Source: Protoeuglena noctilucae (lineage: Eukaryota). From it: a stretch of DNA of 64,000 nucleotides. The DNA lies in contig OY253682.1 of the NCBI GenBank assembly GCA_958009085.1, forward strand, positions 806,001 through 870,000. Direction: 5' to 3'. The position numbers and the translations under genes are program-made. A model generated the notes under the pieces. That model worked only from the letters and a program-made list of their open reading frames with translations. It did no database searches and was not told the origin of the DNA. Positions 1-64,000 of this stretch are shown here, in pieces. Each line of letters starts with the position of its first letter. Within the stretch, counting starts at the first letter, position 1.

Positions 1-2341
1 GATGATGGAGTGAGATAGTGATAGTTACCAAACACTCATCTGCACCCCATCGCTCTATCAGCAACGCCCTCACCAGTTGCTACCGACACACCCATAGTTA
101 ATACTATCATCTCCACCCCCCACCTGCATCAGCACCGCCACCGCCGCCTCCCGGGCGTCCCCCGCCCGGGCCCTCTCCTCGTCCCGCAGCGCACGCAGAC
201 GACGCAAGTGGCTGACCTCGGCCGCCCCGCCCAGCCGCTGCTGGCCGTCGTTGCCGCGCTTGGACGAATGCACTGCGGACGTGGCACGGTGTGAGACGTC
301 TCATGGCATGGTGTGGTGCACGCGAATGATACTGCATAGCCAGGATTAGAACTAGCTACTACAACAGGTGCGGTGATCTGTGGAAGGGCGTGGGATGGGC
401 AGGGTAACACAAATGTCGCACTCATGCACACTGATGCCATGTTTAAACAGAACACCATCTACCCAGCCCACCCCTCACCTGGCATGTCGATGAGCGTCGT
501 GGGCACGATGGCGCCCTGCGGCTTCCCCCCCGACGCCACGATGAGCTCGTTGAGCCACTTGTGCACCCCGGACATGTTGCCCACGTTCAAGGGGCTGTGC
601 ACCGCCACGCCTGGCTCAGACCGGTAGGCTGGGGGGACAGGAGAGGGATGCATGGTTTGGTGCATGACCGTGTGCCATGATCCGTGTATCCATGGCAACC
701 TTGCCATCCATGCTCATGGCAGTCACTGCACCCCGTCACAGCACTGCAACTGCCCCCGTGCTACCCCCTTGCTTCCCTGTCATGCCCCTCCCTGCCCCTC
801 ACACCACCACCACCACCATCACTCACTGTAGTGCCCGTCCCGCGTGTCCCTCTCCTCCCCCGTGGCTGCCAGTATCTCCTGGCCTGACTCAGTGATCACG
901 TAGAAGCGCATCCCACGTCGCTGGTCCGAGTACATGGACTTCTCCACCCTGCAAACACGGCAGACAGTCCGAGTACATGAACTTCTCCACCCTGCAATCA
1001 CGGCAGACAGTCCGAGTACATGAACTTCTCCACCCTGCAGGTGGTGCCATTTCGCAAATACCGCATCCCACTTATACTGCTGAATGGTTGTTGAGCATCA
1101 GGTGACGTCTGGTTAACCGCACAGCCATGCGCCATGCACCCTCACCGGAACCCCGTCAGGACGACGGGGGCCTGCTCGGCTGCCTGGGGTGGCGCTCCCT
1201 GCCCCGAGTCAGCCGGCGCTGCCGCCGTTGCCACCGGCTCTGCCCCGGGGACACCCGCCCGGTGCCGGGACGCTGCCATGACCTGCATACGCGAGCGACA
1301 GAGTGAAAGGTGGTATTCGCTATGCATGCCTGGCTACCTGGCTGTGGCTGAAAGCGCGTGGCTGTCCATGCTTTTATCTTGATGACTCCCGAAGCACGAT
1401 TCCTTCTCATTTCCACTAATTCTAAGCCCGTCTTGCTCCCGCTACTACACCCACCTCGCCTCGCTTCCTGTAACCATGCCCAGCGCCCCTCGCCTGTTGG
1501 AGGAAGGCCATGAGCTCCTTGCGGTTGTGGGCGGACAGGGACCCGAACTGCTGCACGGCATCGGTGTTCTTGTAGTGGTAGTGGGCATCTCCTTGAGAGG
1601 TCTCCTCTCCCTCCGCAGCTGCGACCGGCGAGGGCAGAGGGCCACGTCGCACGGGCCAGGGTAGCGCGGCGGGTGCAGTGCGGATGAATGGCTAAAGGGC
1701 AGTCTGCGCCCACGACGCCCCGTGCAGCTCACCCAGCACGACGCGGCCCTCATTCGTGGTCAGGTAGTACTTGATGATGCGCGCCTTGCCCTTCTTGATT
1801 TTCTCCTCCTTGAAGTCCACGAAGAACTCGTTCGGGGCCAGGACGAGCGCCGGCGGCTGCGCGGGGCGAGGCCAGGGCGGGCGTGAGATGAGAAGGACTG
1901 CAGCATGAGCGCGAGCGCGAGCGCGGGAGGCTCGGGAAGTCCTGGTGCGGGTCGCCGGACCTCAAACATTGCTACATGAAACGGACCTCCCTGATTGTGG
2001 CGCAAAGGGACGCAGCGATGGCCACGAGGGCGCATCCCAGCGCTCCCGGCAGCGCCATCTCGCGCGCAGGCAAAACCATGCCAAGCCCACTTCACGGACG
2101 AAATTACGTGCTGAAACCAATTCAGCGGAGGCTGAAGCGGGCGCAGAGGATCCGTGGAGAGTCGCGGGGCGATCATTGCAGAAAAGGCGGGGCAGAATGA
2201 CACCTCCAAGACCACGCAAAGCGATGATGAGGCGGGGATTTGCACAGTAAGTACCGATAGCAGCTTGCAGCGCACATCCCGCTCCCAGCGCCCGCTCACC
2301 GGCGGCTCGGGGGCAGCGGGAGCTGGCTGCGGCGCCATCAT
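1..2341 (-). CDS. Spliced hypothetical protein with two tandem copies of a ~65-aa domain resembling the N-terminus of plant BAH/Agenet proteins; runs off the left edge
   Basis: Exons give copy 1 FKEEKIKKGKARIIKYYLTTNEGRVVL|VAAAEGEETSQGDAHYHYKNT..HNRKELMAFL and copy 2 FRVEKSMYSDQRRGMRFYVITESGQEILAATGEERDTRDGHYS|YRSE..NMSGVHKWL. Splice sites flank each exon. The family resemblance is from memory only. Confidence 0.6.
924..1039. repeat. 43-nt tandem repeat (about 2.7 copies) spanning a splice acceptor
   Basis: GTCCGAGTACATG(G/A)ACTTCTCCACCCTGCA starts at 924, 967 and 1010. On the minus strand each copy reads tgcag|GGTGGAGAAG. Confidence 0.95.
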
Positions 2342-2753
2342 GCGGAAGAAGGATAGCAGCGACATTCGAAACGCGGGAATCTAATCCGCGCTTAGATGAA
2401 CACTACCCCGTCCCGCTGGACCTTTGAAAGGCGCCTGCCGCGGACGCTAGGGTGAGACGGGCGTGTTTTGCTTGCAACAGGAACGGCAGAGCGCCCTTCA
2501 ATTTTCTCGGGGGCTCGCCGGTCTCAGCGATGACAGATTACCAAGGAACCGCGACAGTGAGCCATGGATTGCGACGATTTGCGAATGACGGGTTGATTTT
2601 GATGCTCCTTGCCAGTCAGCGCCGGTGCCCAATGCCAGCCACGCTCTCTCTTCAAGCCTAGCACAAGAACCCTGCCCATCCAGAGTCCTACGGCAGCCAA
2701 CCGCCTCCCTGGGCGTCGTTGCCGTCGTTAGGGTGGCCACACGGCGGATGGCC

Positions 2754-4117
2754 TCACATGGACCGGAACGGGTTGTCCTTCCCGTACACAGGCACGTCCC
2801 TGCGTGTCCACAAACGACGGTGAGCCGTCTTCACGCCATGCCTACCACCTTCCACAGCTGCACACGGGGCTTGCTCGCGTGCATCACACCGTCACCACCC
2901 GCGTCGCTGCCGCGAGCACTTGCCTGGGCCGATAGTCCATCACGTTCCGCATCAGACCCTGCCGAGGCGCGAAGGGCGGCAGCGGCTCCCCCTTGGCTAC
3001 CTCCCGCACCATCTGAACGAACATCCTGCATCCAAGCATGAAGTCATAGGTCATCGCACAAGGTCATGGATCCAAACTGCGCCCTTCTTCTCCCATGGCA
3101 ACCCACTTCGCGAGCACTGCATCGCTGCTACCACCCGGTGCCAGCCAACGGCCAGCTGCCCTTCACTTGTGCCACCGCGTGTCGTCCGTCAACTCCGGGT
3201 GGAATGCCGTGGCCAGGAGGTGGCCCTTGCGGACCGCCACGATCACGTTGTCCCTCCCGTACTTGGCGCGCTCCGCCTGCGGGGGCGAGATGCACGATGG
3301 CAGCTACAGCAACACGGCGCTGCGTGCAGAGACCCCGAGCAAGGGACCTGGGCACCACGCTCGCAGCCCCTTGCCTCGGTCAGGTGGTACCGCGCGAGCA
3401 CGTCGACACCGTCACTCGCGTCCAGGATGGCCGGCGCGCGGATGAAGAGCGCGCGGCAGGGCCCGGCCCCTGCGTCCGGTAATGTCGCGGGCGCTTCCAG
3501 GTCGCACTCGAACGAGTTGATCTGGGCCCCGAAGAAGTTGCGCGACACAGTCACGGGGAGTCCACCGAGCAGCGCCTGCCCCCCCTCCTTCGCGTTGTGG
3601 GCTCCGGACGCCAAAAAGATCATCCCCGCGCACGTGCCCCAGACGGGACGGCCGCGGCCCGCGAAAGAACGAAGCTCGTCGACGAGGCCCCATCGCTCAC
3701 ACACCAGCGCCATCGTCGTCGACTCCCCGCCGGGAATGATCAGCCCCTGCGGGGCGCGGACGCCAGGGAGCGCTCGGCCGCACGGCAGCCAAGCAAACGC
3801 GAGAAAGCCCGCGCTCGCCGCGCTCGACATCGGCGCAGCCAGTCCGCTGACACTTGGTCGGAGAGCGACGGCGCGCGGGCACGAAAACCTCCGTCGAGTG
3901 CGCCCGCATGAGCGGCCGGCGGAGAGCGCACGGCCACAAGCTCGCGAGGGACGCCCTCGCCGCGGCTGTTCACCTGGCAAGCATTCAGCTCCTCCTTCGT
4001 CCTGACCTCGATGGCCTGGACACCCGGGATGCGCGCCAGCGCCGTTAAGTGCTCCCGGTACGAGCCCTGGACGGCCAAGCACCCGACGCGCACCGGGGCC
4101 CCGTCTTCCACCGCCAT
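2754..4117 (-). CDS. PDX2: Pyridoxal 5'-phosphate synthase glutaminase subunit (5 exons)
   Basis: [37 protein letters not shown] (catalytic Cys), [28 protein letters not shown] (His-Glu); C-terminus [17 protein letters not shown]. Confidence 0.95.
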
Positions 4118-4705
4118 CTCACGCTACGCTGGGCGTCGAGAGCGGCGAGTTTGCGAGGTGACGCGACGGATCCCTGAGTGCTCGGACAGCGCAAATGGGG
4201 GCGAGCGTGCTGGTGTGCAACTGCCACTGGGTCCCTCGCCGCAGACTGCAATGCGCGGCTGCACAACTGCCATTGGGAGTGCAACGGGTAGTCGTGAGGT
4301 AGTTTGGACGACGCGTCGAACTGGGACCAGTCCAGTCAGGCAGTCAGGCAGGCGGTGGACCACTCCTGAGGGCATCATTGCGTTCCGCGATATCACAGTG
4401 ACCTGGTTTTGTTGCAAATATCCCCGGCTGCGCCACCGTAACTTGCTACCGAAGTGCGCCTGTCTCCGGAACATCGACCCCGGCCGTCCTGAGCATCGAG
4501 CCTCTCCCGCAAAGCTGCGATTGCTTTGTAGAATCAATTGCATCCTGTCAGGCCATTTCGTGAAGCGAACCTCGGAGGAGCTCTCTCCGCCGCTTGCTGG
4601 TCCTCCCGCATCTGTCTCGAGGTCCTGTTTGCGCCCTAGCGCGTGATGAGCCGCCACAGTGGGGTCATCTCATGGTAACAGCAGTCAGCAAGCGGTTGGC
4701 CTGAG

Positions 4706-6269
4706 ATGGAAGGCGGGGATGGCCTGGTGGGGTGGGGCGGGCCGCCAAGCGAGGAAGCTGCACCCGGCCTTTCCGGGCGGATCGCCGCGGCTTGTCCGAG
4801 AGTCAATACGCTGAACCGCATCCAGTCAACACGCCAGTTCACCTTCGAGGCGTCAGACCAGGAGATTCTGGCCATGGCGGTGCGGGGCCTTGCGAGCATG
4901 CGCACGCTGCGCCACCGCATCTGCGAGGGAAGTCCACTGTAAAAGCACGCTTCCTGCACACCTGCAGATGCAAGCGGGTGGCCTGGTCTCAGCGACCCAG
5001 CACGGCATGGCGGTTCTCTTGTCTGCGACGGCGACCGCCACCTTCTTTGCTGGGACCCACCTCGCGGAAATTCCCATTTCCCCGCCAGGCATCTCGCCAT
5101 GGTTCTCGTTGGCCTTGCAGGGCCCATGCGTGGTCCTGCACAGCCACCGTTTTGGCGAACCAAGCACCACAATCAGGTCAGCCCACACTCGCAGCTTCGT
5201 ATGGCATCCAGCGGGCGCATGAGCTCTCCCCAGCCCAGCTAGGCTCACTGACTCCTGCTTCGTTCTCCAACCCGTCCAGATTCGCTCAGGTCTGCTTGCG
5301 TGGTCGGCCTTCGGGACTCCACCGCGTTCCTGCCTACGCCCTGTCTCCAATGACGCAAGCCCAGGAGCTGAGCTGGGAGGCGGATGGCACGCGCTTCACC
5401 GCCCTGCACTTCTTCGACTCCATGACCCAGCAAGAAATCGCGTCCATCACTTCCTACCGAGATCGCCAGGCTTTCATCCGAGAGCTCTGTGTGCCCAGCG
5501 AGCATGTGACGGGACCCGCAGCCCAGCCCACACGTGCAGGCGCCCCCACTAGCCCTGAGGCAGCTGCGGTAGAGCCAAGGCTCGAGTCCGGCCAACCTGC
5601 GGAAGGTCTGCCGCCCCCCAGCCCCCTGGACGAGTTCAGCCCAGCACCGAAGCGGCCCAGGACCAGGCAAGCACAAGCAAGGGCAGCCCAGTGTTGCTGC
5701 CCATTAGTCGTGGCGCATGGCATCTATGCCGATCTGTCCCTCTCGCTCTCAATTGCAGCGGGCCACCTGCCTATCTGACCAAGATGGGACGCTCTGGGGA
5801 GCACCCATTCCATGCCAGCACATCGCGCCTCCCGACCTTCACACCCTCTGCATCGCACCAGCCTGGCACCTTCAGGTGCGTAGACGATGTCAGTGCTGTT
5901 GCTGGCCCGCTGGACTGAGCGGGGACTGGCACGTTCACGTTCCTGACCTCATCGCTGCTATTAAATTACGGTGGTTGTAACGTTGCTAGTATCTTACATA
6001 ACATGTCGGAACGCAGATCGACAGCGCTGAGGTGCAGTGATTGCGGGAACGCCCTATGCGCCCGCAGGCTCGCTCGCGGCCTGTGCTGGCCACCACCCTC
6101 AGCGGAGGGCACGCCGCCGGCCCCAGAGCCGCGGATCGCAAACGAGGCAGCCAGGGACAAGGACACGACGCCGAGAGTGGAGGAGGCGAAAGCCACGCCA
6201 TCTACGGCAGGGGCAGGCGCTGCTGGGCCCCACGCCACTCCCCCAACAGGAGTGCTGTCTCGCAACTAG
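4706..6269 (+). CDS. Hypothetical spliced protein; boundaries uncertain
   Basis: Protein-like segments (TLNRIQSTRQFTFEASDQEILAMAVRGLASM; QELSWEADGTRFTALHFFDSMTQQEIASITSYRDRQAFIREL) bordered by plausible splice sites. No family recognised. Confidence 0.35.
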
Positions 6270-6528
6270 GCTAGGCCATAGCCCACTCGCAGGGCACTAG
6301 CCCACGCCGGTCAGCCCGGTCCGCGACTCATGTGATACGTCACATCTCATGTGAGGCTGAAAGGATGCGGGAGCAGCACCGGGATAGTGTACTACACGCC
6401 GCGTCGCGTGGTGCGGCTGGTACCTGTCGTTACAGCGGCACGACGGGGCGAGAAAGAGTATCAGAGGAGTGACGGATGTGGAGCTACGGGCGCAGTCTCG
6501 GGAACACCGAGGTGACACAATGCAGACA

Positions 6529-8960
6529 TCAGTAGGCCCCTGTGGCCCAGGCGATGACGCCCAAGGCGCCGCCTCCCACCACCGTGGCCGGTGGCGGCAC
6601 CTTGAGCTGCTCCACCGCCACATACGAGATGATCATGATGCCCACGGCCCCGTTGGGGAACGTCAGGTTTGGGTTGCCCAGGATCCTGCGAGCACATGTA
6701 CGGTCGCAGCTCTCCTTTGTCAGCCCTGGTGGCGTGGCGTGTGCCATTTGCTACCTTCGCAGGCCAGCTCACCTCAGGAAGAGGGAGAAGACGGCGGCGA
6801 CCACGAGGCCCGCCGCGGAGGCGTTGAGGCCCGGCAACGCACGCCGGTACACGGGCAGCTGGCGGAACGAGCCCCAGAAGGGGAGGGTGCCGTAGATGAG
6901 CAGCAGACCGGGGGCGAACAGGCCCACCCAGCAGACGGCCGTCCCCACGATGAAGCTGCGGGGAAGGAAGAGCGCACGTGGGGGTTGTTCGTGGGGGCGG
7001 TAAGTGAGCGTACGCCTGACCCAGGCGTCGCAAGCCGACCAAGGTCCTGCAACAACGCCAACATACAGGCGTCATTGCCCAATGCCCAATGCCCTCTGCT
7101 CGCCTGAACCCCGCCCGCATGGCCATGATGGCCCCCAGGTACGCGGAGAAGTTGAACAGCGGCCCCGGCATGGCCTGCACCATGCCCAGCCCCGCCAGGA
7201 ACTGCTCCAGGGTGACCCACGAGTCGGGCGTGTCCGTGCACACTTGCGAACCCGTGCTGTCTGCGGGCGGCATCGTGGTGGCCATGGTGTGCGACGAGAG
7301 ACAGGATGAAGAGCGCCGCGTTCGGATGGCGTCTTAGCAACGTGTCATTGCCTAATACTTTAGCACGACAATTGCAGGCATGGTTCAGATGGTCCCATGA
7401 CAAACAAGAGGTTTGGCGTGACCGAGGTCGTGATCGTGAGTGGCTCTCACCCGTGACGCACGTCTGCGTGACCGTCTCGGTGATGAGCATGGGCAGCACC
7501 ACCTGGCCCCCTCCGAAGATGATGGACCCGATGCGATAGAAGGTCTCGAACTGCGCTCACGAGAGGAGTGTGTAGACCAGGGTTGGTCGCCCACCATGGG
7601 TTGCCACATGGTACTAGCCAGCAACCACGTGCATGCACACTAGTGTGACCTAGCAAGGGCCTGCAAGGGTGTTAGTGGCGCGAGTCTTGCACGCAGCCTG
7701 AGTCGTGCACGCAGCCTCACCCAGTGCAGGGGCTTGATGGACTTGTGGGCGTAGTTGGTCTGCGAGCGTGCCACAATGACGCCCACCAGCACCCCCGCCC
7801 ACAGGAACCAGAGCACAGCGCCGCCGATCTTGTTGAAGCCGAGACGATCGACTCGCTCCCCGTACTCGGAGGCCTTGATGGGCTCCTTGCGGCGCTCGAC
7901 CCACGACACGATGCCACCGAACAGGATGAGCACGGGGAACACCCACGTCTTGGGGTAGTAGAAGGCGAAGACGGCCGAGATGCCTGCAAGAACCTGTTGG
8001 ACGGGAAGGGAGTGGGCTTGCAGAACGGCTATAGCAGCTGGGTTGACGCCTCATCCCACACACATGCTGAAGCACATGGCAAGTCATGGTTGCTGTGCCT
8101 GGCCCTGTGGCGTGCATTGCATCGAGATGATGAGCGTCTGTGCGCTTGCCTGGAGCGTCCTGGTGGGGCAGAGCTTGGTGAGGAGGGCCACGGCCGCGCC
8201 CGCCACCAGGGCAACACCCGTGGAGCCGAAGCCAAACGCCATGGCCTGCAGCCACGCGGCGGGGTGCACCAGGTACTTGGCCGCCACGGCCCCGAGCACC
8301 GTCATCATGACCAGGCCGGGGTACTGGAAGAGGATGCCGGAGAGAAGCCCCCCGGGGATGCCACGCTTGGTCACGCCAATGGCGAAGGACATCTGCGGTG
8401 CGCCGAGATGAGCAGGCGCTTTGCGGAAGGCGCAATGCCACGTCTGTATGTCAAGGATCATACGCACAGCACTACAAACGCGCACTCTCGCTCGCCTGCG
8501 TGGAGGTCGGCCCTGGCAGGCACTGCCCCAGGGCGAGGAGCTCCGTGAAGACCGTCATGGACATCCAGTGCAGGCGCTCGACGAACATCTTCTGAAAAAT
8601 GACAATGTGCGTGGAGGGGCCCGCCTGCGGCAAGGGCGGGGCTTACATAGCGCGCAGGGCCTCTGTTCTCACAAATGTGATGCGGCACCCCGCGCGGCCG
8701 CACCAAAGCCCGTCCACCCGAGAAGAACGAATCGGGAGAAAATTTCCCAGTAGCCAGCATCCTGAAAGCCTGGCTCCTTGGTTGCCTCTTCTTGGCCAGC
8801 CTCTGTGTCCCTTTGCGGTGAAGAGTCCTGTGCGCGCTGGCCGGACGGAAGGAATCCAAGAAATGTGGAGCTATCGATCCGCTGTCCTAAATCAAGTACC
8901 GAAGTGGGAGGCGCGGCATCTGATTCTCACCTCGCTGTCTGGACCGTCCGCTCGCGCCAT
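6529..8960 (-). CDS. Long-chain chromate ion transporter (CHR family), multi-exon
   Basis: Two CHR halves: LLGWTGFG|GPSTHI..ELLALGQCLPGPTSTQ|MSFAIG and GSIIFGGGQVVLPML..FLAGLGMVQAMPGPLFNFSAYLGA; many TM segments. Confidence 0.92.
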
Positions 8961-9771
8961 CTTCCCTCTGCTGTGCGAGTGCGTGGGAGGTACTCCGTTT
9001 ATTGCACGTTTCCGCTTTCAAGAGGCTATCAGATGTGACCACGTAAATGCATTCGGGGCCCTGATGTAGCGAATCCTGAGCATGGCTTTTGCCAGTGAGG
9101 CGCCGTGCTTCATCTCGAACCGATGGTCGCGCCCTTCCCTTGCGCTGACAACCAGTGAGGGGTAAACGTAAAACAAATTACCTGCCCTGCCTTCGCAGAG
9201 CGCCTCTTGATAAACTTTCCACCGGGCAGGAGATCGCATTCGCGACGCGGCCTAGCGTGTGCAAGCTTGGCACATGCAAACCCATGGCAGCGTTTGCCTG
9301 GAAAGCTCAGGGGCTACGCGGAGAGATGACATATCTCGCCCGCGTTTTCATCTTGGAAGCATCGCCGTCCTCTTGAGATCCTCGCGGTGCCAAGCAGGAA
9401 GAGGAGGCCAGGAACTGACAGCAAAAGCTGCTCAACCTCTGCAGTTTGGCGGCTTAACAGCCATGATGCACACGCGGTAGGCATAAATATCATGGCTACA
9501 GTTACGTAACATAGAGTTCATGGACTCAGCCACGTCCATGTTGCGGGGAAGGGCTTGTGACCCCCCAACTCGGACTTCTCCCTCCGCGCCAATCCCGGGG
9601 ATGACAGTCAGCTAAGCGTACACTTCCAAGTCAAGGCACTAATGTTAAAGAGCCAAGCGAACGGTCCCAGGAAAATATGCAGGCAATATTTGACACTGTC
9701 ACAAAACCCAAGACTTACAGGACTACCTAGCTTCATCGGGAAAACCCGGCGATTTGACGTCACTCGGATCA

Positions 9772-9885
9772 GAAGGATCGCGGGAATCACTGGACTCATC
9801 CCAGTGATCCCCGGGAATCGCCGGGATCATCCCCGTGATCCCGGCGATCCCCGCCACTGCCGCAGTGATCCCAGCGATCCCGGGC
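9772..9885. repeat. Left subterminal repeat array of the transposon
   Basis: Multiple direct and inverted copies of G(T/C)GATCCC / GGGATC / GGAATC. Confidence 0.85.
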
Positions 9886-10425
9886 CGCGGCCCTGACGCG
9901 CGTGCGCGCCCCCGCGTTTGCTCAGGGGGCTCGAGAGGAGGCGGAGAGACCGCACATTTGCTAGTTGGTGCTAATGACTGCCTCGGAGGCCCCTCTCGCG
10001 TCCTAAAGCTTGCTCCAGCATGCAGACGGGGGCCGTCGACGCATCCGGGGTCCGCTTCCCCTGCGCCGCCGCTGTTCAACGTGAGATGTCCATATCTATG
10101 CGATGAGCGGGAGCTCGCGGGCTCGCCGGGCCCCCGGGGGCGCCGGGGAGGTCCCCGTGCTCGACCAGGCCTACCGCCGCCGCGGCCGCGATCGGGCACG
10201 CAGCGCTTGGCCTATGGATTGAGGTGACCTAAATCTCGCTAGCTGCGGCGCCTTTGCCGGCTACGCCGCACGGAGGTGGCTGCTGCATGGGAGGTGAGCC
10301 GTCCCCGCCGTCATGGCGCTGCGGATGGGGGCGCGGGGCTGGCTTCGGAGAATTATCTCGATACAGATGACATCGCCGGCGTCGGGGACCTGGCACCGCG
10401 AGCATCGGGGAGCTCCTGGGGTCAC

Positions 10426-13400
10426 CTACTCCTCGCCGCCGCTGGCGTGCTCCCAGACCTGCTGCACGTGGCCGCAGTGAAGAAGCTTCCCAGCAACTTT
10501 CACGGCGTGAAGCTGCCGCCGAAGGTTGCGGAGGGGCACGCACTTCAGAGCCTCGCCCTCCGCAGGCTCCAGGAGCGACAGCTGGGGAGGCTGCAGCGCT
10601 CCCAGGTTGGTGTAGAACGACAAGCACTGGTTGGACAGGTACCTCAGGTCGCATGGGGCCCTGTGCACCGGGGCCACCAGGGCGCAGAGGAAGGTCCCGG
10701 CACCGGAGCTGGTCTTCGCCTCAACCCCGCACACGACCCTGCCCGTCTGCAGCGTGCCCCTGTCCGGGAGGTACTCGACGAAGGACAGGGTCTCGTCGGT
10801 GGCGACGATCCTGGCCCGGTCCCCGCTGGCCGTCCCGATCTCGACCGTGGAGGTCAGCGCGACCTCGCCCAAGACGTGGCAGGGAAGCCCCGCGCCCTTG
10901 AGGGCGTTCAGGAGGTCCGCCTTAGAAACGAAGTCTTCCGCGCGTCCCTCGCTGCACAGGTCGTTCTTCTTCAGGACGGTCTTCACGCCCTTCACTTGGT
11001 CCTCGGGCTGGGACGGGACCGGCTGCTCCGCCCTCGCCCGGCTCTTGATGACGGAGGCCGCCCTCTGAGAGATGACGCTGGTGCTCGCCTGCGACAGGGC
11101 TCGGGGGTCAGTCCAGCGCGGCTCAGCATGGCACGCGGGTCGAGCGCCGTGCGACCGCATCGAGACGTGTGAGTCGCAAGAAACGCGTCCTGCGTGGGCA
11201 TCCCCGCGTCGCCTACGCTGGGCGGCGCTTCTTGCCTGTACCTGCACGTCGCCCTTGCCGTTCGTGCGCGCGTTGGCAATGGGCTTGTGCATGCGCTCGG
11301 CGTCGTTCATGCTGCCCAACATGATGGAGCCGTTCCTCGCCACCACTGCAGGGAAATGCGAAAGCGCGTGGCACTTCTGGCTGTTCTCGATCTTGCTGAA
11401 GAGGGGCTTCTCCGTGCGGACGATTTCGTGGCCACGCAGCAGCGTCTTGAGCACGACCTGCGGCGACACGGCAGCGACAAGGCTTCCAGAGTGAGTAAGG
11501 GGCAGCGAACGATGGGCTGGTGTTGGAGAAGGCCTCACGTGGAGGACCTTATTCAGCTGCGCGTCCGCCGCCTGCGCCCCTGCGATGGTGGCGCTCTCCA
11601 GGGACCATTCGGCATAGAGCTGAAGGCATGCCAGGGCTACGGCCACGAGCCCAACCCTCTCGTCGTGCACGTCTTTGCTGCCCGTAGGCTCTGCAAGGGA
11701 TGTGGTGGTGGGGAAACACTCCCGGGGTTCCCCGGCCCGCATCGCGATACCCGCAGCTCCTCCCGATGCCCTCGCAGCGCTGACTGTCGGCCTCGCCTCG
11801 AGAGAAGAGCTCGACGAGGGCGAAAGGCAGAGCTTGGATCAAGAACCTCGCCTCGTACGCCTTTATCTTCCCAAACGGGTCCACGAGGCTCAGCACGATC
11901 TGGAAGGTCTCGCCCCACGGACGGGCGTGGATCCATGCCGGGGCCTGCGCTCCACCCACACGACGATGGACATGCCAGGTGAATACCGAGCAGCTGCGGC
12001 GCCACTGCAGGCAACGCACGCCATTGCCTGACCTGCAGCTCACCTTGGCATCCGCAATGATCGATGCGAACGCAGCCAAGAGGGCGTTTGCCTTTGTCGC
12101 AGACTCTCCCGCTGCCGCGTTGTTGTAGAGGACGGTCAGTATGCAGAAGGGAACAGTCTTGCCCAACATTCCCAGTTCCACGGTGTGCATGGGGTCAGGT
12201 GCTTGGCCCTGATACAAGTCCGACCCGAACTCGTCCCAGTACGACAGGGCAGGAACCACAGGATGAATTTTGCTCTCCCTGGCTTGTTCGTTGGCCCTGG
12301 CCGTCCCCACGTCCCTCCTCAAGCGCAGGATGTGCTGCACCTGGAGGCGATGCAGCGCGACGGTGCGAGGCGTGCGGCAGTCATCCTGGAGGCACAGCGG
12401 GCACGACCTGACGGCCAGCGTGGACGAGTTGGCCATCATGTCGTTCAGCTGCGCCGCCAAGACGGGAAAGACGATGACTCTCCCGACGTCGGGGAGGGTC
12501 ATCCACACCCCACCGGACCTCGCCACGCCAATCAGCTGCCGGTCCACGGCAGCCAGCCGCCGCTGGATGGCCTCTCTGTTGTTCAGGTCTGCCTGTGACC
12601 CCGGAGTGATCCCGGACACCTGCGGGGGCCTCGAGCGACAACTCATACACGCGGCGTGGTGGTGGACGTGTGGGCTGCAACGCCGGCAATCCTCCTCTCG
12701 CCTTCATGGACTCGACGGTGGCCACGGTTCGCGGCGTCCCTGTCCTCACGGCCTTGCAAGGCGACAGGAGGTGCATGTGGATGGGCGTCGTCGATGCGCC
12801 CTTGGTCATCTCCACCCCGTCGATGCTGTACGCGACGGGCACGAGGAGCAGCCGGGCGTGCAGCTCGGGGCGGACTTTGCCAGCGACAGCCTCGGCTATG
12901 TCGCTATACCCCTTCGCCCGGGAGAAGGTGAGCTTCTCGTGGATGCTGGGATGCGTCTCATGTGGTCTCGCCCGCGCCTGGCGTGACCGTTCCCGTGCCT
13001 CGCTGAAGTCTCGCATCAACTTAACGAGCGTCTTGGGCTTGATCTGCTCCGCGTGCACCAGCATGTCCCTCAGCACCGTTATCGTTTGGTAGATGATGGT
13101 TGTGCTGCCCTCCTCTTGCAAAACCTGCAGGCCGTGCGTGCACTGGTTGGCGTCAGCCCCCTCGGCCGCGTCCGAGGCCCTCGACACAAGCGGCACCGCG
13201 GCGTGACGCACCTCGTACTGGCCATGGATGCTGTTGAGTGAGGTGTGGAACGTGCGGTGGGAGCGCCCGAGGTCGAGAAGGTCGTCGCGGATGTCGGGGC
13301 GCAGCTTCACGAAGCAATCGAAATGCGCTGCCGTCAGCGATGCCATGAACTGCGCCCCTGCTTCAAGTTGGCTCAGGTACTCATCGTCACTGTCCCTGCT

Positions 13401-13925
13401 CCTGGCCCGCCATGCCTCCAGGTCCTCCGGCAGCTTCAGCGGTTCGTACTCCCCGGGCGCAGGAAGGTAGGAGACTCCAGGAGCGTCCTCTTGGGGCGCA
13501 TCATGCGCTCCGGCGCTCTCGGGCGGTTCACCCCTCTCCGAGTCAATGTCCACGTCCATGTCCACGTCCGTGTCGGCGTAGTGGAGCCACGCGAGTCCTA
13601 CATCTTCGCTCTCGCCATCACTGCCCGCAGCAACGTCCGCCGTCCCGTCTTCCTCCCGCAGTTCTTGGTCTGGTCCCGCGCTGGCGCTGTCGCGTGCCAG
13701 CCCGTCCGAGCCTCGCAGAGACGGAGAGACATAGTGTTCGTGTGGGGCGGCGGGGCGGGGTGCTTCCTGGCGGCTCTCCTCGCCATATCTCCAGCCCCAC
13801 AGCGCAGGGCATCTTTGCTGATGCCGGGCGAGCTTGGCCGGGGTATCGAATTGCGTTCCACACGCGTCGCATTCGAGCATGGTGAGCTGCAGCGCAGGTT
13901 GCGATGCAGGGTTCAAGGCGGGCAT
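10426..13925 (-). CDS. Plavaka-family DDE transposase with N-terminal C2H2-like zinc finger, 7 exons
   Basis: CDACGTQFDTPAKLARHQQRC; PVAYSIDGVEMT; FPVLAAQLNDMM..CPLC; QAPDPMHTVELG; KCHALSHFPAVVARNGS..SMNDAERMH..ARTN. Introns at 13125-13211, 12620-12701, ~11945-12043, 11691-11796, ~11458-11538 and 11089-11235 join in frame. Confidence 0.85.
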
Positions 13926-15139
13926 GGTGAGGGCGTGGAAGCGGAGGTGAGGAAAGTCCAGCGCGCGCTCTGTGGGTCAGGCAGGCTCAGGGGTCGTCAG
14001 TCCTCCAGGCAAGCGGGGGTGGATTGCAGGGCTGCAGCGACAGCACCGCGCACAGGCGAGGCTCGGCGCTGCTGGTGCGAACAGCGCTGGATCATCGTCC
14101 CTCTCTAGGGTGAGAGTGCAGCCTGCTGCTGAGCCATCTGCGAGGTGTGCTGACGTGGCTGGGGAGGGGAGGGGCCAGCTCCCGTGAGGTGAGATGCAGC
14201 ATACGCATGACTAGATCAGGTCGGACATTGTCGCTGTCCCCGAGGTGCGCGGTTGGTCTGCTGCGCTACCGGTGGGGTCTGCGACACGGTCAGGTGTGCA
14301 AGGGGGGGTTGGTTGGCTGGGAGGGACGAAGGGCTGGTCCGCCAGCGTGGTATCTCTTTACTTGCTTACTGTACCTGGCACCGTGCCTGCACTCTCTCAC
14401 CCCGAGACTGACTCTAACTTCGCCTAACAAGCACGCAGGCGCACGTGCCACCTCGTCCCAAGTTCCGGCGCTGGTCGGGTGCTGGCCGGGCCCGCCATGG
14501 CTCGTCCGCCGACCCATGCCCCTTGTCTGTCGTCTGGCGTCCGCGGCGCCCCGCAGCGGTGGTCATCGACTCCTGGGGCGGCCGTCGGCACGGCGGAGTC
14601 GCGCACGCCACCATCTCCCGAGTGCCTGGCCCGAGTGCCGGAGCGCCGCTCCCCGATGGAGCGGCAGCGTCCGGAACAAGCGGTCGGTGCCTCTGGCGGT
14701 GGTCGCTGCGCGCTCCCGTCGCGCCTGCGGCCGCCCGAGTCCGGCTGCATGTGCGTGCATGAGTGCGTTGCCTAGAGCGTCACGGATGGTCATGTAACCT
14801 CGGCGTAGGGATTGAAATACCAATAGCTACGCTAGGGAGCGATTACGGGCCGAACGGAGCCCCCCGGGCCGCGCGGGCCCCGGAGCGCGGGTGCCCAAAA
14901 GATGCGTCCGATCGCGATCAAGATACGTCTGATCGCGGCCGAGAAGGAAGATAGGCGGCGGGATAGCCTCGGCTAACGCTTCCGGCGCCGCTGCGCTCCC
15001 GAGTGGGCCCCGCTCCCCGCGATCCCCGACCACGACGAAATGCCGCGAAACTGCTCCCAGCGGCCTCTCGCATCCCGGGTGCGCCGTGGCCGTAACCGCG
15101 CCGCGTAAAACGGCCTCCCCAGGGAGATCGGGCGCGCGG

Positions 15140-15265
15140 CTGGAATCACTGGGCTCAATGAGGGTTTACATTACAGTCTGTGTCGTCAGTGGGATCACTG
15201 GGATGATCCCTCTGATACCCCGGGATCAGCGGGATGATCCCCACGATTCCTGGGTATCACGGGGA
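15140..15265. repeat. Right subterminal repeat array of the transposon
   Basis: GGAATCACTGGG, GGGATCACTGGGATGATCCC, GGGATCAGCGGGATGATCCC and GGTATCACGGGG mirror the left array. Confidence 0.85.
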
Positions 15266-15528
15266 TGATCCGACTGACGCCAGACTCGCGGTTTTCCCGA
15301 TGTTCATCTCATGATCTGTGAGGTGGCATGCCCTCCCACGCACGCATCCTTCGCGCAGCTACCCTGCTCTCATCCCTCTCCCTCGCCGGCTCGACGCACA
15401 GGCAGGCAGACTCTGGGCAGCGTATTCAGCCGCTCCTGCGTGACACCCGTCCCCAAACTTCGCGTCCTGGAGTCGTTGTTCGTTTGTCTGTGCTGCCTGC
15501 TTTCGTGCACCCCGGGCCTGTGGCGAGA

Positions 15529-16497
15529 ATGGACGCCACAACCCCGACGGTGAAGAACCTCATGGTTCTGGACTCGGAGGGCAAGAGGATCGCCGTCAAG
15601 TACTACAGCGACGACTGGTGCGTGTGTTGGCAGTGCCTCGGATTCCGCACGCTCCCGTTCGGCGTCTGGAGGGCGCGCTGGCATGGTATGCGCGCCCGCA
15701 GCAAGTGTACCGGCCGTGTCGCCCGCTGCAGGCCGACGGTGGCCGATCAGGCCAAGTTTGAGAAGGCGACATTTCCTAGGATGTCGAAGACGTACGCGCG
15801 GGCCGAGGCCGACATCCTCATGCTTGACAACTGTGTCGGTGAGCGCCGAGGCCCAGGCGGACCCCGGGAGCCTCTCTCCGGGCCCCCTTGGGTACTCACG
15901 GCGGTTCTTGACGCGCGATGCGCTCAGCGCACACCCCCTCGCCATCCCCGCAGTGCTCTACAGGGTGGTGCAGGAGGTGGTGTTTGCCGTCACGGGGTCG
16001 CTGCAGGAGAACGAGGTGCTGCTCTTATCGGTCTTGAAGTGTCTCACGGATGCCACCACGTGAGGCAGCGGGCGATGCGGGGGGCCGCAGCCCAGGCGCG
16101 GAACGCGCAGCCCGATGGTGGGGCGCGAACCCGTTTCCGTTTGCCGCCCCGCAGGGCGATGCTCAAGGGCCAGGTAGACAAGCGGATGCTGCTGGAGAAC
16201 ATGGACCTGCTGCTGCTCGTGATGGACGAGATCGTTGACAGCGGGCTGCTGCTGGAGACGGATCCGAACGAGGTGCGTCGGCATTGCACCTTGCGGGCAC
16301 GCGATGCGACGCGGTCCGAGCCGTTCGCGAAGTGACTACCGTCTCCCATCTCGCAGGTCGCGGAGCGCGCGGCCATGCGGGGCGCGGAGGAGCAAGGTGC
16401 GGTGGGCGGCAACCTGGGCGGGACCCTGACCGAGCAGGCGGTGCAGCAGTTCGTGTCCAACGCCAAGGAGCAGTTCCGGAACTTCTTGCGATCGTAG
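15529..16497 (+). CDS. COPZ: Coatomer subunit zeta (5 exons)
   Basis: PTVKNLMVLDSEGKRIAVKYYSDDW|PT..FEK..ADILMLDN..FAVTGSLQENEVLL..QVDKRMLLENMDLLLLVMDEIVDSGLLLETDP. Confidence 0.95.
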
Positions 16498-16769
16498 GCA
16501 TGTCGCAGGCGCGGCGTGGCTTGAATGTGGCCTGCCCGTGGGGCGAGCAGCGGACGGCGAATGTCGGTAGGGCCGACGCTGTGCTTGGAAAGTCGAAGTG
16601 GCTGGGGAGTGGAACACAATCGCACAACTCATACCGGTGCCGCGCGTATCTCGCGCGGCGAGGGGATGTCTACTCGAGAGGGGACAGCAGAAAGGGCCGG
16701 GGCCGACGCACCCGCCCAAAATGCGGGTGGACGAAGCCCCAGGCGGGTACCCGGGTGCCGGGGTGCCGG

Positions 16770-19700
16770 TCACGGCGACTGCGACCCCATGAGGCGCGCG
16801 TCGTACTGGCTGAGTGCGTCCGGGATGTAGCTCTTGCTCATGAGGCTGTGAAACTCCTCCCTAGAGATGACCCCGTCCCCGTCCGAGTCGGCCTCCCTCA
16901 ACAGGCTCTTGGCCTCTAACATGATCTCGTCGCAGCTGCGGGACTTGAAGGCCTCCGGCAGCAGGTCGAGGATCTCCTCCATGTTGATGCACCCGGAGCC
17001 GTCGCGGTCCAGCTGCTGGAAGGCGAGGTCGACGTAGCTGCTCCACATGCGGTCCTCCATAATCCGGTCCCAGTCGATGAGGCCCACGAGCCACTCGCGG
17101 AACACGAGCTGCCCGTCCTGGTTGATGTCCATGCGGGACATCAAGTGCCGCACCTCCTCCACCGTGATGTTGTAGCCCTCCCGCACGAGGCCCTCCGCCA
17201 GCTCCTGGAACGATATCGAGCCCGACTGACTCACGTCCATCTTGTTGTACATCTGCACAGCACGGGCGGGAGCAGAGACAGGCGTCACGGCGCAGCCAGG
17301 CGAGGTTACGGACGCAGCGACAGCTTTTCGTGGCAAAGCGAGCAGGGCGGCAGTGTGCGGACAAGGAGCTGCGGCGGAGGTCATGAGTCGAGGGCGGGCA
17401 GTGTCACTGTGTCACTGTCCCCGTCGCTCACCAGCCGCACGGCGGAGGCGAAGTTGTCGAGCTCGGCACTCAGGGTCATGTTGTGGTCCGCGGTGATCTT
17501 GTCCGCGATGATGCTCAGCACCATCTGCTTCAGATGCCCGTACGTCGCGAAGCGCTGCAGCCGCTGGATGACTGCGGGGCCACGACGGGGGAAGCCGTCA
17601 GCACCAGAGTGCCATCACCACCATCACTCCTCGACTCTCCATCACCTAACACACACGTGAGATTCCCAGGCAAGAGCACGGGGTCATCCATGCGTAAACT
17701 CCTTTGCAGGCCTCACCAGACCCTTCCAGGGGCAGGTCGGACGCGACGCCGTCCTCTGACACCCATGGGTGCGCCAGTGCCTGCTGCGCCGTCAGTCGCG
17801 TGGTCGGGTCACGGTCCAAGAGCTTGCTCAACAGGTCCACGGCGGGCTTGGAGATCTGCGCGGGACGACCGCAGAGGCAGTTGTTGGGACTTTAACTTTC
17901 ATTAGATCAAAGGCCCACCGATGCTCGCCCATACTGTCGTCCGCGCCTCCGCACTGTCATCGCCGCTGCCATTGCCGCTGCCATCTCCGCACTGCCACCC
18001 TCACCTGGTCCGCCTCGGCGTCGAGCTTGATGTCGTCCCTGAGGATGCTTCGGAAGACGTCCGAGATGGTGACCTGAGTCAGGTCGTCCCAGAAGGGCCA
18101 CCGGCCGGTCAGGAGCTGGTACATGAGCATGCCGGCGGACCAGAGGTCGGCGCGCTCGTCGTAGCACTGCAGCACGACCTCGGGGGCCATGTAGACGGGC
18201 GTGCCTGATCGCGTCGTCATCTTGGGGTCCCCCCGGCGCCACCGGATGGCCAGGCCGAAGTCCGTGGCTTTCAACGGGCTGTCGGTCTCGGGCGTGAGGA
18301 AGAGGAAGTTGTCCGGCTTGACGTCCCGGTACATGACGCCCTTGGCGTGACATTGTGCCAGGAACTGGAACACCTGCTTCATGATGCGCGACACCTGCGA
18401 GCAGGACGGCTCACGGGATGCTCACGCGCCGCAAAAGGATCGCGTCCCGCGGCCCGAGCCGAGCATCGCGCACGCTCACCACCGCCTCCGACATGCGCCC
18501 GGCCTTGGCGCGCTCCAGCAGGCCCCCGCCCTCGCACAGGTCCATGACCAGGTAGATGTTCTGGTCGTCCTCGAACGCGTCCTGCAGGAAGACGGCGCTC
18601 AGGGATGCGCCCAGCTGCTTCATGCAGTCCACCTCGTTCTGCAGCTTCTTCAAATACTTCGAGGTGCACTTGCGGCTCCGGGGCATCTGCGAGGGCGAGC
18701 CCCGGCGCAAACGTCGGTCGTCTCGCGTCCGGAGCGGCCGCGGCGCCCCGCACGGCCTCGCGCGCCGCACCTTGGGGATGGCCTTGACCGCGTACTTCTC
18801 CCCCGTCTTGCGATGGATGACGATCGAGACGACGCCGAAAGACCCCGAGCCGATCTTCTTCCCCAAGATGTACTTGTCCTTGAAGTCGCGCGGGTACCCA
18901 AAGACGCTGCGGACCTCCTGCGGTGGCGACGTCGGGGGTTGTGCGAGGTCAGCGGGGCGGCGAGGCGCGCGACGTGGGAGCGCCGCGCGGCGGCGTGCTC
19001 GGAGAGCCACGATCCATGCGCTCGCGGGGCTGCGGTGGGAGGGCAAGGCGGGGCGGCACTCGCCGTGGGTGCGAGTTCCATGTAGGTGGGCAGCCCGAGG
19101 ACGTCGTCCTTCGCCGAGGCCGCGAATACCAGCTTGCACGCGTTGACCTTGGCGTCAAATTCGCTCGCGGCGCGCGCGGCGACGGACCGCCGCGCCAGGG
19201 GCGCGGGCCGGGGCCGCCAAGGCGCGCGCGCCGGGTGTCCCAGGCACGCCCATCGCCTGCGCGGATCGCCCGGGGATGCGAGATGATGCAGATCGGGGGA
19301 GCCCGCGCGCGGTCACGGCGCGGGTGGGCGTCGGGACGCGCCGAGCGGGGTGCTGACGCGGCAGGAGTGCAAAAATTCATGTGCGACCTGCCCCCGATGA
19401 CCGCGTCGCGGAGCGCGGCGCGCCGCGTCCCACGCTTCGGCGACGATCGTAATCGGGCCCAACGAATGCCGGGGGGCGCTGCGGGGCCCGGGGGCGCCCG
19501 CAAACGCCCGAACGCGCGACCCCGGCGCACCTGCTCGGCAAGGTCGGCGTGACCGGACGCGCCGCCGCCATCTGTCCCCCGCTGAATGCTCCGGCGCCCG
19601 CGACCGGGCCCGCGCTTGCCCAACGGACCCGGGTTCGTGTTCGACCGCCTCCTCGACGAGCGCAGATCGATTCGCGAGGAGATACTCGAATATTGCCGTG

Positions 19701-19926
19701 GAGTGCGGGAATGCGCGTCGCTCGCCGGCGGGGGGCGGAAAAAAGCGAGGCCGCGGGGACCGCCCTGTCCGACGCCAGACACGGTGGGCCGCGTTTCGTC
19801 TGCCGGGGCCTGCCGAGGATCTCCCGCATTCCCGAAAAGGCATCCACCGAATCCCGCCCTCACACGTAAACGCTTTCTGCACGAGACACCGCGGCGCGTT
19901 TGGGGAGAGGAAAACTTCGCAATCAT
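16770..19926 (-). CDS. CDPK: Calcium-dependent protein kinase (kinase plus 4 EF-hands); start uncertain
   Basis: IGSGSFG, YAVKAIPK, YRDVKPDNFL, ATDFGLA, GTPVYMAPE; EF-hands DVSQSGSISFQE, DINQDGQLVFRE, DRDGSGCINMEE, DSDGDGVISREE. Confidence 0.92.
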
Positions 19927-20248
19927 GGTGAGCGCGTGCCATGAAGGGAATCGTGCACCTCGCTGTTGGCCTCCTGCAGCATGCAAGCGCGCGCTGCCGT
20001 TGCGGGCTCGCGGGCGCGCGCTGGGAGCCCGCACCAACCGCGCGCTTGCCAGCGCGCGGAATGCAATTGCGGGGCTGCTCTGAGGCGAACGCACGGCATT
20101 TAGAGGCGCACGAGGCACGGGTTAGGACCTTCCATGGTTCTCCTCGGCAAGGCGTCACGCTCTGTTGTGGGCGACGCATGGGTCCGCGGGGAGATCTCCC
20201 GCGCACGCAAATCTCCCAGCCAGCTAGTCCGCGTCGTCGACCGAAACG

Positions 20249-20716
20249 ATGCCAAGGACGCTCTTCTCGATGCCGTCTCCGCAGGCGGGGGGGCAGAAAG
20301 TGCACGTCATGAAGCAGAAGTCGCAGGCGCACGAGAAGAACGTGGGCAAGCGGAAGAGCGGGGCGGTGAGAGTCGAGTGGGGATAGCTGCAGGGCACGAT
20401 TAACTTGCGCCGGCGGGGTGGGATAGGCGCAGGGCAGGGCATGGTGGACCTTCGCAGGCGGGGTGGAGTGGCGGGCGAGGAGCTGGGACCGTCCATGCGG
20501 TTCCCCTTCTTGGGCACGGCCCAAGACCGTCCGGGGCAAGATGGCAGCAGCACTCCCCTGCCCTCATCCCCCCCGCAGGACGGCAAGGGGAGTTTCTTGA
20601 ACAACCCGAAGATCGGCCCGGTGCTTCTGGGATTCCTGGTCTTCGTCGTCGTGGGGTCCCTGCTGCTTCAAATCGTGAGGAACGCCACGTCGGGGCAGAA
20701 GGCCATCGGGGTGTGA
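20249..20716 (+). CDS. RAMP4: Stress-associated ER protein RAMP4/SERP (2 exons); start uncertain
   Basis: MKQKSQAHEKNVGKRKSGA|DGKGSFLNNPKIGPVLLGFLVFVVVGSLLLQIVRNATSG is a typical tail-anchored RAMP4 pattern. Confidence 0.88.
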
Positions 20717-20773
20717 GAGTACAGGGCATTGATGCACCGGACGTCACGAGCCGCATCCGGCGCGTGAGCTACG

Positions 20774-21458
20774 CTACGTCTGGTGGCCCGGGGTGCGAGC
20801 GGGAACGGGATCCATTGAAGGGGAGCTGTCATGGACATCCAGCAAAAGTGCACGGCGCGCCTCCTGCGCCTGCATGCGCCAGAAGGCGGCCTGGGCTGTC
20901 TGCGGGGGTCAGGTGAAGGCGCAGGTTTGCTAGTGAGGCGCTGCCAGCGCCCGCGCCAGTCCCGCGAGCGATAGGTCGCGGCACTCACGCTCGGGGGAAT
21001 GCCCCACCCGCCCGCGTACATTTCGGCGACCGACTGCATGCTCTCGATGCAGCCCTCGCGTGCCGCGTCTAGCGTGTCCGCGAACCACCGGCGCTCGCAA
21101 TCGCGCACCTGCCGGACAGCCGGGGGTCTGTGTGTCGCACAGCGCCATCGACAATGCAGCTCCACTCCCACCGCTCTTGTCGCCACAAGGTCGGTTTGCT
21201 GGACAGCGCGAGGAACGCCACAGAGCGCCAATGACAGTGTAATTGCGCTTCCGCCGCTCCATTCACCACGTCCTTCAACGGGCGGCGCCGCTTCTCGGCC
21301 AGCTGCTCCGACTCGAGGCCGAGGAGAGCGTCCAAAGGAACGTGGGGCACGTGGCGAGGCGTCGTGTGGATAGAACGGCACGCACACGGGCGCGCTGGGC
21401 TCCTGCGTCGGCGACGATGCCTTGGAGAGGCGATGGCATTTCCCCCAGACCAGGACAT
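20774..21458 (-). CDS. Small SEL1-like repeat protein (plant/algal type)
   Basis: RPLKDV|VRDCERRWFADTLDAAREGCIESMQSVAEMYAGGWGIPPS|TAQAAFWRMQA; two GT-AG introns join in frame. Confidence 0.75.
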
Positions 21459-21884
21459 GCGCAGGGCAAGCAGGTACGCACAGCACGCCACATCAGCACC
21501 CTCGCCTGGAAGCGTGGGCGCACCCCAGAGGCGTGAACGCCTCGCCGGGCAGCAATGATATCATTTTGGCCCCATATCTCGATCGGCGAGGCGACGCGAG
21601 GCCGCCGGGCGCGCAGAGAAGAGCAAGTCGAGTGGAAGAGAGGCGAGGGGGGACTCTACGAGGTCATGAGGCTCGATTGGAGCGAATGAGGAATCCAGCT
21701 AGTCATGAAACACGAGCAAGGCACCGGAGTAATTCCATGGACGAAATTGGGGTGCCTTAGGTCACTGGCAAGCAACTTCCTGCAGATTTAGCCAGCCTCG
21801 TTGATGTAGCTTGCTCGATTCGTCGACGCCGAGCAGCTGGCGAGCGTTGGGCCCGAAAAAGTGCGCATGCGGTCCGTGCCCGCC

Positions 21885-23033
21885 ATGGACCTCAGCGCGC
21901 CGCCGACGCCGTGGCAGCCGTTGCTGACCCGGGACGAGGTGGAGCACCATTCGCCGGCGAGGAAGCTCGGGGTCACGCTCAGCAAGGAGATATGGGCCAA
22001 GATCGGACTCTTCGACCTCATCAAGAGGGCCGGGGCGCAACTCAACGTAGGGGGTGACATGCGCACGCCGTTCGCGAAGAGAGAGCGGCGCCTTCGCACG
22101 ACAAAAATGTCTTGCTCGACCGGCGCTTGCATGCGCGGTGTGACGGTGTGAAAATGTTGTTTTCAAGCCACTGCAACTCTCCCTCCCCGTTCCGTGCAGA
22201 TTTCTGCGTCTTCATGGCCGCCTTCTACCTCAACGTCTTCTTCAGCAAGTGCTATCCCCCGAACGAGCAGAGCCGCGTCGCCGCAGCGTGCGCCTGCCTC
22301 GTGCTCGCCACCAAGAGCACCGACGCCCTGGCGGCACCGCACCTGCCCCAGGTCCTCAAGGCCTTCCAGAAGGTCCACAAGGATTGGCGGGACCCTGGCG
22401 TATTCGCGGCCGCCGAGAACGTCGTCATTGATGCGGAGGTGCGTGCCGGTCAGCAGGGGACACACATCGCACAGCTTGAGGGTAAACAAGACGTCGGTTG
22501 AGTTTGCCGGATCGTCAGCATGATCTTCCGCACGCGCAGAGGGAGCTGCTGCTGCACCTGCGCTTCCAACTGCAAGTGTCCACGCTCCAGACCTTCTTCA
22601 CGGCCATGAGCGACAACGCGGAGCTCCTCACGTCCATGGTGGACGAGGTGACGATGCGAAGACGCTTGGGATTCATAAGTAGACTCTCCGCGCTGTTGAT
22701 GATCACCCGTCGGTGCCGCGCTGCCCGCAGAAAGCGCTGCGTCCTGGGGCGGACGTGGCGAGGTGGCTGCGGGAGGCCACGACGCGCCCGATGCGGGACG
22801 TCCTCAAGTCCACGCTGCCGCTCCAGTACCCGCCGGAGGTCCTCGGCGCGGCGGTGGTGAGGCTCGGGCAGCTGCAGCTGGAGAAGGATGGGAAGCTCAC
22901 GGCCAGCGCCGTGATGGCCATCGGGGACCAGGAGTGGTGGGAGGTCGCCAGGCTGGGGCAGGAGCAGATTGAGGACATCAAAGCGCAGCTCGCGCTCGTC
23001 TTGCGCGCGGCCACGTCGCAGGGCAACGCCTGA
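21885..23033 (+). CDS. Transcription-type cyclin (cyclin T/K-like, divergent)
   Basis: LTRDEVEHHSPARKLGVTLSKE..LIKRAGAQLN, AAFYLNVFFS, ACLVLATKSTD, IDAE|RELLLHLRFQLQV, LPLQYPPEVLGAA. Confidence 0.75.
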
Positions 23034-23221
23034 CCGGGGTGTCGAGTCGGGCCGTCCGTCCCAGCGAGGGCGTCATCGGGCGCGTTGGCCGGGCGCGGTG
23101 ACGGTGAGGATGAATGGCGTCGTTCTGCAGCTAGCCGCATCCAGTTGTGCATCTGGCTGCCGCGGGCGGCTCGCGGTGTCGATTAGAATCCTCGGCCCCA
23201 TTTGTGCGCGGGCGGCGAGAC

Positions 23222-24704
23222 ATGCGCATCTACTGCATTTCAGACATTCACTCGGACCATGCGAAGAACATGGAGTGGGTCGTGGGCCTGGATACGCGCG
23301 CCTACGCGAACGACTGCCTCTTGGTCGCCGGCGACGTGTCGCACTCCCTGGCGGGTGAGTCGGCGCACGATGCGCGCTCTTGACCGTGCCGCTTGGGTTC
23401 GTGACCCGCACTGCAGCTTCCGCACCCGGCCGCGGGCGCGGCGAGCGTGCCAGCGCCCCTCCCGCTGGGCGCAGTGATCGAGCGTACGTTGCGGGAGCTC
23501 AAGAAGCGCTTTCTTCACGTCTTCTTCGTCCCCGGCAATCACGAGCTGTGGCTCACGAAGGTAAGCTTTCCTTTCCTCGCTGCGTGGGGCACGACCTCCC
23601 CAGCCCGGACACCGTCGGTCCCCGCCCCACCCTGGCTACCCCACGCGGCTGCTCAGCCCGTCACCGCTGCCGCCGCGCCCCTCCGCAGCACGAGCGGGAG
23701 GAGCTGGGCATCGCGGACTCGGTGCACAAGGCCCGCGCCGTGCAGCAGGCGTGCGAGGCACTGGGCGTGCACACGCGCCCCGCCAAGGTCTCGGGCGTTT
23801 GGGTCGTGCCCCTGTTCTCGTGGTACCACGCCTCCTGGGACCGAGACCCCGCGCCCGTGACGGGCCCGCCCATCGAGCAGTGTATGACGGACTTCGCCCT
23901 CTGCCGCTGGCCTAGCGCGCCTGGGTCCGCGGTCGATGCCGACGGCATGGCTGCCGCGCGCCTTCTGGACTCCCTCAACGCCCCGCACGTCGACGAGGCG
24001 GTTTCCGCGATCGACTGCGAGCGCCGGGAGGGGCAGTCGCCCGTGGTTGTCTCCATGTCGCACTTCCTGCCCCTGCAAGAGCTCCTGCCAGAACGCCGCG
24101 TCCTCAGCCTGCCCTCGCTGCCACGCGCCTGCGGGTCCGACCTGCTCCTCCGGCGCGTCCTGCGCCTGCAGCCGACCGCGCACGTGTTTGGGCACACGCA
24201 CTTTGAGTGGGACGCCACCATCTGTGGCACACGGTGAGAGAGGTAGCTGTTGCATATATGGTGTCTGTCAGAACCATGTCTTTCAGTATAGCGTTTGTCA
24301 GGGTTGTATCTTTGACAAGAGATGACAGAGTGCCTCTCTCTCTGCAGGTACGTGCAGTGGCCGATGGGGTACCCAAGGGAGCAGCGGGGGGGTAGCATGC
24401 GGCAGCCCATGATGCTGTACGGTGAGCAGCGGGGACAGCTTGAGTGCGTGCGGTGCATGGGACTGAGGGTGGCAGCAGGTAGCGGAGCGAGGGGCATCCC
24501 ATCATAACACTAGCGTTCACTGGTGCTGTAAACCTCTCCTGTGCTTCGCATATCCTCGCAGACACCGCTGCAGGGTCGCACGGGCCGTCCATGCACTCCC
24601 CCTGGTCCGCCATTTACGGGGGCATCTCCCGCCCGCACCTGCGCCCGTCATGGTTCGACGACGAGCTGGCACACAACGCTGCGCTGTGCAGCGACGCATT
24701 GTGA
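23222..24704 (+). CDS. Calcineurin-like metallophosphoesterase
   Basis: CISDIHSD, LVAGDVS, FVPGNHELW, SMSHFLP, VFGHTH: the full metallophosphoesterase motif set. Confidence 0.9.
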
Positions 24705-24835
24705 TGTGTCAATTTGCCCCGACCAACCAGTGATTCAGTTCAAGGGCGCGGGAGTCAGTCACACGTCAGTTGCCCTCCGTGTGGCCCAAGCAGACTACGT
24801 AATGCTACCTATAATGAGCAAAGCAAAGACGCACC

Positions 24836-26256
24836 TCACGCGCGCAGCTGTTTGAAGGCGGCTGACAGGAGCTCCGCGGTGGGGTACGCGCTGCGGATAG
24901 CGTCGAACACGCCCACGTGCCCGGCCAGCGCGGCGTTGCGCAACGCCTGGTGGTTCATAGCTCCCAGCCCCTCAGTCAACGACGCCTGGTCCTGGCGGTA
25001 GCAGTCCAGCAGCAGATGGACCACCTCCGCGTGGCCGCTCTGGGCCGCAGTGCGGAAGGCCTCGTGGGTGGAGGCCGACAGGGCCATCTGCCAGGTGCAG
25101 CTGGCCGCCTTGCCCGACACCGCCGCCACGCTGTAGGCCTCCAGCAGCACGGCCAGCACCCCCGCGCGGCCGTGGATGGCGCTGGTGCGCAGGGCCGCGT
25201 GGTTGTTGAACGACAGCGCGGCCACCAGGGCGTCCACCCCGCAGGCGCGGTAACGTTCGATGAGGAAGGTGGCCGTCTCGGCCGACCCCCGCGTGGCGAC
25301 GGTGAGCAGCGGGGCGTGGTTGGCGCACGTGATCATGGTGCCCAGGAGGTCCGTGTCGCCCCCGCAGAAGTCCACCAGCGCCCGCATGCCCTCCAGGTGG
25401 GCCCCCGCGGCCGCACGGACGAACGCGTTGGGCAGCACGGGCGCCACCTCCTCCCGGGCGTGCAGGGCCAGGCACGCGCGCACCAGCGACAGCGCCCCGG
25501 CCTCGCAGACCAGGTCGAGCGCCTGCAGGCCCAGCGGGGGCTGCGGCGTCACGGGCGACTGGTGTTGGTAGAGCCCTGGCTTGAGTGCGGCCATGCGGGT
25601 CTTGAGGGCGCTGAGCCACCCGGGGTACTTCTGGAGCGCCTCGTCCATGCCCTCGGGCCTCTGGGGCGACGGCACGTTGTGAGCTTCCAGGTACACGGCA
25701 GCTGGGACGGCGAGGGCGTCGACGCGGAGCTTCCTGGCCAGGGCAAAGAGGTCGGAGGCGGCCTTCACGCTGGGCTGCACGGTGTTGGCCAGGATGTACC
25801 ACGTCATGATGGTCGCCGAGGGCTCGTCGTCGTGCTGGCACGCGCCCTTGCACAGCAGCTGCGCCAGGTACACTGCGGAGCACGGTGAAGGGTGCGGAGC
25901 ACGTTAGAGGGTGTGGGGTGCTCCAGGGAGCTCTGGTGCGACGACAGGAGATCTCAACATGGTGCAGCGCATCAGCGTCGCACTCATGGGGCTGCCAGGC
26001 ACGCGCCTGTAGTGGGGCTGGCCACGGCGGGACTGTCATCGGTCCACACGAGCGTCTTGGACGACCCCTTCGCTAAGAGGCTTTTCAAGACCAGGCTGCA
26101 CTTGACCAGCGCCGACGTTGCATCCACCTCGATCCGCATCTGCGCCACGGTCGAGAGATGGAAGGGTGGGGTGCGGGTATGGGAGAGCGAGTGGCTGTTG
26201 CCGGGGTGGCACCGGCGAGGGCGTTGAGGCCACCCTTGTATTGATGCCGTAAACAT
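24836..26256 (-). CDS. Ankyrin-repeat protein with possible divergent BTB-like N-terminus; ends uncertain
   Basis: Repeats NAFVRAAAGAHLEGMRALVD, NHAALRTSAIHGRAGVLAVLLE, HEAFRTAAQSGHAEVVHLLLD, NHQALRNAALAGHVGVFD. Confidence 0.7.
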
Positions 26257-26629
26257 CTTACGTGCACGCTCGGCGAGCAATGCGCATGCCGCGCAGTGCT
26301 CACCTTCCGTTTAGGAGATTGCTACTGTGCTTTGTGGCACGTGTGGACGCACGAATGACCGGGGAGGCGTGAAATAAGCGCCAGATATCGCAGATGTACG
26401 CACTCTCTTCGCGCCCGGTGCCGTTGTCGAGCGATTTGCGTCGCTGGCGCACCGCCGGAATTGTCAGACCGGTGCCGTGGCAACACCAAAGCGCCGTTCT
26501 CCGCTCGCCGCTTCGGATAGGAATCCGTGAACACAGATCTCATCTCATAATTGTAAACCTGATTCCCGCCCGCACAGCGAGCGCCCAAACATCCCGATGG
26601 TTCAACAAATCACAGTCATCACTAAAACG

Positions 26630-29154
26630 TCACTCCTCGTCGCCGGAACTGGAGGCCCCGGCGTCCTTGAACGGCGAGACGAGCGGCACCTGCTCCTGCA
26701 GCGCCAGCTCCAGCTGCATCCGCTCTCGCGTGACAAACGCGTCCACCGCCGTGCGCAGCCGAGGGTCCCGGATGTAGTGCGAAGAGTACGTCAGCGCTGG
26801 GAGGTAGCCCCTGCAGGTTATTAGAAGCCAGGAGGGGCAAAAGTGTATGGTTAGGGTTAGGGTAGCAGCGTCATCGGGGCTGCACAGGAGGCTATGCGTG
26901 CCTGTCCCACTGCCACTGCCACCTTCGCTGCCACCCCCACTGCCACCCTCACCTCTGTATCTTGTGCTCCCCCTGCGCCCCCGCCTCCACGCGCCCCAGC
27001 CCCCTGGCAATCGCCTCCTCCAGGGCCTGGTAATAGCAGACCTCAAAGTGCAACCCGGGCACCTCCCTCGCGGGCTCGCACCCCCAGTTGCGGCCGAACA
27101 GCGCATGCGACCCTACCAGGTTCAGCGCCCCCGCTATCAACTCGCCCTTCCGAGGACCTGCGGGGGCCAACAGAAAGGAGGCAGTCAGGTAAAATGTAGT
27201 TGTGCCGTGACCAGATGAGGGCAAAAGCCCCGCCGCTTGCCTTTCAAACACCACATGTGCATCGCATCTTCTGCCACTCCCCTGCCACCACCAGCAGCAC
27301 CCATACCCTGCCCTGCCCAATTTCCACCACCACCCCCCTCACCCTGCCCCTCCTCCGCCACCACCAGCAGCACCCTCTCCCCCATCGTCTCCCCGAGCAT
27401 CTGGAAGAAGTCCCTCGTCAGGTACGCCGTGCCCCACTTCTTGTTCACGGTCGCCAAATACCACTTATAGAAGCGGTCCCAGTGGCGGGGGGTGATGGCC
27501 GAGCCGGACAGGCGGGAGCAACTGAGATGGGGCAGTGGGGTAGAGAGGGTGGGTATGGGGGAGCCCGACAACCAGGAGCAACTGAGATGGGGGGAGCGGT
27601 GCGAGGTGTGGTAGGTACAGCTCACTGTAAAGCTTTAGAAACCAGCCGTGGCATCCAAGTGAGGTTCATAAGGGCATTGTCACATTTCACCAACGCGTTC
27701 CCATCCCCGCACCCCCACTCACGTGATGCCCTCCTTCGCCACCCTCTTGCGTTCCTGGCGGATGGTCTTGCGCCGACTCTGGCGCAGGCTCATCAGGAAG
27801 TCGTCGAACGTCGCATACCCCGCGTTGGACCAGTGGTACTGTGAGGGAGGACGTGATGGCACATATGTAGTATTTGATACAAAGGTACATGCATAGGGAG
27901 ATATGGACATGTATTGATGATAGAGAGACATATGTGGAGAGCTGGCCCAGCAATGCTGTGCTGTTGTGCCCTCCTTGCTACCTGCTACCACCCCTCTACT
28001 ATCACCCTCTCTTTACCCACCCTCACCTGCATCCCCGCCCTCCTCACTACCACCCCTTTACTCTCACCCTCCCACACCCCTCTCTCACCACCTTCTGTCA
28101 CCCACCCTCACCTGCATCCCCGCCCTCCTCGCGAACCCCTCCCCCTCCATCTCCTCCCACTCCCCCTTCGTGTTGAACGTCACGTGCGCAGACGACACGT
28201 CGTACTCCTCCGCCACCATCCTCAGCGCCCGGGCCAGCGCGCCGCGGACCGTGGGGCCATCCAACCCCTTTCGCACCAACAGCCGAGGGCCGGTCACGGG
28301 TGTGAAGGGAACGCAGGCCTGCAGCTTGGGGTAGTAGGAGAACCCCAGCTGCCGGGCGAACTGCGCCCAGCTCTGGTCGAAGACATACTCTCCATAGGAG
28401 TGGCCTTTGAGGTAAGCCGGGCAGCACCCGACCAGTTTGCCCCCGCCGTCCCTTGCCAGCAGGTGCTGCGGGAGCCATCCCGTTTCGCGCGACGCCGAGC
28501 GGCTCTCCTCTAAGGCCAGGAGGAAGGAGTGCAGGAGGAAGGGGTTGACCTCCTCTGCGGGAAAAGGAAGAGAGCCACTCAGGTGGGGCGAGTAGTGAAC
28601 GTACCCATAATTCGACGCGTCGCTGCGACGTTCTCGCAATCGTCGCGGGTTCTCACCGCCTCCCGTGGCGCACGCGTCCCACTCCTCGGCGCTGACGGAC
28701 GCAATTGACGACGTGGTGGTCACGGTCAGTTCCAGCGGCGCGGTCGCGCTCGCGCTCGTCTCTCCGCCAGCCGCGTCCCTGCGCGGGTGCGGGGAGGCAG
28801 ACGACGCTGTCTTCAAGAGTTCCACAAGGAGCAGAGGTCGTCAATAAGCGCAGGGCAGCTCGCGCGCTTGCGGAATCACAGATCGCAGGTTTTCGCACGG
28901 GCTCGCGTCGCGCGATGCGAGGCTCCCGGGCGCGTCGTGCGTGGCACTCGCCTCACGCTCGTCTCCAGGTCAGTGCGGCCACCGTCCGCGGCCCAGGTCT
29001 TCACGCGTCGAATTGCCGGGCTGTCCCCCCTCTGCGAACTCCAACCCACGGCCGCGATGCGCGGGCGCTGCCAAAACCTCCGCCTGGTCGGCAACGCGGT
29101 CCTCTGCGATATCCCGCACGCTTCGACCGCGCATTGCTGATGCGGGGGCCGCAT
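26630..29154 (-). CDS. FemAB-like GNAT-fold protein (DUF482-type), multi-exon; start uncertain
   Basis: [103 protein letters not shown]. Confidence 0.92.
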
Positions 29155-29574
29155 CGCGCCCCCACTGCTAGCCGGGGACAGAGATGCCGCAGAGAGGCCC
29201 TCGAACCTCGCGCGGACTCGGATAGCTCAACCGATACCGGCAGGCGACAGACTCCATGCAATCGATCGCGATCGGCGAACTGCGTCTCGCGCGCCTCGGG
29301 CCCGGGTTTCGGCTCCGTCTTGCAGAGTCACGCGAACGTCAGAGCCCCCCTGTCCACCCAGGACCCTCTTGCAGCGGCATCTCGTGGCGAAGTGTAGATA
29401 TCTGAGCATACCCTCAAGTGCACGTGCTGCAGCGATTGTTGGATTGAGCCCCGCCGCCCCCGTCCGCCCCGACCCGCACCCCCGTGCCTGCGCTGCTGCC
29501 CAGGAGGCCACAAGCCCTACATGGCATCGTGCACGTAGTGACCGCATTCTCTCACTAATCAACTTGCCATCGCG

Positions 29575-30613
29575 ATGCTGTTCACTCTCGCCCGGGCGCT
29601 GTGCGCGCTGCTTTTCGCGTGCGCCCTGGCTACGCCAACACTCGCGCGCTCCGAGGCCGGATTCGAGGTTCCCGAGCCGGACGCGGGGCGCCTCGTCACG
29701 CTGGAAGAGCTGTCGTCCAAGACAGGGACGGACGGCGGCGATATATGGGTCGCGCTGATGGGGCACGTCTACGACGTCACGGCGGGTTCCAAGGCGCGTT
29801 TATTTGTGCCCAATGCTTGGCGCATATGCTTGTTGTTCCCCCTCATAACATGCTTCGCTTCTCATCACGCAGTTCTACGGTCCCGGGAACACGTATTCGA
29901 TCTTCGCCGGCCGCGACGCGACGCGCGCGTACCTGACCGGGGACTTCGGCGATCCGGAGGGCCTCACGGACGACCTTTCCGGCCTCTCGCGCGATCAGAT
30001 GCCCGGAGTACTGGAATGGCTCGCGTTCTACCACGCGCACGCGAGCTATCCCCACGTGGGCCGGCTGGCGGGCGGCGGTTTCTTTGATATCGAGGGTCGG
30101 CCAACGGGGCAGTACGCCAGGGTGCTTGCGGACGCGGGTGCCGTGGTTGGGGAGGACGAGGCGTTTGCGTCGCGATGGGAGAACCGGGAACCCGACTGCA
30201 ACGCCAGGTAAGGGGGTTGAAGGGTGGTGGGTGTGGGACTGCATTGCTTGAGCTCACAAACAAGTCGACGTGTGATAGTGAATGCGTGCCAATGTGCGTG
30301 TTTACTGTCACCACCCATCTGTGTCCCTATATCAGTGCCTTCACATTCTCTCACATGTATACAGCTCTCCCTCTCGCCACATGACCCCAGGTGGACGCAG
30401 GCAGGGGGCGCCAGGGTGTGGTGCGAGGGCGGGCGCGTGCCCCGCCTCGTGCTGCGGCAGCCGGGGTCGCGCGAGGGGTCCGCGTGTCGGTGTTTGGACC
30501 CGGGAGTGCCCCTGACTGACACGCGCACTGCCTATGAGGGGTGCGACGTGTCGGCCGCGGCGTGCGACGTGCCCAGTCAAGAGGGCGACAGGGAGGGCGA
30601 CAGGGAGCTGTAG
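29575..30613 (+). CDS. Cytochrome b5-like heme/steroid-binding protein (MAPR, neuferricin type)
   Basis: Signal peptide; IWVALMGHVYDVTAGSK|FYGPGNTYSIFAGRDATRAYLTGDF; WLAFYH..VGRL; CNAR|W..VWC..VPRL..CRC; ends in the ER-retention-like DREL*. Confidence 0.9.
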
Positions 30614-30751
30614 AGACAAGTGCTTAAAAACTGATAGGTGGTGCAATATAGAGAAGGCGATAGGGAGCCGGTCACGGTTCAAAACTGGGCTTGACTCGCC
30701 TATCGATGTTCAGGGCGCTTTAAACAACACCAACCATTGATGCTGCCAATG

Positions 30752-33700
30752 CTACGTGGCCATCTGCACGCCCCGCAGATGCGCGGGCGGCTGCGCGACG
30801 CCGCCCAGCGTGAAGTCCATGCCCCACCCGCCATCGTCCGCACCCGCGCTCAACTCATCGCGCCGCCTCGCCACCCGCAGCACCACCCCCGTGGCGCTGC
30901 GGCTGGAGAGGAGCCCCGCGGTGCGGGGCTGGAAGCCGGCCACTGGGGGCAGAGGGGGAGAGGAGAGGTTGGGTAGGGTGAGGTGAGTGGGTGGGTGGAA
31001 AGTCCGGGGATGGGGGCAGGCGAAAGGAGGTGACAAATGTCGCATGCATGTTGCGTGCACACTACAGGTGCTACAGGTGCTGTCCCCACCCGTCACCACC
31101 TCAACCTTTCCCCACCCACTACCCCTCACCCAACCCCACTAATACCAGCCCCTCCCGACCACCCCTCACCCATCACCACCCCCACCCCAACCCCACTAAT
31201 ACCAGCCATCCACCCCCGCTCACCCGTCACCACCTCGACCTCCCTCGCCAGCACCTCCGCCAGCACCGCCCTTGCCGCCGGCATGGCCACCTGCTGCCCT
31301 GCCAATACCCTCCCTGGGTGTTTACCGAAAGGCACATACGCCCTGTCATCGCGAACACCAAGGTCCTTGGCTCTCTCAGCAAACCACCGTTCTGGCAGCC
31401 ATTCGTGGGGCCTGGGCCACGCGGCCTCGTGGCGGTGGAGGAGGTGGGTGCTGGGGAGGCAGAGGGTGTGCGGGGGGACCTTGTAGGGGCCAATCTGTGA
31501 GGGAGAGGGGTGGGGGGAGAGGTGGTGAGGTGAGGTGAGGTGGTTGGACATGAGATGCGATGAAAAGGGGACAAGAGGATGGGGTGTCGGTATTGCAGTG
31601 TTTATGACTTACCAGCGCCCCCCTCTTGCACTCTACAAGCACCGTCACACTCACTCGTCACTCCCCCGCACTCACCAGCGCCCCTCTCTTACACATCATG
31701 GGTACGGCCCTCGCGGGCGGGTGCAGCCTGAGTGTCTCCAGGACGCAGCAGGTGAGGAAGGGAAGTCGGGAGAGGGCATCGCGGGAGAGGGGGGAGCCGC
31801 GGAGGGACTGGGGGAGAGGAGAGGGGAGAGGAGGGGGTGAGTGAATGAGACATGGATTTTAAGGATGATGAGGGGGGAGGGTGGTGAGAGGGTGAGTTAG
31901 TGAGACATTAACTGAGAGGGTGATGAGGGGAGAGCCGCGGAGGGACGAGGGGGGGGGAAAGGGTGGTGAGAGGGTGAGTGAATGTGAGGGCGATGACGAG
32001 TATCAGGCGAGGGGGTAGGGGCGAGGGGAGGGGGTGGTGACGGTGGTGATGAAAGAGGTTGGTGAGATGGCGATGCAATGGTGATGAGACACAACGCACG
32101 CCGCACGCACCCACTCTCACCCCTCTCACCCACAACCCCACCCCTCACCTGCACGGCCCTCCTGGCCTCCCCCGCGGCCTTGTCAATCCTCTGTGGCCGT
32201 TCCGCCATCATCAGCAGCGTCCACGCCACCGTCTGCGACAACACGCCCCCCGCTGCCACCACCACGCTGATGGCCTCTTCCGCGACAGTCCTCAGAGCCA
32301 CGGAGTCACCGGATCGATTCCTGGGGGAGGCAGGTGGGGGAGATATCGGAGAGAGATATGAGAGAGAGGTGTGGGAGAGATTTGGGCGATATGGGAGATG
32401 AGAAAAGTGGGATGGATGGGTCGTGGTAGTGATAAACGCAGTTGGAGAGGGTCATGAGAGGCAAAAGAGACTTAAAAAGTGGACGGATTGAAATGACTGA
32501 CAACAACCACTCCTCACCTCTCCCTCAGCATGTGAGAGAGCATGTCCGGGTGCGCCCTCCTGTCCGGCACGCCACCCCTCAGCCTCTCCTCGATCACATC
32601 GAATACCCACGCCTGCAGTGCCTCCTCTGCTTTCTCCGTCGTGATATCGGACGAAAGGGAATTGGGGGCGGAGAGCACACGCCTGGGTGAGGGTTAATGG
32701 AAGGGAGACACTTGCTTGTTAACTGGCAATGTAGATGCATGGACTGGGAAAGTAGTGATTGTACTGCACCACTACTACGGATAAAATACCAGTTCATTTC
32801 ACGCTCACCTGCACGCACCCACCAGCCCCCATCGCCACTCACACCCACCCTCTCCACCAAGCACCTCCACGCATTCCCCAGCCCCATCCGTCATCCACAC
32901 CAACCCCCACCCCCCCACACTCCCTCACCTCCACGCATTCCCCAGCCCCGGGTGCCTGGCCCCATCTCCCCGCACCCATCCATCCGCGTCCGTCCCCAGC
33001 AGCGCCTTTGCCAATATCATGAGAGCTGCGTCCTCTGCCCATCCCTGCACGTCCACCGGGCGACCCAGCGAGGCACAGAGGGACCAGGCGGCCTGGGGTA
33101 AGTGGAGGTTAACAGTAGTTGGACATGCGATGAGATGTTATGGGATCAGATGCCATGTCACGTCATGCGAGGCGCAGAGAGACCAGGCGGCCTGGGGTGG
33201 GTGTGGAGGTGTATGATAGTTGACATGAGATGATGATGGGATGCAATACACGCAATGCTATGCCATGTTATGCGCGCACAGAGACCAGGCGGCCTGGGGT
33301 AAGTGGATGTGGGGATCGATATGAGATGAGCTTGTATGTGATGACATGAGATGACATGCAATGCAGTGTCATGAGAGGCGCAGAGGGACCAGGCGGCCTG
33401 CGGTGCGTGTGTTAAGGTTGAGATGACGATCGACATGCAATGCTATGCCATGCCATGCAGTGCACTGTAATGCAATGCAATACCCAGAGATACCAGGCAT
33501 CCCCCCATGTGCTCCCCCACACCCCACACCACCCCTTCCCCCCTCACCTCCCCCGCCCCCTCAAACAGCGCCCCCAGGCACACCCTGGGTAAACCCCCCT
33601 GCAGGTACCCCTGACTCAGCGACGCGGCCCCCGCGGCCTCAGACCCCGCCCAGAGGTGGAGGCGCAGGTGGGGGGACGCGGGCCATGGCTCGTATTCTGA

Positions 33701-34713
33701 CGCGCGTGTCAGGATCTCCTGTAGATAAACGGTGGGTGGGGGTGAGGGTGGGTGAGGGTGGGTGGGGTGAGGGGGTGGGGTTGGGAGGGGTGAGGGTGGG
33801 TGGGTGAGAGGAGGCAGTGAGGGACGCAGGTCAGTAGTACCAGGGGAGAGAGATGAGCGGGAGGTGACATGTACAAAGTTACCAATAGATACTGACATGT
33901 CACATTCACATGTCCCTCGCTCGTCACCTGGACGTAGGCCAGGGATCGGAACACGGCGCAGGGCCCGTCCCTCAGCTCCGCCGCTGCCGCGTCGACCCCC
34001 GCCCCCCGCATCAGCACCTCTAGGTCACGGGAGGGGTCGCGGGTGCCGCGGAGGAGGCCCTCGGGGTCCAGGAGAGAGGGGAGGTCCGCGCCTGGATGGG
34101 GATGGGGGGTGGGGGTGGTAGTGGTCGTTAGTGTGGTGCAAGGGTGGCAGGCAGGCAGGCATCGAGTGAATTATTACTTGGCATTGTATAGTGCCACTGC
34201 GTAGGATACCCAAGCACATGCTCGTTGAGAGGACAGACAGCAGTGGCCATGTAAAGCGTCATACCTTGGCTGTAGTAGCGGTCGGCGATGGCGTGCAGAG
34301 CGGTGGGGTCCGGGTTGCGGTCCTGCCGGGGGAGAACCGTCCCCAGAAAGCGAAGGCCCGGGATGCGGGGAGGGTTGGGCTGCGTGGTGGCCAGGCCGGC
34401 CGGCGACTGCAAGCAAAGTGGGGAAGTGCGTTGTGGTGCAGGTGAGCGCGTCAGGGCGGCCCGGCGGGTGTGTTACGTCATTTATCCCATGTTGACGTGT
34501 TCAAATGCACGCCTTACCCGGTTGGAGGTCGTCGCGAGCGCCGTCCGGTCCGCGTCCCGGGGCGCGGCCAAAGGCTGCCCCTCGTCCGGCGAACGCGCGG
34601 CAAGCGGCGCCGATGTGGGTTCTGCGAAGCATAAGATGCAGTACGGATCGCTTCGTGACACCGAAGAAGCGCCGCGGTCGCGCCCCTCGCCGCGCTCGGC
34701 AGTCACATCCCAT
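30752..34713 (-). CDS. Cytochrome P450-fold protein lacking the heme-ligating Cys; about 11 exons, start uncertain
   Basis: PPRIPGLRFLG, DMLSHML, LPFLTCCVLETLRLHPPA (ExxR), IGPYKVP..LHRHEAAWPRPHEWLPERW (PERF); the heme loop reads YVPFGKHPGRVLAGQQVA. Confidence 0.8.
33068..33402. repeat. Four copies (about 100-nt period) of a splice acceptor plus exon start
   Basis: CA(GA)GAG(G/A)GACCAGGCGGCCTG-type core at about 33068, 33167, 33272 and 33373, separated by related ATG/CAT-rich sequence. Confidence 0.92.
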
Positions 34714-35258
34714 GGCAACGTGGCGGGAGCGATGCCTGCTGCCCCTCAAACCCGTTTCTTGCAGCCATTCGTCCGATTCGCAAACTCACTGGTTGCTCGC
34801 AACGCGAGAGGCCCTCCGCGGGGCGTTGCATGCCCAGGGAGCGCCCGCATCGTCTGCGGCAAGGTCAGGGCCCGCGCGCCCCAGACGCCCGGTCGCCGCA
34901 TCTCGTGGTGCACCCTCGTGTTTCCGATCAGCACTAAGATCACGTTTGCGCAGCAGGCAGAGGAAAGAACCGCACGACGGGCCGGGAGTGCGCTGCAACG
35001 CGGGTCAAAGGCCCGCGTTTACGGCCGCGAAACTCCGGCGCTGGTCCAGCGATGCCTGACCGTCGAATGCGATGCTGACCTGGAGCATGGATCGCCAGCT
35101 AGGGGGTCGAAACAACGCGCATGACCCGGTTAGGGTTAGGGCAACGGTGCAAGCGGCAGATTGAGAGCGTCCTTGCCCATGCCACCGTCCGCATTGCGTG
35201 GCTCGTATGCCCCTCGATACGGTGCCGGCGTCCTGGCGACGGCCGTGCAGGGATTCCC

Positions 35259-38200
35259 ATGGGAGTCCAGGGCCTCTGGGCGCTGCTGGAGCCCGTGGGC
35301 CGCCGCGTCAACATCGGTGAGATATTCATCGCGGCCTGTCATTCGCTCATTGTCTGCGCGGCAACTATCATCGCGAGAGCCCGCCGGACGCCGCGGGGCG
35401 ACGAGGACGACGGGGCACTTGGAATTATGGCTCTGGGCCCGTGCCATGGATTTGTCCGCGCTCGAAGAGGACCCATGTGTGTACAGGTCATGCATATGCA
35501 ACTGTTCTGTCCACCCACAGAGTCCATGGCGAACAAGAAGGTCGCGGTGGATGCCTCCATCTGGCTGATGCAATTCCTGCGCGCGATGCGGTGAGTGGGC
35601 CGCGACGCTCGCATCCGACTGGTGTTCCGTTACGTATGGGTCTACTGCGCCCTCGCGGTGCCGCTGCTCAGCGTACCCCGCGCCTCCAGCAGGCACAGCG
35701 GGCGTCCTCGCAGCACGCGGCGTGGCTAGCTCGCCGCTGCTCGTCGGATCCCACATCGAGCATCCTTGCGAGCATCTCCGCTCGTTCTGCGTCCTTCTCA
35801 GGGACGAGCGGGGGGATCTCGTCCGCAACGCGCATCTCCTGGGCTTCTTCCGACGCATCTGCAAGCTCCTCTTCAACCGCATCCGCCCGGTCTTCGTCTT
35901 CGACGGCGCCACGCCCGCGCTCAAGAAGCGCACCGTAGCGGCCAGGAGGCAGCGCAGGCGAGGGCAGGAGCGGCTCGCGCGCGCGCGCGGCTGCATTACC
36001 GCACTGCGCAGCCACGCCGCGACGCCGCACGGGCCGTTCGGGGTCATCCGGGAGACGATTTGGGAAGTCCTTTATGCCGCGCAGGTTTGCCCAGGAGGCT
36101 AAGCTGAAGCGCGCTGCCGAGAAGCTCCTCATCGCGCGCCTCAAGCAGCGCGCCGCGATGGAGGTGCTGGGAGGAGGTGAGGAGGATCAGATGGCTGATG
36201 GCTGGCGTGACCTTGATGTCGCGATGAGGTATATCCTGGCAAGAAAGCGTTTGCCCCGTTGTTTTCTCAGGGGAGGGCGACGAGGGAGAGGGGGCGGGTG
36301 CAGTGGAGGACGGCGGCGCTGCAGTGGCGGGAGACGAGGTGAGGGCGTTGATACATGCATATGCATGTGTTCATATACATGATAGTGTGTTGTGCATATG
36401 ACTCGCTGTTTGACTCGCACAGCGTCTCTATAGATGGATGGTCGTGCGTGACCTGGGCATGACCTGTGCTGCTGTGACGTTGCATGAATCGCAGGGTGCA
36501 GAGGAGAGAACCGAGGCGGAAGCGGGGCCCTCGAACGCGGCAGCTGTCGGCAGGGGAGAGGAGGCGAGCGGTGGGAGCGGCGCGGGTGGTAGGGAGGGTG
36601 GTATGGCTGGTGTGCGTGGTGCGAAGAAGGGAGCAAGTGGGGCGAACAAAGCGAGTGGAGCAACAGGGGCAGGCGCCGGCAGTGCGGGTGCCGCTGCCCG
36701 CCGCCGTGGCTCCGGCCGTGCCCAGCATCGCAGTGAGGCGGTGCGAGGGGCGGTGCGGGAGGCCATGGGCAGGGCCAACACCCTGGGGGAAGCGTCGACA
36801 GGTGAGGGAGGTTGAGAGGCAGTGATACTCAACTTTTGGGGTTATACTAAGAGATGGGTGCTGTGGGTGGCACTTACTGCATGGGGAACTACCGCAACTC
36901 TGCGAACACTGCAACCCTCACTCAACAGTTATCTCTTGCCCCCCCACGTTGTGCAGGGTCCGAGAGCGGTGGGGAGGGCGGTGAGGACTCCTCCAGCAGC
37001 GGTGGGGACATTGCCCTGCCAGAGGACCTGACGTCGCTGGACCCGGCCGTGCTTAGGTGAGAATGAGCCCCTTTTCCTGTTACCACCACTACTACCCTCC
37101 CCATCTTTGCCACCCCCACTGCCACCCCCATTGCCACCCCCACTGCCACCCCCACTACCACCCCCACTGCCAACCCCACTGCCACCCCCACCGCCACCCT
37201 CACCCAACCCCCCCCTTCCCCTTCCAGCAACCTCCCCGCGTCCGTCCAGTTCGACATCCTCCAGAAAGCCCGGGACCAGCAGTTCTCCAAGAACCGAGAG
37301 ACGTTTGCCGCCGTGGCAGCCGCCCCCAAGGGCTTCAGCTCGGCCCAGATGCAGAGTTATTTGAAATCGGTGGAAATGAGGCGGAGAGTCGAGGAGATTC
37401 GAAGGGCGACCAGGGTTGCTGGGAAGGAAGGGGTGGAGGCACGGCCGTTGGTGGCTGATAGGGGCAGGGAGTATGTCTTGACTAAGAAGGGTGGGGGTGC
37501 GGGTGGGGGGCAGAGGAAGGGACGGGGGTGGTGGGAGGATCAAGAGGGGTTGGATGGGAAAGGGGAGGGGGAGGGGGCGGGGGATGTGGGGTGGCTGGGG
37601 GTGGGGTCAACGGGGGCGGTGGTGGGGGGTGGGGGTGCGGGTGGTGGTGGTGGAGGTGGAGGTGGGAGGGGGTGGGGGGAGTTTGGGGAGATCGCGCCGA
37701 TAAAGGCGGAGGGTGGGGATGCAGGGGCTGGTGGGGGTGCGGGTGTGGGTGTGGGTGGGGGTGGGGGTGGTGCGGGTGTGAGTGCTGGGGCGGGTGCGGA
37801 TGCGGGTGGCGTGGATGTGGATATGGATGTGGATATGGATGTGGATATGGAGATACCAGAGGGCTTGGCTATTGATGATTTGTTGGAGGATGGTTGTCAA
37901 GGGTCATCTGGGGGAGAGTCGTTGCAATGGGAAGAGGAGGAGGGGATGGGGGGGATAGGGGTGGGAGATGCGGGGGGGCAGATTGCGCAGGTGAGGGTTG
38001 GGTGGTGGGGACGGGGGTGGGGGAGGGAGGGGGCCAGATTGCGCAGGTGAGGTGTGGGAGGGGTGGGGGTGAGGGTGGTAGTGAGGGTGGGGGTGAGGGT
38101 GGCAGTGAGGGTGGCAGTGGGGGTAGCAGTGGGGGTGGCAGTGGGGGTGCAGGTGTGCTGGCCACTTTTGCGCTGGAGAAGCGGAAGCATAGAGTTGTCT

Positions 38201-41200
38201 TACTACTTTTACTATTACTATTTCCCATACAATTACCTAATCATCTCCCCCCAGGTGGCCACCCGTGTTCTGGAGGAGCGGGAGCAGCGTCGCCACTGGC
38301 GGGAGAGGGCGGCCGTGCGCCAGAAACTGTGGAGCCGGACGGCGGGGTTCGTCATGGGTCGCAAACTCGCGGACTGGACGGGTGAGGGTTGAGGGTTGGT
38401 GCTTAATGGCTGGTTGTGTGAGGGGGTGTGTTGGGGTGGTTTATACGGTGGGGGTCATTCTCCTCATACTTTTTGGTACCCATCTTTCTTATATCCATCG
38501 ACGCCCCTCTGCTCTGCCTGTCACCCGCAGAAAAGGATGGGGAGGGGAAGGGCGCGGGCGGCCACGGCATGAGTGGGGGTGAGAGCGATGGGGTGGAGTG
38601 GGTGGAGGAGGGGAATGGTGCGGGTGGCAATGCAGTGGGTGGCAATGCGGGTGATGGTGAGAGCGGGAGCGATGGGGTGGAGTGGGTGGAGGAGGGGAGG
38701 GATGAGGGTCGCGTGGCTGACGGCGGCGCTGACAGTGGGCGTAGGAATGGGGTTGCAAGAAAGGGTCAAGTGGTGGCGTTGGGTCTGGAGGACTCATCGG
38801 GAGACGAGGGGTTTACTGCCACTGGTACTGGCATGCGCCAGAAAGGGAGCATCGGTGCGGGTGCGGGTGTAGGTGCCGGTGCGGGTGTGGGTGTTGCGAG
38901 GGCGGGGCGTGGGGTGGTGGTGGTGGGGAGTGATTCAGAGGGAGGGGAAGGGGAGGAGGTGGATAAGGCGGAGGGGGAGGGGGCGGTAGGAGCACGGGGG
39001 GAGGGAGAGGGAGGGGTGCCAATCGCAGCGGGGCAGGGTGCGGTGCAGGGTGCAGTGGAGAGTGGGTTACAATTGGCACAGGGAGCAGATCAGGGTGCAG
39101 CGAGAGGTGGGTCGCCACAGCCACCGACGTCGCAGCCACCCTCGCCACTACCATCGCCAGCAGGGCAGCCTCTGTTGGTGGCTGAGCAGGGCTTGTCATC
39201 GCCAGAACAGGGCTTGCCACTGGCAGAGCAGGGTTTGGGATTGGCAGAGCAGCATCTGTTGTCGGCAGAGCAGGGGGCAGAGCAGGGCGTGCGATTGGCA
39301 GATGAGGGCCCGTCCCAGTCAATGGCAAGTCGTGATGTGGAGGGTGCGGCTGCCCTAGCCCCTCCCACGCATGCTGCCACTGCCCCCGCCACTACCGCCA
39401 CCCCAGTTGCTACCACCAACCCAGCTACCACCACCGCCGCCCCAGCTGCCCCAGCCACAGCCACCACCGCCCCCGCTCCCACCCCAGCTGCAACAATCAA
39501 CGCAACCGCCACCACCAGCGCTGCCGTCCCACCCACGACCATCACCGCTACCACTGCCGCCCCTGCTACCACCGCCACTCCAGCTGCCCTACCCACCATT
39601 TCTGACCCAGCTGCCCCAGCTACCACCCCCACCCCCGCCCCCTCCGCCCCCCTCTCCGCGTCTGCCCTGGCCTCTGCCGCGCGCCGCGAGGCTGGGGAAT
39701 CGGATCTCCCCCACGTGGCCCCGATTGAGGACTTGGAATCTTACCTGGATGGACTGGAGAGGGAGGCTGGGGTGCTGGGCAGGGACGTGAGGCAGGCGAT
39801 GAGGCACGCGGACGCACCCACGCCCGAGGTGAGTTGGTGAGGGTGAGTTGGTGAGGGTGTGGGAGAAGAAGGTGCGAGGCGTTGGAGGGTTGTTAAGTGT
39901 GTGTGGCGTGTACGGATGGGTGGGGGTGTGGGTGTGGGTGTGGGTGGGTGGGATCTATGGCTTGCCTGATATAGTCGTTCCCTCCCTCACAGCCATAACT
40001 CATTTACCACATCCCAACCATGTCTCAATCTCTCTCCCCATCCATCCCCAGATGTACACGGAGTGCCAGGAGCTCCTGCAGCTTTTCGGCCTGCCCTACA
40101 TCATCGCCCCGACCGAAGCCGAGGCTCAGTGTGCTTATCTGGAAAGACAGGGACTGGTGGACGCGGTGATTACCGATGACAACGACGTGTTCCTGTTCGG
40201 TGCCGAAACCGTGTTCCGGCGACTATTCCAGGAACGGCAATGGGTGGAGGAGTACCGCATGTCTGACGTTTCGCGCGAGCTGGGTCTGACACGGGATGAC
40301 CTCGTCAGAATGGCGTTGCTGCTGGGGTCCGATTACACGGAGGGGGTGCAGGGGGTGGGGATCGTCAATGCGGTGGAGGTGCTGAGGGCTTTCCCAGGCG
40401 ATGAAGGGCTGGCAAAGTTCAAAGAGTGGATGAGGGGGCCGGACGAGGAAGTGTTGGAGTTGGCGGGGGTGGGGGGGGAGGGGGAGGGTGAGTGGTGGGG
40501 GTGGTTGGTGGGGGTAGATGGGGAGGGTGAGTGATTGGGGAGTTGAGTGGGGGTGGGGGGAAGGGAGAGGGTGAGTGGTTGGGGGGTAGTGGGGGTGGTG
40601 GGGGAGGGTGAGTGGTGCAGTATAGCCAGGCTACCATGGACCATGTTAACCAAAGCACCTGCCACCCTTGCTATCCAACCTCGCTCGCTCACCCCACCGG
40701 CACGCACCCACTCTCGCTCACCGCCCCCTCCCCCACCCAGACACCGACGCTCCCCTGGCTCGCGAGTTCAAATCCCGCCACAAACGCGTCCGGCGCACCT
40801 GGCAGGTGCCCGAATCCTTCCCCTCCCAGCAAGTGGTGCAGGCCTATTTAAATCCGAGGGTGGATGCGGATAAGACGAAATTCACCTTCGGGAGGCCCGA
40901 TTTGGAGATGCTGAGGTGAGTGGCATGGGAGGAGATGTGAGGGTGGCATGTGGTGTGATGTGAGGCTGTGAGGAGAGGTGAGGGGTTGCGAGGGAGGAGT
41001 GTGCAGTGCGGTACGTCAGTCGCTGTCACTGCCAACCCACTGCCACTCCACAGCCACCCCACTTCCACCCTCACCCTCACCCCCCCTACCATCCCTTCAG
41101 GTCCTTCTGCCAGTCTCGCTTCGGCTGGGCGGCCCCCCAAGTGGATGCGTTGGTGGTGCCCGTGCTGCAGGCCTGGGAGAGGCGCGAGGTGCAGTCGCGG

Positions 41201-41755
41201 ATCGATTCCTTCCTGCAATTCCGAACGCGCTTCGCCAAGATTCGATCCAAGAGGCTCCAGGAGGCCGTGAGGGGCATTGCGGGGGAGGGGGCGACGGATG
41301 AGATCATGATGGAGGGGGAATGGGAGGGGGGTGAGGGTGGTGGGAAGGGTGCAAAGGGGAAGAAGCGAAAGCGGAAGGGGGGGGGTGAGGGTGGGGGTGA
41401 GGGTGAGGGTGGGGGTGAGGGTGCGGGGGAGGGTGAGGGTGCGGGGGAGGGTGAGGGTGGCAGTGAGGGTGGGAGGGGCAGGGGTGGGAAGAGGAGGGGG
41501 CGTGGGGGAGGGGCTAAGAGGGGGCGGAGGGGTTGTGGGAGGAACGGTGGGGATGGGGCGAGTGAGGGTGGGGTTGAGGGGCATGGGGGTGGGAGGGCGC
41601 AGGGTGGGAGACGAGGGCGTGGACGGGGGGGTAGGGGCCGGGGAGTGAGGGAGTCTGAAACGTCGAGTGAGAGTGAGGTTGAGATGGTCGATGATGGGAG
41701 CGGGAGTGGGGATGACAGCGGGGGTGGGGCTGGGGGTAGCCCTGGGAGTGAGTGA
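35259..41755 (+). CDS. XPG: XPG/RAD2 nucleotide-excision-repair endonuclease
   Basis: N domain [37 protein letters not shown]; ubiquitin-binding-like LDPAVLSNLP; I domain [59 protein letters not shown] (PIP-like). Confidence 0.95.
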
Positions 41756-42346
41756 AGGAGGAGTGGTGTTGCTTAGCGGCAGGCTTGGTTGCAGGAGTGG
41801 GCAGTGCTGTTCATGTCGCTTGGTTGTTGCTACTATTTGAACAATTGCTGCTCCCAATGGCGGGAAGCACGTGGGCACGCTAAGAGCTAACAGTCGAGCG
41901 TTATGAAGCAAACCCCGCTACGCTAAGTTGGTCAAGATGTCATCGTCAATGTGACGAACTGATACGGAAAATCACACCGGAGGATGGAACAGATGCTAAG
42001 AGGCTAGCAAGCACAAGCAACGATGAGTGAGGGAGAGCGGCAGGGCAGGGAGGCGCGCTGCATGGGGCGCCGACCCACGTGCACACCCACATGCACACCC
42101 CTCAGTCGTACAGCCAACATCCATAACCTCATTGCACCCTGCACCCCGCCCCTTGCCACCCACCACCCCATCACCCCACTTGAGCAGGTAACTTTGAGTT
42201 GGTCACCGCGCCGTCACGGGTTGCTTAGCAGGCGACATCCCACCCACCACCCGTCACGCCATGACCCCACCCCTTGTCACCCACCACCACATCACCAATC
42301 ACTCTGTCGCCCCATCACCCCACCATCCTACGTAACAAACCCCTGG

Positions 42347-43085
42347 TCACCGCGCCGTCACCGGTCGCTTGGCAGGCGACATCCCCGCGGGCCCCGACCC
42401 CTTCAGCTTCCGCCCGCCGCCCTCCAGGTTCAGCGCCTCCGTCCGCAGACGCAGCGTCGCCTCGTGACGCTCCCAGGCCTCCTCCATCGCCCGACGCTCC
42501 GCCTGCCACCGCTGAATGTCGCGCTGGACGTGCGCGCACTCCGGGGCGCGCTTGTAGCCCATCTCCGTCAACGGGACCGCCGCGAGAGATCGCGGTTCTA
42601 ACACCGCCTCGTAGCCGTTCGGGTATCGCCTGGGAAAGCGCGGCAGAACGGGCGGGGCATGACACCGCAGCTGCAGTGAAGTGGACGAGGTCCCTGCGCG
42701 CGCGTGCGGCCCGCGCGGCTCACATAACCAGCCGCGCCGTCCCAGGATCTTGCGGATCGTCATACCGCACGCCCACCACCGTCACCGTCACGCCCAGCGG
42801 GGTGATGCACAGGTCGTTCGCCTGTGATGTGAAAGAAAGCCCGCGAAGAGTCGAACCGCGGCTTCTAAAGGCCATCCAAGAACGGCGCGATGATACTTGC
42901 AATCTGAAGGCTCCATGAGGTGCGCCTCGGATCCCGACGGGCACGGCGCCGGCGCACCGAGGCAGGCACATGCGCGCTAGGGCGACGGCACTCACGCGGA
43001 AGCCGAACGGCTCGACGTGCTCCGGCTCCGTGAAAATCTTCTTCCCCTTCTTCTTCCCCTTCCCCTCGCCCTTCTTCCCCGGCAT
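42347..43085 (-). CDS. Small hypothetical protein (Lys-rich N-terminus, coiled-coil C-terminus)
   Basis: MPGKKGEGKGKKKGKKIFTEPEHVEPFGFR|ANDLCITPLGVTVTVVGVRY..RYPNGYEAVLEP..HVQRDIQRWQAERRAMEEAWE. Confidence 0.65.
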
Positions 43086-43596
43086 CGCGGGCCCCCCGCG
43101 ACGCGCGTGAGCCCCCGGACACGCGAGGCCTCTGCTCCCCTGCGCCGGGCGAAGGGGCTCTCTTTACGGACCCGTACGTCGTCCGCGTGCGTAAGGGTAC
43201 ACAAGCGTTCGGAATCGGTCATCTCTGGCAGGGGAGAGCGGCGAGGGGAGCGCGAGACCCGCGGCGTACCTACGGACGCGCCCCGTGGGCTCCCAGCGCC
43301 GTGCGCGGGCTCCGCGAAAGTTGCAGGCGCGCAAGCTTTCGATCAACAACACGCTCGCTGGCAGGGAGCGCTAGGATTCTCGCAATTGGCCGCCAAATGC
43401 CCGTGAGACGCAGGGAGAGTGCTTCAAGCACACTTCTGCTCACGGCACGCGTATCAACGCAGCGGCAACTGAGGTAGCAGCATCGCCACGGCCTCGTCGA
43501 GCGCGCGCGCGGGACGGAAACCCTCCCTGGGGCTGCCGCCACGGCGCCAGCGCATTTTGCCAGTCACAAACTTCGCCCCTCTCCCCATCCGCGCGT

Positions 43597-46360
43597 CACG
43601 ACATCTTGTGGAGTCGGAAGGGCACCCCGCTCTCCAGCTCGAACATCGGCGCGTACCTCTTCTGGTCCAGCGACTGCGGGAAGGACAACTCGATCGCATA
43701 TTGCACTCGCGCCCGTGCCTCCCGGAGCCCCACCCACTGCATAGCACCTTCTCATGACTCGCCTTGTTCAGCACTTCCACCCGGTAGGACCGCAGGAGCA
43801 CGGCCAGCACCGCCTTCAGCTCCACGAGCGCCAAGTACTTGCCCACGCACAGCCGCGACCCCGTCCCGAACGCTGCGGCGATGCGATGCGATGCGATGAA
43901 AGACGCCGACGTGCAGCTGCGGCGTCCGCTTGCTATGCGGCGCTGGTGTGCGGCCATCGAGTGCACACAGCTCTATAGCTCTATCGGCATGCAATGTCTC
44001 ATTGCAACATCAGCACGCAACCCCGTCGCTGTCCTGCCATCAGCAAGCGTTCCCTCACCGACGAATCCGCTGGGCCGCGGCGCCCAGGGGCTGTCCAGCC
44101 ACCGCCGGGGATCGAACCCGCGCACCGGGTCCATGTGGGCGAACGGTCCCCATTTGGGCTGGAAGAGGCCCCAGCCCTCGCCCCTCGGCACCGAGCCAAA
44201 CACGGCGCTGTCTGCGGGGGATGAGAAGACGACGGGCGTGGCTTGGGACAGGAGGCGTGGCGGGGGACTTGGCAAGTGTGGCCGTCACTTATGCAAACAA
44301 GCCCCTTCCACTCTCACCAATGCCCAGCTGTGCATGCATCTATTCGTCGACCCTCACCGAACATGCCGTGGTGGATGTAGCTAGGGTGCACGCGGCATCC
44401 CACGGGGACCTGGAACGGCACCCCCACCCTCGGCCGCACCTCCACCGTCCTCTGCACCTCTTTGACCGGCCCCAGGATCGTGGGCATCACCCGCAGCGTC
44501 TCCTTGATCACCGCCTCCGTTTCTGGCATGTCCAACAGCGACGCGGACGTCAGGGACTCCCCGTGGAGCTGCGGGGGTGGGAGGAGAGAGAGGGAAGGGT
44601 GGGGAGTGAAGGGCAGGTGAATACAGGGATGGGGGGTGAGGGGTGAGTGAGAGAGGGAAGGGTGGGGAGTGATGGATGGGTGGTGCAGGGGTAAGTCACT
44701 GAGCGATCGGTACTCACCACACACACCCTCTGTCCTGTCACACCCCCCTCTCTCACCTGCACCACGCGCCTCTGCTCCTCCACCAGCCGCATGGCCCAGT
44801 CGGGGTGCACGGCCAAGAGCGCCAGGATGTTGGCGGCAGTGATGGCGGTGGTGTCGTGGCCGGCGAAGACGATACCAAGAAGGTTGTCCAGCATGGCGTC
44901 CATGCTGAGAGGGCCGTCGTCCTGAATGGGTGGGGGGCGAGGGCGCATGGTGATGGCACGTTCTGCTGTGATGGGTGTGACCGCATTTGTGCCTCCACCT
45001 GTGCATGCTCACCTCTACTCGCACCTCACCCCTGCTTACACTGCGCCCTTGCTCCGCAGCCATGCTTGCACCACACCCCTGCGGACACCACACCCTACCC
45101 CTGCAGCTCACCTCCACCTTGGCCAGCCGCTGCAGCAGCGTGGCATTCTCCGCCTCCCTCGCTGCCCTCTTGCCCCGGCTCGCCCCCGCCTTGGCCGCCT
45201 CCTCCATCGCGCGGCGCACGTGGGGCTCAAAGATCCTGATGAGATATAAGCACGAACGACGCAGGAGATGGGAAAGCATATAAGCATGTATGGAATGAGA
45301 TCAAACCTACAACTAGCGCCCATCACTATCACTTTCCCACCAACAACGCGCCAGCAGCACTGACCTGCGCAGCTTCTCGGACGCCCTGAGCCCCGCCAGG
45401 TACCTCCCGTACCCCGGCATGAGCCACCAGGTCCCCGCAAAGACCCCCATGGCCAGGTCTCGCATCAGCGCATCGACCCGGGCCACCTGACCCTCCTCCA
45501 GAGCCATCCCCAGGATGTCTGTCAGGAAGACGTCCATCGCCATGCGGCGCATGCACTGGGTGGCCGAGAGCGCCTCGCCGCGCGCGGACACAGCTGCCCA
45601 GTCGCCCACGTGGCGCTTCACGGTGCGAGCCACGTCGGGCGCAGCGGCCGCCACTGCGCTGGGGGACAGGGCGCCCATGCAGGCGTCCCGGAGCGACCGG
45701 TGCAGGTCGCCGTGCGCCGTGAGGATGCAGCTGGGGCCCACGAAACGTTTAAAGTTGTCTGCCCAGACGGGGAGCGGGTCCGATCGGTCGACGGCGGCGA
45801 TGGCGTCGGAATCGGAGACGACGAAGAGTCCGCCGATGCCCAGGGTGTAGGTACGGAAGGAAGGGGGGAGGCGGATGCGACGGGAGAGAGCGAGGTTGAC
45901 CCTGCAAAGAAATCGAAGTGTCCGTGTCAACACATGCCGATGGCAACGCGGCGCCATCCAAGGCGGGTCGCGAGTCGTCGACGGTCGATGGAGCCAGACA
46001 CCGCACCAGAATTGCACTCTTCGTCGCGAGAGGGCGCCGAGCGCCACGCCCAGGAAGGGGAGGCCCAGCCATTCGCGCGGCAGCCGCTGCGGGCAAGGTG
46101 CGGGGGGAAGTTGTCAATGCCTTCTCGAGCGCACGCGTTTTCTGCCACAGGGGCGTTACCCGCACGCAGACAAAAGTCACCAGCTGCGAGGAAGGGTCTT
46201 TTCGCCACGTCTTCAGGCTGCCGGGGTAGAAAAACACTCGCAAGCTCGTGTTGATGACGTACGCGACCGCGAGCGCCACAACGATCGCCACGATCCAGGC
46301 GCCGGTGGTACCGAAGTACTCCTCGCCGAGCTCGACGAGTTCACCCACGAGCGAGGTCAT
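43597..46360 (-). CDS. Cytochrome P450 with canonical motifs (CYP85-clan-like)
   Basis: N-terminal TM helix; IVFAGHDTTA, KETLRVMP, FDPRRWL, FV|AFGTGSRLCVGKYLA. Confidence 0.92.
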
Positions 46361-46547
46361 CCTCGGCCTGCCGTGCCTGTCCACGACCGCGGAATGCCGC
46401 AATGCTCTCTGTAACGGCGGCTTACCGGTGATATTTCGATTTTCCTCTCCCGATACACAGATGGTTGGTACAATGATGGGATTTCTCGAAGCTGGATTGA
46501 ATTCGCAGTGAATCCGGGGAGATCAAACGGTAGGGCACTCTTAACCC

Positions 46548-47978
46548 TCACGCTTGCTGGAGCGCAGCCCTGCACTGCTCGACCTCTGCGCGCGATCCCA
46601 GGGCGATGCCGGTGCGCTTGTCGGTCTGATCCACGGGCAGGTCCAGGATATCGACGGCGCCGTCGGTGGCTGCACCCCCGGCCGCAGTTACGATCAGCGA
46701 CAGCGGGGCGCACTCGAACAGCAGCCTGCAGGGGCCACGGGCCGCGCAGTTGACAACAGTAACATGCGCCGACCTGCCTCAGCACACCCGCGTCGCATGA
46801 CAACGCCTCTCTGCTCGCCTCAGCTTCGCCGGTGATGTCAGTGAAGCCGGGTTGCAGAACACGCCCCCGCCCTTGTTCAGGATGTGGTGCACGTCAGCCG
46901 CCATGCTCCCGGAATACCGCAGCGTGTACCGGCCCCCCATCCATCGCGCCACCTGCTCCCGGTACTTCGCGTTGTCTGCCGTCGCTTTGACGTTCCCCGG
47001 AGCAAAGACGCTCCGCTCCTCGATCCGCAGACCGTCCCTCGTCAGCACCCACCGCCCCTCCTGCATCGGCCCTGCGACTGTCACGTCATGCCTCATGTCG
47101 CATAGTGTGCCGCGATGCCGCTGCCTGCGCGCGTCCTCGCCTTGCCAAGCACAAACTCCTTCACGCGCATCCGCCCCACTGACGCATCCCCACCCCTGTC
47201 GCTCGGCCCATTTTCCGGTGTTGGCGTCGCCATCACCAGCACCGTGCGGGGCCCGTACACGGCGTACGCAGCTGCCACCTGGTCCCGCCCTTTGAGCCCT
47301 GACAGGTCTTCGCCCGGCCACACGCCAAAGATCGACCCTACCGCGAAGTCAGCGCCCAGGACGCTCGAGCCGTCGAGCGGATCGAACGCCACGCAGTATC
47401 TGCGGGGTGCGAGATGCCGCGTGAACATGCATGTAACATCATGAGGACCACTCACAGCACGTGGGGCAACACGACGGTCGACGACGTGCGAGGTTTCTCA
47501 ACTCACCCGTGGAAACCCATCACGATCGCCTCGGCTTGCTCCTCTGAATATGCTGTGGACACGCATTGGCTTTCCCGCAAACATCTGAGGGTAGAATAGA
47601 CTAGGTTCATTCTTTTGTTCTTTGCAGGTAAACGCAGAGGTAGGGCCGGGGCACGCCGCGAGCATGCACGCACTTCGTCACGATGGCGTCCGCTTCAAGG
47701 TCCGCCTGCGTCTGGACGTCGCCGAATTGGTTGCGGGCCACGTCGCTTGCGTCTTCTGCAGAAGCTGGCTGCGGAAACCGCAGAGCCTCGGCGACCTGCT
47801 CCACCGAGTGGGCGATGGCGATCAAGAGTCGCGCGAGCGGAGCCGAGAGACCAAATAGCTCGTCCTGCATACAGAAAGGTGCGGCCTTTTCAGACCCGGT
47901 CAGCAACCCTGCTTACATGAAAGGGCCTGTCCCTGTTGGCCCCGCTGCGGCATGGCTGACCTCGAGTGTTCGAGCCAT
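46548..47978 (-). CDS. Sedoheptulose-1,7-bisphosphatase-like / class I FBPase family protein
   Basis: [80 protein letters not shown]. Confidence 0.9.
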
Positions 47979-48304
47979 GGCCCTTGCAGCTCTCCGCTGT
48001 CCTGGCCCAGTGGGCCAGGTCACGCGCTCATGGACCCTTGATTTCTCGCAGACTCTCTGTCCTCTGGGAGTTAGCACAGTCGATTCGGCCAAACGGTGGG
48101 GGGAATACTCAAGAACTCGCGTCGGGAAGCGGCATTTGTCTGGCCCGCGCACAAAACTGGGTAGGTTCTTCATGGGCACTACCCGTCTTTGCTCTTCCTT
48201 CTGATCGGACATGGATCCCGCTTGTCGTTCTCGCCGCTGGGTAACATCAAGGTTCCTCGCACCGGGGCCGCGGCATCAATCCGGCGTGAGCTTGCGTCGG
48301 CGCG

Positions 48305-49484
48305 ATGCAGGCCACGAAGGTCTGTGGCACCTCCGCGCTGAGCAGGTGAGCGATCCCGCGGGTGGGGATGTCGCCATCTGTAAAGCGTCTCACGGGCGCG
48401 CTCGTCGCCATCGCGCGTGCCTGCGAGCCCGCGCCATCTCGGCCCACCGCCACCTCCTACGCGCATATCGCCACGCAGGGCCTCTCTGCGGGCGCGGGCC
48501 CCCGTGGGTCTGGGGCCAAGGGGATCGTCGGGTAATTTGTCAAAGGCATGGAGGCCCTCGCTGAGCAGCGCCGCGCCCTCGAGCGCGCCGGGGACGCGGG
48601 CGGTCGTGGCACGGGCGTTCAAGCGGAACGGGTTTGATATCGCGGATCGCGTCATTGCCTCCGCATCCTACTTGGTCCCGCTTTGTGACGGCCTGCGCTT
48701 CAGGTGAAAGCGAACCCCCGCGAACACGGCGGGACTGGGCAACGTCTCCCGCAGCGCTCACCCGCTTCCCTCGCGCCCCCGCAGCTCCTACTTCTTCCTG
48801 CAATTCCCCTCGTTCGCGGTCGTCATGATCCCGTTCGAGCCCATCGTGCGGCTGTTCTACAGCTTCCCCTTCGCCGGCCTCATCGCCTTCCTCGTGCTCC
48901 AGTTGGGGGTCGTGAACAACATGAGCCTCTCCCGCTTCGTCCGCTTCAACTCCATGCAGGTGAGAACGCTGTACTCGCGAACGCAGCTAACGCGGCTGAG
49001 CCCATGCGACGTGGCTCATCCAGCTGCACTGAGCTAGCATCTACCCACTCCGCATTGCATAGCCCCTCACGCAGCTGTGTACCCTCATGGCTGTTCCCGC
49101 AGGCCATCCTCCTCGACATCGTCCTCATCGTCCCCTCGCTCCTCACGAGCCTCTTTGGCCGCGGCATGGCCTCCTCTTCCCTCGGACTGCAGCTCCAGGT
49201 GAGACCTTGCAACCACACCTTCACCACCTCACCACCTCACCTCGATACGCTTGGCTGCCACCCTGGCCCTCCCAGGTGTTTGTGAAGCAAGACGATGCTC
49301 TCTGATATAACTGATATCTAATAATTGACACATCCCTTTACTCCTTGCTCAGATTTCCTTCTACAACACGGTCTGGATCTTCACCTTTGTGTGTGTCGCG
49401 TACGCCATGTCCTCGTGCCTCCTGGGCCAGTACGCCCGGCTGCCCCTGGTCGCCGATGCGGCCGACCAGCAGGTGCCCAAGTGA
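48305..49484 (+). CDS. TIC20: Chloroplast inner-envelope Tic20-family protein (Tic20-V-like)
   Basis: Transit-peptide-like N-terminus; DRVIASASYLVPLCDGLRF, GVVNNMSLSRFVRFNSMQ|AILLDIVL, CLLGQYARLPLVADAADQQV. Confidence 0.9.
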
Positions 49485-49914
49485 TGTGCGGAAAGAGACG
49501 GGGTGCGTGCACATGCGCAAGTAACGCAGTGCAGCGGTGGTGGTGCGCATGGGGGCGCCTTGCCGGAGGTCGTTGGTGGCTCGCTTAGGCTCGCTTAGGA
49601 GCTTCGAGTGAACCGGTTCGATTTAAATCAGTCTCCCTGTGCACTTTCAACGGCTGGCTGGGCCCGGGGCGCACCGTGTGTGCACAGCCCGGCACCTTAC
49701 AGCCCCACCCCACAGCCTGCCGAGCGCCCGCCGCGTCGCCCAGACCCCCAGCCGCGCACAGACGGCGCCGCCGGTCCGACCGACGCCCCGCGGCAGCCGC
49801 GGGGACACGACACCCACACAACACCCTTTTCCATCCCCTGGCCCACGCGTGGCGAAGGGATTAGCCAAACAAGTCGACCCGACCCCCCTGGCGCACGCGT
49901 GGCATAGGCTGGGC

Positions 49915-51030
49915 TTAGCCGAACAGGTCGAGCCCCATCTCCTCCTCCTCGGACTCGGGCTCCGGGGCCTTCTCCTCCTTCTTGGCCGCACCGGCACCGC
50001 CCGCGGCGGGCGCAGCGCCACCGGCAGCGGGGACGGCCACCGCGGCGACGGACTGCGGGGGGGGGGGGGTCACAGTGACACACGCGTGAGACATGCGCCG
50101 GTCGGGCAAAGGCAACAGACGCTACAAGCAACCCTGCATGGGATGTGCACTGGCCGGGGCAAGTGCGACGGTCGCTGCAAGCCACCCTGCGCCGCACGGG
50201 TTCCGCAGCAAACGCGCCTGGAGCTTGTCGCGGCCCTCCTTGATGACGTCCTCCACGTTCTTGCCCTCGAGCTCGGACAGCAGCTTCTTGACCTGGTCGG
50301 CCTCGGCCTCAATGCCCACTGCGCGGGGAGCGCGGGAGGTGGAGTTGGCTGGCGCACGGGGGCCGGGCCGGGGGCCGGAATCGCCGCGTTCCTCTCGGCG
50401 GCGCTGCCTGCCAACCGCCAACAGCGCCGGGTTGTGCTGGTCCGTTGCCGGCCTGACACGGTCCCCCGGGCTTCCAAGCCGCCCGCCCCGGCCGCCTCCG
50501 CGGCCGGAGAGGGAGCTACTGGAGGCTTTGGCCAGACGCCGCGTCAACGAGGGGCGGCGGCGGACCCGGACCGCACCCACGCACGCTTCGCCCGCCCCCA
50601 CTCGGGTGACAGGGGGGCGCGACCCCCCCCGGCGAAGCTTCGGCGGCGTGAGCGGCGGCCGGCGCCACGAGAGCGACGAAACCGGATCGAGGGCGAGGAA
50701 GCGCGGCGAGCCGGTGCCCAGCGACGCCCCCCGAGGCCTCGGCCGGCGGGGGCCCTCCCCGGGCGCGCTCGGCGGCCCGGCTGCCGGCGACTCACCGGAG
50801 CTCAGGATCTTGGTGATGTCGGCAGCGCTCGGTGAGGCGTTGCCGCCCAGAACGGCCTGCGGGCGGAGTAAGGGGGAAACGAAGCTCGAGCGGCCCGGGG
50901 AGCGGCAGCCCAAGCATTGGCGGCTCGCGAGAATCGCAAAATGCGCTTGGCCAGCGGCTGGGGCTGCCATCCGTGGCCGCAGATCGAGAATCGCCGGCCT
51001 CACCAGCAGATAAGCGGAGATCACACGCAT
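49915..51030 (-). CDS. RPLP2: 60S acidic ribosomal protein P2 (4 exons)
   Basis: MRVISAYLL|AVLGGNASPSAADITKILSS|VGIEAEADQVKKLLSELEGKNVEDVIKEGRDKLQ|SV..EPESEEEEMGLDLFG*. Confidence 0.96.
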
Positions 51031-51310
51031 GTTTCAGGTGTGTCAATTTAACCGCGTCCACAGACCGAAAGGGGCGGCGTGGTGGTGCCGGGGCGGCGGA
51101 AATCGCCGCGGCCGTGCCCGCCGTTCTGACAATCGCCAGAAACAATCGAGCGTCGCGAGCCCGACGAAGCCAGGAGCCGATGCTTTCCACGAGCATCACG
51201 TCGGCAAGTCACGCGACGGAGCATCCGCTCGCATCTCGCTCGCATGAGGCCGGCCTGCGCCAGGTGGCGACCCCTCGGCTGACGCCCGGCGAGCGGGAAC
51301 GGGGCGTGCG

Positions 51311-54300
51311 ATGAACAAGATATCCTCGTTGCTTCAGGTGAGGGAGCGGGGCCCGCAGCTACTTCACGCACCGCACAACATGGAACTGCGCATCCGACAT
51401 CTCACGCGCGCGCCCCTCGCCGAGGCCGGACGCTGGGACCCTCGCGACGGCGTGGCCGGCATCGACGCCTCTCATCGCGATGTCACCGCGTGATCCCCGC
51501 TCCCCGCTTTGCACCGCAGCTGCCGGCTGACCCGCCGGGTCCCGAGCTCTCCCTCACCCCCGGCCAGCGCCTGGCTGTCGCGGCTCGCGAGCTCCTGGAC
51601 TCCACCGGGCCACGCTCCTCGCGCGGCATCGAGCGCCCGAGCCTGCTATGGGAGGGCGGGCCGCGGGGATCCGGGCGAGTCGCTGCGCCGAGCTGGGCTG
51701 CACGTGTCCTGAACTGACCCAACACAACTGCGTCACCCGCTCCGCTCCCGGCCACTCAACCTGCTTAATCTGACTCCGGGCCACTGTTCTGCTCAGCTCA
51801 GCTATCGATCGCTCGCCTTGCTTACCCTGCTTTGGCCATCACCGTCGAGTCACCCTGCCTGCCTCCTTGCTCCCGCAGTCCCCAGAGCGCCCGCGTTTCC
51901 GCCGGCGTCGAAGTGAGTCCGCTCAGCGCTTAGTACGCATTCCCTCGCATCAACCCGATTTGATCCTTGTACCAAGCCCTGCCGTTGCCCTTTGGACTGC
52001 CGCTCGCACGCTGCACACTGTGCGTCTCGCATTCCCACACTGCACCATCTCTACCAAGCCCTCCTTCACCGCCATTCATCATCATTACCCCACCCCCTTC
52101 CCCGTCTGCCCCCAGCCCGCCTTCCGCACCGCCCCCTCCGCTGGCCTCGGCATGAGCGGCACCCTGGCATCCCAGCTCAACGCCCTGCACGCCGCCGCGG
52201 ACCGGGAGATGGAGTCCCTCGCGAAGGGCCTGCACAGTGCGGCGGCGGCGAGGACGGGGCCCTTGGCCCCGTATGGCGCGCACCCTCGCCTTGACCTGGA
52301 CAGGGCCGGGGCTGAGACGCCAACCGGCAGATTGGGCGACATGGACGAGCGGGGTATGGCGACGGCGATGGGACACATGGCGAGCACCATCGGGCGGGCC
52401 GCGGAGAGCGCCGACAGCCCCCATCGCCCGAGAAACGCGCGAGGGGCGGTGGCACCCCGCGTGGGGGTGGTGGCCCGAGACTCGCCACGGGCCAGTCGTT
52501 CCGATCGATCCACGGCAGCGACGACAGCGCGTACCGGGGCCACCACACGCGCGCGGAGGGTGCGCCTGCAGCATCGCCGTCCCGACGGAGGGGCGCGCAC
52601 CCGTTGCTGGCGGGCGGTGAGAGCTTGGAAGAGGAGGTGGGGAGCGCGAGGCGGATCCTGACGCTCTTGTCGCGCACCCCGCACGACGCGAAGCTGCTGG
52701 CGGAGTTCCGGGGGGCCCTGAAGCGCATCCGGGTGGCGAGGCGGTACTGGCGGCCCCAGCGGACGCGGTCGTGGAGGGCAGAGGACCTGGAGGTGAGCAA
52801 TTAGAGAGGGTGGTGGTGGTATTGGTAGTGGCAATGTTGATACTGGTAGTGGTAGTGATAGTGGCATTGATAGTAATGGTGGTAGTGCTGGTGAGGTAGT
52901 GGTAGTGGTAGTGGCGGTACTGGCGGCCCCAGCGCACGCGGTCGTGCAGGGCAGAGAACCTGGAGGTTAGCATTTAGAGAGGGGTGTTGGGGTGACTGAT
53001 AGTAACTGTGTATTGGTGAAATAATGATGTGATGGGTTGTGGAGGGCGGAGGACCAAAGCTCTCACTGCAACCCTCACCCCCTTACCCCCGCAGCGTGCG
53101 GCCGAGGTGGCCCCTCTCCCCCTAGACTGGGAGTCGGTGCTGTGGCGGGTGCTGGTGGGCCCCGATCGCGTCACACGAACGCGGGGAGAGCGACTGGTCA
53201 CCACCATCGCAGAGACCAGGAGGTCCCTCCGCAAGCACCTCCCTGTGCTGCAGCAGGCATTCGATGCGTACCACGCCGCGCCGTGCCTGGCCACGGGGCT
53301 GGGGGGCGGTGCGGGGGCGACGGGGGTGGCGGGGGCGGGGGGGAGGGAGAAGGAGAGGGAGCAGGTGAGGGGTGGGGTGAGATGAGAGAGATGAGATGGT
53401 GGAAGCAGGTGAGGGAACAGGTGAAGTCGGGCTGCGGTTAGTGCGAGAGAGAGGGAGAGGGAGCTGGTTCGTGATTTGTGCACTCTGTTACCCATCGCAC
53501 ATCGCCACTGTTACATTTCCCCTTACACGCAGGCCCCCTCCCACGAGAGTCCCGACGCCCCCTCTGCCCACGCGCACTCTGCTTCTGCGGGGGAGGAGCG
53601 GCTGGGGGCAGTGCCGGAGGATGAGGGCATGAGGGAGGGGCAGGTGAAAGGGGGTGTGAGTGACTGGGTGTAACGTGGCGTGAAGGGGTGTGACTGGGTG
53701 TGGATGGGTGTAGATGTGACTGGGTGTTGGTGTGAGAGGGGCAGGTGAGGGGAAGGGGGGGTGGAGGTAATCTGTTGCTCCTCTTTCTTACTCCCTCTCA
53801 CGCACCCCACCATCCCTTAACCCCACCCCCCAGGACTCCGACGGCGCCCCCCCCCGTGTCACACACCACCACCCCCCCTCACTCACTCACCCACTCACTC
53901 ACCACCAACCCGCCCCACTCACTCACTCACTCACCCCACCCTACCCCCCTCCCTCCACCCCAGGACTCCGACGGCGCCCCCCCCCGCCCCCCCAACGCCG
54001 ACGGCTTCACTTTCCCAGAGGACGACCTGAGGCGCTCCCGGGACGTTTCTGGCGACACCCTGACAGCGGGAGCACTGTTCCGGTTACTAAGGGAGCTGGA
54101 CGTGGTGATGGCGCCTGTGACGTTGGCGAGGCTGGCCAGGGTGGCGTGCACCACGCCGCTGCCGCCACGGGGGGATGCGGCCAAGGTGAGGGGTGTGGGG
54201 GTGGTAGTGAGGGGTGCGAGTAGGGGTGAGGGGGGTTGGTGGGGTGGTGGTGGGGGGATGAGGGGTGAAAGGTGAGGGTGAAGGGTGAGGAGTGGCAGTG

Positions 54301-57300
54301 AGGGTGGGCGGGCGAGAGCACCAACGTCCACTACCCCATTGGCTCTCACTCTCTTCCCTATCACCATTACTAAGATCCCCTCTCTCTCTCCCCTTCTCCC
54401 CCCAGGCCCTCAAGCGCACCCTGTCCCGCATGCCCAGCTCCAACGCCCTGGCTGCCCGGCGCCTGTCCCTGCGCACCTCGAGCATCAAGTCCCTTCGCAA
54501 GGCGCTGTCGGCAGAGACGGCGGCGGCGGAGGCGGGGGCGGGTGAGGGTGGGTGGGGTGGGAGTGGGGATGGATGGGGGGGGGGTGAAGTGGGGTGGGTA
54601 AAAAGGGGTGGGGTGGGGTGGCTGATGGGAGTGGAGTGGCATGAAATAGGGTGGGGTGGGTGAGAAGGGGTGCCGTGGTGTTGTTTGTGTACGGTATGAG
54701 TGGACATGCACTGTCAGTCGTGCTCTTCATATGTTCATAATCATATGTCTCTCGTCGCCCATCGCAGCTGCGGTGCAGTCCCCCTCCCCCGGGGAGGAGG
54801 AGGCGGGGGCAGAGGGGCGCACGAGCGAGGGGGGGAACGAGGAGGGGCAAGTGAGAAGGAGTGGGATGGGGGTGGATGGGATAAGTAGATGAGATGACAG
54901 TGGATGGGTGCATGAGGGCGAAGGCTGGTGCCAACAAGCCACGCTTGCAACGCCTGCAGTCTCCATGGCCACCCTACCCCACCCGCCCCCCGGCAGCCGT
55001 CCCAGCCCCTTTCAATTTCTACTGCCACACTTCCACACCCCTTCACTTTCCATTGCCACCCTTTAGCAACCCCTCCCCACCCCCGCAGCCAGCCCAACCC
55101 CTTCATTTCTTGATGCCACTTACCACCCCACTCCACCCCCACTCCCCGCAGCCATCCCCGCCCGTCAGCGCGGCCGAGGCAGACCCCCACCCGACCCCGC
55201 CCCTGTCCACCCTGGGGGGCCAGATCCGCCGCACGCCCACCGTAAAAGGCGAATCCGCCGCCGCCGGGGATCGAAGCGCCGACCGGGGCGCTGGGGCGGA
55301 GGCGGGGGAGGGGGCGGGGGCCGCCAAGCGTCGGTTGCAGAAGCAGCCGTCTAAGAAAGCCTGGTCCATGTCTATGCGGCCGCCCGAGCCCAAATTCGAG
55401 GTGAGGGTTTGGATTTTTGACATGGGGGAGGAGGGTGGGTGGGATTGGTGGGGGTGGCGTGCCAGTGTGCGAGTTGCTCGGGAGACGAGTTGCTCTGTGC
55501 GTACTGCCGCCCTGTGTGCTATCCACCCACACTGCCACCCCCACTGCCACCTTCACCCTCACCCCCACTGCCACCCCCACCACCACCCCCCACACCATCA
55601 CCCCTCCCTCCCCCCAGGGCGGTTTGGGCCCGTCCCTCTCCCTCGCCCCCCGCCGCCGCAACTCCATCCCCGCCGCCACCCACGCGACCTCCGCCAAGCG
55701 CATCGCCGCTCCCTGCGACTTCACGGGCGGTCCCTACGACCGCCAGCGCCGCATGGACGTCTTTCACTTCGTGGAGGCTCTGCTGCGGGTGTCGCACGTG
55801 GTGTTTGGGGGGCGGGTGGGTGGGCCCAACCCCAGCCGCCTCGGGAAGGGCGCCGGGCAGCAGGAGGGGGGCGGGGAGGACGAGCTGTCGCCGGTGAGGG
55901 GTGGGGTGGTGGATGGGATGCATGGTGGGATGCATGGGATGAGTGGTTGTTAAGCGAGGGTGATGAAATGTTGCCGGCGAGGGCGTGGGGTGGATGGATG
56001 GGGAATGAATTGTCGATGCCTTAGCTCTGCAATCAACCACACCTGTTTGCCCAACCACTCAGCCCCTTACACTCCCAGTCACTCACCCACAGGCCGAGAA
56101 GCTCGACGCCCTAACCCTGCCAATCAACCACATTCCCTTGCAAATCCACCAATTTTCTTGCCAATCCTAATCATTTCCTTATCCTTATGTGCCCCGACAC
56201 CCCCCCAGGCCGAGAAGCTCCATGCCCTGGCCCTGCGCCTCGAGGCCTCCCTGGTGGTCCTGGGGGCGGAGATGGAGGGCATCCCCACGGGCAAAGCCCC
56301 GCCGCGGTCGCTGGGGGTGTCGATGCGGGGGCTGGCGTCCAGGCAGGGAGAGGAAGGGGCGGGGTTGGGGATGGGGATGGGTTTGGGTGTAGGGGTGGGT
56401 GGGGAGGGCGAGGGGGTCATGGAAGGGGTCATGGAGGTGCCGGATGCGGAGGAGGGGCTGTGGGACGCCACGGTGGGGGCAGGTGAGGGTTGGGTGGGTT
56501 GTAGAGAGGATGTGGGGTGGGTGGGGTCAGGTGCAGGTGCAGGGTTGTGCGGTGTGGGTTGCAATGCCATGTCCATCGCCGTTGTTACCCCTCGCAACGC
56601 TCTCTATTTTTCACAGCAACACCCTTACTACCACCCCCACCCTCACTGCTACCCCCACTGCACTGCCACCCTCAATACCACCCTCACCCCCACCCCTCAC
56701 CCCTCACCCGCAGCCCCCCGCCCTTCCCCCTCCGCCCCTCCCTCGGAGGCGGGTCTCTCCGAGGACCACACCCCAGCCTCCAAGGCAGACGCGATCTTCA
56801 CAGCCATGCACCACAGCCGCGACATCCACGAGGTCATCGGCCCCGCCGAGGGACTATTGCAGTGGGTGTTCACGTTCCTCGCCGTGCACAACTCCGTGGA
56901 CAGGGACGGGGAGGGTGCAGCTGCCGTGGGCGTGAAGGGCGAGGGGGAGTGGGATGCGGGGGCGGGGGCGGTGGCGGCACCTGTGCCCGCAGAGGGGTGC
57001 ACCGCGACGTTCAACGACGTGCTGCACCACTTGCTGGTCTGCGACATGGTGGGGAGGGAGGACGGCATCACGGCTGCCGCGGTGGCGAGGGCATTCCAAG
57101 ACACGACCGGGCAGGCGCCCGCACAGCCCCGCGTGCACCCCGCCAACCGGTGAGGGGCTGGCGGGTGGGGTGGGGGCGGATGCTTGTAGTGTGGATAACG
57201 GTTATACGTTCTGTGCTGCAGCCAGCCTCAGGAGCATGCCCTTGTCCCGACCCGCACGCTCCCACCGCTCCCGTCTCCCATCCGCTCGTCACGTCAACTC

Positions 57301-57539
57301 GCCCATGTGCACTTTCCCGCTTTCCCAGGGGCCTGGAGGTGACGTACGACGAATTCCTGGAGATGCTGGTGCGCCTGGCCCACACGGCCCGGCCCCTGGG
57401 CGAGAACGTAAGCGTGGCGGGGCAGCTTGAGCACCTGCTGCTGAATGAGGCTGTGGGCCTCCTGCCCGCCAGCGAGCGCGTCATTGGGCTGTGGCAGGCG
57501 CTCGAGAAGCTACCCACCTACTCCAATGCCGACTACTGA
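51311..57539 (+). CDS. Large multi-exon hypothetical protein with degenerate EF-hand-like segments; the start may instead be 52152
   Basis: Exon chain includes HLPVLQQAFDAY, TLTAGALFRLLRELDVV, RMDVFHFVEALLRVSHVVF, ATFNDVLHHL and EVTYDEFLEMLVRLAH; stop at 57539. Confidence 0.6.
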
Positions 57540-58038
57540 GCGAGATTGCTGTGGTAGTCCACCAACGCGGGTTCGGCTGGTAATTGAAGACGATCTGAGT
57601 AGGAACGCCTGGTGCGCTGACTAAGGCAGCTGCAGGTCTCCCCGGCCTGTCCACGCAGCACGCGGCACCCGCACCGGCATCGACGCCGACGACGGCGCAG
57701 GCGCCCGCCCACCGCTGACCTGGCGCGCAACCAGCACGGGGCATCGCCCACGCTTGTCCACGCTCCGACCGCGGGGCTCGGGGCCGGCGCTGCGCGTATC
57801 TTCATCGTGCAGCCGGGCAAGAGCGAGTGCGAGCCGCGGGCGACCATCAGCGCATCAGCGGAGTGCGAAAGCCGCAGCTTGGAAGTCACACAGCCCTCAG
57901 CCTCCCGGGGTCCGCGGCGCAAGCTTCCGAGTCCGGTTGGGGCGTCTGTCCGATAGGTGAGTAGTAATACATGTGCACGTCAGGACCGCGCAGGTGCCGG
58001 GCGTCGGCCGCGGCAGCTGCGGGCGCAGGGTGGGACGC

Positions 58039-59726
58039 ATGCTGGGGGCAGCGAAGGCAGTGCGCGGGGCCGTGTGCGCAGGTCGGCGTGGTGCGCTGGG
58101 CGGACGTCAGGCACTATAAGCGTCGCAGGTCACCATGGAAGGGGGTCCGCGCGTGGGTGAGGCGCGCAGAGGGAGGGCTTTGGTTGCACCAGCGCAGGGC
58201 TTTGGTTGCTTCGTTGCGACATTCAGCGCGGTCCGGTCGCCTGCGCAGGGTGGGGCGACCTGCCCGGGGAGGTACATCGCGAGATCCTGCGGCTGGTGCC
58301 GCTGCACGACGCGACGGCGGCGCGGCGGGTGTGGCGGGAGATGCGCGACGAGGTGGACGAGGTGTGGAGGGCGTGGGGCATCCGGGCCACGGCGGCGGAC
58401 AGGCGTGACGCCATTCGCGAGCGTTTGATCTATCGCACACACGTCACGGAGCTCGAGTGCGGTCCGCTGGCGGTGTACGCATGTGACGGGTCCCACGCGC
58501 ACCACCTGGCGAGCCTGGGACTGTGGTGGCTGGCGATGCTGGTGGCGGAGGCGACGGGCATCAACGGCATGTCATGGGCCGTACGTGACTTGTGGCACCT
58601 CGACCAGTCGCCGCTGATGGTGGCGGTGCGGGCGCGGCGGCCGGTGGGGCGCGGGGCGGATGGCGAGGTGGAGTGGGCGTACGCGCTGGGGGAGGAGGAG
58701 GTGGGGCGGGCGGTGCGGGCCGCGGTGGCGATGGGGGCGGACGTCAATGTGCGGTTGCATCGAGCATGGCCGCTGATGACGTACTGCGCGGCGCGGGGCT
58801 GCCTGGGGGCGGTCAAGGCGTGCCTCGCGGCGAGGGCGGAGGTGGATGCGGCTAACTTCATCCACATGGGCTGGTGGACGGCAGTGGTGCATGCCGGACG
58901 CGGGGGTCACGAGGCGGTGGTGGAGGCGCTGCTGGAGGCGGGGGCGTCGGCCAAGGTCGGACACGGTGGTCGTGATCAGACGTTGGCAGCGGTGTGCGGG
59001 GGTCATCCGACGCCGGTTATCGTGAGGCGGCTGGCGGAGGCGGGGGCGGACGTCAACTCTGAGGACGTCAATGGGACGGCCCTACGTCATGCCGCAAGGC
59101 ACGGCAATGTGGCCTTGTTAAAGGTTTTGGTGGAGTTTGGGGCCGACGTGGCTGTCGCCACCTCACATGGGCACACTGCGATGCACAAGGCGGCAAACGG
59201 GGAGGTGGTGCGGTGGCTGGCGGCGCATGGGGCGAGCGTCCAGGGCGACGGGGGCAATGACTCCCCACTCCAGAGCGCTTGCTCTGGTGCCCGCGTCGAC
59301 GCCGTCCGCGCCCTGATTGAGCTGGGTGCGGACGTCGGTTACAGGGACAGGCAAGGTGGAATGGCTCTCCACCGCGCAGCAGGGTCTTACCTTCAGCAGA
59401 GTTCTGTCGAGGCGACGCAGCTGCTGCTGGCGGCGGGGGCGGACGTCACTGCTGTTGATAGGGAGGGCCGGACCCCCTTGCACAAGGTTATGTGCGCGCC
59501 AGTTGTGGACCTGCTGCTGGACGCCGGCGCAGACCTGGAGGCGCGGGATGAGTCGGGAAGGACGCCGATTTGCATCGCTGCGTTGGACTTGCCGCTGAAA
59601 TCCCAGGTCGCGCTGCGGATGGCTGACCGCGGCGCGGACCTGGTCAACACGGGCGGGGAGCCGGGCCTGGTGCAGCGTCAAGTGGCGAAGCTGCGGGCAG
59701 AGCACAGTGCGGCTGGTCCGGCGTAG
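58039..59726 (+). CDS. N-terminal F-box-like plus ankyrin-repeat protein
   Basis: WGDLPGEVHREILRLVPLHDATAARRVWREMR is F-box-like. About 9 ankyrin repeats follow (e.g. TALRHAARHGNVALLKVLVEFGADV, GRTPLHK..LLLDAGADLEARDESGRTPI). The main exon is about 1.48 kb. Confidence 0.85.
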
Positions 59727-60840
59727 GACGGCGGCTGTGGCAATGGCGGTGGCTGCGGGGCACTTAGGTAAGGGGCGTGCCAGTCTTACAACGGATGGCA
59801 GAGGTGCTTGCGTGGCAGCATGTGCAGCACCGTCGTCTTGCATGGGGCGTGCATGGCCTTTACAGTGCCTGTGCCGAAGTACGGAGGTGCAGCTGGGCGT
59901 GGCATGGACCGACTCACGGCTACTTTGCTGGCCAATCGAGCCCTGTCGACTCAACTGACTGTCAGCTCTACATCCTCCCCGCGCAGTGCTGAGGCAAGAG
60001 GTGGCCCTCAAGGGGTGGCCACGGTGGCCCCCATGCGGCGTGGCGAGGCAGCGCGCGGGTGACACCTGATTCGGTGCGGCAAGTCGAGCGGTGGCTGGTA
60101 GGACCTTATCCGGGTAGGGTAGGCTTGGCTCGTGGAGCATTGGGCAGCGTGGGCGACATTGATTGGGACGATGGCCGGGCAGACTGTCGACTTATATAAG
60201 TGGCGTCATCGACTGCGGTAGAGGACTTATTGCTGCAGCCTTTGCTTAGAAGCCCTGTTGGTACGCGCCTTGCTTTGAACTCCACAGCCCTCAGCGGCGA
60301 TATGCTCTGGCCCCCCGCCCTATGCTTTTTGCTGCGGGATGCGTGAGGCGAGGCCATGAGCGTACTCCACGTCCGCAGTTGGTGCAGTCACGATCGATCC
60401 TGCTGATTGAATGTGGCGAACCGCGTCCCAGCCTCACCTCCTGGCACGCTCCACCTCTGACGGGACGACCAGCAGCGCTGGCTCCTGAGGAGGTCTCAGT
60501 TGCGCGAGAGGACTAATCTGAGCTCAGCTGCGCATGATTGCTGTGCCGGGACGGCACGAGGAAGCGCGCTACGTAAAAGAGGCATACCCTGCGTGCGTTG
60601 ACCTGCGGTTTTGAGGACCGTGTGAGACCGGACGTTTTTCTGGGTGAAATACGTCATCAGTGTCGATATCGTGGCGGTCGCGCTGGCGCGTGGACGCCGA
60701 TAGTCGCGACGTGACGCGAGAGACCCGTGTGTGGGTAACCAGGCTGCCGGCGCTTCTGGATGTCGACCGCTGACGGGGCGGGGTGAGGGTACGCGCGTCA
60801 GGTTAAACCGTCTGGAAGCTTCCGAGGGCTGGGCGACGCC

Positions 60841-63800
60841 ATGGAGGGCCCGGGCCTGCTGGGTCAACTCGACGACGGCCACCTCCTGAACGCCGCCGAT
60901 GGGCCGCTCGCGTTCGGGCCGCGATGTCCCGCGTGCTACCTGCCACCAAACCGACTGTGCCTCGAGCGCTTCTCCGTCTCGCGATGGTGAGAGCCGCGCG
61001 CCGGCCGCGGGCGCGGGGGCCCTACCATACCCGCGGGATGTGACCCGCCGCGCGGCCCGCTCCCGGCGCCGTATCGCCGGCCGCGTGTGTACAATCTGGC
61101 ACATTGCGTGTATTTGTGTGCTCGGATTGCGTCGGGGACCGCGGAGGCATCCCCGGGCACGCGCCCTATGCTGTCGCACCACGCATGACCGTACGCGTCA
61201 CCCTGCCCGCACGCTGACCACCACTCGCCGCCATCAACCGCCCGCATATGCATTGATTTCTATCCATCTGCTAATCTCGATAGACAACTGTCCCCGCAAG
61301 CTCACCCGCGCGACTTCAGCAATCCCCCTGGCCGCACCGCCCCTCCCACACGCATCCACCCTCCCTCACCCCCTCCCCTGCCCCAGCCTTGGCCGCGGCA
61401 AGGCCCGGGAGGTCCTCGAGGCATTGGACGTGGACACGGGTCACACCGTAGCGTTGAAATGCTACCGACTTGGAGCGAGCTCGGTCACCCAAGCGAGGGC
61501 GGTGGCGGATGAGGTGGACATCCACTCCCGCATCGGTGAGGCGACGGGGGTAGGGTAGATGTGAGATTGGGAGTGTGACTGTGACTGGGAGTGTGACTGC
61601 GATTGAGAGAGTGAGAGTGAGACTGTTAGACCGGTGATGTTGGCTGCCACCCCCACTGCCACCCCCACCCTTGCCCTCACTGCCACCCTCACCCTCACTC
61701 TCACCCCCACTGCCGCCCTCACCCTCACCCCCAGACCACCCCCACGCCATCCCCCTCTGGGCCGCCTTCAAGGATCGTGAGTCCGTGTACATTCTACTTC
61801 CCTTAGCCGCTTATGGCGATCTCTGCAACAGCTTCGACCGCATCAAACACGACACGGCAAGCGTGGCGGAGGTGAGAGGGGATGGGGTGGTGTGTTTGTG
61901 ACACGGCCAGCGTGGCGTAGGTGAGGGATGGGGTCGTGGGGGTGTATGATATGATGGGTTTCATGTTTGGGAGACAGCGAGCGTGGCGGAGGTGAGGGGG
62001 GGTGGGGTAGGGGTTCATATAATGCTGGAATGTGATAACGATTAAGAGAGAGTGAGCGTGTGCAGTTGGCCTGAGTGCTTGGCCGTCCCCACCCCTTCCT
62101 TGCACCCACCACTCACCCACCCTCACTGCAACCCCCCCTCTCTCCCCCCAGCTCGTGGCCATGCCCCTCCTCAGCTGCCTGGCCCACTTGCACGAGCGAG
62201 GCATCGCCCACCGGGACATCAAACTGGAGAACGTGTTTGTGGGGTCGAGGGGCAACGTCATGCTTGCAGACTTTGGGCTGGCCGTGGAGCTGACTAGGCG
62301 GTGAGTGATATTTGTGATATGCACTAGTGATATATATACTAGCGATATGTACTATTGATATGCGCATGTCACTGTCTGAGTGTCATTTGTAATGAGGCAC
62401 TGGCGCTGGTGAAGCTGACTTCACACAGACCAAGCCCTTTCTTACCCTAGCACGCTCACATCACACAACCTCGCACCTCGCTACACAGCACCGCACCACC
62501 CCCACCCCCTCCCACCACCCCATTATCCCCTCCCCTCCCCTCTCCTTCCCCCCAGCCGCGCCCTGACTCAGGTGGGCACGCTGTCAGTCATGGCGCCAGA
62601 AGTGCTTCTGGCAGATCACGTGACCGGTGCCCAGGGCCCCCTTCGCTGCGAGAGGCACAGAGACGACAGGAGGGAGTACGGGACGGCAGCCGACGTGTGG
62701 GCGGTGGGAGTGCTGGTGTGGGAGATGCTGACAGGGACGGGTGAGTGGAGATGAGACGGGGTTAGGTGGGGGTGCTGGTGTGGGCAGGGGTTGATTGGTG
62801 AGTGCTTGGGCGGTGGGGTTGCTCGTGTGGGTGGGGGTGAGACGGGCGAATGGTTAGCATAGGTGTGGGTGAGCAGGTGGACTGTGGGTGGAGTGGCGAT
62901 ACCCATGGCTGCCACCGTCACTCCCACCCTCAACACCACCCCCGCTGCCACCCCCACTGCCACCCGTAACATCGCACTCTCACCCCTATCACCCCCCCAG
63001 TCCCCTACCGCGCCTCGTGTGACCGTGAGATGACCGACACCCATTGCCACCCTTAACACCCACCCCTCACCCCTCACCCTTACCACCCCCAGTCCCCTAC
63101 CGTGCCTCGTGCGACCGTGAGATGATCGAGACGATCGCCACTGGCATTCAGGACCACCCCTCCTATCCACGCCTGCCATCGGACGCAAGGTCCTTCATCG
63201 AGCAGTGCCTCACGTGGGACCCCGCCAAGAGACCCACGGGTGAGATGAATATTGCATATTTGTGCTTATTATAGTATACTATATGCATTGCATGTCTTAT
63301 ACAGACACATGTGTCGTTGCCATGTCTCACCTGGGACCCCGCCAAGAGACCCACGGGTGAGGTCACTATTACATATTCAAACATACGGATGTGTTTTTTA
63401 GTCACATGTATTCGCATGCATGCGGATGGCAACTGCGCACGCGCTACCGCAGTCACATCCACGGTCGTCGGATGTCCATGATAATTGTTACATCCTCCAT
63501 ATAATCACATCGATACAACTACACACCTTACCTGTCTTTCACCCCGCCCGTCTCACACACTACCCCCCCCACCCACCCCCGCAGCACGCCAGCTCTACGC
63601 CCACCCCTTCGTCACACAGCGAAGCAACTACGCAAACTGGCGGTCCCTCGCGCCCCCCCGATCCTCCATCGACGACAGGGTATGCCCTAACAACCAGGGC
63701 AATGCACCCAGCAACGTCAACGCCGGCGATGCGTACGGTTTGGACCGTGCCACCTCCCAACCCCACCACGCCCGCGGCCCCTCCGGCTCATCCCGGCATT

Positions 63801-64000
63801 CCGCAGCGTCCCGTGCGTCGCGTGCCAGCGCCGTGGGGTCCCCGCGGCCCACGCTGCCCGGCGCCGGCGGCGTTTCCGACGTGGGCGGCGCCAGTGTGGC
63901 GTGTCAGTCCCGGGCCAGGGAGTCAATCCCGCCCCTGGCCTTCCCCCACAACTGCCCCGCGTGCGATCCTCTCTCGCCCTGTCCCCACGGCACATCCCCC
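60841..64000 (+). CDS. Aurora-like Ser/Thr protein kinase; runs off the right edge
   Basis: [78 protein letters not shown]. Confidence 0.9.

Follow-up and report, generated by a model that had tools for sequence, protein, structure and literature searches.

Introns that carry copies of their own splice junctions in a 64-kb stretch of the Protoeuglena noctilucae genome

The first of the 37-bp tandem units that make up the minisatellite in intron 7 of human F7 spans the exon 7 donor; silent 5′ pseudo-sites result, and the donor-spanning units coexist with exclusive use of the authentic upstream site (PMC1557585). A potato RdRp gene is reported to have gained an intron when the 3′ part of one of its introns was tandemly duplicated along with the 5′ part of the exon that follows (PMC4974935). 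The same source refers to the Rogers (1989) model of intron creation via tandem duplication of an AGGT-containing exon segment, to the ATP2A1 example of Hellsten (2011) and to the internal gene duplications of Gao and Lynch (2009). Introners, which occur in marine algae and other eukaryotes, are elements of transposon origin that generate introns (PMC9481584).

In the window, by which we mean the whole 64,000-nt stretch of DNA analysed here, approximately one intron in six (about 17-20 introns in 64 kb) carries a copy of its own exon-intron boundary, hereafter an echo. Echoes of this kind are familiar from single genes; our literature search gave single-gene cases only, so the present density appears to be undescribed, as the original prediction had supposed. 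These observations show how introns may lengthen and acquire decoy splice sites.

Junction copies within their own introns

The original prediction comprised 16 echo sets (8 acceptor and 8 donor, with 20 adjacent copy pairs), all of which were recovered by realignment at the expected positions (table 1), with aligned lengths of 18-94 nt, identities of 78-98% and offsets of 43-173 nt. In all 20 pairs, the segment scored higher against its own copy than against any of the 105-106 other predicted introns; the weakest pair (55075-55095 / 55137-55158, 22 nt) scored 32, compared with a null maximum of 28. As a control for chance, 30-nt exon-only probes were aligned with their own intron, all other introns serving as the null. 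Own-intron copies were present at 19 of 212 junctions at a score of at least 24 (1.13 expected), at 15 junctions at a score of at least 28 (0.28 expected) and at seven at a score of at least 40 (0 expected), while the acceptor echo at 55075..55158 fell below significance with these exon-edge probes. An annotation-free self-comparison of the whole window (low-complexity filter on, offsets 30-320 nt, score at least 32) detected 21 local direct pairs, where about 0.67 were expected. Copies were found in direct orientation only. We conclude that the echo observation is confirmed as real and non-random, and three further echoes beyond the 16 sets were detected in the window.

Donor and acceptor labels are consistent with gene strand in six genes, three on the reverse strand (an unknown gene at about 0.9 kb, FemAB_like and P450) and three on the forward strand (XPG, an unknown gene at 52-57 kb and a kinase), in agreement with the prediction of echoes on both strands. 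Each copy matches its own junction best and the spacers yielded no family, which bears out the view that the echoes are gene-specific rather than a shared repeat family. Intron coordinates were taken from a crude gene finder, which recovered nine of 10 RNA-supported introns. One RNA contig stops at 52790, at most 2 nt from the donor at 52792, and it is at this one donor that RNA evidence points to use of the outer site. Pfam profile coordinates that are contiguous across exons support junctions in FemAB_like, the C-terminal half of P450 and the kinase; junctions elsewhere are those of the gene finder only, and the XPG gene models are doubtful.

Table 1. Echoes and related local copies in the window. 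Lengths and offsets are in nt; 'real' and 'echo' refer to the first exon base at acceptors and the last exon base at donors.
Feature	Position	Strand	Copies and spacer	Junctions	Support
A1, acceptor echo array, unknown gene	924..1039	-	43-nt unit x2.7, TRF 97% matches; unit joins the last 18 nt of the intron to the first 25 nt of the exon	predicted start 948; echo 991, 1034	gene finder only
N1, donor-side echo, FemAB_like (newly found)	27271..27374	-	about 30 nt of exon end copied 73 nt into intron 27158-27342	exon end 27343; copy without donor motif	Pfam-contiguous junction
A2, acceptor echo, FemAB_like	27487..27592	-	46 nt, 83% identity, offset 61	real 27521; echo 27581, AG retained	Pfam continuity
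D1, donor echo, FemAB_like	28015..28130	-	31 nt without mismatch (19 from exon, 12 from intron), offset 85	real 28112; echo 28027; donor scores identical	Pfam continuity
D2, donor echo, P450	31087..31241	-	21-nt block (20/21), offset 134; 57-nt tandem array in spacer	real 31224	profile continuity
D3, donor echo, P450	31607..31694	-	25 nt (22/25), offset 63	real 31676; echo 31613, GTAAGT-type	profile continuity
A3, acceptor echo, P450	31787..31987	-	64 nt, 81% identity, offset 138; extra intron-only copy in between	real 31807; echo dinucleotide CG instead of AG	profile continuity
D4, donor echo	32806..32949	-	24 nt without mismatch, offset 64; also a degenerate third copy some 120 nt into the intron	real 32929	gene finder only
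A4, acceptor echo array	33068..33404	-	four copies, unit about 100-105 nt	real 33092; echo 33191, 33293, 33397, each AG	gene finder only
D5, putative donor echo	37951..38061	+	56-nt tandem repeat, copies 37951-38005 / 38007-38061, both within predicted intron 37622-38254	donor-like motif twice; candidate junction only	
N3, G-rich array, XPG exon end (newly found)	40456..40617	+	period 44 x3.7, or 83 x1.9	four donor-like candidate sites	
CDS-end copy (newly found); could alternatively be one further donor echo	42200..42382	-	39 nt (36/39), 144 nt downstream; G-rich spacer	source is predicted CDS end (stop at about 42347)	
D6, donor echo	52740..53003	+	91 nt, 89% identity, offset 173; spacer is hexamer microsatellite	real 52792; echo 52965, weakened site	RNA; independent DNA contig
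A5, acceptor echo	53803..53986	+	29-nt identical block in 54-nt alignment, offset 130-134; 36-nt x2.6 array in spacer	real 53964; echo 53834	gene finder only
A6, acceptor echo, weakest case	55075..55158	+	22 nt, mainly C-rich tract plus acceptor motif		
A7, acceptor echo	56086..56236	+	35 nt (30/35), offset 116; 20-nt x2.4 array in spacer	real 56209; echo 56093	independent DNA contig
D7, donor echo array, kinase	61851..62014	+	three copies, offsets 49, 71	real 61871; echo 61920, 61991, strong donor scores retained	kinase exon continuity; independent DNA contig
N2, donor echoes, kinase (newly found)	62698..62853	+	two degenerate copies, +62 and +109; source is last 20-43 nt of exon	exon end 62740	
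A8, acceptor echo, kinase	62979..63141	+	72 nt, 85% identity, offset 92-94	real 63093; echo 63001	
D8, donor echo	63206..63377	+	55 nt (49/55), offset 117	real 63239; echo 63356, GT retained	independent DNA contig

Placement relative to junctions and intron context

Two origins had been proposed for the echoes: a duplication process centred on junctions, or a high local duplication rate filtered by selection. We modelled uniform placement on the actual exon and intron lengths and the repeat periods observed, with exon-internal duplications purged; of the duplications that remain, 52.6% should cross a junction and include 15 or more exon nt. When low-complexity sequence was filtered, a junction was spanned by 13 of 25 significant local repeats (chance expectation 1.2); without the filter the figure was 27 of 45 (chance expectation 2.5). 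As these shares match the expectation for uniform placement, targeting of junctions is unnecessary; a junction-centred process becomes dispensable, with a residual excess possible, and duplication followed by a selection filter is consistent with the counts. Donor and acceptor sides were affected equally (6 and 6, or 16 and 10). The position of the junction within the copied block fits uniform breakpoints: on average, 0.568 of the aligned block is exonic, compared with 0.653 ± 0.053 expected (P = 0.054). Relative to the period, by contrast, the exon share is too small for the model, at 0.364 against 0.58 ± 0.056 expected, with 0 of 20,000 simulations as low. Exon copies became much rarer away from the junction, as they must if the copied block is contiguous with it, from 14 of 207 probes at 0-30 nt to 1 of 203 at 30-60 nt, 0 of 183 at 60-90 nt and 2 of 152 at 90-120 nt.

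A stricter count was junction-heavier than the predicted 53%. Hand-sorting of the 21 pairs (score at least 32, low-complexity filter on) gave 15 loci, comprising 11 that span a junction, two that are intron-only, one CDS end and one ancient protein repeat, with no purely intergenic locus across 15.4 kb of intergenic DNA. By hand calculation the excess over the model is only about P = 0.04 if an exon-anchored copy is detectable for twice as long, and the filter also masks intron-only repeats. With duplications elsewhere in introns as the proposed control, the broader counts reveal no junction excess; the strict count does lean towards junctions. The pair 52740 / 52913 had been listed as an 'internal' repeat through a gene-model error and is in fact junction-spanning.

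The introns themselves are short (median 172 nt) and markedly polar, with a G-rich 5′ half and a C-rich 3′ half. Arrays detected by TRF cover 10.3% of intron bases, 2.6% of exon bases and 1.2% of intergenic bases; 36 of 47 arrays are intronic, and 67 of 693 intron-interior probes match a second site within their intron. The spacers that separate echo copies are of low complexity, and in five of the seven sets where the offset greatly exceeds the block the spacer holds a secondary tandem array (52810-52914, 53859-53949, 56118-56167, 31117-31234 and an intron-only copy in 31808-32148). Plain tandem arrays cross the boundary at 924-1039, 33068-33404 and 61851-62014. Elsewhere, identical blocks (31/31, 24/24 and 29/29 nt) are sharply bounded with unalignable flanks, which deviates from simple tandem duplication, where similarity over the whole period is predicted. 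The 17 echo-bearing introns are clustered in six of 23 gene models (permutation P = 0.0003), and echoes are absent from 10 of the 16 models with at least three introns; such clustering is not predicted by the duplication model unless mutation or constraint differs between genes.

The suggestion that echoes create decoy splice sites holds at the level of sequence. The AG is intact in 10 of 11 acceptor echoes, with one lacking it, and the GT in 11 of the 12 donor echoes scored; six of these 12 reach at least the lower-quartile score of predicted real donors, and in four donor echoes the site is weaker over positions +3 to +6. The median length is 273 nt for introns with an echo and 149 nt for the others (P = 1e-5). 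Introns have therefore gained sequence from exon edges, as had been proposed, but only in that introns already present became longer; the pattern left when an intron arises from a duplicated exon was seen in 0 of 212 cases at a score of at least 24 (0.09 expected).

Origin and persistence of the echoes

The echoes are probably relics of frequent short, direct, local duplications rendered harmless by splicing. Duplications would arise often in repeat-prone introns, presumably by slippage, unequal exchange or fill-in repair, as blocks of about 20-90 nt that now lie 43-173 nt from their source. A wholly exonic duplication would alter the protein and be purged by selection, a wholly intronic one would be harmless, and one that crosses a single boundary would be harmless while the spliceosome stays with the outer copy of the splice site. 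The mRNA would then be unchanged, because the inner copy and everything between the two become intron. With introns this short, about half of all tolerated duplications would overlap a boundary and no aiming would be needed. Afterwards the G-rich or C-rich low-complexity spacer may turn over fast by slippage, the complex exon-derived block would be altered by point mutation only and the source copy would be fixed by coding selection, so that the echo remains sharp. Such fast turnover, which the sharp blocks require, is plausible, and the decoy sites are presumably silent. The outcome would be longer introns with exon-derived sequence and largely intact decoy sites.

A mutational process specific to introns or to the vicinity of junctions offers another reading, in which transcription or splicing of the polar introns is accompanied by DNA breaks or fork stalling, repair proceeds by short direct duplications, and copies favour splice sites and particular genes. 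The strict count, the clustering by gene, the intron polarity and the sharply bounded blocks that straddle junctions would all suit this, as would a density of tandem arrays in introns that is 4-9 times that of exons or intergenic DNA. We nevertheless consider it unlikely, given that both broader counts and the junction position within blocks agree with uniform placement and that repeats internal to introns are frequent. The intergenic deficit may stem from constraint or a different composition in a compact genome, and both the breaks and a link to transcription are hypothetical. Appreciably less probable is that each pair represents a long target-site duplication around an insert at a staggered break, whether a small mobile or introner-like element or filler DNA. 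In many sets the 22-113 nt between the copies align with nothing next to the source copy, and the arrangement matches an insertion that is tolerated thanks to the splice site within its duplicated target. The spacers, however, are generic G-rich or C-rich sequence with no discrete family, their matches to other introns are short (72-91%), the pure tandem arrays have no spacer and five of seven long spacers owe their length to secondary arrays.

Retention of echoes for a function, as regulated alternative sites, efficiency-tuning decoys or seeds of mini-exons, seems to us more improbable still. It would account for the splice dinucleotides kept in most echoes and the scores of half of the donor echoes, and the intron gained in the potato gene through a duplicated intron 3′ side and exon 5′ side offers a parallel (PMC4974935). 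The gene finder read the acceptor echo in the kinase as an in-frame 24-nt mini-exon (63001-63024), but this is disfavoured by kinase profile coordinates that run from 156-193 to 204-255 and leave it little space. Identities from 78 to 100% give no sign of conservation beyond recency, some echo sites are weakened or lack AG, and echoes are concentrated in a minority of genes with long introns, as expected of tolerated junk. That the duplicates are assembly artefacts, for instance collapsed or doubled alleles, is scarcely credible. Short near-identical neighbours in repeat-rich sequence are error-prone for assemblers, but independent marine metagenome contigs match 50604-53314, 54653-57780, 59636-62482 and 62555-64000 with 0-1 differences and reproduce six echo sets, which largely refutes this explanation for 50.6-64 kb; in addition, the copies differ from one another by 2-22%, and several have unique sequence on their flanks.

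Relation to described systems

Our preferred explanation, local duplication tolerated through splicing, can be set against the systems introduced above. With introners it shares the setting of marine algal genomes and the addition of intron sequence by insertion or duplication at the DNA level. Introners form genome-wide families of similar elements (PMC9481584), whereas each echo matches its own junction only and the spacers have no family. In common with the Rogers model, short internal tandem duplications remodel exon-intron structure with the mRNA unchanged. A new intron formed in that way would copy the downstream exon start in its 5′ part and the upstream exon end in its 3′ part (PMC4974935), a signature absent from the 212 cases, where echoes lengthen existing introns instead. 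The potato RdRp duplication has the geometry of our acceptor echoes, with branch site, C-rich tract, AG and exon start duplicated jointly. There, a cryptic donor is spliced in combination with the two acceptors, which yields a new intron and exon (PMC4974935), whereas the upstream copy here seemingly remains within the old intron, the sole mini-exon candidate being disfavoured.

The F7 case concerns one locus in one gene with site choice proven experimentally (PMC1557585), whereas the window has about 17-20 such introns affected on donor and acceptor sides, many with copies split by turned-over spacers, and RNA backs the site choice at one donor only. The two are alike in that direct tandem units include the exon end and donor, with identical or near-identical pseudo donors downstream of the authentic site. 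In F7, use of the authentic upstream site keeps the mRNA unchanged, and we liken the echoes to this arrangement. Its layout recurs at 61851-62014 and 40456-617, and on the acceptor side at 924-1039 and 33068-33404.

Junction echoes and the gene models behind them

The introns of the window carry echoes, extra and degenerate copies of an exon/intron junction placed inside its own intron, and these are real, dense and gene-specific. All 16 echo sets of the original prediction, eight at acceptors and eight at donors, were recovered on realignment. Their 20 adjacent copy pairs align over 18-94 nt at 78-98% identity, with offsets between source copy and echo of 43-173 nt, and every pair outscores the same segment compared with each of the 105-106 other introns, which bears out the claim that each echo belongs to its own gene. 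When 30-nt exon-only probes were aligned with their own introns, 19 of the 212 junctions (both ends of 106 predicted introns) matched at a score ≥24, where 1.13 were expected using other introns as the null; at a score ≥28 the figures were 15/212 and 0.28. Self-comparison of the whole window yielded 21 local direct pairs (approx. 0.67 expected), and a single automatic criterion identified 17 of the 106 predicted introns as echo-bearing. An independent metagenome assembly matches the regions containing six echo sets with 0-1 differences. Individual features, including copies that the original prediction had not listed, are collected in the table.

Individual features of the window: echo sets, additional copies and the RNA-supported GC-AG intron
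Feature	Coordinates	Strand	Remark
GC-AG intron, RNA-supported	50053-50217	-	ribosomal acidic protein gene
Weakest echo set	55075 / 55137		by alignment score
Pair entirely within a predicted intron	37951 / 38007		candidate junction link only
Acceptor echo of kinase exon	63001-63024		called as a 24-nt exon by the gene finder
Additional donor-side copy	intron 27158-27342		not in original prediction
Two additional copies	after kinase exon ending 62740		not in original prediction
Additional four-fold donor-like array	40456-40617		not in original prediction
Additional copy of predicted CDS end	42200 / 42344		not in original prediction

The window has a G+C content of approx. 65% and is tightly packed with intron-rich eukaryotic genes. 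Pfam searches of 115 open frames identified a chromate transporter, a clathrin adaptor small chain, a calcium-dependent kinase and a second kinase, RAMP4, ankyrin proteins, a FemAB_like protein, two P450s, XPG, fructose bisphosphatase, a ribosomal acidic protein and TIC20, the last of which indicates an organism with a plastid. Genes were modelled with a purpose-written exon-chain finder that combines codon log-odds, splice-site weight matrices and frame consistency, with strand territories taken from a first pass. It returned 23 gene models with 106 introns (median 172 nt) and recovered nine of the 10 RNA-supported introns. The finder is crude: the RNA-supported exon 52116-52792 was split, the FemAB_like gene was fused with the adjoining ankyrin gene, and the XPG exons that it places in G-rich sequence are questionable. 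All statistics refer to the 64-kb window. With 106 predicted introns spread over 23 gene models, intron density differs from that of Pelagomonas calceolata, for which PMC9481584 gives 0.45 introns per gene.

Exon borders could be checked against protein profiles in single-exon searches. The exons of the FemAB_like gene cover profile positions 17-161, 162-199, 203-257, 257-320 and 322-359, those of the P450 cover 258-307, 312-347 and 355-430, and those of the kinase cover 106-149, 156-193 and 204-255; these contiguous coordinates mean that the borders are correct to within a few residues. Echo boundaries accordingly rest on Pfam continuity for the FemAB_like gene, the C-terminal half of the P450 and the kinase, on an RNA contig at 52790, and on the gene finder for all others.

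Nearly the whole of 53501-63500 is present in runs labelled ‘organism A’ and in marine metagenome runs, and approx. 30% of it in marine metatranscriptome runs. RNA contigs back 10 introns, nine GT-AG and one GC-AG, while our own gene models predict GC donors in 18/106 introns. The RNA-supported share of 1/10 compares with approx. 56% GC-AG junctions in Emiliania huxleyi, according to PMC4028052. Among the 15 joints listed of 62 from RNA contigs mapped over 44001-64000, none lies at an echo. One metatranscriptome contig (X9 record 22) runs gapless for 824 nt over 54716-55539, spanning predicted introns and exons, and stems from RNA that had not been spliced or from DNA that persisted in the library. 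A lower RNA contig depth over echo-rich genes was set aside, as contig depth cannot rank genes.

Predicted introns ≥120 nt (77/106) are strongly polar, with a G-rich 5' half (39-53% G over the first approx. 100 nt) and a C-rich 3' half (40-55% C over the last approx. 90 nt). A common motif family occurs in G-rich form by donors and as its complement by acceptors, and 35 of 40 internal donor-like hexamers fall within the first 60% of the intron. In predicted folds, 0.55 of pairs join the two intron halves (0.37 in shuffles), and fold stability is modestly above that of shuffles (median z -0.86, 67 introns). Outside genes, there are two 31-nt tandem repeats at 9781-9842 (2.0 copies) and 15190-15271 (2.7 copies), with similar, partly palindromic units that may form one small dispersed family.

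Form of the copies and their splice sites

The echo copies are all direct (head-to-tail) and adjoin the authentic splice site. Each straddles the junction as a block of 21-73 nt with sharp edges, of which 18-53 nt are exonic and 3-43 nt intronic. Contiguous tandem arrays are formed at 924-1039 (43 nt, 2.7 copies), 33068-33404 (four copies), 61851-62014 (three copies) and 40456-40617. For the remaining sets the blocks lie 22-113 nt apart, separated by low-complexity spacers that are rich in G in donor sets and in C in acceptor sets. These spacers match other parts of the 64-kb window only over short low-complexity stretches and constitute no family; in five of the seven sets whose offset is far above the block length, the spacer carries a tandem array of its own, which is younger than the echo copies.

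Splice consensus is largely preserved in the copies. AG is retained in 10 of 11 acceptor echoes, and among the 12 donor echoes scored there are 11 with GT and one with GC. Scores of six of the 12 donor echoes and four of the 11 acceptor echoes equal or exceed the lower quartile for predicted real sites. Four donor echoes are weaker at positions +3 to +6. The real donor at 28015-28130 and its echo share a stretch of 31 identical nt. Reading frame and Pfam continuity suggest that the outer, authentic site is probably the one used, with the inner copies silent; at one donor, 52792, an RNA contig leaves the genome at 52790, ≤2 nt away, in the real copy.

The acceptor echo of the kinase exon at 63001-63024 includes that exon's own internal donor-like motif, which allows it to be taken for an in-frame 24-nt mini-exon repeating eight residues. 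The kinase profile runs from 156-193 to 204-255 across the direct join, and the exon call is probably spurious. The mini-exon reading nevertheless illustrates a route from an echo to a new exon. Echoes also mislead gene finders: the one used here called this probably spurious exon and missed donor 52792.

The FemAB_like gene (PF04339; 26690-28554, - strand) has at least four spliceosomal introns, three of them echo-bearing. This family is best known from bacteria. A 147-aa FemAB_like exon query found 80 loci in metagenome contigs at 43-60% identity, none near enough to come from a relative of the alga; the gene may be an old transfer into it. In the P450 with the most echoes, exon coding scores are low and no cysteine is seen in translated exon 31225-31494 (-), which covers profile positions 355-430, where the heme-ligand cysteine lies in P450s. 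A search for longer proteins with a P450 exon query yielded none at E ≤ 1e-5. On sequence grounds, this P450 may be inactive or divergent.

Origin of the echoes and its implications

Two explanations accompanied the original prediction: duplication centred on junctions, or a high rate of tandem duplication filtered by selection. The latter fits the data and the former is not required. In a placement model, duplications of the observed periods were distributed uniformly over the real gene structures, and events were retained if wholly intronic or if overlapping exactly one junction with ≥15 exon nt; 52.6% of retained events overlap a junction, simply because the introns are short. Observed significant local repeats in introns with 60-nt flanks overlap a junction in 13 of 25 cases with the low-complexity filter on (1.2 by chance), where one of the 12 ‘internal’ repeats is in fact the donor echo 52740 / 52913, misassigned through a gene-model error, and in 27 of 45 with the filter off (2.5 by chance). 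Copies of exon probes are confined to the first 30 nt from the junction (14/207, then 1/203, 0/183 and 2/152 with increasing distance), as contiguity with the junction demands. Tandem repetition is a general trait of the window's introns: 67 of 693 probes from intron interiors recur within their own intron, and TRF arrays account for 10.3% of bases in introns, 2.6% in exons and 1.2% between genes. Echo-bearing introns have a median length of 273 nt, compared with 149 nt for the others. The position of the junction in the aligned block fits uniform breakpoints (mean exon share 0.568 versus 0.653 ± 0.053 expected, P = 0.054). Measured against the full period the exon share appeared too short (0.364 versus 0.58 expected), an anomaly that fades with the aligned block as the unit. 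The best account of the echoes is frequent short local duplication together with tolerance by splicing: short local duplications would be common in repeat-prone introns, and splicing would make those that overlap a boundary harmless.

The echoes could conceivably be the visible part of something more specific, an intron-specific and strictly direct duplication process, tied to polar introns and particular genes and acting preferentially near splice sites, that continuously lengthens introns with exon-edge sequence and seeds decoys and mini-exons. We consider this unlikely, given how closely the observed junction shares follow uniform placement, yet some observations point towards it. Hand sorting reduced the 21 self-comparison pairs to 15 loci, of which 11 span a junction, two are intron-only, one lies at a CDS end and one is an ancient protein repeat, with no purely intergenic locus in 15.4 kb. 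By hand calculation, the junction excess at this strict count reaches only about P = 0.04 if exon-anchored copies persist in detectable form for twice the time, and may be above zero, with the caveat that the low-complexity filter conceals intron-only repeats. The 17 automatically identified echo introns are also clustered in six of 23 gene models (P = 0.0003), and of the 16 models that contain three or more introns, 10 are free of echoes. Finally, identical blocks of 24-31 nt adjoin sequence that can no longer be aligned. For this and for the short exon shares to fit frequent duplication, the low-complexity spacers would have to turn over rapidly; we infer that they do, and the secondary arrays within spacers support it. 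If the specific process were real, it would represent a lineage-specific engine of intron growth rather than generic slippage plus selection.

The sequences also provide evidence that existing introns lengthen via local duplication that draws in exon-edge sequence. Such lengthening has been discussed for single genes; a genome-scale quantification was not found in the open-access literature. If the density in the window (17/106 introns) holds genome-wide, there would be thousands of natural experiments in which an authentic site faces a near-identical copy 40-170 nt away. Their competition bears on how the spliceosome selects one of several equivalent sites, and on the extent to which a cell tolerates mis-splicing and decay.

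Comparison with known systems

An introner- or MITE-type shared family was not seen within the 64 kb, where the match of each echo to its own junction beats all 105-106 other introns. Polymerase-theta end joining produces templated insertions in which short copies of neighbouring sequence occur in both orientations. This candidate was rejected: inverted exon-edge copies occur at 1/212 junctions at a score ≥24 (1.1 expected), which is chance level, compared with 19/212 for direct copies. Intron birth by duplication of an AGGT-containing exon segment, the Rogers model, would leave a copy of the start of the downstream exon at the 5' end of the intron and one of the end of the upstream exon at the intron's 3' end. 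That signature is absent in the window, with 0/212 at ≥24 (0.09 expected) and 1/212 at ≥20 (1.05 expected).

Closer parallels come from individual genes. In Drosophila, PMC2891723 credits tandem duplication for some novel intron positions. For a potato RdRp gene, PMC4974935, which cites Rogers 1989, Hellsten 2011 and Gao and Lynch 2009, describes a new intron that arose when the 3' side of one intron was duplicated along with the 5' side of the following exon. The same geometry is seen in eight acceptor sets here. In the potato type the two acceptors both function and enclose a new exon; here the upstream copy appears to remain part of the old intron. In the minisatellite of human F7 intron 7 the first repeat unit runs across the donor, and the pseudo-sites are silent because the upstream site is chosen, as PMC1557585 reports. 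The echoes share with it direct copies, one unit over the real boundary and pseudo-sites that keep the splice consensus. The open-access literature text gave single-gene precedents only, in line with the initial impression that no description at such density was known; the echoes are a known kind of event at unusual frequency.

Follow-up and report, generated by a model that had tools for sequence, protein, structure and literature searches.

Introns that begin in G-rich sequence and end in C-rich sequence raise the question of whether the two ends act together, by pairing in the RNA, or as separate features. Such bipartite introns are found in a 64-kb window of Protoeuglena noctilucae (64,000 nucleotides, GCA_958009085.1 OY253682.1:806001-870000; positions count from its first letter), and the initial annotation proposed that their halves pair and bring the splice sites together, as reported for fish introns. 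Because their arms are extreme and numerous and lie beside ordinary introns in the same genes, they would offer a natural test bed for whether short introns of high GC content rely on RNA bridging or on linear signals in G-runs and C-runs.

Polarity and repeat content of the arms

A scan of the whole window for junctions with G-C skew above +0.5 in the left 60-nt flank and below -0.5 in the right finds 20 G-to-C junctions and a single C-to-G junction (binomial P = 1e-5 for at most 1 of 21 being C-to-G). Every scan junction lies at or beyond 26892, with none in 1-26000, and the G-to-C excess is kept in all nine parameter settings (34:13, 22:3, 14:1, 32:9, 20:1, 12:0, 31:6, 21:2 and 14:0). The 20:1 ratio in 26.8-63.6 kb and its persistence across settings establish that the bipartite pattern is real. 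The initial annotation also held that polarity follows the direction of transcription. The two do agree, but automatically, since reverse-complementing a G-to-C block yields another G-to-C block; the non-trivial fact is that C-to-G blocks are nearly absent. In six GC-rich related loci from a metagenome (about 31.5 kb), we find one G-to-C junction and no C-to-G junction.

Plotted along length-normalised introns, the skew of 22 bipartite introns runs from +0.87 to -0.78, in line with the annotated pattern, and that of 11 other, ordinary RNA-confirmed introns from +0.17 to -0.36; as the 22 were chosen by skew, their profile is a description rather than a test. All statistics come from this one window. 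The 5' halves are G/T-rich as described (G.525, T.232, A.168), but the 3' halves, which had been called C/A-rich, are C-rich with at least as much T as A (C.51, T.215, A.186).

RNA-confirmed introns form a set unbiased by skew, consisting of the 15 joints listed among 55, all in 44-51 kb. Four of these 15 have a G-rich first 50 nt, so that two intron classes coexist, whereas 12 have a last-50-nt skew of -0.27 or lower, making the C-rich end a general feature. The two ends thus behave as separate features, although first-50 and last-50 skew are weakly associated in the same 15 introns (Spearman -0.55, p 0.03), which counts against independent ends. Across the 22 bipartite introns of this window, the G-excess of the 5' arm does not track the C-excess of the 3' arm (Spearman -0.05, p 0.81).

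The arms are imperfect tandem arrays with periods of 6 and 12 nt. On the donor side the G-rich units are GGGTGA, GGGTGG and GGTGGCAGTGGG, and the donor core GTGAG recurs throughout; near the branch-point and acceptor region the C-rich units are CCACCC, CCCTCA and CACTGCCACCCC, where CTCAC recurs likewise. CTCAC is the exact reverse complement of GTGAG and fits the branch-point consensus. Of GTGAG, the 5' halves contain 60 copies and the 3' halves one; of CTCAC, the 3' halves contain 40 and the 5' halves none. Hexamer spectra of the 5' halves correlate with those of the reverse-complemented 3' halves at r 0.82, compared to 0.63 for the complement only. The 3' arms favour A-bearing units (CCACCC 39, CACCCC 36) over pure pyrimidine units. 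Mirror complementarity is a simpler explanation of this preference than a polypyrimidine signal, and the preference counts against reading the two arms as separate arrays. An unusual 12-mer array recurs in at least seven places, in its G form in 5' arms and its C form in 3' arms. Such recurrence goes beyond boundary-seeded slippage alone and suggests that a shared repeat was dispersed or inverted.

Introns of the window and their support

RNA contigs, Pfam continuity or homology independently support nine of the 22 introns; the remaining 13 have GT-AG ends and open frames only, a permissive criterion in GC-rich DNA, where calling boundaries by ORF continuity yields candidates on both strands. 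A codon-usage track for the gene models was too noisy and was set aside. The initial annotation placed equivalents on the minus strand, in GNAT and P450 genes. In the FemAB_like (GNAT-fold) gene, the intron at 26811..26952 (minus; junction 26892) is flanked by profile positions 251-321 and 320-368, and its 5' arm in RNA sense carries the G-form 12-mer array (TRF period 12 at 26913-26952). For four P450 introns, all minus, RNA contigs from two runs (X10, X11) join the exons cleanly. They lie at 44212..44357 (half skews +0.53 and -0.49), at 44569..44756, where a short G arm precedes a long C arm (skew +0.73 in the first 50 nt, -0.82 in the last 50), at 44922..45111, and at 45236..45364, whose 5' half is G/T-rich and whose T/C-rich 3' half is weaker. 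Two further minus-strand introns are probable: 31495..31675 (junction 31607), called from GT-AG ends and open frames only, and 31808..32148 (junction 32090), which has candidate boundaries and an internal duplicated segment (family D18; 31787-31825 and 31925-31963, 85% identical).

The four plus-strand introns named in the initial annotation, 40916..41100, 55401..55617, 61536..61734 and 62741..63092, do lie where it placed them, with GTGAG and G-runs first and C-runs and CAG last. In the XPG gene, six relatives (L001-L006) align unbroken over the join of 40916..41100, and four of them (L001-L004) over that of 39837..40051 (plus), directly upstream of an exon that matches XPG_I (2.4e-28). A search with the XPG exon protein returned relatives from Viridiplantae only, at 64-73% identity, and no near-identical protein; a P450 exon protein search gave no match. 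Probable introns of this region, all plus, are 38047..38254 in the XPG gene (skew junction, candidate boundaries, TRF period 12 at 38061-38149), 38382..38530 (junction 38455, candidate boundaries) and 40488..40740 (skew junction, TRF arrays at 40456-40617), whose 5' boundary could fall at any of several GGTGAG copies.

Further along the plus strand, skew junctions and candidate boundaries mark probable introns at 53365..53532, 54186..54405 and, together with TRF arrays, 56483..56713. Two more probable introns with skew junctions, 53644..53833 and 55894..56092, show a second copy of the acceptor and exon start, near 53963 and 56208, respectively; the former entered the statistics with its start at 53632, 12 nt too far upstream. 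The named intron at 55401..55617 carries a C-form 12-mer array at 55523-55590. One RNA contig (X9, depth 4.6) is unspliced across 54716-55539 and may be pre-mRNA or DNA carry-over.

In the kinase gene (plus), the named intron at 61536..61734 is read from sequence and TRF arrays and has a minimum free energy (MFE) of -69.4 kcal/mol (z -0.66). It is followed by a probable intron at 61872..62151 with three tandem copies of exon end and donor (donors at about 61872, 61921 and 61992). Pkinase profile positions 106-149 and 156-193 flank the intron at 62301..62555, which is T/G/A-rich in its 5' half and C-rich in its 3' half, and positions 156-193 and 211-252 flank 62741..63092, which contains an internal copy of the acceptor and about 45 nt of exon start, ending near 62999. 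The probable last kinase intron, 63240..63584, was read by eye and stands outside the 22-intron statistics; its A/T-rich 5' part is followed by a duplicated exon end and donor and a C-rich end.

Predicted pairing between the halves

In predicted folds, 85% of intron-internal pairing probability in bipartite introns falls between the halves, compared to 36% for the ordinary class. The 5' splice site has its predicted partner at relative position 0.72 rather than 0.35, and 33% versus 15% of the opening 40 nt pair with the closing 60 nt. Bipartite introns are thus predicted to fold as rods that would bring their ends near each other, with own-arm duplex energies of -38 to -155 kcal/mol. To this extent, the proposal that the halves pair is partly supported.

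A selected fit between the halves finds no support. Against whole-intron shuffles the mean MFE z is -1.58 for the 22 introns, but against within-half dinucleotide shuffles it is -0.62, close to the -0.44 of ordinary introns, so that folding is only slightly better than in within-half shuffles, essentially the computational outcome that the initial annotation had taken to speak against its proposal. Only one of the 22 introns has a within-half z of -2 or lower: 55401..55617 (MFE -98.1 kcal/mol), with z -2.07, and -2.87 against whole-intron shuffles. Within-half nulls are conservative, because zippers without a fixed register would show no excess even if pairing were the function. Across the 22 introns an intron's own 3' half ranks on average 10.7 of 22 as a partner (permutation p 0.78), and Watson-Crick local alignment scores 10.1 within introns and 10.7 between them (p 0.75). 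Folding of the sense strand is not superior to that of the antisense (12 of 22, p 0.13). In some introns a strong G arm stands without a C arm; in 38047..38254 a strong G-form 12-mer array faces a T/A-rich 3' arm, and the intron's own duplex reaches -56 kcal/mol, compared to a mean of -117 with the 3' arms of other introns. Pairing is generic, with no sign of intron-by-intron co-adaptation: each vocabulary is the reverse complement of the other, so that a G arm can zip onto whichever C arm it meets. The 36 related loci from one metagenome scan (best identity 65%) include no orthologous introns close enough for covariation analysis.

The further suggestion that pairing masks echo sites finds no support in predicted accessibility, as the unpaired probability is 0.31 for the first donor and 0.22 for internal GTGAG copies (p 0.12).

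Explanations for the architecture and comparison with known introns

The account we lean towards is that these are ordinary U2-type GT-AG introns, here in a marine alga of the green lineage with GC-rich DNA, in which each end grew its own low-complexity tandem array, their complementarity being generic; the architecture is then best read as the known GGG...CCC arrangement taken to an extreme. It builds on the observed composition, polarity and arrays, the splicing of four introns, the predicted fold topology and the lack of co-adaptation. The arrays most likely grow through slippage and tandem duplication at intron boundaries, because copies of exon edge and splice site sit within several introns (61872/61921/61992, 62999/63092, 53833/53963, 56092/56208, 63240/about 63355 and 28015/28100). 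These duplicates point to introns lengthening by boundary duplication, which bears on intron growth and on the tolerance of decoy splice sites. Donor-side G-runs and acceptor-side C-runs may be tolerated, or useful, as intron-defining signals in short GC-rich introns, a role that would also account for the G-to-C order. The predicted rod in the pre-mRNA would follow from two reverse-complementary vocabularies.

Alternatively, pairing could be the selected function, with arms that zip, bridge the donor to the branch point or acceptor and perhaps hide decoys, much as in the fish (AC)m-(GT)n introns and the human GGG...CCC class. The between-half and end-to-end pairing, the duplex energies, the mirrored hexamers, which extend to the A and T positions, and the precedents in PMC4691745 all fit such a function. 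Nevertheless, we consider it rather unlikely: folding exceeds within-half shuffles little more than in ordinary introns, own arms pair no better than those of different introns, arm sizes are uncorrelated and sense folds no better than antisense. Even the authentic donor is mostly paired in the predictions (unpaired probability 0.31-0.33), and decoys are not significantly more so (0.22, p 0.12). Moreover, a hairpin is indifferent to order, yet G-to-C is almost exclusive, and human LCAT intron 4 is still spliced with its C motifs swapped for G (PMC2481429). It is unlikely, though conceivable, that a marine green algal lineage has evolved a distinct architecture, in which arrays of the donor core and of its reverse complement, the latter doubling as a branch-point-like motif, would fold every such intron into a registerless zipper, joining the right ends and silencing duplication-born decoys.

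Foldback transposons and MITEs have long inverted arms built from short tandem subrepeats around a small loop, and the long inverted arms of the algal introns, made of short tandem subrepeats, resemble them. An origin from such an element, or from an introner, would explain why one 12-mer array occurs in introns of unrelated genes in the orientation of the arm, why intron sizes cluster near 200 nt and why two of the positions are intronless in the six XPG relatives. DNA contigs (X2) also join 55550-62939, 55566-61644 and 61692-62940, with DNA depth 2-4 times higher in those bins. We nonetheless regard a mobile origin as very improbable. The 3' ends are not uniform, eight aligned introns share no conserved core outside the arrays (49% mean column identity, with the C-rich array region alone alignable), and flanking direct repeats average 2.50 nt, compared to 2.55 nt in ordinary introns. 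Defined termini, target-site duplications and an in-register, element-specific arm match were not found among the window's introns. In distant XPG genes a phase-2 intron lies one codon (L011, L013), or an intron four codons (L023), from 40916, so an old intron fits as well as a new insertion. We give least credence to non-B structures, in which G-quadruplexes or R-loops on the G half, stopped by the C half, would pace transcription or position nucleosomes. The switch from strong positive to negative skew suits them, as does a canonical four-run G-quadruplex motif in 8 of 22 5' halves and in none of the 22 3' halves or 11 ordinary introns, but 14 of the 22 introns lack the motif and the GTGAG/CTCAC content is left unexplained.

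A keyword search of the main texts of the open-access literature found no prior account of G-then-C bipartite introns in algae. Micromonas introner elements are likewise repeated intron sequences of marine green algae, but they are near-identical full-length copies with GYGCGT or GTGAGAC donors, in which Verhelst et al. found no obvious secondary structure (PMC3879977, PMC4540971), whereas our introns have only low-complexity arrays in common and no family consensus.

The fish precedent exists, although with the opposite keto/amino polarity. Teleost (AC)m-(GT)n introns carry their AC repeats 5' and their GT repeats 3', long AC is co-enriched with long GT in the same intron, and bridging was shown by minigenes and U2AF2 independence (Lin et al., 2016; PMC4691745). 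The algal introns share complementary simple repeats at opposite ends (skew +0.87/-0.78, r 0.82), the capacity to pair in any register and predicted bridging, but long 5' arms are not co-enriched with long 3' arms (Spearman -0.05, 22 introns, one window). Human GGG...CCC structured introns come closer. They have G triplets right after the donor and C triplets right before the acceptor, with a small reported gain in stability over motif-preserving shuffles (-113.85 versus -111.47 kcal/mol; PMC4691745), and G-rich and C-rich intronic enhancers of LCAT intron 4 act without a stem (PMC2481429). This class has the same G-then-C order and small shuffle gain as our introns. Unlike it, the algal introns extend the pattern over whole halves of 50-150 nt each, in tandem arrays with skew up to ~0.9, share a 12-mer minisatellite and belong to a green alga.

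Skew, polarity and intron support

The bipartite intron observation holds, with two corrections, one to the composition of the 3' half and one to the polarity argument. Reading the sequence of four plus-strand introns (40916-41100 in the XPG gene, 55401-55617, and 61536-61734 and 62741-63092 in the kinase gene) confirms the G-type start and C-type end that the initial annotation described. In the length-normalised plot that it proposed, G-C skew runs from +0.87 to -0.78 along 22 bipartite introns, a profile that is descriptive because these introns were chosen by skew, and from +0.17 to -0.36 along 11 ordinary introns, which are other RNA-confirmed introns of the window. One of the 22 entered the statistics with its 5' boundary at 53632 instead of 53644, and so with 12 extra nt. 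The 3' half had been called C/A-rich, a label that does not fit its composition (C.51, T.215, A.186).

Polarity was also said to follow the direction of transcription. This agreement holds, but it is built in, since a G-to-C block reads G-to-C on either strand. The informative polarity fact is the absence of C-to-G type blocks. A skew scan of the window finds 20 G-to-C junctions versus a single C-to-G one, none of them before 26892, and the excess is kept in nine of nine scan settings (P = 1e-5 for one or fewer of 21). Positions 1-26000 contain zero G-to-C junctions and have CpG-type top hexamers (GCGCGC, GCGCGG); in 26001-64000, GGGTGG and CCACCC dominate, also outside the listed introns. G+C content is similar in the two parts and is 65.0% for the window.

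RNA joints were obtained by comparing contigs of three RNA runs and of one DNA run with 44001-64000, and the 15 listed of 55 give a set unbiased by skew. The first 50 nt are G-rich in four of these 15 introns, all in the P450 gene, whereas the last-50 skew is -0.27 or lower in 12, which indicates that a C-rich 3' end is general and that the G-rich 5' arm marks a special class. Within the same 15, first-50 and last-50 skews are weakly associated (rho -0.55, p 0.03).

Independent support from RNA joints, profile continuity or alignment of relatives exists for 9 of the 22 bipartite introns. The minus-strand P450 gene, with a 565-codon spliced frame and a weak p450 match, carries 6 of the 15 listed RNA joints. 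The minus-strand intron 26811-26952 is flanked by FemAB_like profile positions 321 and 320, and Pkinase profile positions 106-149, 156-193 and 211-252 lie in the flanks of the plus-strand introns 62301-62555 and 62741-63092. When the plus-strand introns 39837-40051 and 40916-41100 are removed, relatives (L001-L004 and L001-L006, respectively) align without a break over the join. The other 13 are defined solely by GT-AG ends and open frames, a permissive criterion here that yields candidates on both strands.

The 54-64 kb stretch is present in marine metagenome DNA and RNA contigs and in runs of coded organism A. A protein search with the XPG-I exon at 40052-40450, whose family assignment was confirmed, returned 1066 relatives, the best 120 of which are 64-73% identical; the named organisms among these 120 are all land plants or green algae, and no near-identical protein occurs among the 120 of 1066 matches listed. 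The source is accordingly taken to be a marine alga of the green lineage with no proteome in the database. An ankyrin-repeat open frame at 58161-59726 (Ank_2 match, 2.5e-33) lies in a region, 58008-60008, whose DNA depth in the metagenome run X2 is 145-293 versus about 14 around it (10-20 times). This frame is likely to belong to a multi-copy family or to be common to other organisms in the sample.

Repeat vocabulary and boundary duplications

The best reading of the arms is that each intron end has a low-complexity array of its own, and that the two vocabularies are mutual reverse complements either by chance or through recruitment. Tandem Repeats Finder resolves them into imperfect arrays whose period is 6, 12 or a multiple of these, with units that include CCACCC, TGCCACCCCCAC, GGGTGA and GGGTGGCAGTGA. 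Counts of GTGAG are 60 in 5' halves and 1 in 3' halves; for CTCAC, which is its reverse complement, they are 0 and 40, respectively. Hexamer spectra of 5' halves correlate at 0.82 with those of reverse-complemented 3' halves; the value is 0.63 when the 3' halves are complemented without reversal and -0.06 when the same strand is used.

A 12-nt minisatellite, TGCCACCCCCAC in its C form, recurs in introns of unrelated genes. The C form occupies 3' arms at 41027-41070, 55523-55590, 61644-61668 and 62909-62965 and also forms an array at 37108-37203; the G form occupies 5' arms at 38061-38149 and, in a gene on the minus strand, 26913-26952. Wherever the intron is defined, the 12-mer has its G-rich orientation in 5' arms and its C-rich one in 3' arms. 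Contigs of X2 link the 12-mer arrays to each other, and DNA depth is 2-4 fold up in those bins. Eight introns align with 49% mean column identity, with no alignment outside the arrays. G-rich 6-nt arrays (GGGTGA, GGGTGC) also lie at 41361-41520 and 37560-37850, where the XPG spacer is apparently coding and where translation would give Gly/Glu-rich repeats, so the repeat vocabulary is not confined to introns. Telomere-like repeats (GGTTAGGGTTAGGG) are found at 26850-26870, inside intron 26811-26952, and a similar run is found at 4360-4385 of L023, in an ordinary intron of that distant XPG locus.

Several introns contain up to three donor or two acceptor copies with a few mismatches, each a duplicated exon edge plus splice site, which shows that intron boundaries have been duplicated in tandem. 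Donor copies occur three times in region 61860-62000, at about 61872, 61921 and 61992, and another follows 63240 (region 63225-63360). Acceptor copies lie at 62999/63092 (region 62950-63092), 53833/53963 and 56092/56208. A pair at 28015/28100 (region 28015-28139) is 90% identical, and 37975-38050 holds a tandem duplicate of exon edge and splice site. Of the copies in the kinase gene, the outermost is the only one to maintain the reading frame. These sequence patterns suggest that the introns lengthen by duplication of their own boundaries. A classical transposon origin was also considered and is not supported, because flank repeats show no lengthening relative to ordinary introns (2.50 versus 2.55 nt) and the bipartite introns contain no element-specific inverted repeat.

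Pairing of the halves versus composition

The initial annotation proposed that the halves pair, bringing the splice sites together and perhaps masking echo sites. Such pairing is physically plausible, and its predicted between-half topology is distinctive. Predicted pairing probability between halves is 85% versus 36% in ordinary introns, the predicted partner of the donor lies at relative position 0.72 versus 0.35, and the share of the first 40 nt predicted to pair with the last 60 nt is a third versus 15%. Minimum free energies of the 22 introns also fall below whole-intron dinucleotide shuffles (mean z -1.58). With the proposed shuffling within halves, however, mean z is -0.62, close to the -0.44 of the 11 ordinary introns, and only 1 of 22 reaches -2 or below. 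A separate fold calculation agrees for two introns (z -2.87 against whole-intron shuffles for 55401-55617 and -0.66 for 61536-61734).

Nor do the arms favor their own partners. As a duplex partner, the 3' half from the same intron has rank 10.7 of 22 (permutation p 0.78), Watson-Crick local alignment gives own arms a score of 10.1 and arms from different introns one of 10.7 (p 0.75), and G-excess of the 5' arm is uncorrelated with C-excess of the 3' arm across the 22 introns (rho -0.05). The sense strand folds better than the antisense in 12 of 22 (p 0.13). Masking of echo sites is not borne out: internal GTGAG motifs have a predicted unpaired probability of 0.22 versus 0.31 for the first donor, a nonsignificant difference (p 0.12), and the authentic donor is itself predicted to be mostly paired (unpaired probability about 0.31-0.33). 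Pairing is plausible as a physical property but is not supported as a selected function.

Related loci and known systems

The closest loci found are at most 65% identical. Across six GC-rich loci among the relatives, about 31.5 kb in total, a single G-to-C junction occurs, which argues that the feature is lineage-specific. L001-L006 have no intron at two of the XPG positions. A phase-2 intron lies one codon from 40916 in L011 and L013, and L023 has an intron four codons away; the skew scan found no G-to-C junctions in these three loci, and the inspected L023 introns are not bipartite.

Keyword searches of an open-access library found no description of G-then-C bipartite introns in algae. Micromonas introner elements are described in two papers as near-identical repeat introns, with no clear structure in one paper and a segment whose sequence complements the 5' splice site in the other (PMC3879977, PMC4540971). 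The algal introns of the window fail the introner-defining features that were tested. The RNA-supported GC-AG intron 50053-50217 (minus strand) starts with GCGCGT and 47585-47673 with GTGCGT; both fit the donor consensus GYGCGT given for Micromonas IE-A elements in PMC3879977.

In the fish introns cited as precedent by the initial annotation, 5'-end AC repeats and 3'-end GT repeats bridge the splice sites, according to Lin et al., 2016 (PMC4691745). Co-enrichment of the arms is seen in those fish introns but is absent here. In LCAT intron 4, G-rich and C-rich enhancers cooperate and a possible stem is dispensable, according to Murray et al., 2008 (PMC2481429). Among highly structured human introns, PMC4691745 also states, 16% carry at least three GGG within their first 40 nt together with at least three CCC within their last 40 nt, and exceed shuffles in stability by a very small margin. 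The G-then-C order is common to the human and algal introns, but its scale is far larger in the alga.
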